DNA from: Octopus vulgaris
Taxonomy: Eukaryota
Direction of reading: 5' to 3'
Assembly (NCBI GenBank): GCA_951406725.2
Contig: OX597815.1
Span: 128,774,001-128,838,000 of the forward strand
Length of the DNA stretch: 64,000 bases
How positions within the stretch are numbered: the stretch's first letter is position 1; each line of letters begins with the position of its first letter. This document shows positions 1 to 64,000 of this stretch, in pieces. The notes beneath the pieces are model-generated. The model saw only the letters and a list, made by a program, of their open reading frames with translations. It was not told where the DNA came from and searched no databases. The position numbers and the translations under genes are program-made.

Positions 1-133
1 GTCTACCAAATCCACTCACAAAGCTTTGGTCAGCCCGAGGCTATAGTAGAAGACACTTGCCCAAAGTGGCACGCAGTGAGACTGAACCCGGAACCATGTG
101 GTTCATAAGCTACTTACCACACAGCCACTCCTC
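1..133 (-). mobile_element. tRNA-derived SINE family A (head, partial)
   Basis: Minus strand has the A box tggctgtgtgg, a B box-like ggttcagtc, then ttgggcaagtg. Confidence 0.8.
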
Positions 134-469
134 CTATGCCTGATCTACATTTCAATACAGTCATAGAAATCTGTATATTCTTTATTCTGAGATGGTGTTT
201 TTAGCATTGCTGGCTACATCACATTTCACAAAAACACATTTTATTGTTGTGGAGATCATGTGAAGGTTTGTGTTCATTCAAGCTTTTCAGCAATTCCTTG
301 TGACTATGTGAACCAGTTGCAATAAGGGCTATTCATATAAATAAGCATATCAAAACTTCTACTTGGAAGAGCAGGTTTCTCAAGATTGACAGTAAGGGGT
401 GGTTATTGTGAATTACTGAATAAGGGCAACCTGGTAGGCATCACATTTTTGTCAGTCCCAAGCAAGGTT

Positions 470-1380
470 GTACAATACTATTGAGAAGGCTGTGACAAGT
501 TGTGGATTTGTTCTACATGAAGGACAGGCTGGTTTATGAAAGAAACTGGTCATGTTCAGAACAAATCCTCACTCAATGGAACATCATTGATACCAGGAGC
601 CACTAGTAGTCAACCTCAACTTTCACAAGGCCTTCGACAGTGTACATAAGGAATCCCTCTGAAACATTGTTATGTCTTATGGCATCCCACTGTGCTTTGT
701 CCACATATTCAAAAGATTGTACAACAACTCAAGATAATGCATAAGAGGGTCAGGCAAGGCTACATCTTGTCTCCTCTACTGTTTATTCATGAGGAGCACA
801 GTCAGTGGACCCAACAATGGAATCCTGTGGATAGATACAGATAACTGCAAATCTGTAAGAGTTGACAATGTCACTGCAACAGAATGTGGAGAAGCTCAGG
901 TTAAGGACCAGCACACGCAATGAATGTGAAAGTGATAAAAGCAAGCAATATCATGGACCAAGAAATAGCTATCAACATCATCCAGTATAAGATAGAAGTG
1001 AGCTAGTTCCCCAATCTAGGCAGTGTTGTAAGCACTGGTGATGTAGAACTGGACATAGACTGCAGGACTGGAAAGGCAGCATCAGTGTTCCAGCATATGC
1101 GTTCCATCTGAGCAGCCTCAAACATCAGCATTGATGTGAAATTTCATCTACATAATTCCATTGTTCATCCCACTACAATGCATACCCATGAAGCTTGTAA
1201 GAGCATAGTAAGGACAACTAGTAAACTAAATGTATACCATTAAAGGTGCATCAGAAAGATCCTGAGGGTCAACTGGTAGAATTGTCTGACCAATGAAGAA
1301 ATTCTGAAAAGAACAAGGCCACAACCACTGCAAGAAATTGTAGCAGAGTGCCAACTCAACTTGGTTGGTCACATTTGGTA
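470..1380 (+). mobile_element. Degenerate RTE-type LINE reverse transcriptase fragment
   Basis: Remnant peptides NFHKAFDSVHKESL, MSYGIP and KILRVNW, with many stops. Confidence 0.75.
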
Positions 1381-3063
1381 TTTGTAGCACAGAGTGACAG
1401 AAATGAAATTCTTTTCTGAAAATATTTCTGAAGTAGAGAGATAAAGTAGATCCTTAATCTTTCCATAAATCACTGTGATGCAGTATTGGACTACAGTTAC
1501 CATTAAATACATAAAATATACAATATTTTCCTAAATAGGCAACTTTCTTCAAATATACTTTTACCAGAAAAATCTTTCACCTCTTTTAAACAGCTCAATT
1601 AACTGAAGGCATACAGAATTAAATGTCCCGCTCATAGACACCAACAACTGAAACCACAATTCATGAAAAGGAATTTAATACCTTATTCACTAGGTCATTT
1701 CATATCTAAAGGCAAACATTTAATTACTTAAATAGAACCTTCTATTGAATCTTCTTTTAAAAATAATTTTTCATGCTCTTCCAGCAGCAATAATTTTAGA
1801 GTGAAAAAGTATTCTTATTTTCCAATTTTTTATTGAAAGAAAATCAAGTTGTTTGAGCTATAATTTCTCATAGTTTTAAACCTGAGCTCTGATAGTGTTG
1901 TAACTATTGTTTTCTATATTGACAGAATCATTAGGGTGCTGTACAAAATACCTCGCAGTATTTATTCCAACTATTTGTTCCGAGTTCAAATTTGCCTTTC
2001 ATCTCACTGGGGTCAACAAAATAAAGTACCAGCCAGGTACTGGGAGTTAAATTAATTGACTAATTTTCTCTCCCTATAATTGCTGGTTTAAATAAAAAAT
2101 AAGTAAATGTATGTATGCATGCATGCATGCATGGATGCATGTATGCATAGATGCACATATGTATGTGTATATTAACATTTAACATCCATTTTCCCCTGCA
2201 ATCCCTACTCCCTACTTGCGCCTTCTTGGCAATACCTGACCATGTATATTATGACCTCCGTATCTCTCTCTTCCTTACTCTACCATCACATCTAAGCTCT
2301 GATCCTTGTTATTTGTGAGTATACCCTGGCACTTTACTATCTCTCTCCTGTTCTCTCTTACACTTTTGGTGTTTCCCACACACACACTCTCTCTCTCTCT
2401 CCCTTGCTCTTCCCTCTGGCTGGGTAACCATGGATCTCCTGTACAGCAGCATATCTGTTTCTGCCCTCATCCTTGATCGCTATTTCTCTCCTTCTTTTGC
2501 TTTTCTCTGTGACTAGGAAACCAAGTATCTCCTTTACATCAGTACACCTGTTTTCTGTCCTCTTTCTTGTATCTCTCTGTCTCTTCTTCTTCTTCTCTCC
2601 CTCTCTCTTCTCTCTTTCTCTATAGCAAGACATGTACCTCCTCTATAGCAAGACACCTGTTTCTGCCTCTCTGTCACACTCTAACCTTTTAAGCTCTGAC
2701 ACAAGTTTCCCTCCTCAAATACCCTGCCCCTCTCAAAATTCCATGTCTTGCAAGTTACTTGTTGACCCTGCCAGTGCTGGTGCCAAGTAAAAAGCATCCC
2801 ATACTCTTAAGTGGTTGGCATTTGGAAGGGCATCCAGCTGAAAAAATCATGCCAAAACTAACCTCACCTGAGCTAGTGTCATGTAAAAAGCACTGAGTCC
2901 AATCTGCAGAGTGGCTGGTGTTAGGAAGGGCATCCAGCTGTAAAAACCCTGTCAAAATAGACACAGTAGCCTGAGTTAGTTTTCTACTTGGCTGGCTCCT
3001 ATCAACTATCCTACCCCTGCTTGGAATACAGACGCTAAATGATCAAGATCATGATCATTATGA

Positions 3064-3077
3064 TTATATATATATAT

Positions 3078-3139
<62 letters not shown>
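3064..3139. repeat. (TA)n microsatellite
   Basis: Direct reading. Confidence 0.95.
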
Positions 3140-3141
<2 letters not shown>

Positions 3142-3563
3142 AAGCATTTAATTTCCTTGGAAAGAAATAATTATCAAATTAGCAGAGAATTCGATATTAG
3201 CAAAAAAAAAGAAGAAAAAAAGAGAAAAAAAAAAAGAAAACAATGGACAACTGCAGCCAGTATATGATAAAGGAAAGTGATGAGTGTCAAAAATATTAAA
3301 ACTGGAGCAGTAGTAAAAGCCTTCAACAATACAGAGAAATAGAACAAGACTTTAAAATTCATATTGAACAAACAGCTTTGCTTAAAGACTCTAGTGCCAA
3401 AGAAAGCTAAGTTTGTATGAAAACAGAAATATATGTATAAAAATGCTCAGAAAGAAAGCAAGTAAGTGACCTTAACTGAACAACTCCCAAGCAATGTTGA
3501 TGTACAGTTGCTTAGTTCCTTATCATGTGACCATTTCCAACAGATAGATAAAAGGTGCAGATT

Positions 3564-3803
3564 TTAATCTATAAGAACGTAAAAATCAACAAAATTAATA
3601 CGTTTCCTGTGATAAATATGGTTGTTTTTTACATAATATTTACATCTGATAGTCACTACAATGTTAGGTTTTATACCTATGAGCTGAATCCATGTGAATG
3701 CAGAAACATAGTGTTTTTGATTTAAATATGGAAAAAATTCAAAAGGTATTCCTGATATTGGCATGTAAACTATTCTACCAAGGTTATCCTTATCAGGACT
3801 GTC
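3564..3803 (-). CDS. ATP1B: Na+/K+-ATPase beta subunit, last coding exon
   Basis: Acceptor ttttcag. Encodes DSPDKDNLGRIVYMPISGIPFEFFPYLNQKHYVSAFTWIQLIGIKPNIVVTIRCKYYVKNNHIYHRKRINFVDFYVLID* (DxxNLG, PYLNQxxY and IxCK motifs). Spliced CDS totals 897 nt, 298 aa. Confidence 0.93.
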   Translation of the reverse strand, partial: DSPDKDNLGRIVYMPISGIPFEFFPYLNQKHYVSAFTWIQLIGIKPNIVVTIRCKYYVKNNHIYHRKRINFVDFYVLID

Positions 3804-3971
3804 CTGAAAAAGAAAATAAACAAATTTCAAAATATAACTTTTGGTCTATTTTTTGCAATAGCAACAAACATTATATTGTTTAGTATCATTACTACTTGAA
3901 TCTCTTTCAGAAATTTTAAAACCAGCTACTTTAGCTTGTTAAAAAAAATTATATCTTTCAGTTATTAATAA

Positions 3972-4465
3972 CTAGCAGTATCGCCCGGCGTTGCTCGGGT
4001 TTGTAAGGGAAATAACTATATAAGCATTTTTAGAGAGTTTCTTCCCTTATAAATTCGGGCTTTCTTAGCCATTTTTGTTTTGGTGTCTTCAAGCCATGAA
4101 GTCGTTGTTCTAAAAGAACGCTGGTTTCCTTCACAATGCATTACGACGTTGATTTCTTTACACTCCCTTCCCCACAGCTTCACGAGGGAGGGAAGGGGAA
4201 GAAGCAAACAGGTGCAGCTGTGAGCGTGGACGCCATCGACATACGATGCATTTTATGCATTAAAATGGAATAAAAAATGATGTTAAATTATTTTTAAAAT
4301 CGTAGACTCATCGTTGACGCGCGCTAATAGTCAGACGGGCTCGATATGAATCACGACTATAAGATACCCGAATTTGGTTAAACTGCACCGCAAAATGTGG
4401 GAGGAGTTAGGAATCTAAATCGAAGGGGACAGACACTCACACAACTAGAGTTTTATATATATAGA
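3972..4465 (-). mobile_element. Non-autonomous Helitron
   Basis: On the minus strand it begins TC and ends with hairpin cccgagcaacgccggg followed by cgatactgCTAG. Inserted between A and T, no TSD. Confidence 0.85.
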
Positions 4466-4938
4466 TTTCTGGATTACCGTCTACTGCCGATTTAACTTTT
4501 CCCATCTAAGGTGGTAGATAAAGTATTTACAAATTTAGATATTTGATTATTGTAACAGCATTTGTTAACAGAGTTGACGCTAGAGGCGGGTCAACCAGGA
4601 AAACTGAGTCAAACAGAGTTATGTCCCTTGCTCCAAGACTCCATAAGTAAGGCAACAAATTTATTAACGATGACCAACTATAGTTTTTTTTATGAAAACT
4701 ATTACATTAAGTTAAAATAGGCTATTATAAACTATTTAACAACTGAATATTCTCTAATTTAATTGTGTAAACCTTCATAAAGAAGTTTTGAAATGCTATA
4801 ATTGCATATATATTATTAACAATACATGTAACAAAAATAAACAGTAACACAAAAATATTTACGAACTACACTTGTCAAGGGAGACAACTTGACATGAAAA
4901 CTATTAAACTTTAGCATTACAATTGAAATCATACTCAC

Positions 4939-5046
4939 AAGTCCATAACAATAAATCCCTATAAAATTTTTATGATAACGGTATTTTGGAAATTCTGAAG
5001 GGATATCTGACAAGCTTGTGTATGGCTCGGGTTTCCAATTGTACAC
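4939..5046 (-). CDS. ATP1B: Na+/K+-ATPase beta subunit, coding exon 5
   Basis: Splice context cctcag|...|gtgagt. Encodes VYNWKPEPYTSLSDIPSEFPKYRYHKNFIGIYCYGL (WxPE motif and conserved Cys). Phase 0-0. Confidence 0.92.
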
Positions 5047-5789
5047 CTGAGGTAAACAAAGAAATTAACAATTCTTCTGCTTTCATTAAAAAATTATTTT
5101 TTAGAATTATTTTTAAGCTCTAGGCAGATATTTAACATAATGCTTTCTATTATAGGTAACCGAATTTGGTGGTGGTACTTTATTTTATTGACACTGAAAG
5201 GTAACATAAAGCCAGAATGAATGCCATTAAACATTTTGTCGGGCATGCTTAACAATTCTGCCACCTTGTATAACATAACAATAACAACTGTCAGCAGTAT
5301 TTTCTCAATGAATTAACTTTGCCATTCAAAAAGATATTACATGTAATTAAAAACATATTTTTCAGCATAACTAGTTACTTTCTATTGGAAATATTCATTT
5401 GTTTTAACTAGTTACAGAGCCACCTCTTATAAGGGAAGATACATATATGCCTATCATTATTTGGTGTCCAGTTCGCCATGCTTCCAGGTAGGATGGGTCT
5501 TATCTAGCTCAATGGTTTGCCAATTGTTGTGATCCTGTGTCCCTTCCTTCTTGAGGTTTAATCTCCAGATATCTCTTCTCAATGCTTCTCCCCAAATTTT
5601 CCTCTCTTGTACACTCCAAATCAACAGAAATAATATATCATTGGTATATTCTCAATTAGATGAGAATAAAAGCTGGCTCCTTGACATCTGAATTTAGAAC
5701 AAAGTGAGACAAGACTATAAAATGTTTAGTCTAGCACTTTTATTATTGCTGCCAGCTTCCTACATTTCTTGTCAATAAGAAATATTAAA

Positions 5790-6051
5790 TTCTGTTGTGT
5801 CTGGAGAGAGTCATTTTCTTTTTGTGCCTTATAATTTAACACATGACCCAGCCAAATAGTCAAGACTATTGAAAAGGTTGCAAGATGCAATGAAAATTTT
5901 AGGAAAATAAAAATAAGAAATAAGTGGAAATTTTACTGGTGAGTGCGTTAAATTATAAGGCACAAAAAGAAAATGACTCTCCCTAGACACAACAGAATAC
6001 GCTTCAACACACGAACTCATATAAAGAATCTTGCAAACCAAATCTAAAAAC
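5790..6051 (+). mobile_element. Fold-back (Penelope-like) insertion with a hammerhead-like motif
   Basis: Inverted arms ttctgttgtgtct...aatttaac / ttaaattataagg...agacacaacagaa. 13-bp TSD aagaaatattaaa at 5777-5789 and 6052-6064. Confidence 0.7.
5866..5902 (+). ncRNA. Minimal hammerhead-like fold with U3-A8 core variant
   Basis: cta TTGAAAA g gttgc [aagat] gcaat GAAA att t tag. Confidence 0.5.
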
Positions 6052-6685
6052 AAGAAATATTAAAATAATATATCTATTCTTGCACTTTTATTCACATTGT
6101 TTTTTATTAAACTTTCACTACGAACAGAGATGGATAATTTTAAACTTTAAATTGGCTTTCAATGATACATCCACTTTATGTACAAGATATACATTACTAC
6201 TTTAAATTAATACTGCTTATACCGCATGCACATATGCACATGTGCACACACACACACTTTACAGAGTTTTCTTTTGCTCCTCTTTTAAACAATGATGGTT
6301 CCCACCTTTTCAGCCTGCTTTGCAACCAATTCCATGCCCTTGATCAATCCCATGCAAATCTATCCCATTCCATCCAGCCAAGCTCCCCACCCTGCATGCA
6401 CATGTGTACACACACATGCACCAAATGCAGAAATACTTTCAGCTGCTTCAATCAAACAAAGATTTCAGTCCTTCTAACTTTTACTTCTTTCAATCATGGG
6501 TCTGTGGCCATTCTGGGGTACTTCCATGAAGGATTTTAGTCAAATGAATCAAGCCTGGTACTATTTTATTGTACTGATAGGTTATAATGATGTAAAGAGA
6601 CCAACACTGGTTGTCAAGCAGTGTTAGGGGACAAAAACAAACACACACACACACACATATGTATGTATGATGGGCTTTCAGTTTT

Positions 6686-6980
6686 TGTGGTGTTGGCAGT
6701 CAGTGTTATGGGCCGTGATGAGCTATGTGGTGTTGGTGGAGAGGATGACAGATGAGGTGGGCAGAAGTAGGGCTTGCAGGGGCTGGCGGAAGAGTGAAGG
6801 GCGCATGCTTGGCAGGAAGCACGTGTGGTCAGCGAGGAAGCGTGGTCAGTTTCAGCATAGACGGCAAAGCGACAGGACATGTTGAATTTGTGAGAGACCA
6901 TTGATTTCGCCGAAGTAAGGCCTTTTGTATTTCTTTCTCCCCTTGCTTCTTTTTCTGTTGTCCTTTTCCTCCATCACACA
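6686..6980 (+). repeat. 5' LTR
   Basis: Direct repeat of 10611-10906; starts TGTGG, ends CA. Confidence 0.95.
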
Positions 6981-7012
6981 AGCTATTTCGGCTCATAAAA
7001 AAAAAACGAACG

Positions 7013-7717
7013 ATGACTGTTGCCCGTATTTCAAACGAGATAATCAAACCATTTTGCAGTGACACAGATGTAGTCGCTTGGTTGAAGAAGGTGAAGTTGA
7101 TGGCGAAGCTCCACGGTATAAGCGACCTAACGAGTTTTATATCACTGTACTTGGATGGTTCGGCATTGGCACTGTATCTAGAGATGGAAGAGAAGGACCA
7201 ACTTAGCACGGAGAAAATAGAAACCCGGTTGATGGAGGCCTTTGTGGAGGGAATGTTTGAGGCATACGCTCGCTTGGAGAAAACAAGATGGACTGGGGAA
7301 CAGGTTGACGTATTTGCCAATGAACTCAGGAGATTGGCTAAACTGGCAGGTTATGAGGGAGAGTCGCTGGACTGGACAGTTAAGATGGCATTTGTGACTG
7401 GCTTTCCTGACAACATGTCGGTCGAGTTGCAGAAGCTTCCGAACATTCACTCGATGGCGATGGCAGACATTGTATCTCGGGCTCGTGTGCTAGTTTCGTA
7501 CTGCAGAATGACATTGGTAGCAGCGACTGCAACAATGATAGGTGGCCAAGCGAGGAGCAGCAGAGAGGGGTCAAAGAAAGAACGTGTGCGACCATTTAAA
7601 GGACAGTGTTTCCAGTGCCAGGGTTCGGACATGGTGCGAGACTGCGAGTCACCCAAGCCTAAGGTCATTTGCTACCGGTGTCGAGAAACAGCAAATGTCT
7701 GCGGGGAAATGGACTGA
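7013..7717 (+). CDS. gag: Retrotransposon Gag (degenerate zinc knuckles)
   Basis: 234-aa ORF directly after the 5' LTR, with CFQCxxxxxxxxC and CYRC knuckle remnants. Confidence 0.85.
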   Translation: MTVARISNEIIKPFCSDTDVVAWLKKVKLMAKLHGISDLTSFISLYLDGSALALYLEMEEKDQLSTEKIETRLMEAFVEGMFEAYARLEKTRWTGEQVDVFANELRRLAKLAGYEGESLDWTVKMAFVTGFPDNMSVELQKLPNIHSMAMADIVSRARVLVSYCRMTLVAATATMIGGQARSSREGSKKERVRPFKGQCFQCQGSDMVRDCESPKPKVICYRCRETANVCGEMD

Positions 7718-7738
7718 GGGAGACTACTACGCCGGTAG

Positions 7739-10499
7739 TTGTCCCTTTGGATCAATAGAGGCGCGTTTATCGTCATTACCTGTAGTCGACATTCTACAGA
7801 AGTGGTAGAGACGTGGAGTGGAGAAAGCAGCGTAAGAGCAGTTGACGGAAGAGAAGTACACTGTGAAGGCGATACAGATGCCACAGATTGTGATTCAGGG
7901 AATAAGGCTGACACTGCGAGCAATTGTAGTTGGCCATTTGGTGGACGAGATTGACGTGGTGATGGGGATGGATGCAATCACCCGTTTAAGAGGTGTCACT
8001 GTTAACGAGGCTGGTGTAACATTCGGGTTTGTGGGGAAACCGTGTATGGCAAGACCGTGCATTGGTGAGAACCGTGAAGAAAAGCATGCTGCACATGCCA
8101 TTGATGACCAGGATTTTCGGGCTGTCTTCGATGGCCAGAGGTGGACAGTGGAGTGGCACTGGAAGGGAGAGCCCCTGACGTTATAAAATAAAGTGGGCTG
8201 CTATCAGCTTACTCTAAAAGGAGATGCCAGAAGTGAGTTCGAGAGGGAGGTGGAGCGGTGGATTAAGGAGGGTATATTGATCCCTTGGGAAAAAGAAAAG
8301 AGCAGAGTCCTACCACTGATGGTGGTGGTACAGCCCACAAAGCATAAGGTCAGGCCAGTGCTCGACTTCCAAGAGCTGAATGATCAGGTATCATGTCATA
8401 CAGGCGGAGAGGCCACAGATGTCTGCGGAGCCACCTTGCAAGAGTGGAGACAGATGACAGGGGCCTCCATGATTGTCGATTTGAAGTCGGCATACCTACA
8501 GGTGCATGTGGCTGAGAAACTGTGGAAGTATCAGCTTGTCAGATATAAGGGCCGGACTTACTGTCTGACCAGGTTGGGGTTCGGGCTGAATTCAGCGCCA
8601 AAGATTATGGCAACAATTCTCAAGGCCATCCTGGGAAAGGTGGACAGAGTAAAAAGGGTCACCAATTCGTACATTGATGATATTCTGGTGGATGAAACCA
8701 TAATGCCAGCAACAGAGGTCATAGGCCACCTGAAGAGTTTTGGACTGATCGCCAAGCCACCAGAGGCAATGGAGGGAGGTGCTGCACTGGACCTCAAGCT
8801 ATGGAGAGACAAGGCCAGCGCGTTGGTGTTCCGGCGAGGGAACGAGATCCCCGAACTGGGCGCCAGCATGAGTAGATGGGAACTGTTCTTGGTGTGTGGG
8901 AAGCTGGTGGGACACTACCCGATTGCAGGATGGCTCCGGACAGCATATAGCTTCATCAAGAGATGAGACGAAGGAGTGAAGTGGAACGATAGAGTGGGGG
9001 AGAAGACGACCGACATGATACAGGAAGTCTTGGTCAGAGTAAGAGCAGAGGATCCAGTGAGGTGCAGTTGGTATGTTCCCAAATCAAAGAGCGGAATTGT
9101 ATGGTGTGACGCCAGTAACATCGCAATAGGGGTTGTCTTTGAAGTGGGAGGTGTCATGGTGGAAGATGCAGCCTGGGCCAGGAAGACAGATGACTGCAAT
9201 CATATTAATGTGGCGGACTTGGATGCCGTGTTGAAGGGAGTGAACCTAGCCTTGAAGTGGGGGTTGCACATCATAGAAATCAGGACTGATTCGGCCACTG
9301 TACTTGGTTGGGTGACAGCAGTCATCACTAATGAGCGGAGGGTGCAAACCAAAGGGGCCGCAGAGATGCTGGTAAAGCGCCGATTGGGGATACTGCGTGA
9401 ACTAACCACTGAGGTCAATCTGAAGCTGAGCGTGATCTTTGTGCCTTCCGAGAAGAACAGGGCAGACGTCCTGACCAGGGTAAAGCGAACCTGGTTGCAG
9501 GTGCCAGAGGATGCAGAGCAGGCTGTGGCTGCAGTATGCCGTCTGAGTGACTTGGAGTTGTGGAGATTGCATACCATGCATCACATGGGGGTGGACAGGA
9601 CATTGTTCCTAGCCAGAAAAGTTGACTCCGATGTAACAAGACGGAGCGTGCAGAGAGTGGTTAGCAGCTGTGACAGGTGCCAGTCCATCGACCCTGCTCT
9701 GGGCATACATGAGACAGGAAGTATTCCAGTGGACCACGACTGGAAGCGACTGGCAGTGGACATAACACACTACCGGCAGGGGACATACCTCTCAATGGTT
9801 GACTGTGGACCAGAGCGGTTCGCCATATGGAGGGAGATGAAGACGGGGACTGCAGAGGAAATTGTGAAAGTATTGAATGAGATATTCCTGGAACGAGGCC
9901 CCGTGGATGAACTGCTTCTGGATAATGGCACTGCATTTCGCTTGGAGGTGCTGAAAGAAATGCTTGGTGGGTGGAAGGTCAACCGCTTCTTCAGGGCAGC
10001 ATACCAGCCAAGTGGAAATGGGCTGGTGGAAAGGCATCATCATACCATCAAGACCATGGCAGAGAGGGGCCACATTTCACCAATCGAGGCTGTATTTTGG
10101 TACAATATGTCGCCCAGATCAAGACAGGCTGAGGAGTCGGTGCCACACAGGGCAATATTCAGGTACGAGTGGAGGCATCCGTGTACTGCATCAATGCGAC
10201 CCGGGGCAGAGGAAGAGCATGCCTTCATGCAGGTCGAGGAAGAAGTTTGGGTAAAACCCCCAAATGCGCGGTGTACATCACAATGGGGAAAGGGAACAAT
10301 AACCTCCATAAATTCGAAGAACAACATCTCTGTCGATGGTATGCCACGCCACATTTTGGATATACGGAAGATTGTCCATGCCTCAGAGGATGGAACCAGC
10401 AGCAGTGGGAAAGAAGATGAAGACAACATCAGTAGACAAGATGATAAAGCCAGCAGCAACATGCCAGGAACCCAGGCCAGTTCTAGGGTCGCACTGTGA
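7739..10499 (+). pseudogene. pol: Disrupted pol (protease, RT, RNase H, integrase)
   Basis: RT motifs DLKSAYLQ, FGLNSAP and YIDD. RNase H motifs CDAS and TDS. Integrase HHCC (HTMHH...CDRC) and D,D,E (AVDI, LDNG, VER). In-frame stops at 8184-8186 and 8964-8966 plus a frameshift in the protease region. Confidence 0.92.
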
Positions 10500-10610
10500 C
10501 CAGAGGGAGCAGCACCCTGGTTGGCTGATTATGAAACCAGTTAAGGTGTGAGTTCGGGAGCGGGGAGTGAGTGGGAAAGCCGGTTGAGTGATCTGTAGAT
10601 CAGGGGGACG

Positions 10611-10906
10611 TGTGGTGTTGGCGGTCGGTGTTATGGGCCGTGATGAGCTATGTGGTGTTGGTGGAGAGGATGACAGATGAGGTGGGCGGAAGTAGGGCTT
10701 GCAGGGGCTGGTGAAAGAGTGAAGGGCACATGCATGGCAGGAAGCACATGTGGTCAGCGAGGAAGCGTGGTCAGTTCCAGCATAGACGGCAAAGCGACAG
10801 GATGTGTTGAATTCGTGAGGGACCGCTGATTTCGCCGAGGTAAGGCCTTTTGTATTTCTTTCTCCCATTGCTTCTTTTTCTGTTGTCCTTTTCCTCCATC
10901 ACACTA
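10611..10906 (+). repeat. 3' LTR
   Basis: Direct repeat of 6686-6980; preceded by agggggacg (PPT-like). Confidence 0.95.
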
Positions 10907-11097
10907 CAGTTTTCATCTATCAAATTCACTCACAAGGTTTTGGTCAGCCTGGGGCTATAGTAGAAGACACTTGCCCAAGGTACCAGACAGTGGAACTGAA
11001 TCTGGAACCATGTGGCTAAGAAGCAAACTTCTTACCACACAGTCACGCCTGTGCCTATAATGTTCCTTCTATTAAACACAAGTATCATGCCCCAGGT

Positions 11098-11390
11098 GGA
11101 GGCACATGGTCTAGTGGTTAGAGCAGCGGACTCGTGGTCGAGGGATCACGGGTTTGAATTTCTGACTGGGTGATCTGTGTGTTTATGAGTGAAACACCTA
11201 ATCTTCATGAGGTTTCTGCAGAAGGTAATGGTGAACTTCTGCTGACTCTTTCGCCACAACTTTCCCTCACTCTTTCCTCTCGCATCTATCATCTCACCTG
11301 CGATGGACTGGTGTCCTGTCCTGATGGAGAACCTATACACCAAGGAAACCAGCCCTATGAGCCAGGATTGGCTCGAGAAGGAACAAACAT
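11098..11390 (+). mobile_element. tRNA-derived SINE family D
   Basis: tggtctagtggttagagc head; homologous to 58063-58355 on the minus strand. Confidence 0.75.
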
Positions 11391-11391
11391 C

Positions 11392-11580
11392 ATGCTTGCT
11401 TCCATATTCACCAAACTCTTCAAACTTTTCCCTTTCTATGGGAACATTTGGAAGCACATCTCAGTGTGTCCCATTTCAAAGAAGGCAACCCCTATGACCC
11501 ACCTAAATATCATCCAAAAACTCTCACTCCTAACATCTCTTAAGGTAATGGAGACAGTCATTAACAATGATGTTCTTCCA
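11392..11580 (+). mobile_element. LINE RT fragment (CR1/Jockey-like)
   Basis: WKHISVCPISKK and KVMETVINN resemble non-LTR RT domain 1. Confidence 0.6.
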
Positions 11581-13611
11581 TGGCACCATACTGGTAGTCA
11601 CTGAGGAGAGAGTCATACTCCAACTTCTGTACCACAGGCCTGCTGTCTCTTCTGTCTTTTCTGACTCTACTAAGATGCCCTCTGTTCCTTGGAGCTAGTT
11701 GGGTTCAAATACCCAGCACTCAGACACCTTGATCCACTCGGTTTTCTATTTCTCTTGATGCCCTCCACCTCACTTGGCTCCCTGCTCTATCATGCCCAGT
11801 CCTTTCTCTCCAGAACATCAGTCCTCTGGATTCTTCCTGCTTATGTTTTTCCTGCAGTTGTTGACCAACAACACTTCCAACAGAGCAATAAGAATATCAA
11901 AGTCTCCAGTCTCAAAGGGCCTACAAAGGTCATGAGTAATACAGAGGATCAGCATAGGCTAAAAAGAAATGAAAAAAAGCATGTCGTGCTGGATGTGTAA
12001 TACTAGCATTCCAGAGAACAACAAAGAACAAAGAAGCTAAGAAAAACAGAAGAGGAATCAGGTGTAGTTTGCAAAAAAAAAAAGACTGTGCTCATATGAA
12101 TATGTAATGCATATGGAAGAGGATAGCTGTATCGAGCATTCTGAGTAAATGGAAGTCAGGATGAGGGAAATTGAAGAAGACTTGGGACAGATCTGAAGCT
12201 GTTATAACACATGAAGAATATAAGAAAGGGCAACATGGACACAAGGACTGGAGGCAAATGATGTGTGAGAAGATCCACTCACCTGTCCAGAGTTGGTGCA
12301 ATGAATGCAAAAATTATGGCATATTTATGCATACACACACATACACATATGTGTGTGTGTAGACTGACTATCACCATGCACATATATGTGTGTTTGTATG
12401 TATGTGCACACATGCATTTGTAGCTGTCTACTGTTAAATCTACACCCTTGATCTCTTTCATAGCTTCTTACACCTCTAACACCCATATCACTGTTACCCA
12501 TGTTTCTTTAAGCCATGACTTTATCTCTCTTGTTCTTCCTGCTCCTATTGCTCATCTCTGATTCACTCTATCTTTGTCTCAAACTCACTGTCAGCGTATT
12601 CTGTCGGTGTAACTAAGAATGGCAATGCATCTCTCCAGCTCATCACATATAACACACGCACCCATGCTTTTATTGCTCATTTTCTGCTTGCCGTACATCA
12701 CAATCTTTCAGCCACACTTATCACATGTCTATCAATCACTTCCTTGTCTTCTTAATTCCCTATGCTTCCAATAAGTCCGAGGATGGCAGTAGATCTCTTC
12801 TGTTTGACACACATTACTTTCACTGTAACTAAGTATGTTGTTGCACTTATTCTGACCCTTTCCCCAATGCTCCTTTTAGCCACTCACATGTACAAGACCC
12901 ACCTATTTCCCATTTTCCCTGCAACCTTTCACATCACTTGTCCCCATCACATATTCTGTGTATAGGTGACCACTTGTTCCCAGTTCTCTCTATTTCCTTC
13001 TCCACCCCCTTATACTGTTTGTCATCACCACATATCATTCTGATTACCAGAATACTCTCGTTCTTTCTTTCCTATGTACTTTAAACCTCTGTCATCACTC
13101 TCTCTCCCTTTCTTATGGGTTACATACACCTCTGTCATCCATTCTACATTGCATTGCCTTGAATATACACACCTATCTCAGAATTGTATACTTTCCTTAT
13201 TACATATGCACCTCATCACTAATTTTTCTGCCTCCATCAGATGTGCTCCACATATGTAAAAAGGCTGATGAGAAAAGAAAGAAAATGAGACTGTGAGGTC
13301 TCTTTACTTATGTCAAGGTCATGGTACCACTTTCGTTCTGGTGCCACAAAAGATGCACCCAGTACACTCTGTAAAGTGTGAGATGGTAAGATGTTTTTAG
13401 TTTTATCAAGGATATGATATCTCTCTGGTGTTACTAAAAGAGCATCTTGTACACTCTATAGTGGTTGGTCTTAGGAAAGGCATCCAGCCATAGAAATCAA
13501 GCCAAAGATAAAGCATGAATGCAATAAAGTGCCCAACCCATTTACATGAGAAGGATCCCCTAAATATGTGCTAACTCTGACAGTGAAATCCACCCAACCT
13601 ATACCAGCATG

Positions 13612-13944
13612 AAGGCGCATGGCTCAGTGGTTAGAGCGTCGAGCTTACAATCGTGAGGTTGTGAGTTCGAATCCTGGACTGGGCTGCATGTTGTTATCTT
13701 GAGCAAGACACTTTATTTCATGTTGCTCCAGTTAACTCAGCTGTAGAAATGAGTTGCGATGTCACGGGTGTCAAGCTGTATCGGCTGTTTCCTTTCCCTT
13801 GGGTAACACTGGTGGCATGGAGAGGGGAGGCCGGTATGCATGGGCGACTGCTGGTCTTCCATAAACAACCTTGCCCGGCCTTGTGCCTGGGAGGGTAACT
13901 TTCGAGGTGCAATCCCACAGTTAGTCATGACCGAAGGGGGTCTC
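13612..13944 (+). mobile_element. tRNA-derived SINE family C
   Basis: A box tggctcagtgg, B box gttcgaatcc. 11-bp TSD ataccagcatg at 13601-13611 and 13945-13955. Confidence 0.85.
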
Positions 13945-14047
13945 ATACCAGCATGGAAAGCAAATGTAAAATAGTGATGAAAATATAACATGCATAACAA
14001 ACTACTAAATATGCAATGAAATATATGAAAAATACTAGACAACTAAC

Positions 14048-14223
14048 CTTATTGACTCTAACAATAAAGCATGGTTTGCCAATGGAAAAACCAAAATTAG
14101 TTTTCTTATTACATAATGAATTGTTAGGGAAAAGAGCTGATCTTTTTAGATGTTTAACATAATCAGCTTTATCTGCTAGTATATTACAAGTCCCATCATC
14201 ATGACATTCTATGCCATGTTTCT
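14048..14223 (-). CDS. ATP1B: Na+/K+-ATPase beta subunit, coding exon 4
   Basis: Splice context tttcag|...|gttagt. Encodes KHGIECHDDGTCNILADKADYVKHLKRSALFPNNSLCNKKTNFGFSIGKPCFIVRVNK, matching the family FGFxxGKPCxxxxxNK motif. Phase 1-0. Confidence 0.93.
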
Positions 14224-14439
14224 CTGAAATGAAAGTAAAACAATTAGATATAGAATAATAAGTTCAAGTATCAACACACTTGTTGATGAAAGAAAACAAT
14301 AAATGATATGAGATCTACTCTACTTCTGCTACTAATATAAATCAATACAAATATAAAAGATTTCCACTTTGTTTTGACTTTAAAAATCTGTGACAGTAAC
14401 TTCTTTGCAGGAAACAAATATCTGAAGTAATACTAATAT

Positions 14440-14645
14440 GGTAAGCTGGCAGAATCATTAGCAAGCTAGGCAAAATGTTTTGCAGCATGTCACCCATCTT
14501 TATGTTCTGAGTTCAAATCCACCGAGGTCAACTTTGCCTTTCATTCTTTTGGGGTAAATAAAATAAGTATCAGTTGAACTCTGTGGCTGATGTAGTCAAC
14601 TTATCCCTGCCCCTGAAATTTCTGGCCTTGTGCCAAAATTTGAAA
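14440..14645 (+). mobile_element. SINE family B
   Basis: agctggcagaa...gagttcaaatcc head and tgtgccaaaatttgaa tail. Confidence 0.75.
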
Positions 14646-15914
14646 TACATATTTGAAGTAATACTTCAATTATTAGCAAAACTAGAACTAACAAGCAGAA
14701 TCCTTGGTATGGTCATGTGATGCATATGGATGAGGATAGCTGCATAAAACATACTGATCCATAAATGTGTATGGAACCTGTAAAAGAGATAGACCCAGGG
14801 AGACATAGGACAAAGCAATGAAAAGTGACCTTCAGATGTTGAGCCTCATAGAGATGACAAAGAACTAAGATGATTAGTGATTTGCTGTGCTTGGGAAGAT
14901 ACACTTATCTAAGCAAAAATGAGGCCCTGAAAGCACATTGTTCATTTTCATGTCCCTCTCTCCAACAACTCCTCCCCCAAACATCCTCCCTCCCTCCATT
15001 TGTGCTCACAACTCACTGCATTCCCTCACCTCTACCTCCTACACTTTTACAAACTTATGTGATCACTCACTCCGTCTTATCTTCTGTATCACTTATACAC
15101 CCCTCCCTTGTCAGGGTGTATCCCAATATCTTCAACATCTCCTCTCCCTGCTTTTTTAACTGGGGTAGCTATATATCTCCTCTACTGCAAGACATTTGTT
15201 TCTATCCCTCTATCATACTCTAACCTCTCATCCCCTGACATAAAACCTCATCACCTCAATACGACTGCCTCCTCAATCAAAGAGTCTTGTCTTGCTAAGC
15301 AACCTCACCGATGCTGGTGCCATGGAAAAAGCATCCAGTACATTCTACAAAATGTTTCATGTTAGGAAGGGCATGCAGCCATTGAAAGCAGTGAGTAGTG
15401 TTTGTTGCAGTCAGCTCCTGTCAAAGTATCCAACCTATGCCAGCATTGAAAACAGACATTAAATGATGAGGACTGAAAGCAATCACTTCTAGGAAGCTGA
15501 GCACTTTGAATGAACCCAAAAATATTCAAAGAAAAGGTTCTGCTCTAATTACACAGAAAAAAGTATGGACTCTGCAAACTGCAGCAAAGTAACCCATTTA
15601 GAAGACTTTGGATAGGCATTGATGGAGTGAATAAAAACTGACAGAGCATAGATAAGACAGCTGAAGAATTCTGATGCAGACACCCCTCTGTGTTTTTATT
15701 GTGTTACTGACAGCAGAACCCACGTTCTAAAATGGTTGGGCATAGGAAAAGCAACTAAGTGAGAAAGTCATGATATACATATATATACAATAGCAAAGAT
15801 TGGTAATTGGTTAGTTATCAGTTACCATATGTGCCAGAGGAAGAACCTATCCACCCATGCCAATGTAGAAAAAAGAGCATAAAATGAGGAATGTGATGAG
15901 GATATGAATCATAC

Positions 15915-16019
15915 CTTTAAGTTCCCTGTCAATCATTGATATATATGGGGCAGCATTATGCATGTCTTTTACTTTATAGTATATAAGACCGTCAGTATCT
16001 ACAGGCATAACAACTAAAC
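15915..16019 (-). CDS. ATP1B: Na+/K+-ATPase beta subunit, coding exon 3
   Basis: Splice context ttaatgcag|...|gtatga. Encodes (G)LVVMPVDTDGLIYYKVKDMHNAAPYISMIDRELK(E), completing the PGL motif. Phase 1-1. Confidence 0.88.
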
Positions 16020-16215
16020 CTGCATTAAGGAGAAATAAGATATTATAAATATTTTAAAACTATTTAAATCGTTGAAATTCATCAAATAATTCATTGGCAA
16101 CTAGTAAAATTCAAAGTCAGTAGTAAGAAGTAGTCAAAAGATAACTGTAAAATATATTTTTCATCTCTGTCTGATGACATTTTAAGTGTTTTTATTGTTT
16201 CTTAATGCTACATGC

Positions 16216-16232
16216 AGAGAGAGAGAGGGGGA

Positions 16233-16271
<39 letters not shown>
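16216..16271. repeat. (GA)n microsatellite
   Basis: Direct reading. Confidence 0.95.
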
Positions 16272-16273
<2 letters not shown>

Positions 16274-16931
16274 TTGAATGTTTATAATATTGAAGGTGTC
16301 AAGATATCTCTGGAGAAGTTTTAATGGGTGAAATAAAAAAAGCAAACCTACAGCTATTTCTGAAATGAACATGCCTACAGCAAAATAGAGGCAGTGATTA
16401 TCAAAATCATCATCATCATCATCATCATTCATCATTTAATGTCCATTTTCCATGATGACATGGGTTGGATGGATTGACAGGAGCTGATCAACTGAAGGGC
16501 TGTTCAGGCTCCCTGTCTGTTTTGGCATGATTTCTATGGCTGGATGCCTTTCCTAATGCCAACCACTTTACAGAGTGGGTGTTTTTCACAGCACTGCCAC
16601 AGGTGTTTTTTCAGTGGTACCACCACCTATGAGCCAGCAAGATTAGGGATGCTCAGCTGGAGAGGGTTGCAGGGTATGACCCTGTATGCAAGGACAACCA
16701 TGCTTTTACTTAGCTTAACATGTCTAAGTAAAAGTGGTTGTCCTTACATACAAGTTCATACCCTGCAAACCTCTTCAGCTGAGCATCCCTAATCTCACGG
16801 GCTTGTAGGTGCTGATGCCACATAAAAACACTCATACTAGTGCTGCGTAAAAGAAGTCCATTGCAATCAAGCAGACCAATAATCAAAGCATTCCATCCAT
16901 GACCATCCTGTATTTCCAGATACATTGAGAA

Positions 16932-17479
16932 CAATGGTTCTCAATAGGAGTCCATATCTCCTCTGACGGGGCCCATGCAAGCAAAAGAGTAAATTGGGGA
17001 GTCACAGTAGTATATTTGGGGCGAGCTGGCAGAAAAGTTAGCACGCCGAGCAAAATGCTGATCGGTATTTCGTCTGCTGCTACGTTCTGAGTTCAAATTC
17101 CACCGAAGTCGACTTTCATCTTTTCAGGGTCGATTAAATAAGTACCAGTTATGCACTGGGGTCGATATAATCCGTTTGTCTGTCCTTGTTTGTCCCTTCT
17201 GTGTTTAGCCCCTTGTAGGTAGTAAAGAAATAAGTATATTAGGGGTCCCTGAAAAAAAATTTTTTTTTAAATGTATTTGTTGCAAGTAACAGCTAGATTT
17301 CTTCCTCAAGCCTTTGACTTAATTCAACTCACACAAGTTAATGGGTGAAAAATAAAATGGGAATTTTGAAAGAAGTAACTCTAAAATTAGGTTTTAAACA
17401 TCAAATGGCTATGGGTGTCCATCAAAATAGAATAGTAATCAAAGGGGCCCATAGGTAAAAAAATGGTTGAGAACTACTA
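16932..17479. mobile_element. hAT-type MITE (related to 49699-50726) with a nested SINE
   Basis: TIRs caatggttctcaa / ttgagaactacta and similar subterminal sequence. TSD not clear. Confidence 0.65.
17020..17232 (+). mobile_element. SINE family B nested in a MITE
   Basis: gcgagctggcagaa...gagttcaaattcc. Confidence 0.75.
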
Positions 17480-17579
17480 ATTTTGAGCAATATTCTTTTC
17501 TACTCTAGGCACAAGGCCTGAAATTTTTGGTGAAGGGGCCAGTCCATTAGATCAACCCCAGTCAACTGCTACAAAGGCA

Positions 17580-18482
17580 AAGGTGGTGTCCGATACAGTA
17601 ATAATTACAAAAGCATCAAATTGCTGGAGCAGGTGATGAAAGTTGCTACCTGCTTCAACTTGCTATAAAAGCAGGTACTAATGTAACCTTGTACTTATTC
17701 TTAGTGCAAGTTTTGAAGAGTGTAGTTCAGTTTTAACAGTTATTTTTTCAAAACTATAATGGAAGCGACAAAGGAGCATATTCAGTACATTTTTCTTTAT
17801 GAGTTCAATAAAGGCAATAAAGCAATGGAAAATGTGAGGAATATTAATGCAGTATATGGGGATAGGACAATAAGTGTAAGCCAGTGTCAACGGTGGCTCC
17901 AGAAATTCTGAGCTGGAAACTACAGCCTAGAAGGTGAGCCTTATCCTAGAAGATCTGTAGATCTCAATGAGGACATCCTGCAAACCCTGGTGGAACAAAA
18001 CCCATCATAACTGTTGAGGAACTATCAGAGAAGCTTAGATTTGGTCATTCAACCATTCATCGACACCTGCATGCCTTTGAAAAAGTTAGCAAATAGAGTC
18101 AATGGCTTCCTCACAAACTTTCTAAGTCTAATCATGCAAAGAGAGTGAATGTGTGTTTTTGTTTGCTGTCATGTCTCATGAATGAACCTTTTTTTGGACT
18201 GAACAGTGGCTGGTGATGAAAAATGGGTTCTCTATAGAAATGTCAAGCACTGAAAACAGTGGGTATGGAAAGGAGAAACACCGGTACCCCAGGCTAAAGA
18301 AGGTATTCACCCACATAAGGAGTCGTTATCAGTTTGGTGGGATATGAAAGGTGTAGTCCACTTTGAACTTTTAAACCCAAACCAAACAATAACAAAGGAG
18401 ATCTACCGTGAGCAGCTTGAGTGGCTTAAGTCAGCACTAGAAGAAAAACAACCATCTTTGGTTTCAAGACGAAAGGTGTTGT
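17580..18482 (+). mobile_element. Truncated mariner transposase relic
   Basis: From ATG 17759: MEATKEHIQYIFLYEFNKGNKA...CQRWLQKF, later GDEKWV and VWWDMKGVV. Truncated by a SINE fragment. Confidence 0.85.
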
Positions 18483-18856
18483 CTGAGGAGACACAGTGGG
18501 TCTGAACCCAGAACCATGTGTTTGGGAAGCAAACTTTTTACCACGCCATTTCTGCACCTATATATTTTCACCATGTATATCTATGTGTGTGTGTGTGTGT
18601 GCATGTGTGTGTATATGAAATGTTCGCTTGCCATTTGAATGAAACAATGTTGTTGTTCACATTTCTTTGTTGATGTTATAACTGATTGCACTACTCTTTC
18701 AATGACCAACAGAATAAAAATAAAACTGAAAAAAATATGGAAGAGAATTGGAGACAAGCAGAGTATTTATTTAATCACAAACTCTTGTCTCAAAACCAGT
18801 TCCTGCCCAAGCCATGCTTGCACAGAACAATATGGCTATCAAATAAAGCAATCAAT

Positions 18857-19035
18857 TGGGTTATCAGATGAAGTCATCAATTTCTTTTTTTCCATTTATT
18901 TTAATAATCCTTTATCAATAATTTTAACAAATCAATCAATAATATATTCTCCTTCATTGTTCATGACTTCTTGCCAATGTTCCACTAGCTTGTCAATGTC
19001 TTGATGATAAAAGTCACCACATTTTGATTGATTTT
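18857..19035 (-). mobile_element. 3' end fragment of a mariner element
   Basis: Minus strand encodes FYHQDIDKLVEHWQEVMNNEGEYIID*, a typical mariner transposase C-terminus, followed by TIR-like sequence. Confidence 0.7.
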
Positions 19036-19157
19036 TAAAAAAATTGTTGATGAAAGATAAGGATTAAAATACATAGAATTAAAAAAGAAATGAATGAATA
19101 TATCTGACATCACAGCACTTATGGGAACAAATTATAGAAAATAATGTTGAAATTTAC

Positions 19158-19301
19158 CTGGTGTTCCATTAAGCACACTATGAGAACCCTGTAGCCTGGG
19201 TTCTGACGTTGGAATAACATGGTAGGCAAATACATAGTACATAAATGCACTAAGCGAGAACAACACTGAGTAGAAGCAGATATAAAATAATAAAATCTCG
19301 C
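19158..19301 (-). CDS. ATP1B: Na+/K+-ATPase beta subunit, coding exon 2 (transmembrane helix)
   Basis: Splice context ttttcag|...|gtaaat. Encodes (G)EILLFYICFYSVLFSLSAFMYYVFAYHVIPTSEPRLQGSHSVLNGTP(G), including the FYxxFY TM motif. Phase 1-1. Confidence 0.93.
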
Positions 19302-19383
19302 CTGAAAATAATAGAATTGATTATCAGTAATTTAAAGCTTCTATTTTTTATAAATTACATTGCATAAAAACTGTATTTGCAGA

Positions 19384-19788
19384 TTCTTTTGTGTCTGGGG
19401 AAAGTCATTTTCTTTTTGTGCCTTATAATTTAACACACTCACCAGTAAAATTTCCACTTATTTCTTATTTTTATTTTCCTAAAATTTTCGTTGTGTCTTG
19501 CAAACTTTTCAATAGTCTTTCAATACTATTGAAAAGGTCGCAAGACGTAACGAAAATTTTAGGAAAATAAAAACAAGAAATAAGTGGAAATTTTACCGCT
19601 ATTGAAAAGGTTGCAAGACACAACAAAAATTTTAGGAAAATAAAAATAAGAAATAAGTGGAAATTTTACTGGTGAGTGTGTTAAATTATAAGGAACAAAA
19701 AGAAAATGACTCTCCCCAGACACAACAGAATATGCTTCAACACACAAACACACATAAAGAATCTTGCAAACCAAATCCAAAAACGAAA
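19384..19788 (+). mobile_element. Fold-back (Penelope-like) insertion, same family as 5790-6051
   Basis: Inverted arms of about 130 bp plus an internal 73-bp tandem duplication. 12-bp TSD tgtatttgcaga at 19372-19383 and 19789-19800. Confidence 0.72.
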
Positions 19789-20229
19789 TGTATTTGCAGA
19801 AACAATATATTAGATTAAAACAGAATACATATTTGAAATTATTTATCCATATATTTATTTGAAAATGGTAAAAGCCTACTAAACTGTACTGTTTCTTTTA
19901 TTTTGTTAAATGAACATTAGCACATTCACGTTTTACATCCAATGTTTCCATGCTAGCATGGATTACATAAATACATATTGTTGAAGCTTTCTTTTAAAAT
20001 GGGTACCCTTCCTGCCACAAATCCTTTACCTGCTTTTCAAGCAAGGAAGTTTTTAATTCCACAGAATTACTGGATAGCTTATCAACAGGGAAATGATAAT
20101 GAGGAAAACCAGACTGTAGCTCATGAAGTCACAGAATACAACATTTTCAACATTCTCAGACACACAGACATAAGACATTAATTGATGATGATGATGAGGA
20201 GGAGGAGGATGATAATGATGCTGACATAC

Positions 20230-21215
20230 AGTGTCCCTAATGTAAGCTATAGACACATAAGAGAGGCAGTGGCATCACAGGAAGTTTAACAGAGAAAATA
20301 GTCTTTGTGTGTGGCAGATGTGCAGGTATAATAAACACTAAGAATGTACAAATAAGCAATGGAGGTAGCTGTTCTAAAAGCATAGTTGCTAGAATAAGAA
20401 GTAGCAGAGTAAAGTTCAGAGAGCTGTTATCATTGTTGGTAACAAAGGGCTCCTCCCTCAGAGTGAAAGGCAAATTGTATGATACCTGTGTACAGACAAC
20501 TATGGCACAATGGTTAGAGCATCAGAGTCACAATCGTGAGGTAATGAGTTTGGTTCCCGAACTGGGCTGTATGTTGTGTTCTTGAGCAAGATACTTTATT
20601 TTATGTTGTTCCAGTTCGCTCAGTTGTAGAAATGAGTTGCAACACTAGTGCCAAGCTGTATCAGCTTTTGCCTTTCCCTTGGATAACATCAGTGGTGTGG
20701 AGAGAGGAGACTGGTATGCATGGGTGACTGGTGGTCTTCTACCTTGCCTAGACTTGTGCCTTGGAGGGGAATTTTCTAGGTGCAATCCCATGGTCATTTA
20801 GGACTGAAGAGGGTCTTTCCCTCTTGACCTTTAACAGACAGCTATGCTACATGGCAGTGAACCATGGGCTGTGACTGTAGAGGACATGCAACGGTTTGAA
20901 AGAAATGAAACCCGCATGCTCTGCTTGATGTGCAATGTCAGTTTGCATGTCTAAATGTTTTAAGAGAAGAACTGGGTATAAGAGACAACAGATGTAGTGT
21001 GCAAGAGAGAAGACTGTGTTGGTATGGTCATGTTATGCATATGGATGAGGCCATCTACATAAAGAAGTGTCCATTTCTAAATGTGAAGGGCAACTTCTGG
21101 AAGAGGAAGTGGTGAGAAATGATCTGCAGAGGTTGAACCTCACAGAGGAAATGACAAAGAACTGAGACAATTGGCAATTTGCTATGCTTAAGAAGACCTA
21201 TCCAGCTAAGTAAAA
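20230..21215 (+). mobile_element. RTE-type LINE 3' fragment interrupted by a SINE
   Basis: ARIRSSRVKFRELLSLL..SLRVKGKLYDTCV and VQERRLCWYGHVMHM. Confidence 0.8.
20502..20817 (+). mobile_element. tRNA-derived SINE family C
   Basis: Homologous to 13612-13944; inserted in an RTE fragment. Confidence 0.8.
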
Positions 21216-22034
21216 TCAGGGCACTAAAAGCATGTCTTTTATGTCCATGCCCCCACCACACACACACACACAATCTGCTCCCTGACAAACTTTCTCACAA
21301 CCCTTCTTCCTAATAATCCCTTCCCCTGACTCATGCTCACCACCTGCTGCATTCCTCTTTTCCCCACCGCCTCACATACATACCTGCACAATATATGTCT
21401 CTGCTGAATCTCTTCCCCACAACATAACCTCTCAATAACCCCCTGCTCTACCTGTGCCCATTCATTACAACTCCTCCTCCATCTCCCACCCATTCACACT
21501 CCAGTGTCCAGTCCACTTCACCATCTTCTCTTTCTCACTCTTTGCCTAAGGTAGCCACATCTCCCCTCTAATGCAAGACTCCCTTTCCTGTCTCACACTA
21601 CTACTCCTTAACTCAGCTGAAGAGTCTTGTCTCACAATCTACTTTGTGACCCCATTGTTGCTGGTGCCACATAAGAAGTACCCAGTGCAATCAGTAAAGG
21701 AGTTGGCATAAGGAAGGGCATTCAGCCATAGAAACCATGCCAAAGCCAACAGCAAGGCTTGGCGCAATCTTCTGGATTGACCAGTTTCTGCTGAACCTTT
21801 CAAACCATGCCAGCATGAAAAACATGTTAAATGATGATGAACAAAATGGAATGACGGCCTATTCAGCAAGAGAGATATGTTTATAGAATGATGATTTTTC
21901 AACTTGCCAGCCAGTTTGTCCAATTTATTTACTCCAGACATCTTTCTTTGGAGCAACTTAATTTCTTTTATATCATATTTCTGTTAAAATACACTGTCTT
22001 TGTTTCAATTAAATTTGAAAATGAGGACAGATTA

Positions 22035-23317
22035 CAAATCCCTTCAGGTTGATGGCCCTGCTCAATATGTAGAAAAGGTGTAGGTAAAAACTCCATAAGA
22101 TGTATGTGGTGCAAACTATGGGTATATAACAGGTGCAGCAATATCAGAGGAAAGTTAACAGGGAAAATAGTCTTTGTATGTGGTAGATGTACAGATACAA
22201 TAAACACTAGAAATGTACAGGAAATAGACTCTGTCAAATGCCAGGTGGGATACCTAAAAGTAGTTGATAGCTCCCATTATCTAGGTGACCAAGTCAGTAG
22301 TGGAGGTGGATGCTCCAAGAGCATAACTGCCAGAATAAGAATAGGCTAGGCTGGACAAAGTTCAGAGAGCTTCTACCTCTGCTGGTAACAAAGAGCCTCT
22401 CTCTCAGAATGAAAGACAGACTGCATCATGCCTGTGTGCGAACAGCCATGCTCCATGACAGTGAAACATGGGCTGTGACCACAGAGGACATGCAAAGGCT
22501 TGAAAGAAACGAAGCTAGTATGCTTCACTGGATGTGCAATGTCAGTGTGCATGTACGACAGAGCATAAGTGTCTTGAGAGAAAAACTGAGCATAAGAGGC
22601 ATCAGATGTGGAGTGCAAGAGAGATGACTGCACTGGCATGGTCATGTGATGCATATGTATGTGAACAGCTGTGTAAAGAAGTGCTGATCTCTAACTGTAG
22701 TAGGAACCTGTGAAAAAGGTATACCCAGGAAGACATGGAACACAGTAGTGAAGCATGATCTTTGAATGTTGGGCCGCACAGAGGCAATGACAAGTGACTG
22801 AGACCTTTGGTAATATGCCATGCTTGAGAAGACTCATCAAGTCAAGTGAGATAGTATTTGTGACCATTGCTGGTGTCATGTAAATAGCACCCGTGAAATC
22901 ATAACTGTGGCCATCGCCTGTAGCATGATCTTTGAATTTTAGGCTTCATGGAGGCAAGGGATGAGGTGGTGAAGCATGATCTTTGAATGTTAGGCCCCAC
23001 AGAAGTGATGACAAGTGAGTGAGACCTTTGACGATATACTGTGCTTGAGAAGACTCAGCAAGTCATGTGAAATCATAGTCATGGCCATTGTCAGTGTCAT
23101 GTAAATGGCACCCATGACGGTGGCACATAAAAAGCACTCATTACACTCTTGGAGTGGTTGGCATTAGGAAAAGCATCCAGCCGTAGAAATCATGTCAAAT
23201 CAGATTGGAACCTGGTGCAGCTCTCTGGCTTATCAGTTCCTGTCAAACCCTGTAACCCATGCCGCATGTAAAGCAGACATCAAATGATGCTGCTGCTACT
23301 GATGATGATGATGATGC
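22035..23317 (+). mobile_element. RTE-type LINE 3' fragment with duplicated tail and (ATG)n end
   Basis: WTKFRELLPLL..RTAMLHDSETWAVT..RLERNEASMLHWMC; ends gatgatgatgatg. Confidence 0.8.
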
Positions 23318-23847
23318 TAACAAATTTATTAAAATAATTTTAATATCAAGCTGGTGCTTGGAATATAAATTAACATGAAATTTTGATGGTTTTGATTTAG
23401 ATGACTTCAAAATTTGCATCATAGAACCAGGAGAGGTACCAGGCTATTTGGTAACAAAAGGGTTTAAGAATTGTATTTACATTACTATGTTCTACAATAT
23501 TCGACAACTGAAAGCAAATATACAAAGTGAAACCTGAGCCCTGGAATTGGACACACTGAGCCATATCATAAAAAATGCGCAGGAAAAGTCACACACGTGA
23601 TATGGCAAAAAAGATCATTTGTGTAACATAATTTTCCATAAATTGACAAAAATGTTTAAATTTATATTGTTTTATATACAGAGATATTTCACTTAATAAA
23701 TAAATAATTTAGTTTTGGACAATATGTAAAGAAAGAATGCATTCTAAAGTGAATCAGTTCTGATAAGAAAAGATTTGGTAAAAGAGACAGAGATGAGATA
23801 TAGCAAGAAAAATGAAAGAAACAGAAATGAGAACATCAACTGGATTC

Positions 23848-23866
23848 ATATATATATATATATATA

Positions 23867-23923
<57 letters not shown>

Positions 23924-23946
23924 AGAGAGAGAGAGAGAGAGAGAGA
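23848..23946. repeat. Compound (TA)n(TG)n(GA)n microsatellite
   Basis: Direct reading. Confidence 0.95.
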
Positions 23947-24473
23947 CAGGGCTAGTTCTTTCAGAAGTGAAGGCATCATAAGTAATGTTAGGAAAGTGAA
24001 GAATGCTTAGTGAATAATTGTGCATAGTGGGTGTGTCTTACCAGACAGAGGAGCAGCATGAAGAATGCTGGGATTTTAAAGGCTTGACTGTCATTCAGAG
24101 CAGAAATGTTTTGGGGTACTCAAGGAAAAAAAAAACTGTTTTTGCACTGTAATATTATCCTTCAAGTACATATGGGATTTCCGTGAGAATTAGTCAGAAA
24201 CTGTTAAACTTAGAATGTATAGAGGAGACAGAAGTGGTACAGCTCCATTTCCTTGAAATATGTAGTGTCTGAGACAAATTTAATTTAAATAGATCATATT
24301 CCTCATACTATGCTAAAAATAAATTAAAAAAAAAAAACAAAATTTGTAATACTAGTTTTATAGCAGCAAAATCATGTTTTCAACCAATGTTTATTTCATT
24401 TTATTTGTCTATTTCATTATATTTCTTCATTTATTTTTTGTCATTCATCTTTCTTACCAGGAATAAAGTATAA

Positions 24474-25256
24474 GGCGGTGAGCTAGCAGAAACATTAGCA
24501 TGCCGGGCGAAATGCTAAGCGGTATTTTGTCTGCCGTTACATTCTGAGTTCAAATTCCGCCGAGGTCAACTTTTCCTTTTATCCTTTCGGGGTCAATAAA
24601 TTAAGTACCAGTTATGCACTGGAGTCGATGTAATTGACTTAATCCCTTTGTCTGTCCTTGTTTGTCCCGTCTATGTTTAGCCCCCTTGTGGGCAATAAAG
24701 AAATATAAAATAAAGTATAATACTGGTGATATGCAACAAACTGTAAACCCTCAGTGTTTTGAAAGCTCAGTCATTTGTAACTCATAATGCTATTTTAGAT
24801 TTGATATTAATAAAAAGCAGAAGCTGGTAGAATCGTTAGCATGCTGGGTGAAATGCTTAGTGGTATTTCGACCATCTTTATGTTCTGGGTTCAAATTCCA
24901 CTGAGGTTGACTTTACCTTTCATCCTTTGGGGGTTGATGAATTAAATGCCTGTTGCATACTGGGGTTGATCTAATCGACTGGACCCCTCCCCACAAATTT
25001 CAGGCCTTGTACCTATAGTAGAAAGGATTAATAAAAAGCAGGACAAAGGCGGCAAGCTGGCAGAATCATTAGCACGCAAGGCAAAATGCTTTCAGTATTT
25101 CGGCCATCTATACTTTCTCAGTTCAAATTCTGCCACGGTTGACTTTGCCTTTCATCCTTTTGAGATCAATAAAATAAGTACCAATTGAACACCAAGGTTG
25201 ACATAATCGACTTGCTCCTCCCATAAAATTGCTGGCCTTGTGCCAAAATTTGAAAC
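24474..25256 (+). mobile_element. Three adjacent SINE family B copies
   Basis: Copies at about 24474-24702, 24821-25026 and 25048-25256, each with a recognisable TSD. Confidence 0.8.
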
Positions 25257-25619
25257 CTCTAAAAGCAGGACAATGTTCAGTCCTTCAAATTTACTTTGAA
25301 TGATCATGACTTCAACTTCAGATACTATATTACATCATTCTCTTCTTATACAGTTTTTTCTTACTTTTTGCAGACACTGCTTGACAATTTTAACTTCAGT
25401 TGAAACACACATTATAGATCCATCATTTTCTAATGACTTCTATATTTTCCAAATGCTAGATATCTTTCTTTCTTAAATTTTCCACTGTCTAAAAATATTT
25501 AGCTGTTAATGCTGTTAAGTCAAATTACAATAACTTACTTTGCCAATTTTTGATATTATTTTTAAGCTCATGTACATGTGTGTATTCTTATATAGAAGCA
25601 CAGTTTAATTGTATCTATT

Positions 25620-25994
25620 ACTCTTTTACTTGTTTCAGTCATTTGACTGTGGCCATGCTGGAGCATGGCCTTTAGTTGAGGAAATCGACTCCAGGACTCA
25701 TTCTTTCTAAGCCTAGTACTTATTCTATTGATCTCTTTTGGCGAACTGCTAAGTTACGGGGACGTAAACACACCAGCATCTGTTGTCAAGCGATGTTGGG
25801 GGGACAAACACAAACACACACACATATACATATATACGATGGGCTTCTTTCAGTTTCTGTCTATCAAATCCACTCACATGGCTTTGGTCAACCCGAAGCT
25901 ATAGTAGAAGACACTTGCCCAAGGTGCCATGCAGTGGGACTGAACCTGGAACCATGTGGTTGGTAAGGAAGCTACTTACCACACAGCCACTCCT
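25620..25994 (-). mobile_element. SINE family A
   Basis: Full-length copy with internal (CA)/(TA) tract. Confidence 0.85.
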
Positions 25995-27471
25995 GTGCCT
26001 ATTGTAAAATTTTATAACTTTTCTTATTAGTCAATCAGAAAGATAGGGCATTGATCTAGTCCTTCATAAGCTTACTCAAACTGGAGATTAATAGGGGTTG
26101 ATGTTTAGTTTAAGCAGCTATAGAAACCAATAGAAAAACATAAATGAATAGGGAATTTTCAGATGATTTACCCCCCCCCCCTACCCCATCCAGTTATTGA
26201 ACTCTGACAGCATTATCAAAGTAAATACCATTCAAGATTTTCAAAAATATGGGGGTAGATTTCTATTATTGAATAACGATGATGATTCACTACGTTGATG
26301 TAATCGACTTGCTCCTCCCCTAAAATTGCTGGCATTGTGCCAAAATTCGAAACCTCTAAAAGCAGGACAATGTTCAGTCCTTCAGAATCAGTGTAACACA
26401 GCATGAGACAAATCTGAATTACAGGTAGAATCCATATGACAAGCTTCTATACAGTTTCTGCCACCCCAGTTTCACTAACAAGGTACGGAGCAAGCCAAGA
26501 TTATGGAAAATTACATTTGCTCAAGATACCATGCAGTGGGATTGAATCCAGGACCTCATGGCTGTGAAATAAATGTCTTAACCATTCAGTCATACTATGC
26601 TTACTCAAAAACATACACCACATACAAATCAAAACTTTGAGTATCTCCTTGCTTTTTCAGTTCAAATGTTGTCAAACAGGGGTCCAATAAGTAAAATACC
26701 AGTCTACTGCAGTAGCCTGGAAAAACCATCAAAGTATTGGACTAGATGACTATTTACTCAATTATTGCTTCTGGCTCTTTGCATTCTGAATTCTGCCATG
26801 GTCTCCAGTTTGAGAGTACCTTTCTCCTCCCAACACAAGTCTCAGACAGTCTATAAATAATCATGGGTATTGCCCCTCATGACAAAACAATAAAAAAGTG
26901 TACAAGTTACAGCAATAACTTCATCATCTTTTGCCACCCACATTCCATGCTGGCAAGGGTTGAATGATTTGACAGGATCCAAAGGGCCCAAGGACTACAT
27001 CGTGCTCCAATATTTGCTTTAGCATAGTTTACTATAGCAGAATGCCTTTCTTAATGTCACTTTATAACATGTAGTTCTATAGTTTTCAATCAGTATATTC
27101 CTATGGACCTCCTTTATTCATAATTTACTCAACTGGATCCTGATAGCCATTTGATGTTTAAAAAAATCCTATTATATTTTTATAATTAAATATTATTGGG
27201 AATTATACTTTTAAAAATTGTTAAAATATTTCATGTATTGTAAAGGTATAACTAATTAATTGCACATAAATTTTAACAACCAAATCTTATATTGACACCC
27301 CACCCCGCCCCAAGGGTCATATGGGCCCTGGCTGAGAATTTCTGATGTACTGGTGGCTCTATGAGCATCAAGTGGCAGGGGAAGGGGAAACTTTATGCAA
27401 GGGAAATAGGGTAAAGAGAAATAAAGTATGAGAGAAAAAGGTGAGAACAAGTCCTTCTATAAAATTCCTTT

Positions 27472-27688
27472 CTATTATAGGCACACAGCCTGAAATTTTT
27501 TTTGGAGGGGAGGGGGGCCAATCAATTAGATCAACCATAGTACACAACTGGTACTTAATTTATCAACCCCTGAGAGGATGAAAGGCAAAGTCGACCTTGG
27601 TAGAATTTGAACTCAAAATGTAGCGACAGATGAAATACTACTAAGCATTTCGCCTGGCATGCTAACAATTCCGCCAGCTCACTGCCTT
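27472..27688 (-). mobile_element. SINE family B
   Basis: Reverse-complement copy of the family B head and body. Confidence 0.75.
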
Positions 27689-30460
27689 AACTCCCTCTAT
27701 AATATTAGTTACGTAAAATTATTCTTTTTAAGTAAGTAACATTTTAAAAAATCTATAGCAATGCAAAAGCATGAATATGGTCACTTGACGTGCTTGGAAT
27801 GGCAGCTAAATCTCAACTCATGAAAAGACATTGAGTACAGTGGACCAGGATGGCAAATACACATATTGTGCAGTAAATAGATTAACAATTGATTAGTTTA
27901 GTTCAAACATCAATTTATGAGTTCTCCATGAAATTGCAGGAAATGACAATCTTACCATAATGATTAATGAAGAGAAGAGAAAAATATCAATCATCATTAA
28001 TATTGAAATTCTGTCAAGATATGTAAATTGGACAAGAATTTAAAATATTACAGCTGAATACTTACAAGAATATCTTTAGACGTAAGATAATCACACACAT
28101 ATGTACAGCAGATAGATATGCAGACAGATACATGCATGCATACAAGCAAAGCATAATGATCTAATAAGAATCTCAGAGTAAAACCTTTTATTTTCACATG
28201 ACCAAAATTATAATAAAAGAAAGTAACTTGTTTAAAGCCAGAAATATATTTTAACTGTAAAGAGGTATGAAAACAAATTAGAATATAAGGAAAATAACAT
28301 ATGCTTCTTTCACACAAAACAATTGTAGAAAGGAAAATAGTAGCATTCCTGACAGGCAGACAGCCACTGATACAGTCCAATCACTGATTACTGTCAAGCT
28401 ACATCCTCTCTTGTCACTTCTATTACTACGATAAGGACCTCTACTATCTTGTGTAATCTAAATGCTTCATTATGTAATTGCCTCTCTTGATTATTTCCCT
28501 TGCGATAATTACATCATTTATGTTTTTCTCACCCAACACTTCTCTGGGCCTCTGAAACAGGTAGTAAAAAAAATAACCCCAAATATTTTCAGAGTAGAGA
28601 CCTAGCCCTATCATTTGCAACAGTATGAACCTGACAAAAGGTACCCAAAGGCTAAGTTGTGATGTTAAACCAGGCAACTTATTCAGTCTATCACAGATTA
28701 ATTAATGCCAGCTCCAAAAGTGGGGAAGATTTCAAATGGCTACATCAGCTCCCATTTCTCCACAGATTTATAAATAAAAAGACAATCATTAAAGTTGAAC
28801 TGGTTAAACAAGATCAGTTCTTAGAATAGTGATTGCTACTGTAATTCTATTTCTTTTCAAGAATTGTAATAGCTGAATGCATGTCAGCTTCTTGTCTAAA
28901 TGATTGAGTTTCTACTAATTCAACACCAGTGCAACACTATATTTCTAAGAAGTCAATGAACTTTGCAGACATGGTCCACCCAGTTAAAAATCAAACAGCA
29001 TCATGCAGTGATTAATTAGCAACAACAACACCTCCAGAAGCATTTGATTGATGAGCAACGATTCAACTGTCTGCTACACTGAATTTGACGTCAGATGCAG
29101 TTAATCTTGCTATTATCCATTCTCACTATAAGGTTATAGACAGTGAAACAACAACAGAAAAGATTTTCAACAATACTGGAAAATATTTAATTGAATCTAG
29201 ATATACTATTAAGAAGTCCACTGATTGCTGGCTTTATACCAATCTCTCCATGTTAAAAGAAATCATGCACATATGTCTGCATAAAGAACTGTCATACTCA
29301 ATGCTGTTGGCAGCTAACACTAGTGTTCATTTGAAAGCAAAGCTGTTTAAAGCACTATTCAGCAATGCCCTAGATAATTTAAGAGTTGAGATAGATTAAC
29401 TCTTTCACAAGTGAAAAGGTAATGAAAAAAATAAAAAGAGAAAAGGAATAAGAAATGTTTTCTTAAAATTTCTTTAGTGAAGTCACTTGAAAAGAATTTC
29501 ACTTCTTTCTTCAAATGTCTGTTCATTCAGAACACACTAATGTTGGTGTGTTTATTTTTAAGTATATATTTATAAATCTATCCAACTATGGTACAGTAGA
29601 ACAATAGGTTAAGCTATCATATATCATTTAAAATATCCCAAGAAAGAAAGAAAATGTTTCAAGCTGTTAAGATGAAAACACCAATCTAGAAAAATAGAGG
29701 GCGGAGTTTCAGAATAAACATGTTCCTCTGCCCAGACTTTATTATTTGTGTTCATAATATTTTTACAGATTTCTATACTTTAAAAACATCAAAAATTGTG
29801 ATTCAACAAAAGAAAAAAAAGATGAAAACTGAAAATTTTAATTTTTTCCCTTCTTCTATCCATTGCCTTCTCCATTTCAGAGTAGTAAACTGTAGCTTTT
29901 TCCTTTTGAGTCTTGTAATTTATTTTTTTTGTTCTGAAATGTATGTTTTAACCACAGGAAATTATATCATCATCATTGTTTCAATGTCTCCTTCTCTAAG
30001 CTACATAGGGTAGACAAAGTTCATCAAGGCAGATTTTCTGTGGGCAGATTCCTTTCTTGTTGTCAGCGCACACTTGTTTCCAAGAAAAGTAATATTACCC
30101 TTTGGCAAGATGTCTTCACAGACTAGAAATGTATGACATCACTTGCAAATACTACACAATACCAAAGGGAGAAAAGCCCCTTCTTCACATACACAATAGG
30201 CTTCTTTCAGTTTCCATCTACCAAATCCATTAACAAGGATTTGTTTAGTCTGCAGCTCTAGTAGAAGACACCCAAGGTACAAAACAATGTGATTGAACCT
30301 GAAACCCTGTGGCTGGAAAGTAAAATTTTCAACCACACAACCATGCCTGAGTCTTTATCAATTGTAAAAATTATATTTATAATTCTGCAAAAATGATTTT
30401 CACAGTAATTCAATTTTGTTTTTAATTTCCTAACATATACATTTCAGAATACCAATTTTA

Positions 30461-30843
30461 TTCTTTTACTTGTTTCAGTCATTTGACTGTGGCCATGCTG
30501 GAGCATTGCCTTTAGTCGAACAAATTGACCCCATGACTTAATTTTTGTAAGCCTAGTACTTATTCTATCAGTTCCTTTTGCCAAACTGCTAAGTTACGGG
30601 GAATGTACACACACCAGCATCGGTTGTCAAGTGATGGTGGGGGGACAAACATAGACACACAAGCACACACACACACACACACATATACAACGGGCTTCTT
30701 TCAGTTTCTGTCTACCAAATCCACTCTCAAGGCTTTGATCAGCCCAAGGCAATAGTAGAAAACACTTGCCCAAGATGCCACGCAGTGGGACTGAACCCAG
30801 AACCAAATGGTTGGAAATCAAGCTACTTACCACAGTCACTCCT
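30461..30843 (-). mobile_element. SINE family A
   Basis: Full-length copy; a partial copy lies at about 30194-30348. Confidence 0.85.
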
Positions 30844-30949
30844 GTGCCTATTGTATATTTTTACTTCTGACTTATAAGAATTTCTGATCCCCCACACCCC
30901 TAAAATACAAATTCAATATTGTTCTGAAAAGATTAACTACAGGGAAGGT

Positions 30950-31287
30950 ACATTATTTACATTTGACAGATATTTGTCCTCATCTTGTTTGTTGTTAACA
31001 AAACATTTCAGCTGATATACCCTCCAGCCTTCTTCAGGTGTCTTGGGAAAATTTTGAACCTGGGTTCTCATTCCTAAGGTATTTTTTGATGTTGTTGTTA
31101 TTATTGTTGTTGTTGTTGTTGATGTCGAAAAATACCATAGGAATGAGAACCCAGGTTTGAAATTTCCCCAAGACACCTGAAGAAGGCTGGAGGATACATC
31201 AGCCAAAACGTTGCGTTAACAACAAACAGGATGAGGACAAATATATGTCAAATGTAAATAATTCCTCATCTCTTAAATATAGAACTG
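30950..31287 (+). mobile_element. Fold-back Penelope-like insertion with two inverted hammerhead motifs
   Basis: Inverted arms of about 140 bp around a (gtt)n spacer. 12-bp TSD tacagggaaggt at 30938-30949 and 31288-31299. CTGAAGA core in both arms. Confidence 0.78.
31172..31217 (+). ncRNA. Minimal type I hammerhead ribozyme relic
   Basis: gacac CTGAAGA a ggctg [gaggatacat] cagcc aAAA cgt t gcgtt. G12 is lost in this copy but retained in the inverted copy at 30997-31042. Confidence 0.65.
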
Positions 31288-31789
31288 TACAGGGAAGGTG
31301 CTTATTATTCTTAAACTCTGTCCAATGGGAAATTTCTTTTAAATAATTTTAGATTTAAGCTTTGGGACACTTCCCTAATTTGCAGGAAACATCAGTTCTT
31401 CTTTGGTTCAATCTAGGGTCAATTTAATCCTTTATATTTCTCTCTCATAAATTTATAACTTTGTGCCAATATAAGAAATACACATACACTATGATCAAGG
31501 AGAACAAGATGTAGACTCTAAGCCAACCTTAACTGTAACTTTCATTTTCTGCAAAGGCCATTCCACTTCAGTTATGCCACAATGGCCTTCAGAAAGGTAT
31601 CATTGCTACAACATTCTATTTACCACCTTCATATAAAAATATATAGGTTTTTATGTTTAGTCAAAAGAAATGTAAAAACTGCAACAGTGTGCTAACTAAC
31701 CTCATTTAGATATTGTATTCTCCATGGATTGAAGGTGTATTTACAGTTTGTCTTACAAACTAAATGAAGGTTGTTTTGCAACACTTGTT

Positions 31790-32485
31790 AGCAAGAAAGC
31801 AGATAAAACTCTGTCAGGCCTTGCTCAGTTTGTAGGAAAGGAGTAGGAAGTAATTCCATGTGCTGCACCAAATGTAAGCTATGGACACATAAGTGATGCA
31901 GTGGAATGGCTGGTAGATTAACAGGTAAGGTCACTTTTGTGTGTGGCAGATGTGCATGAACAATAAGCAGTAAGAGCACACAGGACTTAGACTCTCTCAA
32001 ATGCCTAGGAGGCTTTCTCGAAGTAGAAGATAGTTTCTGTCACCTAGGTGACCAAATTAGCAATGGGGTGGATGTGCTGAAAGTACTGTTTCTTGAATAC
32101 AAATTGAATGGAGAAAGTTCAGAGAGCTACTACGTTTGTTGGTAGCAAAAGGACTCTCTCTCAGAGAGAAAGGTAGAATGTATGATGCTTGTGTATGAAC
32201 AACTATACTCTATGGGCTCTGGGGGCAGAGGACACGCGTATACTAGAAAGAAATGAAGGCAGTGTGCTCCGCTGGATGTGCAGTGTCAATGTGCATGAAC
32301 GACAAAGCGCAAACATGTTGAAAAAATTTGGGTATAAGAGGAATCAAATGCAGCATTCAAGAGAGGAGACTACATTGGTTTGGATATGTGATGCATATGA
32401 ATGAAGACAGCTTGTATAAAGAAGTGCCGATCACTGAAAGTGGATGGCACCTATGGAAATGGGAGACCCAGGAAGACATGGGATA
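31790..32485 (+). mobile_element. RTE-type LINE 3' fragment
   Basis: Same family as 20230-21215 and 22035-23317 (LERNEGSVLRWMCSV). Confidence 0.75.
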
Positions 32486-33771
32486 TCTGGCGATATGAAG
32501 TTCTAGAGAAGAACTGCCCATGTCTGTGAATCTAAGTTCTAGAAGCCTTGTGTCCCACCCACATGTAACAATAAAACTTTCATTCACCCTACTCTACAAA
32601 CCTATCTACATCCCCACCCCTTCCCAAAATATTTCTCTTCTGTTCCTCACATTTCCTCTTCATACACTATGATTATCTTCCACTCCTCAATCCAGTCTTT
32701 GCTACCCTGCTGACTGTATCGTTGCTTCCTCCCATCCTCCCTCTACATACCCAGATTTTCACCAGTCACAGCATTTCCTACACCCATACCCCAATCCACT
32801 CCTCACTACCCTGCTCACTGTAGTATTGCTTTCGCCATCCCATCCCCCTCTATATACCCAGATTCTCACCAGTCACAGCATCCCCCACCCCCACTTCTGA
32901 TTCATGACATCTTGGCAATACCTGCCAACACCTGTCACCGTTCATCTCCCGGTTCCTTACTCTACCATCCCATCTATGCCCTGATCCCTGTTCCTTGCAA
33001 ATGTATCATGGTACTTGATGCCATCCTTCTCCTGCTCTTGCTGTCTCTCTCTTTTCCTTGCATCCAACTATGCCAAAATAGACGCAAGTATGGCGCAGGA
33101 TCCTGTCAAACAGTCCAATCCATGTCAAAAAAGAAGGAGAACGTTAAACGATGATGATGACGATGACGACTGCAACCAACCACCTCATCTAACTTCAGTT
33201 GACCTACATTAAAGTTCCATTAATGTTCAAATCCTGAGGCTTCAGTAGAACCAATGTAAGTTACTCTAGAAAGAAAGGGTGTTCTTGGTTTGCAATGGTC
33301 ATGGAAACTTTCAGAGTACGTCACAATGCACAATACTTGAGCAATATCTCATCAGCCTAATTGCACAAGGTAGAAGTGATGAATAGCTGCAAATACTCAG
33401 TACCTTTTCCAACTTACAACTGGTATTTGTGAGGGTAAAAAAAAAGAAAGAAAATTTCACTACAATCACTGCTCTTGACACCTAGTAACTTGCTCAGGCT
33501 AAACTTGTGCGTTTGTAATGGCTGTTTAACTGTTTACTTGACTAAAGCATTTGTATATGTTTCTCCTTCAGCTACCCCTTGTTTTATATGTACAGAGTAA
33601 TGCAGAGCTTTCCTTTCATTAGTCCTAAGTTACACTGGTGGTCGAATATAAATAGAAATGTGTATCATATATGATGCATGAATGACAGGAAAATATATCT
33701 TGTTTACACAGAAAAGGCGAAGGGTTAAGAATTATATAACATTATTTATAATCAGTTAATTTTATTACATA

Positions 33772-36658
33772 CTAGCAGTATCGCCTGGCGTTGCACGGGT
33801 TTGTAAGGGAAATAATTATATAAGCATTTTTAGAGATGTAAAGTATAATAGCCATCTCAATATGGCTAACCCCAAAGGGGGGGGTTACTGTAGCTTTTTA
33901 CGCTCTAAGATTTAATAATAAATTTTTAGAGAGTTACTTCCCTTATATATGCCAAAAATGCATTAAAAATGGGAAAAATTGATGGTAAATTTTTTTTTAA
34001 ATCGTAGACTCATCGTAGACGCGCGCTAATACCCAGAAGGGCTCGATATGAATCACGACTATAAGATACCCGGTTTTGGTTAAACTGCACCGCAAAATGT
34101 GGGAGTAGTTAGGAATCTAAATCGTAGGAGACAGACAGCACACAACCTCACTTTTATATATAAAGAAGATATATAACACATATGTATACGATATATGGAT
34201 AATACAAAACCATATCTTCTTCTTTATATATAAAATTGAAGTTGTGTGTCTGTCTCCTACGATTTAGATTCCTAACTACTCCCACATTTTGCGGTGCAGT
34301 GTAACCAAAAGCGGTGATTCATATCGAGCCCTTCTGGGTATTAGCGCGCGTCTACGATGAGTCTACGATTTAAAAAAAATTTTATCATCATTTTTTCCCA
34401 TTTTAAATGCATTTCTTTGCTATTATATAAGGGAAGTAAACTCTCTAAAAATGTATTATTAAATCTCAGAACGTAAAAAGCTACAGTAACACCCCCCTTT
34501 GTTGTTAGCCATATTGAGATGGCTATTATACTTTACATCTCTAAAAATGCTTATATAGTTATTTCCCTTACAAACCCGAGCAACGCCGGGCAATACTGCT
34601 AGTCTTTATATATAAAAGTGAAGTTGTGTGTCTGTCTCCTACGATTTAGATTCCTAACTACTCCCACATTTTGCGGTGCAGTGTAACCAAAAGCAGGTAT
34701 CTTATAGTCGTGATTCATATTGAGCCTTCTGGGTATTAGCGTGCGTCTACGATGAGTCTACGATTTAAAAAAAAATTTTATCATCATTTTTTCCCATTTT
34801 AAATGCATTTCATTGCTATTATATAAGGGAAGTAACTCTCTAAAAATGTATTATTAAATCTCAGAACGTAAAAAGCTACAGTAACACCCCCCTTTGTGGT
34901 TAGACATATTGAGATGGCTATTATACTTTACATCTCTAAAAATGCTTATATAGTTATTTCCCTTACAAACCTGAGCAATGCCGGGCGATACTGCTAGTCT
35001 TTATATATAAAAGTGAAGTTGTGTGTCTGTCTTCTACGATTTAGATTCCTAACTACTCCCACATTTTGCGGTGCAGTGTAACCAAAAGCAGGTATCTTAT
35101 AGTCGTGATTCATATTGAGTCCTTCTGGGTATTAGCGCACGTCTATGATGAGTCTACGATTTAAAATTTAAAATTGTAGACTCATCGTTGACGCGTGCTA
35201 ATAGCCAGACGGGCTCGATATGAATCACGACTATAAGATACCCGAATTTGGTTAAACTGCACCGCAAAATGTGGGAGGAGTTAGGAATCTAAATCGAAGG
35301 GGACAGACACTCACACAACTAGAGTTTTATATATCTACTAGCAGTATCGCCCGGTGTTGCTCGGGTTTGTAAGGGAAATAACTATATAAGCATTTTTAGA
35401 GAGTTTCTTCCTTTATAGATGCCAATTCGGGCTTTCTTAGCCATTTCTGTTTTGGTGTCTTCAAGCCATGAAGTCGTTGTTCTAAAAGAACGCTGGTCTC
35501 CTTGACAACGCATTACGACGTTGATTTCCTTACACTCCCTTCCCCACAGCTTCACGAGGGAGGGAAGAAGGGGAGAAGCAAACACAGGTGCAGGTGTTTG
35601 AGCGTGGACGCCAACTCCGCCGCCATCGACACACAAAAAATTATGCATTAAAATGGAATAAAAAATGATGTTAAATTATTTTTAAAATCGTAGACTCATC
35701 GTAGACGCGCGCTAATAGCCAGACGGGCTCGATATTAATCCCGACTATAAGATAAAACTCTAGTTGTGTGAGTGTCTGTCTCCTACGATTTAGATTCCTA
35801 ACTCCTCCCACATTTTGCGGTGCAGTTTAACCAAATTCGGGTATCTTATAGTCGTGATTCATATCGAGCCCGTCTGAGTATTAGCGCGCGTCTACGATGA
35901 GTCTACGATTTTAAAAATAATTTAACATCATTTTTTATTCCATTTTAATGCATAATATTTCGTGTGTCGATGGCGGCGGAGTTGGCGTCCACGGTCACAC
36001 CTGCACCTGTTTGCTTCTCCCCTTCTTCCCTCCCTCGTGAAGCTGTGGGGAAGGGAGTGTAAGGAAATCAACGTCGTAATGCGTTGTCAAGGAGACCAGC
36101 GTTCTTTTAGAACAACGACTTCATGGCTTGAAGACACTGAGTCAACGATTTAAAAAAAAATTATCATCATTTTTTTATTCCATTTTTAATGCATTTTTTT
36201 GCCATAACTCTCTAAAAATGCTTATATAGTTATTTCCCTTACAAACCCGAGCAACGCCGGGCGATACTGCTAGTCTTTATATATAAAAGTGAAGTTGTGT
36301 GTCTGTCTCCTACGATTTAGATTCCTAACTACTCCCACATTTTGCGGTGCAGTTTAACCCAAACCGGGTATCTTATAGTCGTGATTCATATCGAGCCCTT
36401 CTGGGTATTAGCGCGCGTCTACGATGAGTCTACGATTTAAAAAAAATTTAACATCATTTTTTCCATTTTGATGCATTTTTTCGCTATTATATAAGGGAAG
36501 TAACTCTCTAAAAATGTCTACGATGAGTCAACGATTTAAAAAAAAATTTACCATAATTTTTTTCCCATTTTTAATGCATTTTTTTGCTATAACTCTCTAA
36601 AAATGCTTATATAGTTATTTCCCTTACAAACCCGAGCAACGCCGGGCGATACTGCTAG
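33772..36658. mobile_element. Cluster of about 8 non-autonomous Helitron copies or fragments in both orientations
   Basis: Copies: 33772-34166(-), 34221-34602(+), 34603-34997(+), 34998-~35164(+, truncated), ~35168-35334(-, truncated), 35338-~35753(-), ~35753-36273(+), 36274-36658(+). They share the TCTTTATATATAAAA 5' end and the hairpin-CTAG 3' end. Confidence 0.88.
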
Positions 36659-38095
36659 TTGAAATATAAATCCTAAATAATAGTCATGATTCTTCCATAA
36701 TAGAAGTTTCTACAAAAGAAGGACAAAGCAAACAATAAAGAAAAAGAGAAGAGAAAATAAAGTAAAAAACTAGCAACGAAGCACGAAGTGCTTCAATTGG
36801 TCGCACACCAAAATGTTCAACGGAACCTACTGAAGCAAGCCAGCACGCTCATTAGAATTCTGTTAAATGACTAATATGTCTGAGAGAATAAGAGAGATTA
36901 ATAGAAGCAGAATAATAAAGAAACCGAATCATGTCCCACACCTGAAAAGTATATCTGTCTATATCTATGTATATACTTCAACGATGTCGAAGACCATGTT
37001 TGTTCTGTTTCTCCGTATGTAATACACCTAAAATAATTTCAAGTAAAACAATTTTCTCATAAACTTAATAAATGACAGCATGAAAACACATATTTAAAAA
37101 TAAAAAAAAAACAAACAAAAACGTCAGAATTTTATAACTTGTAAGAAAAATCAATCTGAAGAATATGTCGGAAATAATTATTGTCAGTTTTGACAGTAGT
37201 TGCACACTAGCATTAAAATAATGAGATTAATCAACGCTCGAAAGTGAAGCATAAAAACTTATTTCTGAATATTTCTTCATTCTTTTCACAACATACCAAA
37301 CGCATTTTAAAGTTGAAACTTTATAGATCACCTTACATAGGTTTCCACAATGGTCGAACTAAAATGGTTTTCGGTGTTCCCTCGTTAACTTTTTACTTGT
37401 CATTTTCATTTCTTCCCAATTACACTCCGAAGCACATGCACATGTAAACAACTATATAAAACCCTCTTTCCCCCGACAATGTCAGCGATCTTTTATTTTT
37501 TGATCCGTGATCATAAAATGAAACTCGACACTAATCATAATAACTTATCAACGAAACGAAAGAGAATGTTATCTGGAATCATTGACTCTAGAATGATGAA
37601 GCCTATTATGATTTATCTCTGTACGTGAAGTCCTAATAAGCAAATGATAGCAAAACGGTTAACATGCTGTATACAGTCGTAAAAAAAGTAAAAGTAAGAT
37701 GTCCTAAAAAATCGCCCCGAAAGTGACAACACTGACATCCCAAAATTCCATGAAAAGAATGAAAACTACCTCATTATGTCACGTCCACAGGCACTTTACA
37801 CGTATAATGAATTCTAACGATGTTATATATTATACAAATACACCGTTCGAACACACTATACCCAACAACGAATATTTAATTTACCGAGAAAGCAATTAAA
37901 TCGATGATTTGCATGTCAGCATGCTAGCAATAATCCTGCACGGTTAATGGACGGTAGTAAAGTAACGGACGGGAAAATGGTGCTGTTACTGTGGATTTAC
38001 TAAAACTATACGAGCTAGGATTAAATTTTTTTCTTTCTTTCTCATATGGGACTTCACTAGGAGTTTCAAATAAGAATGTGGGCGTAGAGACCCAT

Positions 38096-38511
38096 GATCT
38101 TTTCGGTTTGAACGGCAGTATTTTCTAGCGGTGTCATATGAAATTGTCACCCATAATAATGACCCTAGTATCGATCTATTGCATTTCAATCTGTTTTAGG
38201 GTTAGGTTTAGGGGTAGGCGGAAGGGTATCTTTTTTTCTTCAGAAATGTAAATAAACCCAATATGTTTCTTAAACGAGGGACATATTCATACGGCACAGA
38301 ATGTTTTCACCTCAATAGACGTCATTGATTGGTTGAAATCGCAGAAATTGAAGAAAAAACAACAACAAATATCTTACAAACTATAGAATTTTCTCAATAA
38401 AGCCAAGAGAAAAAGATGTTTTATAAACACATTCTACCAGTATACGAAGTTTAAAAGTGTTTAGTTACGTGGAAATTATTTTAAAAAACTGCCGTTCAAA
38501 CCGAAAAGATC
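38096..38511. mobile_element. MITE with 24-bp perfect TIRs
   Basis: gatcttttcggtttgaacggcagt at 38096 and its reverse complement at 38488-38511. Internal ttaggg-like tract. Confidence 0.8.
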
Positions 38512-38892
38512 CCAATATAAAGCTCGTCCACCTTCAGGTTTCACCCTGTGCAATCCAGTAGTAAGTATTATACGTACTTCCAGATTTGCGTTTGACCATC
38601 AAATTGAAATAACTACAATTGTTTCCACGCAACATAGTTCTCCAGGCATGCAGGGAAACGCTTGCATAATTAAGTACCTGTACGCCTGGAGAACTACGTT
38701 GTGTAGAAACAATTGTAGTGATAGAAAATAAATGTCCAACCATACTCCTTCTTGTTGACTCCATATTATTTCAATTATAGATATATAAAATTAAATACTA
38801 ATCACTTTAGTTTTCAAAATATAATTGTTCACATAACATATATATATATATATATATATATATAGATGTAATATGAATGAGCATGTGTGTGA

Positions 38893-39186
38893 GGGAGCAT
38901 GGCTGAGTGGTTAGGGTGTTGCACTCACGATCTAGCGATCATGATTTCAAATCCTAGATCGGATGGTGCGTTGCGTTCATGAGTAAAACACTTCATCACA
39001 CGTTGCTGTGCGATCACTTCGACATCTGCTGCGTGACACAGTGCACTCGCTCAGACAACGTCGATTTGATGGAGAGAGTGAACTAATGGGCGACACGAAC
39101 ATTTGATCACTATAAACAAATCATTTGCGCGGGTCATTCGGCAAAAGCTGAACGCTCATCGGTCGTCTTGGACGAGAGAGTCCAAC
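38893..39186 (+). mobile_element. tRNA-derived SINE (CpG-rich)
   Basis: tggctgagtggttagg A box, ttcaaatcc B box, (ac)n tail. Confidence 0.7.
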
Positions 39187-39600
39187 ACACACACAGATCA
39201 AGATTCGAGTGAATCTGGGACTTACATAGTAAGGCACCGAGTAGGGTTGAAAAGTAAAATGCGTATACAACAAAAATAGACGAATACATATGCGGGTACC
39301 GAAGTACAGGCAGAATGATATCCAGGTTATGTATACGATTAACTATACCTGATTGAGCATATCGTGAGCCCTGAGGCTAATCAGAAAACATCTATTGCAC
39401 TAGATGTATGGTCCATAATATACTTCGGATCTACAGAAGAAGCTGGTCCCGAATGAGGTGAATAATAAATAAATAAAGACAGATGAATAATGTGTCAATC
39501 CACTACAGCTGTTTCCAGACATTACATCATCAGAAAAAAACGTTTTCTTCAGGTGAATACATGAATCACAACATGTTAATACTAAATCAAATTTCACAAA

Positions 39601-39670
<70 letters not shown>

Positions 39671-39671
<1 letters not shown>

Positions 39672-40704
39672 TAGCAGTATCGCCAAGCGTTGCTCGGGTT
39701 TGTAAGGGAAATAACTATATAAGCATTTTTAGAGAGTTACTTCCCTTATAGATGCCAATTCGGGCTTTCTTAGCCATTTTTGTTTTGGTGTCTTCAAGCC
39801 ATGAAGTCGTTGTTCTAAAAGAACGCTGGTCTCCTTGACAACGCATTACGACGTTGATTTCCTTAAACTCCCTTCCCCACAGCTTCACGAGGGAGGGAAG
39901 AAGGGGGAGAAGCAAACACAGGTGCAGGTGTTTGAGCGTGGACGCCAACTCCGCCGCCATCGACACACGAAAAATTATGCATTAAAATGGAATAAAAAAT
40001 GATGTTAAATTATTTTTAAAATCGTAGACTCATCGTAGACGCGCGCTAATAGCCAGACGGGCTCGATATTAATCACGACTATAAGATACCCGAATTTGGT
40101 TAAACTGCACCGCAAAATGTGGGAGGAGTTAAAAATCTAAATCGAAGGGGACAGACACTCACACAACTACAGTTTTATATATATAGTATATATATATATA
40201 TATATACTAGCAGTATCGCCCGGCGTTGCTCGGGTTTGTAAGGGAAATAACTATATAAGCATTTTTAGAGAGTTATAGCTTGCCTTATAGACGCCAATTC
40301 GGGCTTTCTTAGCCATTTCTGTTTTGGTGTCTTCAAGCCATGAAGTCGTTGTTCTAAAAGAACGCTGGTTTCCTTAACAACGCATTACGACGTTGATTTC
40401 TTTACACTCCCTTCCCCACAGCTTCACGAGGGAGGGAAGGGGGAGAAGCAACAGGTGCAGCTGTGAGCGTGGACGCCAACTCCGCCGCTATCGACACACG
40501 ATGCATTTTATGCATTAAAATGGAATAAAAAATGATGTTAAATTATTTTTAAAATCGTAGACTCATCGTTGACGCGCGCTAATACTCAGACGGGCTCGAT
40601 ATGAATCACGACTATAAGATACCCGAATTTGGTTAAACTGCACCGCAAAATGTGGGAGTAGTTAGGAATCTAAATCGAAGGGGACAGACACTCACACAAC
40701 TACA

Positions 40705-40751
<47 letters not shown>

Positions 40752-41220
40752 TATATAAGCATTTTTAGAGAGTTATAGCAAAAAAATGCATTAAAAATGG
40801 AATAAAAAATGATGATAATTTTTTTTTTTAATCGTTGACTCAGTGTCTTCAAGCCATGAAGTCGTTGTTCTAAAAGAACGCTGGTTTCCTTAACAACGCA
40901 TTACGACGTTGATTTCTTTACACTCCCTTCCCCACAGCTTCACGAGGGAGGGAAGGGGGAGAAGCAAACAGGTGCAGCTATGAGCGTGGACGCCAACTCC
41001 GCCGCTATCGACACACGATGCATTTTATGCATTAAAATGGAATAAAAATGATGTTAAATTATTTTTAAAATCGTAGACTCATCGTTGACGCGCGCTAATA
41101 GTCAGACGGGCTCGATATGAATCACGACTATAAGATACCCGAATTTGGTTAAACTGCACCGCAAAACGTGGGAGGAGTTAGGAATCTAAATCGAAGGGGA
41201 CAGACACTCACACAACTAGA

Positions 41221-41235
<15 letters not shown>
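39671..41235 (-). mobile_element. Three tandem non-autonomous Helitrons separated by (TA)n
   Basis: Copies 39671-~40186, 40207-~40710 and 40751-~41235 (the last lacks the 3' hairpin). Same family as 3972-4465. Confidence 0.87.
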
Positions 41236-41260
<25 letters not shown>

Positions 41261-41557
41261 CTCTCTCACTTTATGTGTATATATATATAAAATATATACC
41301 TTCATTTTTTTCTTTCGTTTTAGTTCATTTTTCCATGTTTGCTCTTTCTGATACAAGCTCGTATTTCCTTTTCTAAGTAAGTATACCATATCTTACTGAT
41401 TTCAGCGATATAAAAAAAAATGCAAACAAACATACGCGTGCGCACACATTCACACACTCTGCTATATTGTAGGGTTGCCAAAAGCTTATGAGTAGATAAG
41501 GTGGATGGAAACTGAAAAACGACCATTTGTACGTATATATGTATTATTTATGCTTCT

Positions 41558-41588
<31 letters not shown>

Positions 41589-41594
41589 CACATA

Positions 41595-42795
41595 TTAGGT
41601 TGGTTCACATGAAATGTCACATTTTTAATTACTTGTTATTTCAGTCATCTAAAAACTCAGTTATGTATACCTTGCATTTAATCTTGACTCGTACCTACAG
41701 ACCTTATGAAAATGATAATAACCAAACTATGTTGAGTGATTTTCTCGTATGAGTACAAACTGGGTCACTCTGCCGCAGAAGCTCTACGGAATATAAAGCA
41801 GACCTTTGGTAATGGTTTTGTTGACATCAAAACTGTTCAGAGATGGTTCCAAAGCTCTCGTTCAGGAGATGATAGCCTTGAAAATAAACCAAGGGGTATG
41901 CCAAAAGAAATTATTCAGCATGGTGGATTAAATGCTTTGGTTGAACAAAATCCGAGAACAAAGGTTCGAAAACTTTCATCAGAACTCCAAACATCTTGCA
42001 CAACTGATTTTGGATACCTGTAAAAAATTGGAAAAGTCAAGAAACCAGATAGGTTTGTTCCACATCAACTAAACGAGATTAAATAAAAAAGTCGCCCAGA
42101 AGTGTGCTCCTTATTGCTTTCTCGACTGGAAAAAGACCATTTCTGCATCAAATCATTACTTGTGATGAAAAATGGATACTCTTTGACAACAGCAGGAAAA
42201 CAGGACAGTGACTAGATGCAGGACTACCCAAACCCATCATTGCCTCCTAAAACGTTTGTGGCCACTGTATGGTGGTCTGAGAAGGGAGTTATTGATTATT
42301 CATTTTTGCAACAAGGAAAAACGGTAACAGCAACATCGTATTGCCAGGAAATTGATTGTATGCATGAGAATTTGAAAAAGAAGCAACCCAGACTAGTCTA
42401 TAGAGATGGCCCGATTTTGTTCCACAACAATGTATGTCCTCACACTCCTCAGGCTACGGTCCAAAAGTTACAAAGCATGAATTATGAAATTTTGCAACAT
42501 TCTCCCAATTCCCCTGATATATCTCCTACTGATCAGCACTTAAGCAAAACTGAGCTTTTCATAAGCGACAAAACATTCTTAAATACAGAAGAGGTATTTG
42601 AAGCATTCGGACAGTCTAGCACAGTAAACGATGATTTTTTTCTTATTAAAGATGGAATACATGACAGAGAAACGCTGGGTAAACGTCATAAATGAACATG
42701 GATCATACTTTGATTAAATAAATCAGTTCTCTAACACTTTTTGAAACATTTTATTGTTATCTTTCAAATACGACAGTCTATGGGAAACAGCCTAA
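41595..42795 (+). mobile_element. Full-length decayed mariner (Tc1/mariner) transposon
   Basis: Imperfect TIRs ttaggttggttcacat / atgggaaacagcctaa, TA on the left. Transposase remnants YEYKLGHSAAEA..TVQRWF, TCDEKW, TVWW, SPDISPTD with stops and frameshifts. Confidence 0.9.
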
Positions 42796-42827
42796 AATAT
42801 GTGTGTGTGTGTGTGTGTGTGTACATA

Positions 42828-42907
42828 GGCGATGGTAAAGAATACGCACACCCGGTGTTTAGAGTTAGGGTTACGCCGAAAACGGGTGCGTATTCTTTAT
42901 CCCCGTC
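42828..42907. mobile_element. 80-bp fold-back mini-MITE with internal TTAGGG
   Basis: Arms share taaagaatacgcac / gtgcgtattcttta. ATA flanks both sides. Confidence 0.65.
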
Positions 42908-44358
42908 ATACGCGCGCGCACGTATTGTGTGAGAATTTACAAAAAAATAACAAAAGCCGAAGATGGATGGGTAAACAATGTATGCATGTATGTATGTATG
43001 CATGCTTCTACGTATGTATGTATATGTGTATGTGTGTGTGCATACATACACACACACACACAGATGGAGAATATTTTAAAACGAGACAGTGCAATCGTAT
43101 CTGATTATTTAAGTTTTTCAATTGTGTATATGTACATATATTTACTAGACTGCTGACATTTATCAATGGTTTTTCCCATTGTGTTAATGCACCATTTTCT
43201 ATCATTAATAAAACCGTCGGCATTTTTGACGACACGGGTATGCTAGTAGTAATAAACGATATGATAGTAACGAAAACCAATGAACGTAAGTTCCAATTCT
43301 TCAGGTTTAAATTGAGTTTGCTTTCATTAAAAAGTTCCTCCACCCTTTATTGTAACTATAGTTCATATCTTCAGATTACAGTGTTAAGTGGTAGTACATG
43401 TAGCGATTCTTAGAGGAGTAAAGCAATAAAATTATCTCATTTTAAACCATTTTATTTTATTTTTTGTCGGTGAGAACTGAATAAAAATATTTGAGCAAAG
43501 TAACTAGGAAAAATATTTGATTTAAATCATCTTACAATGTCTTCTAATATAATAAATGCGCATGTGAGTGTGTCGCACTTTTTCAACTTTACTCTTAAAG
43601 GCCGTAACCCAATATATCATACCATTTTGGAATCAGGCCGGCCCCGTGAGTAAATTAAAAACATTCCGGGCCGAATCTGGACCTATAATCCAGAAATTTT
43701 GGTTTTCCAAGTTTTCATTATTGCGATTGTTTCCGGCGATTTTTTTTACATGATTTTTTTTGCGACGAATCTTTTTGTACGATAACTATTTTTATAACTT
43801 GGAAATAAATTTTAGGAAAATTGAAATTAATTGCAAAATTCAGCGATTATTTTCGGCGATTTTTTTAGTTGATTTTTTTTTTTGCGACGAATACGATCAT
43901 CTTTGGGATATGACTCTGGAGGAAGCAATTCTCCAAAACAAACTTGAGATCTATTTCCAGATCTTCCCATTCGGGGTCAGTAGCTTAAAAGCTTTATACT
44001 AGCTTAAAAGCCGCTAGTAGTTAATAATAACTGTATACAATAATTTCATTATTATATTTGCGTTGCACAAAAAACTCAAATTCTCACTTAACGACTTTCA
44101 AGGAATTTAAACGTTGTTTTGTAAACATAGACGCAACCATGGCGTTTAACGTTTTGATTTACATAATAATTTATCAAGGATTATAATAAATTTTAAAAGT
44201 TCGGAGTTCGGCATGTATTTTGATTCAATTGTTGCATTTGTATAATAAAATGTAAAATATACAAACATTACATTCGACCACAATATAAATATATAAAGTA
44301 TGGGGATTTAGTTCACAGGTGATCTAAGCGATAAGGTACACCACGAAAGTGCTGTAAC

Positions 44359-44410
<52 letters not shown>

Positions 44411-44535
44411 GAGTAAACACATAAATGTGAAACAAGGTGGGAAAAAAAAAAAAATATATATATATATATGTTAATATTTAACAGAAGTAACAGAGTGGCT
44501 AAAGGTCCGAGAGTTTCGTGCGTTGGCAATATAGC

Positions 44536-44573
<38 letters not shown>

Positions 44574-44742
44574 GGCATTTATATTTGAGTACCAGAATAT
44601 TCACAAATTCTTTTTCGTGCATGATTCTATCATCTTTTCGATACTTTATTTCTAAATCGGAGTTTCTGAAGTAATGCAAGTTTTTCCTTCTGTGCATGAT
44701 TATTCTGAAAAACCATCTCAATCACCATTCACTGACTCTTCG

Positions 44743-44758
44743 ACACACACACACACAT

Positions 44759-44827
<69 letters not shown>
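44743..44827. repeat. (CA)n microsatellite
   Basis: Direct reading. Confidence 0.95.
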
Positions 44828-44829
<2 letters not shown>

Positions 44830-45031
44830 GTCCCCTTGTGATTATTTTCTTCTCATTTTACATAAAACTGAGAAAAGCAACCATGTGATGTCTCATGTAT
44901 GTGTGTGCGTGTGAAAATTCTTGAAATAAAGACCAAGGAAACCAGAAATCCGAAAAGGACTCTGTACAAGTTAACTATAAATGTAGATCAACTGTTATAT
45001 AGAGTTAATGTTTTAGCAACGGTCGACTCAC

Positions 45032-45155
45032 CCCAATTATGGCAAGTCCGCCCCATAATCGTGTTCTTGTCCGGGTTATAAAGGAACTTCTTCATTCTTT
45101 TATGCCATTTAGGCTTAGTTACAGATTTACGCCTGGCATTATTAGGTTCCGTCAT
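45032..45155 (-). CDS. ATP1B: Na+/K+-ATPase beta subunit, coding exon 1 (cytoplasmic N-terminus)
   Basis: Minus strand reads MTEPNNARRKSVTKPKWHKRMKKFLYNPDKNTIMGRTCHNW+G, matching the beta-subunit FxxNxxxxxxxGRTxxxW motif. Donor GTGAGT at 45031; phase 1 matches the next exon. Confidence 0.92.
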
Positions 45156-45450
45156 ACTTGTATTTCTGCAAACGTCACTTCAACAAGAGTTAGAATGACT
45201 ATGGTTATTGTCTGATTCTGGTCAGAGATTCCACTGGATTCCAATGACGTAGCGTCAGCTCCAACAATACTCACCTTACCCCGTCACCCAACTTCACGTT
45301 TATATATTTTTTTTAAGTATTTACAAAACCAGGATGAAATACAATTTATGGCAATGTTGTGTCTTTACGTAATGACTGTCCTTCACCTCCGGTACAAAAC
45401 TGAGCTCAGACATTTATTTTCCAAATAAAACTTCATTTTATGTGAGTAAC
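45156..45450 (-). promoter_or_regulatory. Candidate promoter / 5' UTR region of the beta-subunit gene
   Basis: Unique, CpG-retaining sequence upstream of the ATG. TATATAAA on the minus strand near 45299-45306. CRE-like TGACGT/ACGTCA motifs. Possible short 5' UTR intron (donor near 45274-45279, acceptor ending 45166). Confidence 0.35.
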
Positions 45451-45490
45451 CGCTAAGATTAAACTGAGTTAATTAATATTCTGTATATTT

Positions 45491-45908
45491 TACTCTTTAC
45501 TCTTTTACTCTATTTTACTTGTTTCAATCATTTGACTGCGGCCATGCTGGAGCACCGCCTTTAGACGAGCAAATCGACCTCAGGACTTATTCTTTGGAAG
45601 CCTAGTACTTATTCTATCGGTATCTTTTGCCGAACCGCTAAGTTACGGGGACATAAACACACCACCATCGGTTGTCAAGCGATGTTGTGGGAGACACATA
45701 GACACACAAACATATATACACACATACATATATATATATGTACATATATACGACGGGCTTCTTTCATTTTCCATCTACCAAATCCACTCACAAGGGTTTG
45801 GTCGGCCCGAGGCTATAGTAAAAGACACTTGCCCAAGGTGCCACGCAGTGGGACTAAACCCGCAACCATGTGGTTGGTAAGTAAGCTACTTACCACACAG
45901 CCACTCTT
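45491..45908 (-). mobile_element. SINE family A (CpG-intact copy)
   Basis: Full-length copy followed by inverted tail fragments to about 46178. Confidence 0.85.
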
Positions 45909-46827
45909 GCGCCTGTTTATTTATTCTTTTTACTAGTTTCAGTCATTAGACTGCGGCCATGCTGGAACACCTCCCTAAAATTGAACCCAGTACCTATTTC
46001 TAAGTCTGCTACTTGATCTATCAGTCTGTTTACTCCCCTGTAACTTAGTAGTTCGGCCAAAGAGACTGATAGAATAAGTACTAGGCTTACAAAGAATAAG
46101 TACTGGGGCCGATTTGCTCGGCTAAAGGTGGTGCTCCAGCATAACCGCAGTCAAATGACTGAAACAAGTAAAAGAATACACTCACACACACATGGATATT
46201 TGTGTTGCTTTATTAAATGGATGCTTATATATACACTCACACCCATCCAGAAATAGACAGACATATAATTAGATTAATAACATTCAACAAAACAAAGTAA
46301 GAATGAAAGAAAATTCCAGATGAATTAAGACAACAGAACGAAAAATTTTATGTATATAGCAAAAAAGGTGTTGCAAAAGTATGTAGGAAACCACTCCCCA
46401 TTTCATATGATTGGGTCCAGATAATTACAATCTAGGTCAAACATCTAAAATATTTCACAAAGACTTTTCAATGCAATCAATGAAGACTTCAAGCATACAA
46501 AACAGTGTCGTGTGTGAACTTCCATATGGCCGATTTCTTGAGAAATATAATTTACCAGAACCAGCAGACAGTGTTATGTTATTCAATGAGAATGTTTTCA
46601 TTTCTTCAGTTCTGTTTCTCTCCTCTTGTAGAGTTTCAGCCTTGAACTGATTATGGTAATGTTGTTTAATGAATAGCATTGACTAAGCATAGCAAACACA
46701 TGTGTGCATGCATATGTGTGAGTGCTTGTTTGTGTGGTGTGACAGTGTGTCTATGCAGATGTTTGCACTCATGCATAAGTATGTGAATGTATGCATGGAT
46801 CTCTCTCTGTCTCTCTATTTATATATA

Positions 46828-47191
46828 TTCTTTTACTTGTTTCAGTCATTTGACTGCGGCCATGCTGGAGCATCACCTTTAGGTGAACAAATTGACTCCC
46901 AGGACTTATTCTCTGTAAGCCTAGTACTTATTCTGTGAGTCTCTTTTGCCGAACCGCTAAGTTACAGGGACATAAACACACCAACAACAGTTGTCAAATG
47001 ATGGTGGGAGGACAAACACTAACACACAAACATATATATGATAGCCTTCTTTCAGTTTCCATCTACCAAATCCACTCACAAGGCTGTGGTTGGCCCAAGG
47101 CTATAGTAGAAGACACTCGCCCAAGATTCCATGCAGTGGGACTGAACCCAGAACCATGTGGTTGAGAATCAAGTTTCTTACCACACAGCCA
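46828..47191 (-). mobile_element. SINE family A
   Basis: Full-length copy. Confidence 0.85.
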
Positions 47192-48828
47192 TTTAGACAG
47201 ATACATACATAGATTGATCAATGCATGTTGTAAAGTTAGTTTATAATCATTCACAGTCAACAATTCACATTGTCATTTCTCAGGATGGCAGACACATTCT
47301 TTCAGATGTCTGTAAGAACACACACACAGAGAAACTCTGGAGTAGCAGCAAAGGAAATCACCAGCTTTGAACAAGTAGTAAAGTATCATGTTCATAATTA
47401 TTATGTTACGGGTTCAATCCTTAAGCTAAGCTGCATTTTGTATCTTTAAATAATGAGCTTCATTTCTCATTGATTCAGTCCACTCAGCTGAAAATAAGAA
47501 CAAGCAGCAGCTGGGATGGGTTTAACTCTGCAATGATCTAGTGTTTCCATTCAAGAGGGGAATGTATTCATTTGCTTAAATGCCAGAGAACCTGGGAGAA
47601 GTTCCAACCTTAATGGGCCTGTGAGCTCAACAGACAGCTAGAATTCTCTCCAGACAATCTGAGCCAGTACATTTTGGTTTGGTTATATTCCCAGCATTCC
47701 CTTTTGAACATTAGTGATCTTCAAAAAGTTCTCATGGTATTACTCCAATATAAATAACACTATCTTTCACACCTTAACCCTCCGTACAGTTGTGATAACA
47801 TCATAATATATCATGAACACTCCCGTTGTTAGATGATGGATGAGGGTTATGCAATTTCTTGCTGAACGACCACACAGATGGGTTTTTTTTTATAGTGATG
47901 AAATGTTTGTGTTCACTTAAGCTCACTCCCTCTATCAAACTGATGTTGCCTGTATGGGGGCACAAATGTGCCACAAGTCAAATGTTGAAATGATTGCAGA
48001 GCAATGTGAAATGAAGTAGTTTGCTCAAGAACACAATGCAACACCCAGTCTTGGAATTGAAACTGTGATCAGGAGTGTAACACTCTAACCACTTGGCCAT
48101 GTTTTCACCATACACACACACAAAACTCACATGCTATATTACCTATACAAATAAACTCTATTCAAAGGAGAAGTCAGTTCATTTATTCACTCAAGACTGT
48201 TGATCCACTTTTTCATGAAATACTCAGAGTTCCTCACTGTAAGTAATCCTTCCGATTTTAAAAACAATGTTGTCTGAAGGACTGCTTATAAAGAGAAACT
48301 ATGTAGCAATGCAGTGAATAATCAGCTTCAAACAAATGATGTGGGTGTGTGTATGTGTACAGAGGGAGAGAAATAATAGCTGTATATATATGTGTGTGTG
48401 TGTGTGTGTGCCTGTAAAATCTTGTATCTCTGCCGTAAGGCTTTATTTCCACACACACCAGCTTGATTTAATTCGTCTTTACTCAAATGACACCTGTTGT
48501 TATGTCCTGTTATTATTTTTATTGTATTTGTGCAACATTGTCTGTTTTTTTCCATCCTTGTTTTTGTATACATTCGCTGCTTTCTTCCAAGAAATCTAAT
48601 GCTCTTAGCTTAGTTTTTCCTTGGGGCTGGCCAAATTGGAGCAATCTTGAGTATAATCAGCAGAAATTGCGAAGATAATCTGGTACTCAACTGAGGAAAG
48701 AAAACTTCGAATGACCCGTCCTTGGTTTCTTTGTATCATATATCTGGATGTTTTGTTGTCTCATTTTTGTATCACCTAACTGTCCGGATGTTTTGCATTC
48801 TTGTCCCATTTTGTATTTTATATATATA

Positions 48829-49228
48829 CTAGCAGCATAGCCCGGCGTTGCCCGGGTATGTAAGAGCCCCTAGTAGGCAACGACTAATCCCAATCTAGTT
48901 CTTTCCCTCTAGGGAATGAAGGCACATGTGTAGGTTGCAATGTCTTCTCTTCACTCGAATACTTCTATGTATACGATGTTCCTAGCTGTCTCCCGACAGA
49001 AAATGTGTTGCATATAAAAAGCTTAGATTCTCGACCCCATGTCGAATTTATCGATTTTTTTCAGAACTAGGGGAGCTTTTCAAAATTTTTGCTGTGTTAG
49101 TTTTGAATTATGACATTGGGCTATGTGTGTGTCAAGTTTCATCAGAATTGGTTGAAAGCCGTGGTCAGGGTGAGGGTACAACCTGACAGACACACAGACA
49201 GACAAACTGCCGTTTATGTATAGAGAGA
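48829..49228 (-). mobile_element. Non-autonomous Helitron, second subfamily
   Basis: Plus strand ctagcagcatagcccggcgttgcccggg is the hairpin-CTAG terminus; gacagacaaac...tttatgtatagagaga marks the other end. Different internal sequence. Confidence 0.78.
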
Positions 49229-49229
49229 T

Positions 49230-49263
<34 letters not shown>

Positions 49264-49792
49264 GCATACACACACATATATGTACATATGCACAGGTATA
49301 CATATTTACATATAATTTTTATTCTTTTCATTTAGACTGGTGAAATCAGAAGTCACTTTTTCCATTTGAAGCTGTGTAGTTTGTTGTGAAAATACAAAGT
49401 TCCATCAGACTTTGGTTATGAGGAGTAAAGTTTGAGCAAAGTGCTGAGTGGAAATTTGTAACAGGAGACATAGTAGGTAGGTAGAGAGAGAGAGAGAGAG
49501 ATGTTGGTAATGAGTGTACTGGAGCAAAGATGTCCTGTAGTTTGCTATTTCATATGAGGAGATGCCATTAGAGTCACGGCCAAAGCGACAGAGAGGAAAC
49601 AGGATTTGTTTTTGTTTAGCTGCATGTCACTCCTTATCAAGATCAATATCTATGATAAAAGCTATACCAACCACGATTACTTCATCTATCCTTTAAAACA
49701 GAGGTTCTCAACAAGAGTCCATATGACCCTTAAGGGTCCATATAAGAGTTTGTTAAAATTCATCTGAAATAAGCGGGTTATACTTCTACAAT

Positions 49793-50040
49793 ACTCTTTT
49801 ACTTGTTTCAGTCATTTGACTGTGGCTATGCTGGGGCACTGCCTTTAGTCGAGCAAATCGACCCCAGGACTTATTCTTTGTAAGCCTAGTACTTATTCTA
49901 TCGGTCTCTGCTGCCGAACTGCTAAGTTATGGGGACATAAACACATCAACATCGGTTGTCAAGCGATGTTGGGGAGAGAAACACAGACACACAAACATAT
50001 GTACACACACACACACACACATATATATACACACACACAC

Positions 50041-50093
<53 letters not shown>

Positions 50094-50246
50094 GGCTTCT
50101 CTCTGTTTCTGTCTACCAAATCCACTCACAAGGCTTTGGTCGGCCTGAGGCTATAGTAGAAGACACATGCCCAAGGTGCCACGCAGTGGGACTGAACCCA
50201 GAACCATGTGGTTGGTAAGCAAGCTACTTACCACACAGCCACTCCT
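49793..50246 (-). mobile_element. SINE family A nested in the hAT MITE
   Basis: Full-length copy with expanded (TA)n. Confidence 0.85.
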
Positions 50247-50312
50247 ACACAAAATATTTTAATAATTACTTCTATGTAATTCCTAACAAAATTTAATTAT
50301 AAAAATATAAGA

Positions 50313-50629
50313 CAATTGCAGTGTGGAAGGTTTTTATAAGCCATTTAAAAACACATAAAAACCGTTAGATTCACTTCAACATTTAAATTTAATTTGCCAA
50401 AATATTTTCATCACTTTGAGATGCAGCATAGAATTTTGTCACTGATCAGGTCGCGGTCTCAAAGTGACGAAAATATTTTGGCAAATTAAATTTAAATGTT
50501 GAAGTGAATCTAACGGTTTTTGTGTGTTTTTTAATGGCTTATAAACACCTTCTATGCTGCAATTGTTTTTGTTTCAGCACATGATCTCTGATCAAGTCAC
50601 TTGCTATGCAAGTACATCTCCGTAATATA
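50313..50629 (+). mobile_element. Fold-back Penelope-like insertion with a hammerhead-like motif
   Basis: Inverted arms of about 110 bp (50313-50421 and 50457-50566) followed by a short tail. Confidence 0.68.
50435..50485 (+). ncRNA. Minimal hammerhead-like fold (3:8 pair mismatched)
   Basis: tttgtca CTGATCA g gtcgc [ggtctcaaa] gtgac GAAA atatt t tggcaaa. 7-bp stem I, 5-bp stem II. Confidence 0.5.
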
Positions 50630-51439
50630 ATAAGATTTTTTTAAATATTGAAAAATTATGAGGGTCTAGAAGAGTATAATAGGGACCAAAGGGGCCACAA
50701 AAAAAAAAAATGGTTGAGAACCACTACTTTAAAAAGTAAGCTTAAGGCTACATTATTCAGTGTGACTTCTCATTATTTAAGATAGTAAGAGTTCAATTTG
50801 AGAGAGGTTTGTCAAGCAAAGTTTGCAACCACATACAGGTTGTCTGAATCTTTACAAATCAGTTAAATGGTTTTCTCTTGGATGTTGTCTAATATATTTC
50901 TGTGTGTATCAGCATTGTTTTTTGATATGCTGTGGACATTAATATGATCCTGTTGTCTTCTACATCTTCTAAGCGTGGCACTGCAGGGAATGACAAGCTG
51001 GAGGCAGGGCAGCGGGAGTGTGCCATTTTGTTTCTTACTTTTTTGTGACTTTCAACCCTTGGCTTAGTTCATAACAAAGACTTGACAAGATAAACTTAGT
51101 TGATACCTGATAGTCATAAAAAAAGTCTTTGTTTTTTTTATTGTAAAAGGTTTGTAGTGTAATTTAAGTCTCAGTATTAAATAAAGGTGTAGGCTTGGCT
51201 GTGTTGCAAGGATGTTCAGTTCACAATGATGTCGTTGTGGGTTCAAGTCCACTAGGCAGTACCATGGGCTGGTGTTTTCTGCCATGGCTTTTGATTGACA
51301 AATACCTTGTGAGTGGAACCTGGTACACAAACACTCCATAAAAGCTTGTTGTATATGTATATACATGTGTATCTTTTACTGGTTTCAGCCCAGGGCTGAG
51401 GTCATGCTGGTGCACCACCTGTAGTTACTCGGTGTTGTT

Positions 51440-52325
51440 TCCGATATTATTTTTGGTGAAGTAGTGAGTTGGACGAAGCTGCTCTTCTTTGCGTCTTCTG
51501 CCGCAATGTGGGTTCATCTGGTATCTCAGATAGAAACCTGTCCAGACATTCCTTGGAAACTTCCACATCAACACCATGTAGATCTCTAAGGTTGTCTGGA
51601 AGGATGTTGAACAATTGCAGGCCCTTGAAATTCAGACTATTGTAGTACTGTGTCATTTTAGATGAGGAAGATGGGATCTTTGGTATGATGCAGTGCCGTC
51701 CAGTTCAAGGATTGGTATAGCTGTCAATTCCAAAATTGGGAGCTAAACCCTCCAAGATCTTCCAAATATATATCCCTGCATATATCTCTCATCTTCTCTC
51801 CAGGGAATAGAGACTCAGCCTCTCCCAGTAGTGCATCTTTTGCATCAAGTTAGCCTTTTGTGTATTGGTGCTGGATTGCTTCAAGTTCCACAGTTTGTTT
51901 CACACTCTCTGGGGCTAGTAGTCCAAGTAGTTGAGAATGAAAGTCCTCCATAGGAGTAGCAGGGCCTCCCTTTTCCTGGTTCTGAATATCCTCAGAATCC
52001 ATCCAGCGACTCACCTGCACAGTGTCGCCATCTTGGTAATATGCACATGGAATGTTTCATCATTGCTCATGTGAACCTCCAGGCCATACACTGACTGTGA
52101 CTCTGGGATCATATTACCTCTTGATCCAGTTTATTTTGATTTTAGCCTGGTGTTGGACCAATAGTGGAGTGCCTGAAGTTTCATAGCATTGAACAGCATG
52201 TTATTTTTGTTAACCCATTTGTATATTTCATTTGGATCTTTCTGCAGTTTTATGATGTCCTCTTGGTTCCTAACTGCCTTCAATATTTTTGTGTCGTCAG
52301 CATAACTGGTCAAATTGGCTGACTG
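51440..52325 (-). mobile_element. CR1/L2-like LINE RT 3' fragment
   Basis: TSYADDTKI catalytic motif and GLQLFNILPDNLRD...LDRFLSEIPDEP C-terminal motif. Confidence 0.8.
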
Positions 52326-53033
52326 CTATGTGTATAAATGTCTGTATTTATATGTATATCTTGTGTTGATGAGTATCAAAGACATAAACATCAAAAAGAA
52401 AACTCATAAAACCAGTGTTTTCAAACACCATTACCATGAACTGTTTTTGTTCCTGTTGAGTTTTTTCATTAATGGTCCAGAGGAAAAGGACTGTACGCAT
52501 GACCTTAGAGACCCTCTAACACTGGTGAGATTAATGCTGTAAACATTCTTCTTGAGCTGTTGCAAGTCATCAGTTGCAGGGAAAACACACATAGTGATGG
52601 AATACCAGAGGGATAATATCCTAGGTAAGAAGGAATAGGTATATTGGTTATTGTGAGGCATGACTAGAAGTGGACACAGTATGGGGGATGAGAAGAAGAG
52701 AGATTAGAGCCACGAATGTATGAGCAGAGGTGGTATGAGACCTACCAGCTTCCAAAGTGTAGAAACCACTGTTGTAGTAGTGGTGGTAGAAAAGCATGTC
52801 TATTTGCCAGAAATTGGAGTGTGTTTGGGAGAAACTTCATTATTTGGGTGGCCTTTCTTTTGTCTAAACCACCAGAATCAATAGTGTTACTAATCAGAGA
52901 GAAGTTCATCAGGATATGCTGTAGCAATGTGAGCTGAGAGGAAGCCACCAATCCAGATGAAGGTGGATGGAGCATGTTGACTGGAACCTCTGACTAGATA
53001 CTTGTGTGCTAGACACAATTAAAAGCTGTGTTG

Positions 53034-53412
53034 TTCTTGTACTTGTTTCAGTCATTTGACTGCAGCCATACTGGGGCACCACCTTGAAGAAATTTTAGTT
53101 GAAAGAATCAACCCCAGTACTTGTTTTTTTTTAAAGCCTAGTTCTTATTCTATCATTCCCTTTTATTGAACCTCTAAGTTATGGGAACATAAACACACCA
53201 ACACTGGATGTCAAGCAGTGGTGGGTGAAACACATAAAGACACACACATCTATGATGGGCTTCTTTTCAGTTTCCATCTACCAAATCCACCTACAAAGCT
53301 TTGGTTGGCCAGAGGCTGTAGTAGAAGGCACTTGCTCAATGTGTTATGAAGTGGGACTGAACCCAGAACCATATGGTTGGGAAGCAAACATCTTACCACA
53401 CAGCCATGCCTG
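53034..53412 (-). mobile_element. SINE family A
   Basis: Full-length, diverged copy. Confidence 0.8.
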
Positions 53413-56369
53413 TACCTATGTTATGTTGAGGAAAACAACATAGCAGTCACAAAATTTCTTGAAAGCAGGAGCCTATTGGTTAGTAATATAGGAAAGTAGA
53501 TCTCCAACAGAGAGCTAACAGCAAAGATAAATGTTTTCACTTTACGAATATTGCTTAGAACCATCATGGTTGTTGAGAAATGGAGGAAAGGAGGATTCCA
53601 CACAGTTTTTAAAGATCCTTTTGGTAAATGACTAAAAAGATCAGCTACAGTTTGGAAGTTGGCTGTGCTTATGGGTGTGTGTGTGTGATACATGGAGACA
53701 TCCTTCATGGTTTGGATGAGAGTTTGCAGGACTCTCAGTGTTGGATAAGAGCTGTCTTTATATCAAATTCCTTGTGGTACATGTATGCCACTGAATGATT
53801 CACTGGAAACCTGTAACCAGTGATGGTATCATTCTCAAAATACATGATGTAAAATACATAAAGTGTGACAATTCATGTTGAAGGTTTTAATTTTTGTCTT
53901 TGGTGTTCTTCTGTATTTTGCATCTGATTAAGGCAGATGGAAGAAATTGATTGATTTCATTTTGATATGAAAGGACAAAAAAAAAAAAGCAAATATTTAG
54001 ACACAAAGAAAAAGAAAACATTTGTTCCTCACCTGGATTTGATTTTTTTTTTTGTATTTGTTTGTTGATAGTTTACTTTAATAGCAATTTCTGTGTTTGC
54101 GAACATGAGCATGCAAACCACACAACTACAGACACACTTAAACATACATATACGTGTACATAGAAAAAAAAATTCAGATACATATATTGGCATATTTCAG
54201 ACAAGTAAGCCTAAAAATCGATTAAAACAAACTTTACATATATTACTTTAAAAAAAATAAATCAATATGAAAAAATTGATTTTTGTTATAAAACATTTTT
54301 TTCTTTTCATGCTTTTTTATTGTTTTATTTATTTTTTAAAATATTTTTAATGTTTTGGTTTCAGTTTTTACATTAGTTGGAAAGAAATCAAAATATATTG
54401 AAGACTTATTGTATTGCTCAGGAAATTTAAACATGAACTTGGAATCTTGCTTTTTTGACTTTGTAATTTCATTTTTCTGATAGACTCCATTACAATATTA
54501 ATGTAGACATTTAATGTTATTCATATCGAAAAAGGTAACACAATCTTTTCTAAACTGACGTATATTTACTAATTTTCATTAACAGTGTATGTAATCTTTT
54601 AAACAACTCATGAAGAAAGAAAAAATTCATTATAATAAATAATTTTATGTTAATTTGATTAATCCGAAAGATAGAATTAACAACTTTAAATTAACACAGA
54701 AATATATAGCTTAAAAGATTATCTAAAAAATATGGGTAAAGTTAAATCATTTCTCCCCACCTATTTTTTATTTAAGAGTTTTTTGTTAAAAAGTAATAAA
54801 CTGGAGAATAAGTCAGTTAGAAGTGTTGAGCTCTTTTATATACCATTAAACATATTTTTATAAAATGATATCTCTTCCTGAAAAACTGAACTGTTTTGAT
54901 TTTTCTCTCTTCATAATTATGTAGTTAATTATTTGAAAAGCAAAGAGTCACTTAAGATCTTTTTCTATAGATCTCATTATCTCATTTTTTTTTCTTTTAA
55001 AATTGCAGTACTTTTGTTTGTTGTATCATAACGGAGCAGGGTGGCGGGGATAAGCTGATATTCATAAGGCCTCAAGGGATAAAGAACATTTTGATAGATA
55101 TTGCACCCATTTCCATAAGATTTCTGGAAGAATTCCATAAGAAATTACTACAGGTAGAACAAGATTCGAAACGGCAATTATCCCATTCCTAATTGGAGTC
55201 TTAAAAATTGAATTAAATACATAATGAATACTCGAAGAAGAATATGTTTAGACTTGAGAGGGTTTTCTGTTGCTCGGGATCCTTGGTCAGAAATATTTCA
55301 GTTTAACCATTATATTATGCAAAGACAGAGAATTGAGATTTGTTACCATCATTAAATCACTCCCTTTTTTTCAATAACTTTGGTATATTGAGATACATTT
55401 TTTGGCATATAATATAATTTTATATATTATAACAATATAATATTATATGATATAATTAAAATTATAACAATATATTGTGTATTATAATGTATAATTTTAC
55501 AATATTATATATTATAATAATATATAACAGACACAAGAAATTATTTTCAATTACATATAAATCTTTTAAATTTGCAAGTTGTCTTAAAAGACCTTTTTCT
55601 CTGTAGAATTCTTTTTTAGGTGACATATTTGCTTCTGTTACAAAGACCATTTGTTGTGTGTTTTTCTGATGTATAAGCATCATAAAACCTAGCTTATAAA
55701 ACTTTAACAGAAGGAATAGTCTGTTTAATCATCAGTTAATATACAGACATTTCTCTGATGATATTTATTCCATTTATCAGTTATATTATTTAAAGGAAAA
55801 AAAAAAAGATGACAGAAAACAAAAAATAACCAGTTAATCAAAATAAAGACCTTATACATCTAAAATGGTATCAACAATAGTGTTTTATACCCCTTTATCC
55901 ATTGATTCAAAGGAGTTAGGGATCTTTTTGCCATATATGTAGTAAACCAGTGTCTTCTTATTTATTCTTTGTATCTCTTGATATAAAATGACATTTGTAA
56001 GAAGCTGCTGATGGTTGAATATCTTGGGGAAATAAATAGACGTGCTTCCTCTACAATTACATTTTCAATTAAAAAACAAATATGATGGCTAAATATTAAT
56101 GAGTTAAATATAATAAAGCTACTTTATAATACTTTGTGTTGATTATTGATTGTTTGAATTAAAAAAGTATGACATTATTGTCATATCATATGTATCAGTC
56201 TTAACTGATGGCTTTATCTTATATACTTATTACTTTTCTGAAATGATAACCTTATAATTGTTCTACTATAAGGATATCTTTTAAAAAATAAATATCAGCA
56301 GTAATAGTAATAATAATAATAATGATAATAATAATAACTGTAATAAAGGCTTAATTGTTTTTGAGAGTC

Positions 56370-56500
56370 CTATACAAAAACAGTTCCATTTGAATTATCT
56401 GTATATGTTGGTTTCATTTTAGCCACATTGTCACTTTGTTCAGTACTTGTTGAGGAGGACATTGCCAATGATTGGTCACTCGGTTCACCAATACTGCCTT
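56370..56500 (-). CDS. Probable terminal coding exon of the acidic-exon gene
   Basis: Strong acceptor (T)n-gtcttgtccag. Phase 1 gives (E)GSIGEPSDQSLAMSSSTSTEQSDNVAKMKPTYTDNSNGTVFV*. Followed by AT-rich, repeat-poor sequence consistent with a 3' UTR. Confidence 0.75.
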
Positions 56501-58062
56501 CTGGACAAGACAAAAAAAAAAAATTTAAATATCATCTTCATGTTTTTCAGACAAAAAAACTCAACATCTCTTAGAATATCAAAAAGATATTTGGTACATA
56601 ATATACTGTATTTGAAAGCATAAAAGATACATGGGCATATTAGATGCACTACAATTTCAGTAGTGCATATTTATGAAAAAAAAAAAAAAGTGAGTATCAG
56701 GGACAAAATTAACTTATGAGAGGCCCAATTTAGACATTTTGGCCCCAGGGTGACATTTTGAAACTTTTTTTTTAAAGTGTACCTTCTATGCCATCAAATA
56801 TGATAATATATAAATTAACATTTCAACAAATTTCTTTTGGTCATAAATTGAATTTTCAAATTTAAAATACTTTTATCACACATACCCTATTTATAATACT
56901 TTAATATAATAAAGCTACTTTAATACAATTAAGCATATGTTGATTGCACATTGATTTTTCTGCACAGGGTAAGAAATTCTGAGTAACAATGGAGTGAGTC
57001 ATTGACTTCAAACAGTTAAATAAACTCAGTTACATATATCAAATATTTGATCTTGCGTTTGCTTACCTAAACTTAATACCTATATATACTTTTATCTTTT
57101 ACTTGTTTCAGTCATTGGACTGTGGCCATACCGAGGGTTTAGCTGAACAAATCAACCCAGTACTAACTTTTTTTAACCAATAAGTTATGGGAATGTAAAT
57201 AAACTAACACTGATTGTCAAGCAGTGATGGGAGGAAAACATACATACATGCTTTCACACAGTTTCTATCAAACTCACTCACAAAGCATTGGTCAGCCTGA
57301 GACTGTAGTAGAAGACACTTACCACAGTGGGATTGAACCTGAAACCATATGGTTTGCAAGGCAGGTTAACAAAGACAAATAAAGGCATATTAAAATACCA
57401 GACAAGATGAATTATTGATTTATTGAAATTATTTTTAAGAGAAAGTAAACAAATGCTTAGTGGCAATTGCAACTGACTTCAAAGGAAAAATGTAAGTAAA
57501 CTCCATTTGTTTCATCTTAATTCTATAGTGATAAATAAATCTATCCTGGTTAGGATGTCAATTTAAATCATATAATATTCCTAGATAATCTGGCACCTGT
57601 TATGAACAGCAAATATGATCCAGCTTTGAAGAATTTAAGTGTTGCACTCAAATACACAATAAAACATAAGTATTGGATTTTAACTTAATACTTATGAGGG
57701 GGTAGGTTAATTCCATAATCACCTGGAATGGTGCTTCGACTATACATACAAATAGATATGAAAACAAAAGGTTGCTACCCAATTTATTGGCATGAAATGA
57801 CTCACTGACACAAATACAGGGTGTCTCTTAAATGTGCTTCTTTATTTACTGATGGTGCCAAAGTTAGACAGGAGATACATTGAGGTAAGAAGTGTAAGTA
57901 GCATTCAAAGCAGTGTGGGTCATCTGACCATCAAACATGAAGCAAATCACTCCAGGAGTCAAACCAAAGTGGATCAATAAATACTCTGGCTAAAGCTTCT
58001 AAATGAAAATCATTATATCAAGATGCCTCTTTGCCAGAAGAGATGTTGAAAAACTGCAGGTT

Positions 58063-58355
58063 TTGTTGTTGTTGTTCCTTCTTGAGCCACGCCTGGCTCA
58101 AAGGGCCAGTTTCTCGGTTTCCTTGGCGTATAGGTTCCCCACCTGGATAGGATGTCAGTCCATCGCAGGTGAGCTGCAAGAGGAAAGAGTGAGAGAAAGT
58201 TGTGGTGAAAGAGTCAGTTCACCATTACCTTCTGCCAGAGCCATGTGGAGCTAAGGTGTTTCGCTCATAAACACACACATCACCCAGTCTGAGATTCGAA
58301 CCCGCGATCCCTCAACTGTAAGTTTGCCGATCTAACCACTAGGCCATGTGCCTCC
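58063..58355 (-). mobile_element. tRNA-derived SINE family D
   Basis: Minus strand tggcctagtggttag...ggttcgaatc with an (aac)n tail. Confidence 0.75.
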
Positions 58356-58870
58356 AAGCAGGTTTTGTGACTTAATCCAAATGAGGAGACCAATTTTAAA
58401 ATTTATGAAGAGTAAGTTAAGATTGAATGTCTATGGTTAACTAATAGTCAGTGAAACCAGTAAGCAGGCTCTCACATCAGTGTGTGGGGGCTATTGCACT
58501 GTAAAGCTGTTGAGAAGAAGGTCCCAAAATGGTGCACATGCTCTCTTGATGACCCCTGAAGCCTAATGGAGTTTGGTATGTGAGGCTTTCAATTGGCAGC
58601 ATTTGCACAAACAAGGTGTTTGCAAGTCACCCTTCTGCTCCTCAGAGCTGGATGATCTCAGGACACTTCTACTCAAACTCAGCTGACTCACTTGTGTTTT
58701 GTCTTATCATCATTTATATTGAGTTCACTCACAAAGCACCATAAATCTAGTCCATCCTTCTTCCTCAGAATGTTGTCCCTCTTGAAATTTCTTCCTTGCC
58801 CATGTTTTTTCCTACAGTGATCAAATTGATAAATTCTTTATGTATTGATATTACATTTCCTTTGAAATGT

Positions 58871-59250
58871 AGTGGCTGTGTAGTAAGTACCTTGCTTACC
58901 AACCATATGGCTCCAGGTTCAGTTCCATTGCATGCTACCTTGGGCAAGTGTCTTCTACTATAGCCTCAGGCTAACCAAAGCCTTGTGAGTGGATTTGGTA
59001 GACGGAAACTGAAAGAAGCCTGTCGTATATATATATATATATTTATATATGTGTGTGTCTGTCCCCACACAATCGCTTGACACCTGACGTTTGTGTGTTT
59101 ACATCCCCGTAACTTAGCAGTTCGGCAAAAGAGTCCAACAGAATAAGTACTAGGCTTACAAAGAATAAGTCCTGTGGTTGATTTGTTCAACTAAAAACAG
59201 TGCTCCAGCATGGCTGCAGTCAAATGACTGAAACAAATAAAAGAATAAAA
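58871..59250 (+). mobile_element. SINE family A
   Basis: Plus-strand copy, inverted relative to the diverged copy at about 57095-57360. Confidence 0.85.
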
Positions 59251-59400
59251 AAATCTTTGGTAACAGATGTGACCAACTCTGAAAAAGGGAGATAATTTGC
59301 AAGATCAAAAATTCTCTGTAATTGACATGCAATTAAGGATAAGACAGCTGTGGTCATGTTTCTGCCTCAAGAGGCATCATCAGCACAGCAGTTGTCTTAC

Positions 59401-59434
59401 CTAGATTCCAGTAGACATAAGACTTATACATATA
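59401..59434 (-). CDS. Candidate 34-nt cassette exon carrying an in-frame stop (alternative C-terminus ...DEVYV*)
   Basis: cattctttcag|TATATGTATAA...CTAG|gtaaga. Joined in phase 1 to the acidic exon it gives GTA TAT GTA TAA. Confidence 0.55.
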
Positions 59435-59951
59435 CTGAAAGAATGTGTATGCATACATACACTTTGAGTGTGTGTGTGTGTTAGAAATACAGCAGATAAT
59501 TACACATAAATTCTCTTACAAATAGTTAAATTGAAAAGTGATCCTATTTGAACAAACAAAACTAAAAGAGAACATTAACTATGTTGATTACATTATTCTT
59601 AGATAAACTTCAAATGCCATGGGCAGAGCCCACTCCTTCATACCAAACAATACCAAAAAAGATAATAAAAACTTGGCCATGTTGCTGTCACTAATAAATG
59701 TGATGATAAAGGTCAGTTCATCATTTTAAGTGCAACTGTAGATAAATATATTTTTAAAATGTTATATTATTTTGTATTTCTGGGTGCATATTATTTGATA
59801 TGTCTAGTTTAAAGAGAAAGATCAACTCCACTAAGGTTACTCATTTCAGGTATACTACAACTACAGCTAATACTACATAAAGACAGACTTCTGTGGTGAT
59901 CCAATAGTCCAATACACTACAATAAATTATAATGAACTCACCATTATGTTA

Positions 59952-59998
<47 letters not shown>

Positions 59999-60344
59999 CT
60001 TATGTTTTTGTTTTTTGCCAACTTATAACAAAAACAATTTAGCATTAAACTGAAGAATTACTCAATACTTTTTGTAGAGTACATATTTCTTATAGTTTTA
60101 TAAGAAGTGGAGTAATATTGACTTTGAAGTTATGACCTGCTAGTCTTTGTCAGATGAAAGCCAGCAGGCCTAAACTTACAAGTTACTATCACCCCTCTTC
60201 TTGTAAAAATATTATCTATCTATTTATCTATACATACTTTATTTAAGGTTTAACAAGGCTACCATTGGTTTCATGCTGAGAATTCTCAGCAATTATCATG
60301 CCTTTCACATGCAATGTTGGTACTTGCCTCTATTTTAGATGAGA

Positions 60345-60514
60345 ACATACATACATACATACATACATACATACATACATACATACATACATACATACAT
60401 ACATACATACATACATACATACATACATACATACATACATACATGCATGCATGCATATGTATGTATGCATACATACATACATGCATGCATGCATATGTAT
60501 GTATACATACATAC
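60345..60514. repeat. (ACAT)n tetranucleotide repeat with degenerate (GCAT)/(GTAT) extension
   Basis: Direct reading. Confidence 0.95.
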
Positions 60515-61758
60515 AATTTACATTTTGACCAAATACTACAAGATGCATTAGAATCAAATTTGTAGGGTACAAAATTATGATACAATAGGACTTTAGTGAC
60601 TGTTTTATATAATTCAGGATTTCAATAAACACAATGAAAACTTATTAAAAATATTGTAGCTTCATATATTGGATTTTCCTTTTCTTTTTTCCTGAGGAAA
60701 TAGAAATAGTGTATATGTAAATAAAATTAAAGCTGGATGAAAACTTTCTCAAGTGCAGTATTAAGTAGAAAAGCCTGTTGTAAATATTACCACAAAAAGA
60801 AAATGTTAAAAGCCAATATAATATATTTAAAAAATAAAAGTGATAGTAACTATAATTTATTTCTGTTCAGTGAGAAGATGATAAATACAACTATTAATGA
60901 GGTGAGGAAAAAAGCCAATTTATAGCGAAAGCAGAGTTGAAATTTGTGAAAGCATTGAAGCTAGGTGAAGCTGTGAAAAGCTTAGCTAAGCAAAGAAGCT
61001 GAAGAAAAACAAGGGGAATTAAGCAAAGCTTGTGTCTTGTAGAAATAAAGTGAAAAAGAGAAAAAAACAAAAACAAAAAAAAAACCTATATTTTTCTAGG
61101 GCACTATATCTAGGCAAAGCATTGACAAATGTTACAGGGACAACAACGTGATCAATTGTTATTGATATATCTATGTTCCAGCTTGAGTCATTCTTTATAA
61201 TACATTGTATGTGCATATGTATACTACATACACATATAAATGTGTGTGTGTATGTATACATACATGTACATGTATTACTGGCAGTTATTCTATAGGAGAA
61301 TAAAGAACTGGAGAATAGACTCTAGAAAGGCTGTCATTGTTGAATGAGTAATACAAAGTTCCAGTTAATAATATTTTAGCAGTCCTGCAACTCTACTTGA
61401 CAAACTCTTTAAAGTTTGGGTCAAGTAAGTCAAAATCATTTCAGGCTAATTAGCTTTTACAAGTTCCCCACCACCAGCTTGAAAATCAGCTCTTAGTAAT
61501 TTGACAATTCTTGGAAAACAACTAAAACTATGATATACAGCTGAAAATATAGATAATTAATGAGATAAAACCTGCTAATAAAAAACGCTGGAAGTATTAT
61601 TTTGTTGATATGTTGGCATTAATGTAATTTAATCTTTAATCCTTAATAATACATAAACCATTCACAAATAAAGAGAGACAACAACAAAAAATATATAAAT
61701 AAACCTGTTGTGTAACTAAGTAACAATTATATAAATATAAAGTGTTTGTATAGCTCAC

Positions 61759-63489
61759 CTTCATCATTGGTATTAGAATTCTGGAGATTATTAATTTCTA
61801 TATTGTTCACCTTGCTTTCTTCAGTATTATTTACTGGATGCAGTGTTGTCTCCTCCGATAAATCTTCTGCATCTAAGTCTGTTGTCATTATTTCTACAGA
61901 TGGTCCTTTTGCTTTAGCTTCCTCCATCATCCGAATGGTTTCCAATAAAACTTCTGGGTCAGACATATTTCTTTCATTAAGGTTAATTTTATATTGTGGT
62001 TCCTTGTTTTCTGTATTTTCAGTTAACTCTGAATGATTAAAACCATCATTGACTGAACTGTCTGGTACTAATTCCTCAACTGTTGCATCCATTACCTTTG
62101 TAGTATCCTCTTCTGTTGCTGTTTCATCAGAGCACATTTCAACTGAGAGACCTTGATGGTTTGATTCTACAATACATACCGTTTCACTTTCAGATAACAT
62201 TGATGAGGTATGATGGATGTCATCATCCAAATGACCTCTTATTTCAGTAATGCTTTCATCAAATTTTGATGTTTTGGAATCTAATGAGACATTGTCATCA
62301 TTTGGTATTTGCATATGTGTGATTTCTTGATCGACACTCTCCTCTAATGCACTCACAATTTCGTCACCATTGTTCAAAATGGTTTCCTCTGAATTTACAT
62401 CTTTGATTTCAGACATCATCTCAGTTTGGATGACCAGAGTAGATGGTGCTACTTCAGGTTCGCTCTTAATTTCACTCTCTACCTGCTCTATAGTATATCC
62501 AATTTCTGTTACTTCAACTACTTCTTGTTTTACTGCATCTTGTATTTCAATCTCATCTTTTCTGCTATCTTGTAATGGAGAGCTAGCATCAAGTGATAAA
62601 GAAGAAATTTCACACTCATCATTTTTGGGTTCATGACTTTCAAGATCTTCCAAATTTGCTGAAGCCACTTCGATGTTAGTAAATGTAATGTCAGGATTGG
62701 TCTGGGTACTGGCAATGAAATCAGTGTTTGTTGTATGTTCATCTTTGATATTATGACAGTCATCTACATGTACAGCCACTCCAACTGTTGATTCTTCTGT
62801 TTTTGATTCTCCTTTATTCTCAAGATTTAAAGCATCATTCTCAGATGACACAACTATTTTATTATCATTTTCTTCTTCAGTTTGATTGACAGGGATGACA
62901 TTTTGTGAATGTTCTACCAAATCCTCATCTTCTTTGAAGTTCAGGCATACTTCTGTAACTTCAACAGCTGATGTATGAATAATTTCATTTATTCCGTCCC
63001 CCTTTTCATTACAATCCTCTTGTGATTCTTTTAAGTCATCTTTCTTTTCATTTAAATCTACTTCTGCTTCTTTTAAATCATCCTGTTTTACATCTTCAGT
63101 TTCTTTTAAGATGTCCTGTTTTTCATTTATCATTTCTTTTAAATCATCATGATTTTCTTTTAAGTCATCTTGTTTTTCAATTAAGCCATCCTGCTTTTCA
63201 ACTGATTCAACTTGTTTTTCAATTGAGTCATCTTGTTTTTCATTGATGTCTCCCTTTATTTCTTTCAAGTCATGTATTTCATCATCTAATTTATCATGTT
63301 TCTTGCTCAGGTTACTATCTTCTTGATTCTTATTTGCAAGTGGTAGGTCAGATGTATTATTCAAGGGTTCACTATCATCCTTTGAAATACTGTCAGTGAG
63401 ATTGTTATCAATGCAGCTACTGGAGCTACGATCTGCTGCAGTTGAATTGTCATCAGATATAACATCTTGTAAATGATTTTCAACATTTT
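61759..63489 (-). CDS. Large internal exon of an unidentified gene encoding an acidic, low-complexity region
   Basis: 1731-nt open frame containing the 545-aa ORF of the track. Acceptor ttattttacag ends at 63490, donor G|GTGAGC at 61758. Phase 1-1, very E/D/N/S-rich. Upstream exons lie outside the window. Confidence 0.85.
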
Positions 63490-64000
63490 CTGTAAAATAA
63501 TTGGACTTTTAATAAAACAATCTCAGGTTATAGCTAAAGAAATAAAGTTAACATCTAAATTTGGCACAAGATCACACATAAAAAAAATCAATTTGCTTGA
63601 TCCAAACACATTACTGGTACTTGTTTTACCAGTCCTTAGGAGAATCAAAGGTAAAGCTGACCATGACTATTTGAACTCAAAATATAAAAGAATATTTAAA
63701 TAAAGTCACAAAACATTCTGTGTGGTACTTAACTGACTGTGCTATTCACCTTTCTATAAATAAGAAAAATAATAATATTGTATACAGAGCTCAGATGCAC
63801 TACAACTCACTTGAAAAGTAGTTGAAAGTGCATGAACAGTATATAGAATAATGCACAGGAAGAGAACAGTGAATGAGTCATTAAAAAAAGTGAGGGGCGA
63901 CATCAGATGTACGATTGGCAAATTTCAGGAGTATGGAAGTTTTGAAGGATGTAATGTCTCAACAGCTAACAACTGATATAGGTAATTTATTCTGAGCATG

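Follow-up and report, generated by a model that had tools for sequence, protein, structure and literature searches.

Which elements left the four fold-back insertions in a 64,000-nucleotide stretch of Octopus vulgaris DNA (the window), and are the small hammerhead motifs inside them working ribozymes or chance hairpins? A first-pass annotation had described three dissimilar palindromic insertions sharing one minimal hammerhead layout with three different 3:8 core pairs, and had taken them for termini of Penelope-like elements (PLEs). Our preferred reading, which we consider probable, is that the insertions are old, 5'-truncated ends of likely three PLE families carrying C3-G8, U3-A8 and G3-C8 hammerheads, for which cutting as dimers is predicted.

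Anatomy of the insertions

The insertions occupy 5790-6051, 19384-19788, 30950-31287 and 50311-50623, here called the 5.9-, 19.5-, 31- and 50.4-kb insertions, and contain the following features.

5777..5789: left copy of a 13-bp target-site duplication, repeated at 6052-6064
5790..5843, minus strand: inverted, 5'-truncated U3-A8-family arm without hammerhead, mirroring 5944-5997 with 3 mismatches in 54 columns
5866..5902, plus strand: minimal hammerhead motif, U3-A8 core UUGAAAA, extra G, 5-bp stem II, GAAA, AAUU palindrome, U17 and 3-bp stem I; the sole window copy with all features
5973..6051, plus strand: ATG-started frame, 24 codons to the stop, including the tail 5998-6051
6052..6064: right target-site duplication of the 5.9-kb insertion (pairs with 5777..5789)
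19372..19383: left copy of a 12-bp target-site duplication, repeated at 19789-19800
19384..19519, minus strand: inverted U3-A8-family arm; hammerhead 19515-19479, G10.1 changed to U
19522..19598, plus strand: partial tandem copy, 73 nt upstream of the next copy; hammerhead 19526-19562 with a stem II mismatch
19599..19788, plus strand: U3-A8-family sense arm, with G12 replaced by A in its hammerhead (19599-19635), an ATG at 19706 whose frame stays open up to the end of the element, and the tail 19731-19788
30938..30949: left copy of a 12-bp target-site duplication, repeated at 31288-31299
30950..31088, minus strand: inverted C3-G8-family arm; hammerhead 31042-30997, palindrome broken, C11.1 changed to U
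31122..31287, plus strand: C3-G8-family sense arm; hammerhead 31172-31217, G12 changed to A; tail 31263-31287
50312..50419, minus strand: inverted G3-C8-family arm, cut off inside the motif and without a core; outer end common to many further copies, seen as loose ends in contigs
50435..50485, plus strand: minimal hammerhead motif, C3:C8 in this decayed copy and G3-C8 (GUGAACA) in the family majority; extra G, 5-bp stem II, GAAA, AAUAUU palindrome, U17 and 7-bp stem I
50534..50623, plus strand: ATG-started frame including the tail 50567-50623, resembling the U3-A8-family frame; one stop (50582-50584), where 80-89% of family depth has an arginine codon

An inverted arm is present in all four insertions and a partial tandem in one, and each ends in a one-sided tail (54, 58, 25 and 57 nt, in order). 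Three are flanked by target duplications of 13, 12 and 12 bp, matches of at least 12 bp occurring in 5 of 400 random flank pairs; the 7-bp flank match of the 50.4-kb insertion is within chance, as 77 of 400 random pairs reach 7. The hammerhead lies 110-186 nt from the element 3' end, and every sense arm begins upstream of the predicted cut site. In the two independent U3-A8 insertions the inverted arms begin at the identical point, 128 nt from position 3, and differ in length (54 versus about 134 bp) and in apex. Similar ATG-started frames, with the ATG 92-104 nt downstream of position 3, occur in the U3-A8 and G3-C8 families, and none is established for the C3-G8 family; the frame at 5973..6051 is probably the start of a parental ORF.

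Inverted arms, tandem, tails, duplications and hammerhead position together make truncated PLE ends the likely source, and this anatomy matches PLE structures described in PMC11167929 and PMC8557442. In Poseidon_Ac (PAc), an Anolis PLE, the ORF begins inside the repeat, after a hammerhead, and reverse transcription from two sites in the ORF start yields tailed and tail-less ends (Frangieh et al. 2024, PMC11167929). The octopus insertions have both kinds of end and, in two families, what looks like an ORF start in this order; their sense arms begin upstream of the predicted cut site, in line with the uncleaved RNA that is the main template in PAc. The ATG lies at stem II in PAc rather than 92-104 nt past position 3, and PAc tails measure 30-40 nt, as against 25-58 nt here. 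The element reverse transcriptase (RT) would have primed at a nick in host DNA, and copying would have begun at either of two set positions within the ORF start, so that some ends have a tail and others lack it, and halted near the hammerhead. A second, inverted copy would then have been laid down, producing the fold-back.

The proposal of PLE termini thus stands on anatomy, but no RT or GIY-YIG gene was evident among window frames of at least 110 aa (four frames scanned), and protein searches with arm and tail peptides returned no PLE protein. Searches with the 31-kb arm peptide yielded 1 and 19 protein matches, two of them named as Octopus bimaculoides proteins; they look like chance translations of repeat copies, and no RT or GIY-YIG family occurs among the 18 that we scanned. 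The tail peptides retrieved nothing useful. Five exact DNA pattern scans for family motifs (G3-C8 in metagenome, genome and viral contigs; C3-G8 in metagenome contigs; U3-A8 in genome contigs) gave 0 matches, but the collections are mostly prokaryotic or viral, so these empty results say little. Three family motifs and two peptide words were likewise absent from the PMC8557442 supplement.

Seven copies of a minimal hammerhead, six of them decayed

The shared layout, that of a minimal type I hammerhead, is present in seven copies across the four insertions: four with core TTGAAAA (5869+, 19529+, 19602+, 19512-), two with CTGAAGA (31177+, 31037-) and one with CTGATCA (50442+). After each core come a single additional purine, stem II of 5 bp, the GAAA box, a palindrome and U17. 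The layout described at 31 kb is a composite of two damaged arms, however, the plus copy having AAAA instead of GAAA and the minus copy ATGT instead of ACGT. At family level the motifs have a stem II with G10.1-C11.1, an extra nucleotide after A9 and G12-A13-A14-A15.1; the U3-A8, C3-G8 and G3-C8 families have, respectively, the palindromes AAUU, ACGU (in one arm) and AAUAUU, stem I of 3, about 5 and 7 bp, and U17.

A strict descriptor that leaves positions 3 and 8 free finds two window sites (5869 and 50442), against a mean of 0.05 sites per shuffled window in 100 block-wise dinucleotide shuffles, none of which contained a site with a Watson-Crick 3:8 pair. A relaxed scan tolerating two defects finds six sites, comprising five of the seven copies (both 31-kb copies are missed) and a site at 38450 that we rejected as a hammerhead because it lacks G5. 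Watson-Crick 3:8 pairs occur as U3-A8 in 4/4 copies and C3-G8 in 2/2; these two family cores rest on four and two window copies only. Just one copy (5869+) combines such a pair with every other feature. The other six are decayed, several lesions falling at CpG sites, and single motifs fold no more stably than shuffles (z -0.2 to -1.4). The 67 Rfam matches up to E = 1 include no hammerhead family and consist of hairpin-like microRNA models scoring under their thresholds; decayed minimal motifs without stem III may fall outside its hammerhead models. Most likely, the window copies are inactive fossils. In the parental elements self-cleavage is predicted only for the dimer: in tandem transcripts, two motifs would pair via the palindrome and cut after U17, probably with assistance from the element protein.

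The G3-C8 family and its probable U3-A8 sister

CTGATCA, which had been read as a third core pair, has C at both positions 3 and 8, and we reject it as a functional core: it belongs to a mutated copy of a family whose majority is G3-C8. We read the family letters from contig depth in four sequencing runs, each labelled as a different organism. Position 3 (50442) is G in 98.1, 97.7, 99.0 and 98.0% of depth (122, 121, 105 and 120 contigs, counted to at most 128), and no variant reaches 10% at C8 or the remaining core letters. Because 98-99% of depth has G3 and also A at position 7, GUGAACA is the core of the family, with the 3:8 letters swapped to G3-C8. The two stems are made whole again by the majority letters at 50465 and 50481. 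Where the arms differ from each other, contigs compatible with both distort the counts; positions 3 and 7 have no mirror copy and are unaffected. Three different 3:8 pairs, C-G, U-A and G-C, therefore do exist by family majority, but not by the letters of the window.

Many short copies share the ends of this family, with 5,949-16,812 contigs placed per run, although contig depth is not copy number. Its 3' ends fall at 50625-50629, loose ends occur before 50312 (50, 76 and 44 contigs in three runs), and the shared ends carry unrelated flanks in other copies. Depth falls about hundredfold at the apex, 50420-50432. At family level, 1 of the 42 structural positions is polymorphic, compared with 19 of the 138 positions downstream (one-sided Fisher p = 0.028), and the lone structural polymorphism is a U-A/U-G switch that preserves pairing. 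A conserved majority may, however, reflect no more than the sequence of a single master copy.

The insertions are not all dissimilar. The C3-G8 family shows no relationship to the others by score (373 and 2656 of 3000 random stretches score as high, and we reject homology), but the U3-A8 and G3-C8 arms are 52-53% identical, align along their whole length and appear to be homologous. Their whole-arm DNA score was equalled by 0 of 3000 random window stretches, and the score of the downstream part alone by 6 and 4 of 3000. The ATG-started tail peptides are identical at 9 of 22 positions as they stand and, by hand count, at 11-13 of 22 once the majority letters of each run are put in, with identity at codon positions 1-3 of 13, 16 and 9 of 22. 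In the peptide test, equal scores arose in 0 of 1399 cases for the 19.5-kb copy versus 79 of 1406 for the 5.9-kb copy, which did not pass; both arms are AT-rich. Between the two families, paired differences occur at 3:8, at stem II pair 3 and at stem I pairs 2 and 3, counted by hand because an automated seven-motif alignment put the cores in the wrong place and was left out. These paired changes point to selection on the ribozyme fold in two sister families: if positions 3 and 8 are needed as a pair, their letters would change together.

We suggest tentatively, rating it just short of an even chance, that a high-copy animal family uses a working natural G3-C8 hammerhead while its sister uses U3-A8, with activity under selection during the life cycle of PLEs. 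The catalytic core would then have crossed a gap of two transversions while three helix pairs changed in step, and counts based on CUGANGA or UUGANAA would miss a further class.

Alternative readings and published hammerheads

PLE ends might instead have given rise to non-autonomous units of retrozyme or SINE type, which a PLE protein mobilised in trans and which spread as short fold-backs or tandems with no full-length parent left. This is an unlikely source of the insertions, and it alters the vehicle rather than the hammerhead. The very many short copies with shared ends would fit it, as would predicted proteins in which a related C3-G8 motif recurs in head-to-tail units some 42 codons long, and non-LTR retrozymes have been proposed to derive from pLTRs (bioRxiv 10.64898/2026.07.22.740005). 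Yet arm length and apex vary within a family as separate truncations would make them, depth collapses at the apex, and the tail holds an apparent ORF start.

Less likely still, the PLE origin holds but the G3-C8 motif survives only as a dead relic of a crippled master copy, amplified since insertion needs no cleavage. In PAc the main template is uncleaved RNA, catalytic mutants insert normally in vitro, so that cleavage is not required, and an engineered C3G/G8C double mutant only partly restores cleavage, with protein assistance (PMC11167929). Naiad PLEs, moreover, thrive without canonical hammerheads (PMC8557442), and minority letters common to both arms of the 50.4-kb copy suggest that imperfect templates may have been copied. 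A relic leaves unexplained, however, a Watson-Crick 3:8 pair reached by two transversions with the other core letters, stems and palindrome intact, as well as the four paired changes from the sister family and the depletion of polymorphism at structural positions.

MITE- or foldback-type DNA transposons in whose AT-rich hairpins a hammerhead layout arose by chance would account for the long inverted repeats, the sub-threshold microRNA models and the unremarkable folding energies, but are very improbable and already largely refuted: 25-58-nt one-sided tails and varying arm lengths contradict inverted repeats of fixed extent flush with the duplication, a partial tandem is present, the descriptor's chance rate is 0.05 per window, and majority letters complete the motif rather than erode it.

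For the PLE-end reading, much of the surrounding biology is already established. Minimal hammerheads, U3-A8 variants included, occur in pseudo-LTRs of metazoan PLEs (Cervera and de la Pena 2014, PMC4209133), with about 1,300 matches for U3-A8 in Schistosoma mansoni from a dedicated descriptor. Natural 3:8 covariation to U3-A8, and palindromic weak stem III in repeats with dimers proposed, had been reported earlier (Perreault et al. 2011, PMC3088659, in passages that give U3-A8 and not G3-C8). The suggestion that U3-A8 is a natural covariant missed by CUGANGA searches was thus correct and already published. The octopus motifs resemble those of PMC4209133 in their short stem I, extra nucleotide between 9 and 10.1, G10.1-C11.1 pair, palindromic 15.1-16.1 segment, frequent U17, mostly truncated copies and opposite-strand pairs 100-700 bp apart. 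Among the Fig. S3 rows examined, the PLE-linked S. mansoni(4) has the UUGAAAA core and 3-bp stem I of our U3-A8 family, Drosophila rows have 6-nt palindromes like that of our G3-C8 family, and none has a G3-C8 core or comes from a cephalopod. PMC4209133 examples include ORF-linked copies, unlike those of the window.

To this background the G3-C8 family adds an abundant natural form that is apparently unpublished and is predicted to cut itself: no natural G3-C8 hammerhead appeared in the part of the literature that our search covered, and the swap is an engineered double mutant in PAc but the natural majority here. That two related families preserve the tertiary 3:8 pair in different letters, and change helix pairs in step, argues for selection of an active fold, in contrast to the poor cutting of PLE minimal hammerheads alone in vitro (PMC4209133) and to the dispensability of cleavage for insertion in vitro. 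One genome thereby offers a natural 3:8 series, C-G, U-A and G-C, for side-by-side comparison. Under-counting, raised earlier for U3-A8, is plausible for G3-C8, because the printed minimal-hammerhead descriptor fixes the core to cuganga (PMC4209133) and cannot match it; the families indicate where genome surveys should loosen that descriptor. Two of the families have G as the extra nucleotide, in contrast to not-G in the PMC4209133 consensus, to which Nasonia is an exception.

Hammerhead-like copies in four fold-back insertions

The window is AT-rich animal DNA, dense in repeats, and contains four fold-back insertions with a shared hammerhead layout where the first-pass annotation had placed them. 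These insertions hold seven hammerhead-like copies.

Fold-back insertions and their hammerhead-like copies (strand; lesion)
5790-6051, U3-A8 family: core UUGAAAA at 5869 (plus; all features intact)
19384-19788, U3-A8 family: core UUGAAAA at 19529 (plus; stem II mismatch), 19602 (plus; G12 to A) and 19512 (minus; G10.1 to U)
30950-31287, C3-G8 family: core CUGAAGA at 31177 (plus; G12 to A) and 31037 (minus; broken palindrome)
50311-50623, 50.4-kb family: core CUGAUCA at 50442 (plus; C3:C8)

A strict hammerhead descriptor that left positions 3 and 8 open matched two sites, 5869 and 50442, versus 0.05 sites per window in 100 block-wise dinucleotide shuffles, none of which had a Watson-Crick 3:8 pair. 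Because of this excess, the layout is not due to chance. An Rfam search of the window returned no hammerhead match. Most copies are damaged, with only that at 5869 wholly intact; several lesions fall at CpG sites, and CpG-type changes account for 12 of the 30 mismatches that separate the arms.

The 31-kb repeat is 77–83% identical to predicted Octopus bimaculoides proteins, which points to a probable octopus origin of the DNA. Repeats of ~42 residues in the predicted proteins P0007, P0010, P0017 and P0019 resemble the 31-kb arm read in frame, which suggests that a related C3-G8 motif is arrayed head to tail in units of ~126 nt; such an arrangement would suit dimer cleavage.

Insertion anatomy and possible mode of copying

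The 5.9-, 19.5- and 31-kb insertions are flanked by exact target duplications (13, 12 and 12 bp, respectively), and only 5 of 400 random flank pairs match over at least 12 bp; at 50.4 kb the flanks match over 7 bp, a length within the range of chance (reached by 77 of 400 random pairs). In all four insertions the inverted arm ends before the 3' end, leaving one-sided tails of 54, 58, 25 and 57 nt, whereas the arms of a MITE would be expected to lie flush with the target duplication. In the two independent U3-A8 insertions the arms differ in length but their tail-less ends coincide, at a distance of 128 nt from position 3; the 19.5-kb insertion also carries a partial tandem copy, 73 nt upstream. 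In contigs from public runs, other copies of the 50.4-kb family end at 50312 and 50625-50629, followed by unrelated flanks. Penelope-like elements (PLEs) have been described with copies that are inverted and truncated, with partial tandems and with a tail on one side (PMC8557442). That tail has been termed unique to PLEs and attributed to two start sites of the reverse transcriptase (RT) within the beginning of the ORF (PMC11167929). In O. vulgaris, 190 PLE families together cover 6.83% of the genome (PMC13282606); the portions of that survey covered here do not mention hammerheads. The anatomy thus fits the proposal that these are PLE termini. No link to an enzyme gene emerged: none of the window's open frames of 110 aa or more evidently encodes a telomerase-like RT with a GIY-YIG endonuclease, and pattern scans (mostly of prokaryotic and viral contig collections) and protein searches with arm and tail peptides gave no such link.

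On the observed anatomy, motif, decay and majority letters, a mechanism can be built. Following the PLE literature, target-primed copying would begin from two internal start sites, terminate early and be followed by an inverted second copy. The sense arms of all insertions begin upstream of the predicted cut site, and therefore uncut RNA would have served as template, as is reported for PAc, the Poseidon_Ac PLE of Anolis (PMC11167929, in part). Four of five sense arms start 3–25 nt upstream of position 3 (5862, 19522, 19599 and 50417) and the fifth, at 31 kb, ~55 nt upstream; in these few cases it is as if copying tends to halt just past the hammerhead. Cleavage in the parent elements would occur after U17, once two tandem copies of the motif pair via their palindromes, by analogy with the dimer-type cleavage of tandem minimal hammerheads (PMC4209133; review PMC6765202). 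Within the window, predicted read-through folds pair 45, 42 and 32 of 49 motif nucleotides outside the motif in three fold-backs (6 of 49 at 5.9 kb); with the motif predicted to be buried in a long hairpin in three of four, these copies are unlikely to cut.

A G3-C8 core and its probable U3-A8 relative

The third core of the first-pass annotation, CTGATCA, proved to be that of a decayed copy. We placed contigs of four public runs, labelled as four organisms (out of 24), on 50290-50650 at 80% likeness (16,812, 13,412, 5,949 and 8,395 contigs per run). G accounts for 98.1, 97.7, 99.0 and 98.0% of depth at position 3 (50442) and A for 97.8–99.2% at position 7 (50446), and no variant reaches 10% in any run at U4, G5, A6, C8, A9, the GAAA box, the palindrome or U17. 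The family core is thus GUGAACA, in which G3 can pair with C8; tabulating positions 3 and 8, as had been proposed, gives G3-C8 as this family's majority pair in all four runs. The majority C at 50465 (92–95%) makes stem II wholly Watson-Crick (GUCGC/GCGAC), and A at 50481 (59–80%) turns a U-G of the 7-bp stem I into U-A. In the structural part, 1 of 42 sites is polymorphic at 10–90% in any run, compared with 19 of 138 sites further downstream (p = 0.028, one-sided Fisher test), which is modest support, these counts being depth weighted, with lower depth in the 5' half and rare variants dropped by contigs. The sole structural site, 50481, pairs with either letter. The family is plainly abundant and common to all four organisms, depth not being equal to copy number.

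At 50413 and 50465, both arms of the 50.4-kb copy carry letters that are minor in the family; either the template was already variant or the arms were homogenised later. The changes at 50442 and 50465 also complete an alternative local hairpin (50434-50473).

The families had been called dissimilar, but U3-A8 and G3-C8 sense arms align end to end (104/199 and 107/202 identical columns), with a score reached by 0 of 3000 random window stretches; when only sequence 3' of the motif is aligned, 6 and 4 of 3000 score as high. By the same test, the C3-G8 family has no such similarity to either. Geometry is alike, with position 3 lying 128 nt (U3-A8) versus 124 nt (G3-C8) from the tail start and an ATG following position 3 by 92–104 nt in both. 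The ATG frames share a single ungapped diagonal with 9/22 identical residues in the copies as they stand, and DNA identity by codon position is 13/22, 16/22 and 9/22. Frame by frame, the 19.5-kb copy scores above all 1399 controls; the 5.9-kb copy is matched or beaten by 79 of 1406. Of the five majority letters of run X1 in the tail-peptide stretch, four add identities (one removing a stop) and none loses any; majority letters raise peptide identity to 11–13/22, varying by run (both hand counts). Our reading is that homologous PLE ORFs begin with these frames; protein searches gave no database match for them. The two families appear, from these alignments, to be related. If homologous, their motifs have four paired differences (hand comparison, unrooted, with the four window copies as the U3-A8 side) and share 4/5 stem II pairs and an unusual extra G.

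Paired differences, U3-A8 versus G3-C8 family
3:8, U-A versus G-C
Stem II pair 3, U-A versus C-G
Stem I pair 2, U-A versus C-G
Stem I pair 3, C-G versus U-A

Lunse et al. (2017) reportedly assembled a very large set of PLE-linked hammerhead variants. What the first-pass annotation saw is real and mostly known already. PMC4209133 describes minimal hammerheads within PLE repeats, their extra nucleotide, pairs on opposite strands and a U3-A8 variant with about 1,300 matches in S. mansoni, and natural U3-A8 hammerheads are also in PMC3088659, so U3-A8 is a natural variant, as claimed, and not a novel one. The misread third core hid the best part, a G3-C8 core carried by an abundant animal family with a likely U3-A8 sister. 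Engineered G3-C8 partially rescues cleavage in a PLE hammerhead (PMC11167929) and is covered in a review (PMC8495972) and a remark (PMC3884650). In the text passages searched, G3-C8 was found only as this engineered mutant; neither searches for a natural G3-C8 core nor those for octopus hammerheads turned up a natural case, and the portions covered of PMC6155905, PMC7229834 and a 2026 retrozyme preprint add none.

Other features of the window

Two more fold-backs, 16582-16852 and 38609-38722 (78% and 76% self-complementary), lack the hammerhead layout in a relaxed descriptor scan. That scan also found no hammerhead in the cluster at 33760-41240 (repeat families D6, D10, D11, D13, D15 and D19), which, with 3956-4466, consists of copies of a different repeat family nested in direct and inverted orientation, 85–99% alike with (TA)n ends. 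This cluster may resemble Helentron-type elements. A Gypsy-like LTR retrotransposon occupies 6600-10900, with gag-like, RT, RNase H and integrase frames interrupted by stops and near-identical frames marking its two LTRs (6614-6973 and 10383-10898). A Mariner-type transposase fragment lies at 42216-42695 (PF01359, E 5e-15), and at least eight copies (1-117, 10854, 25798, 30649, 45712, 47000, 50050 and 53215) belong to an abundant SINE-like family (D7-D9) that has (CA)n(TA)n in its interior. The acidic open frame of 593 codons at 61727-63508, minus strand, is probably a large host exon.
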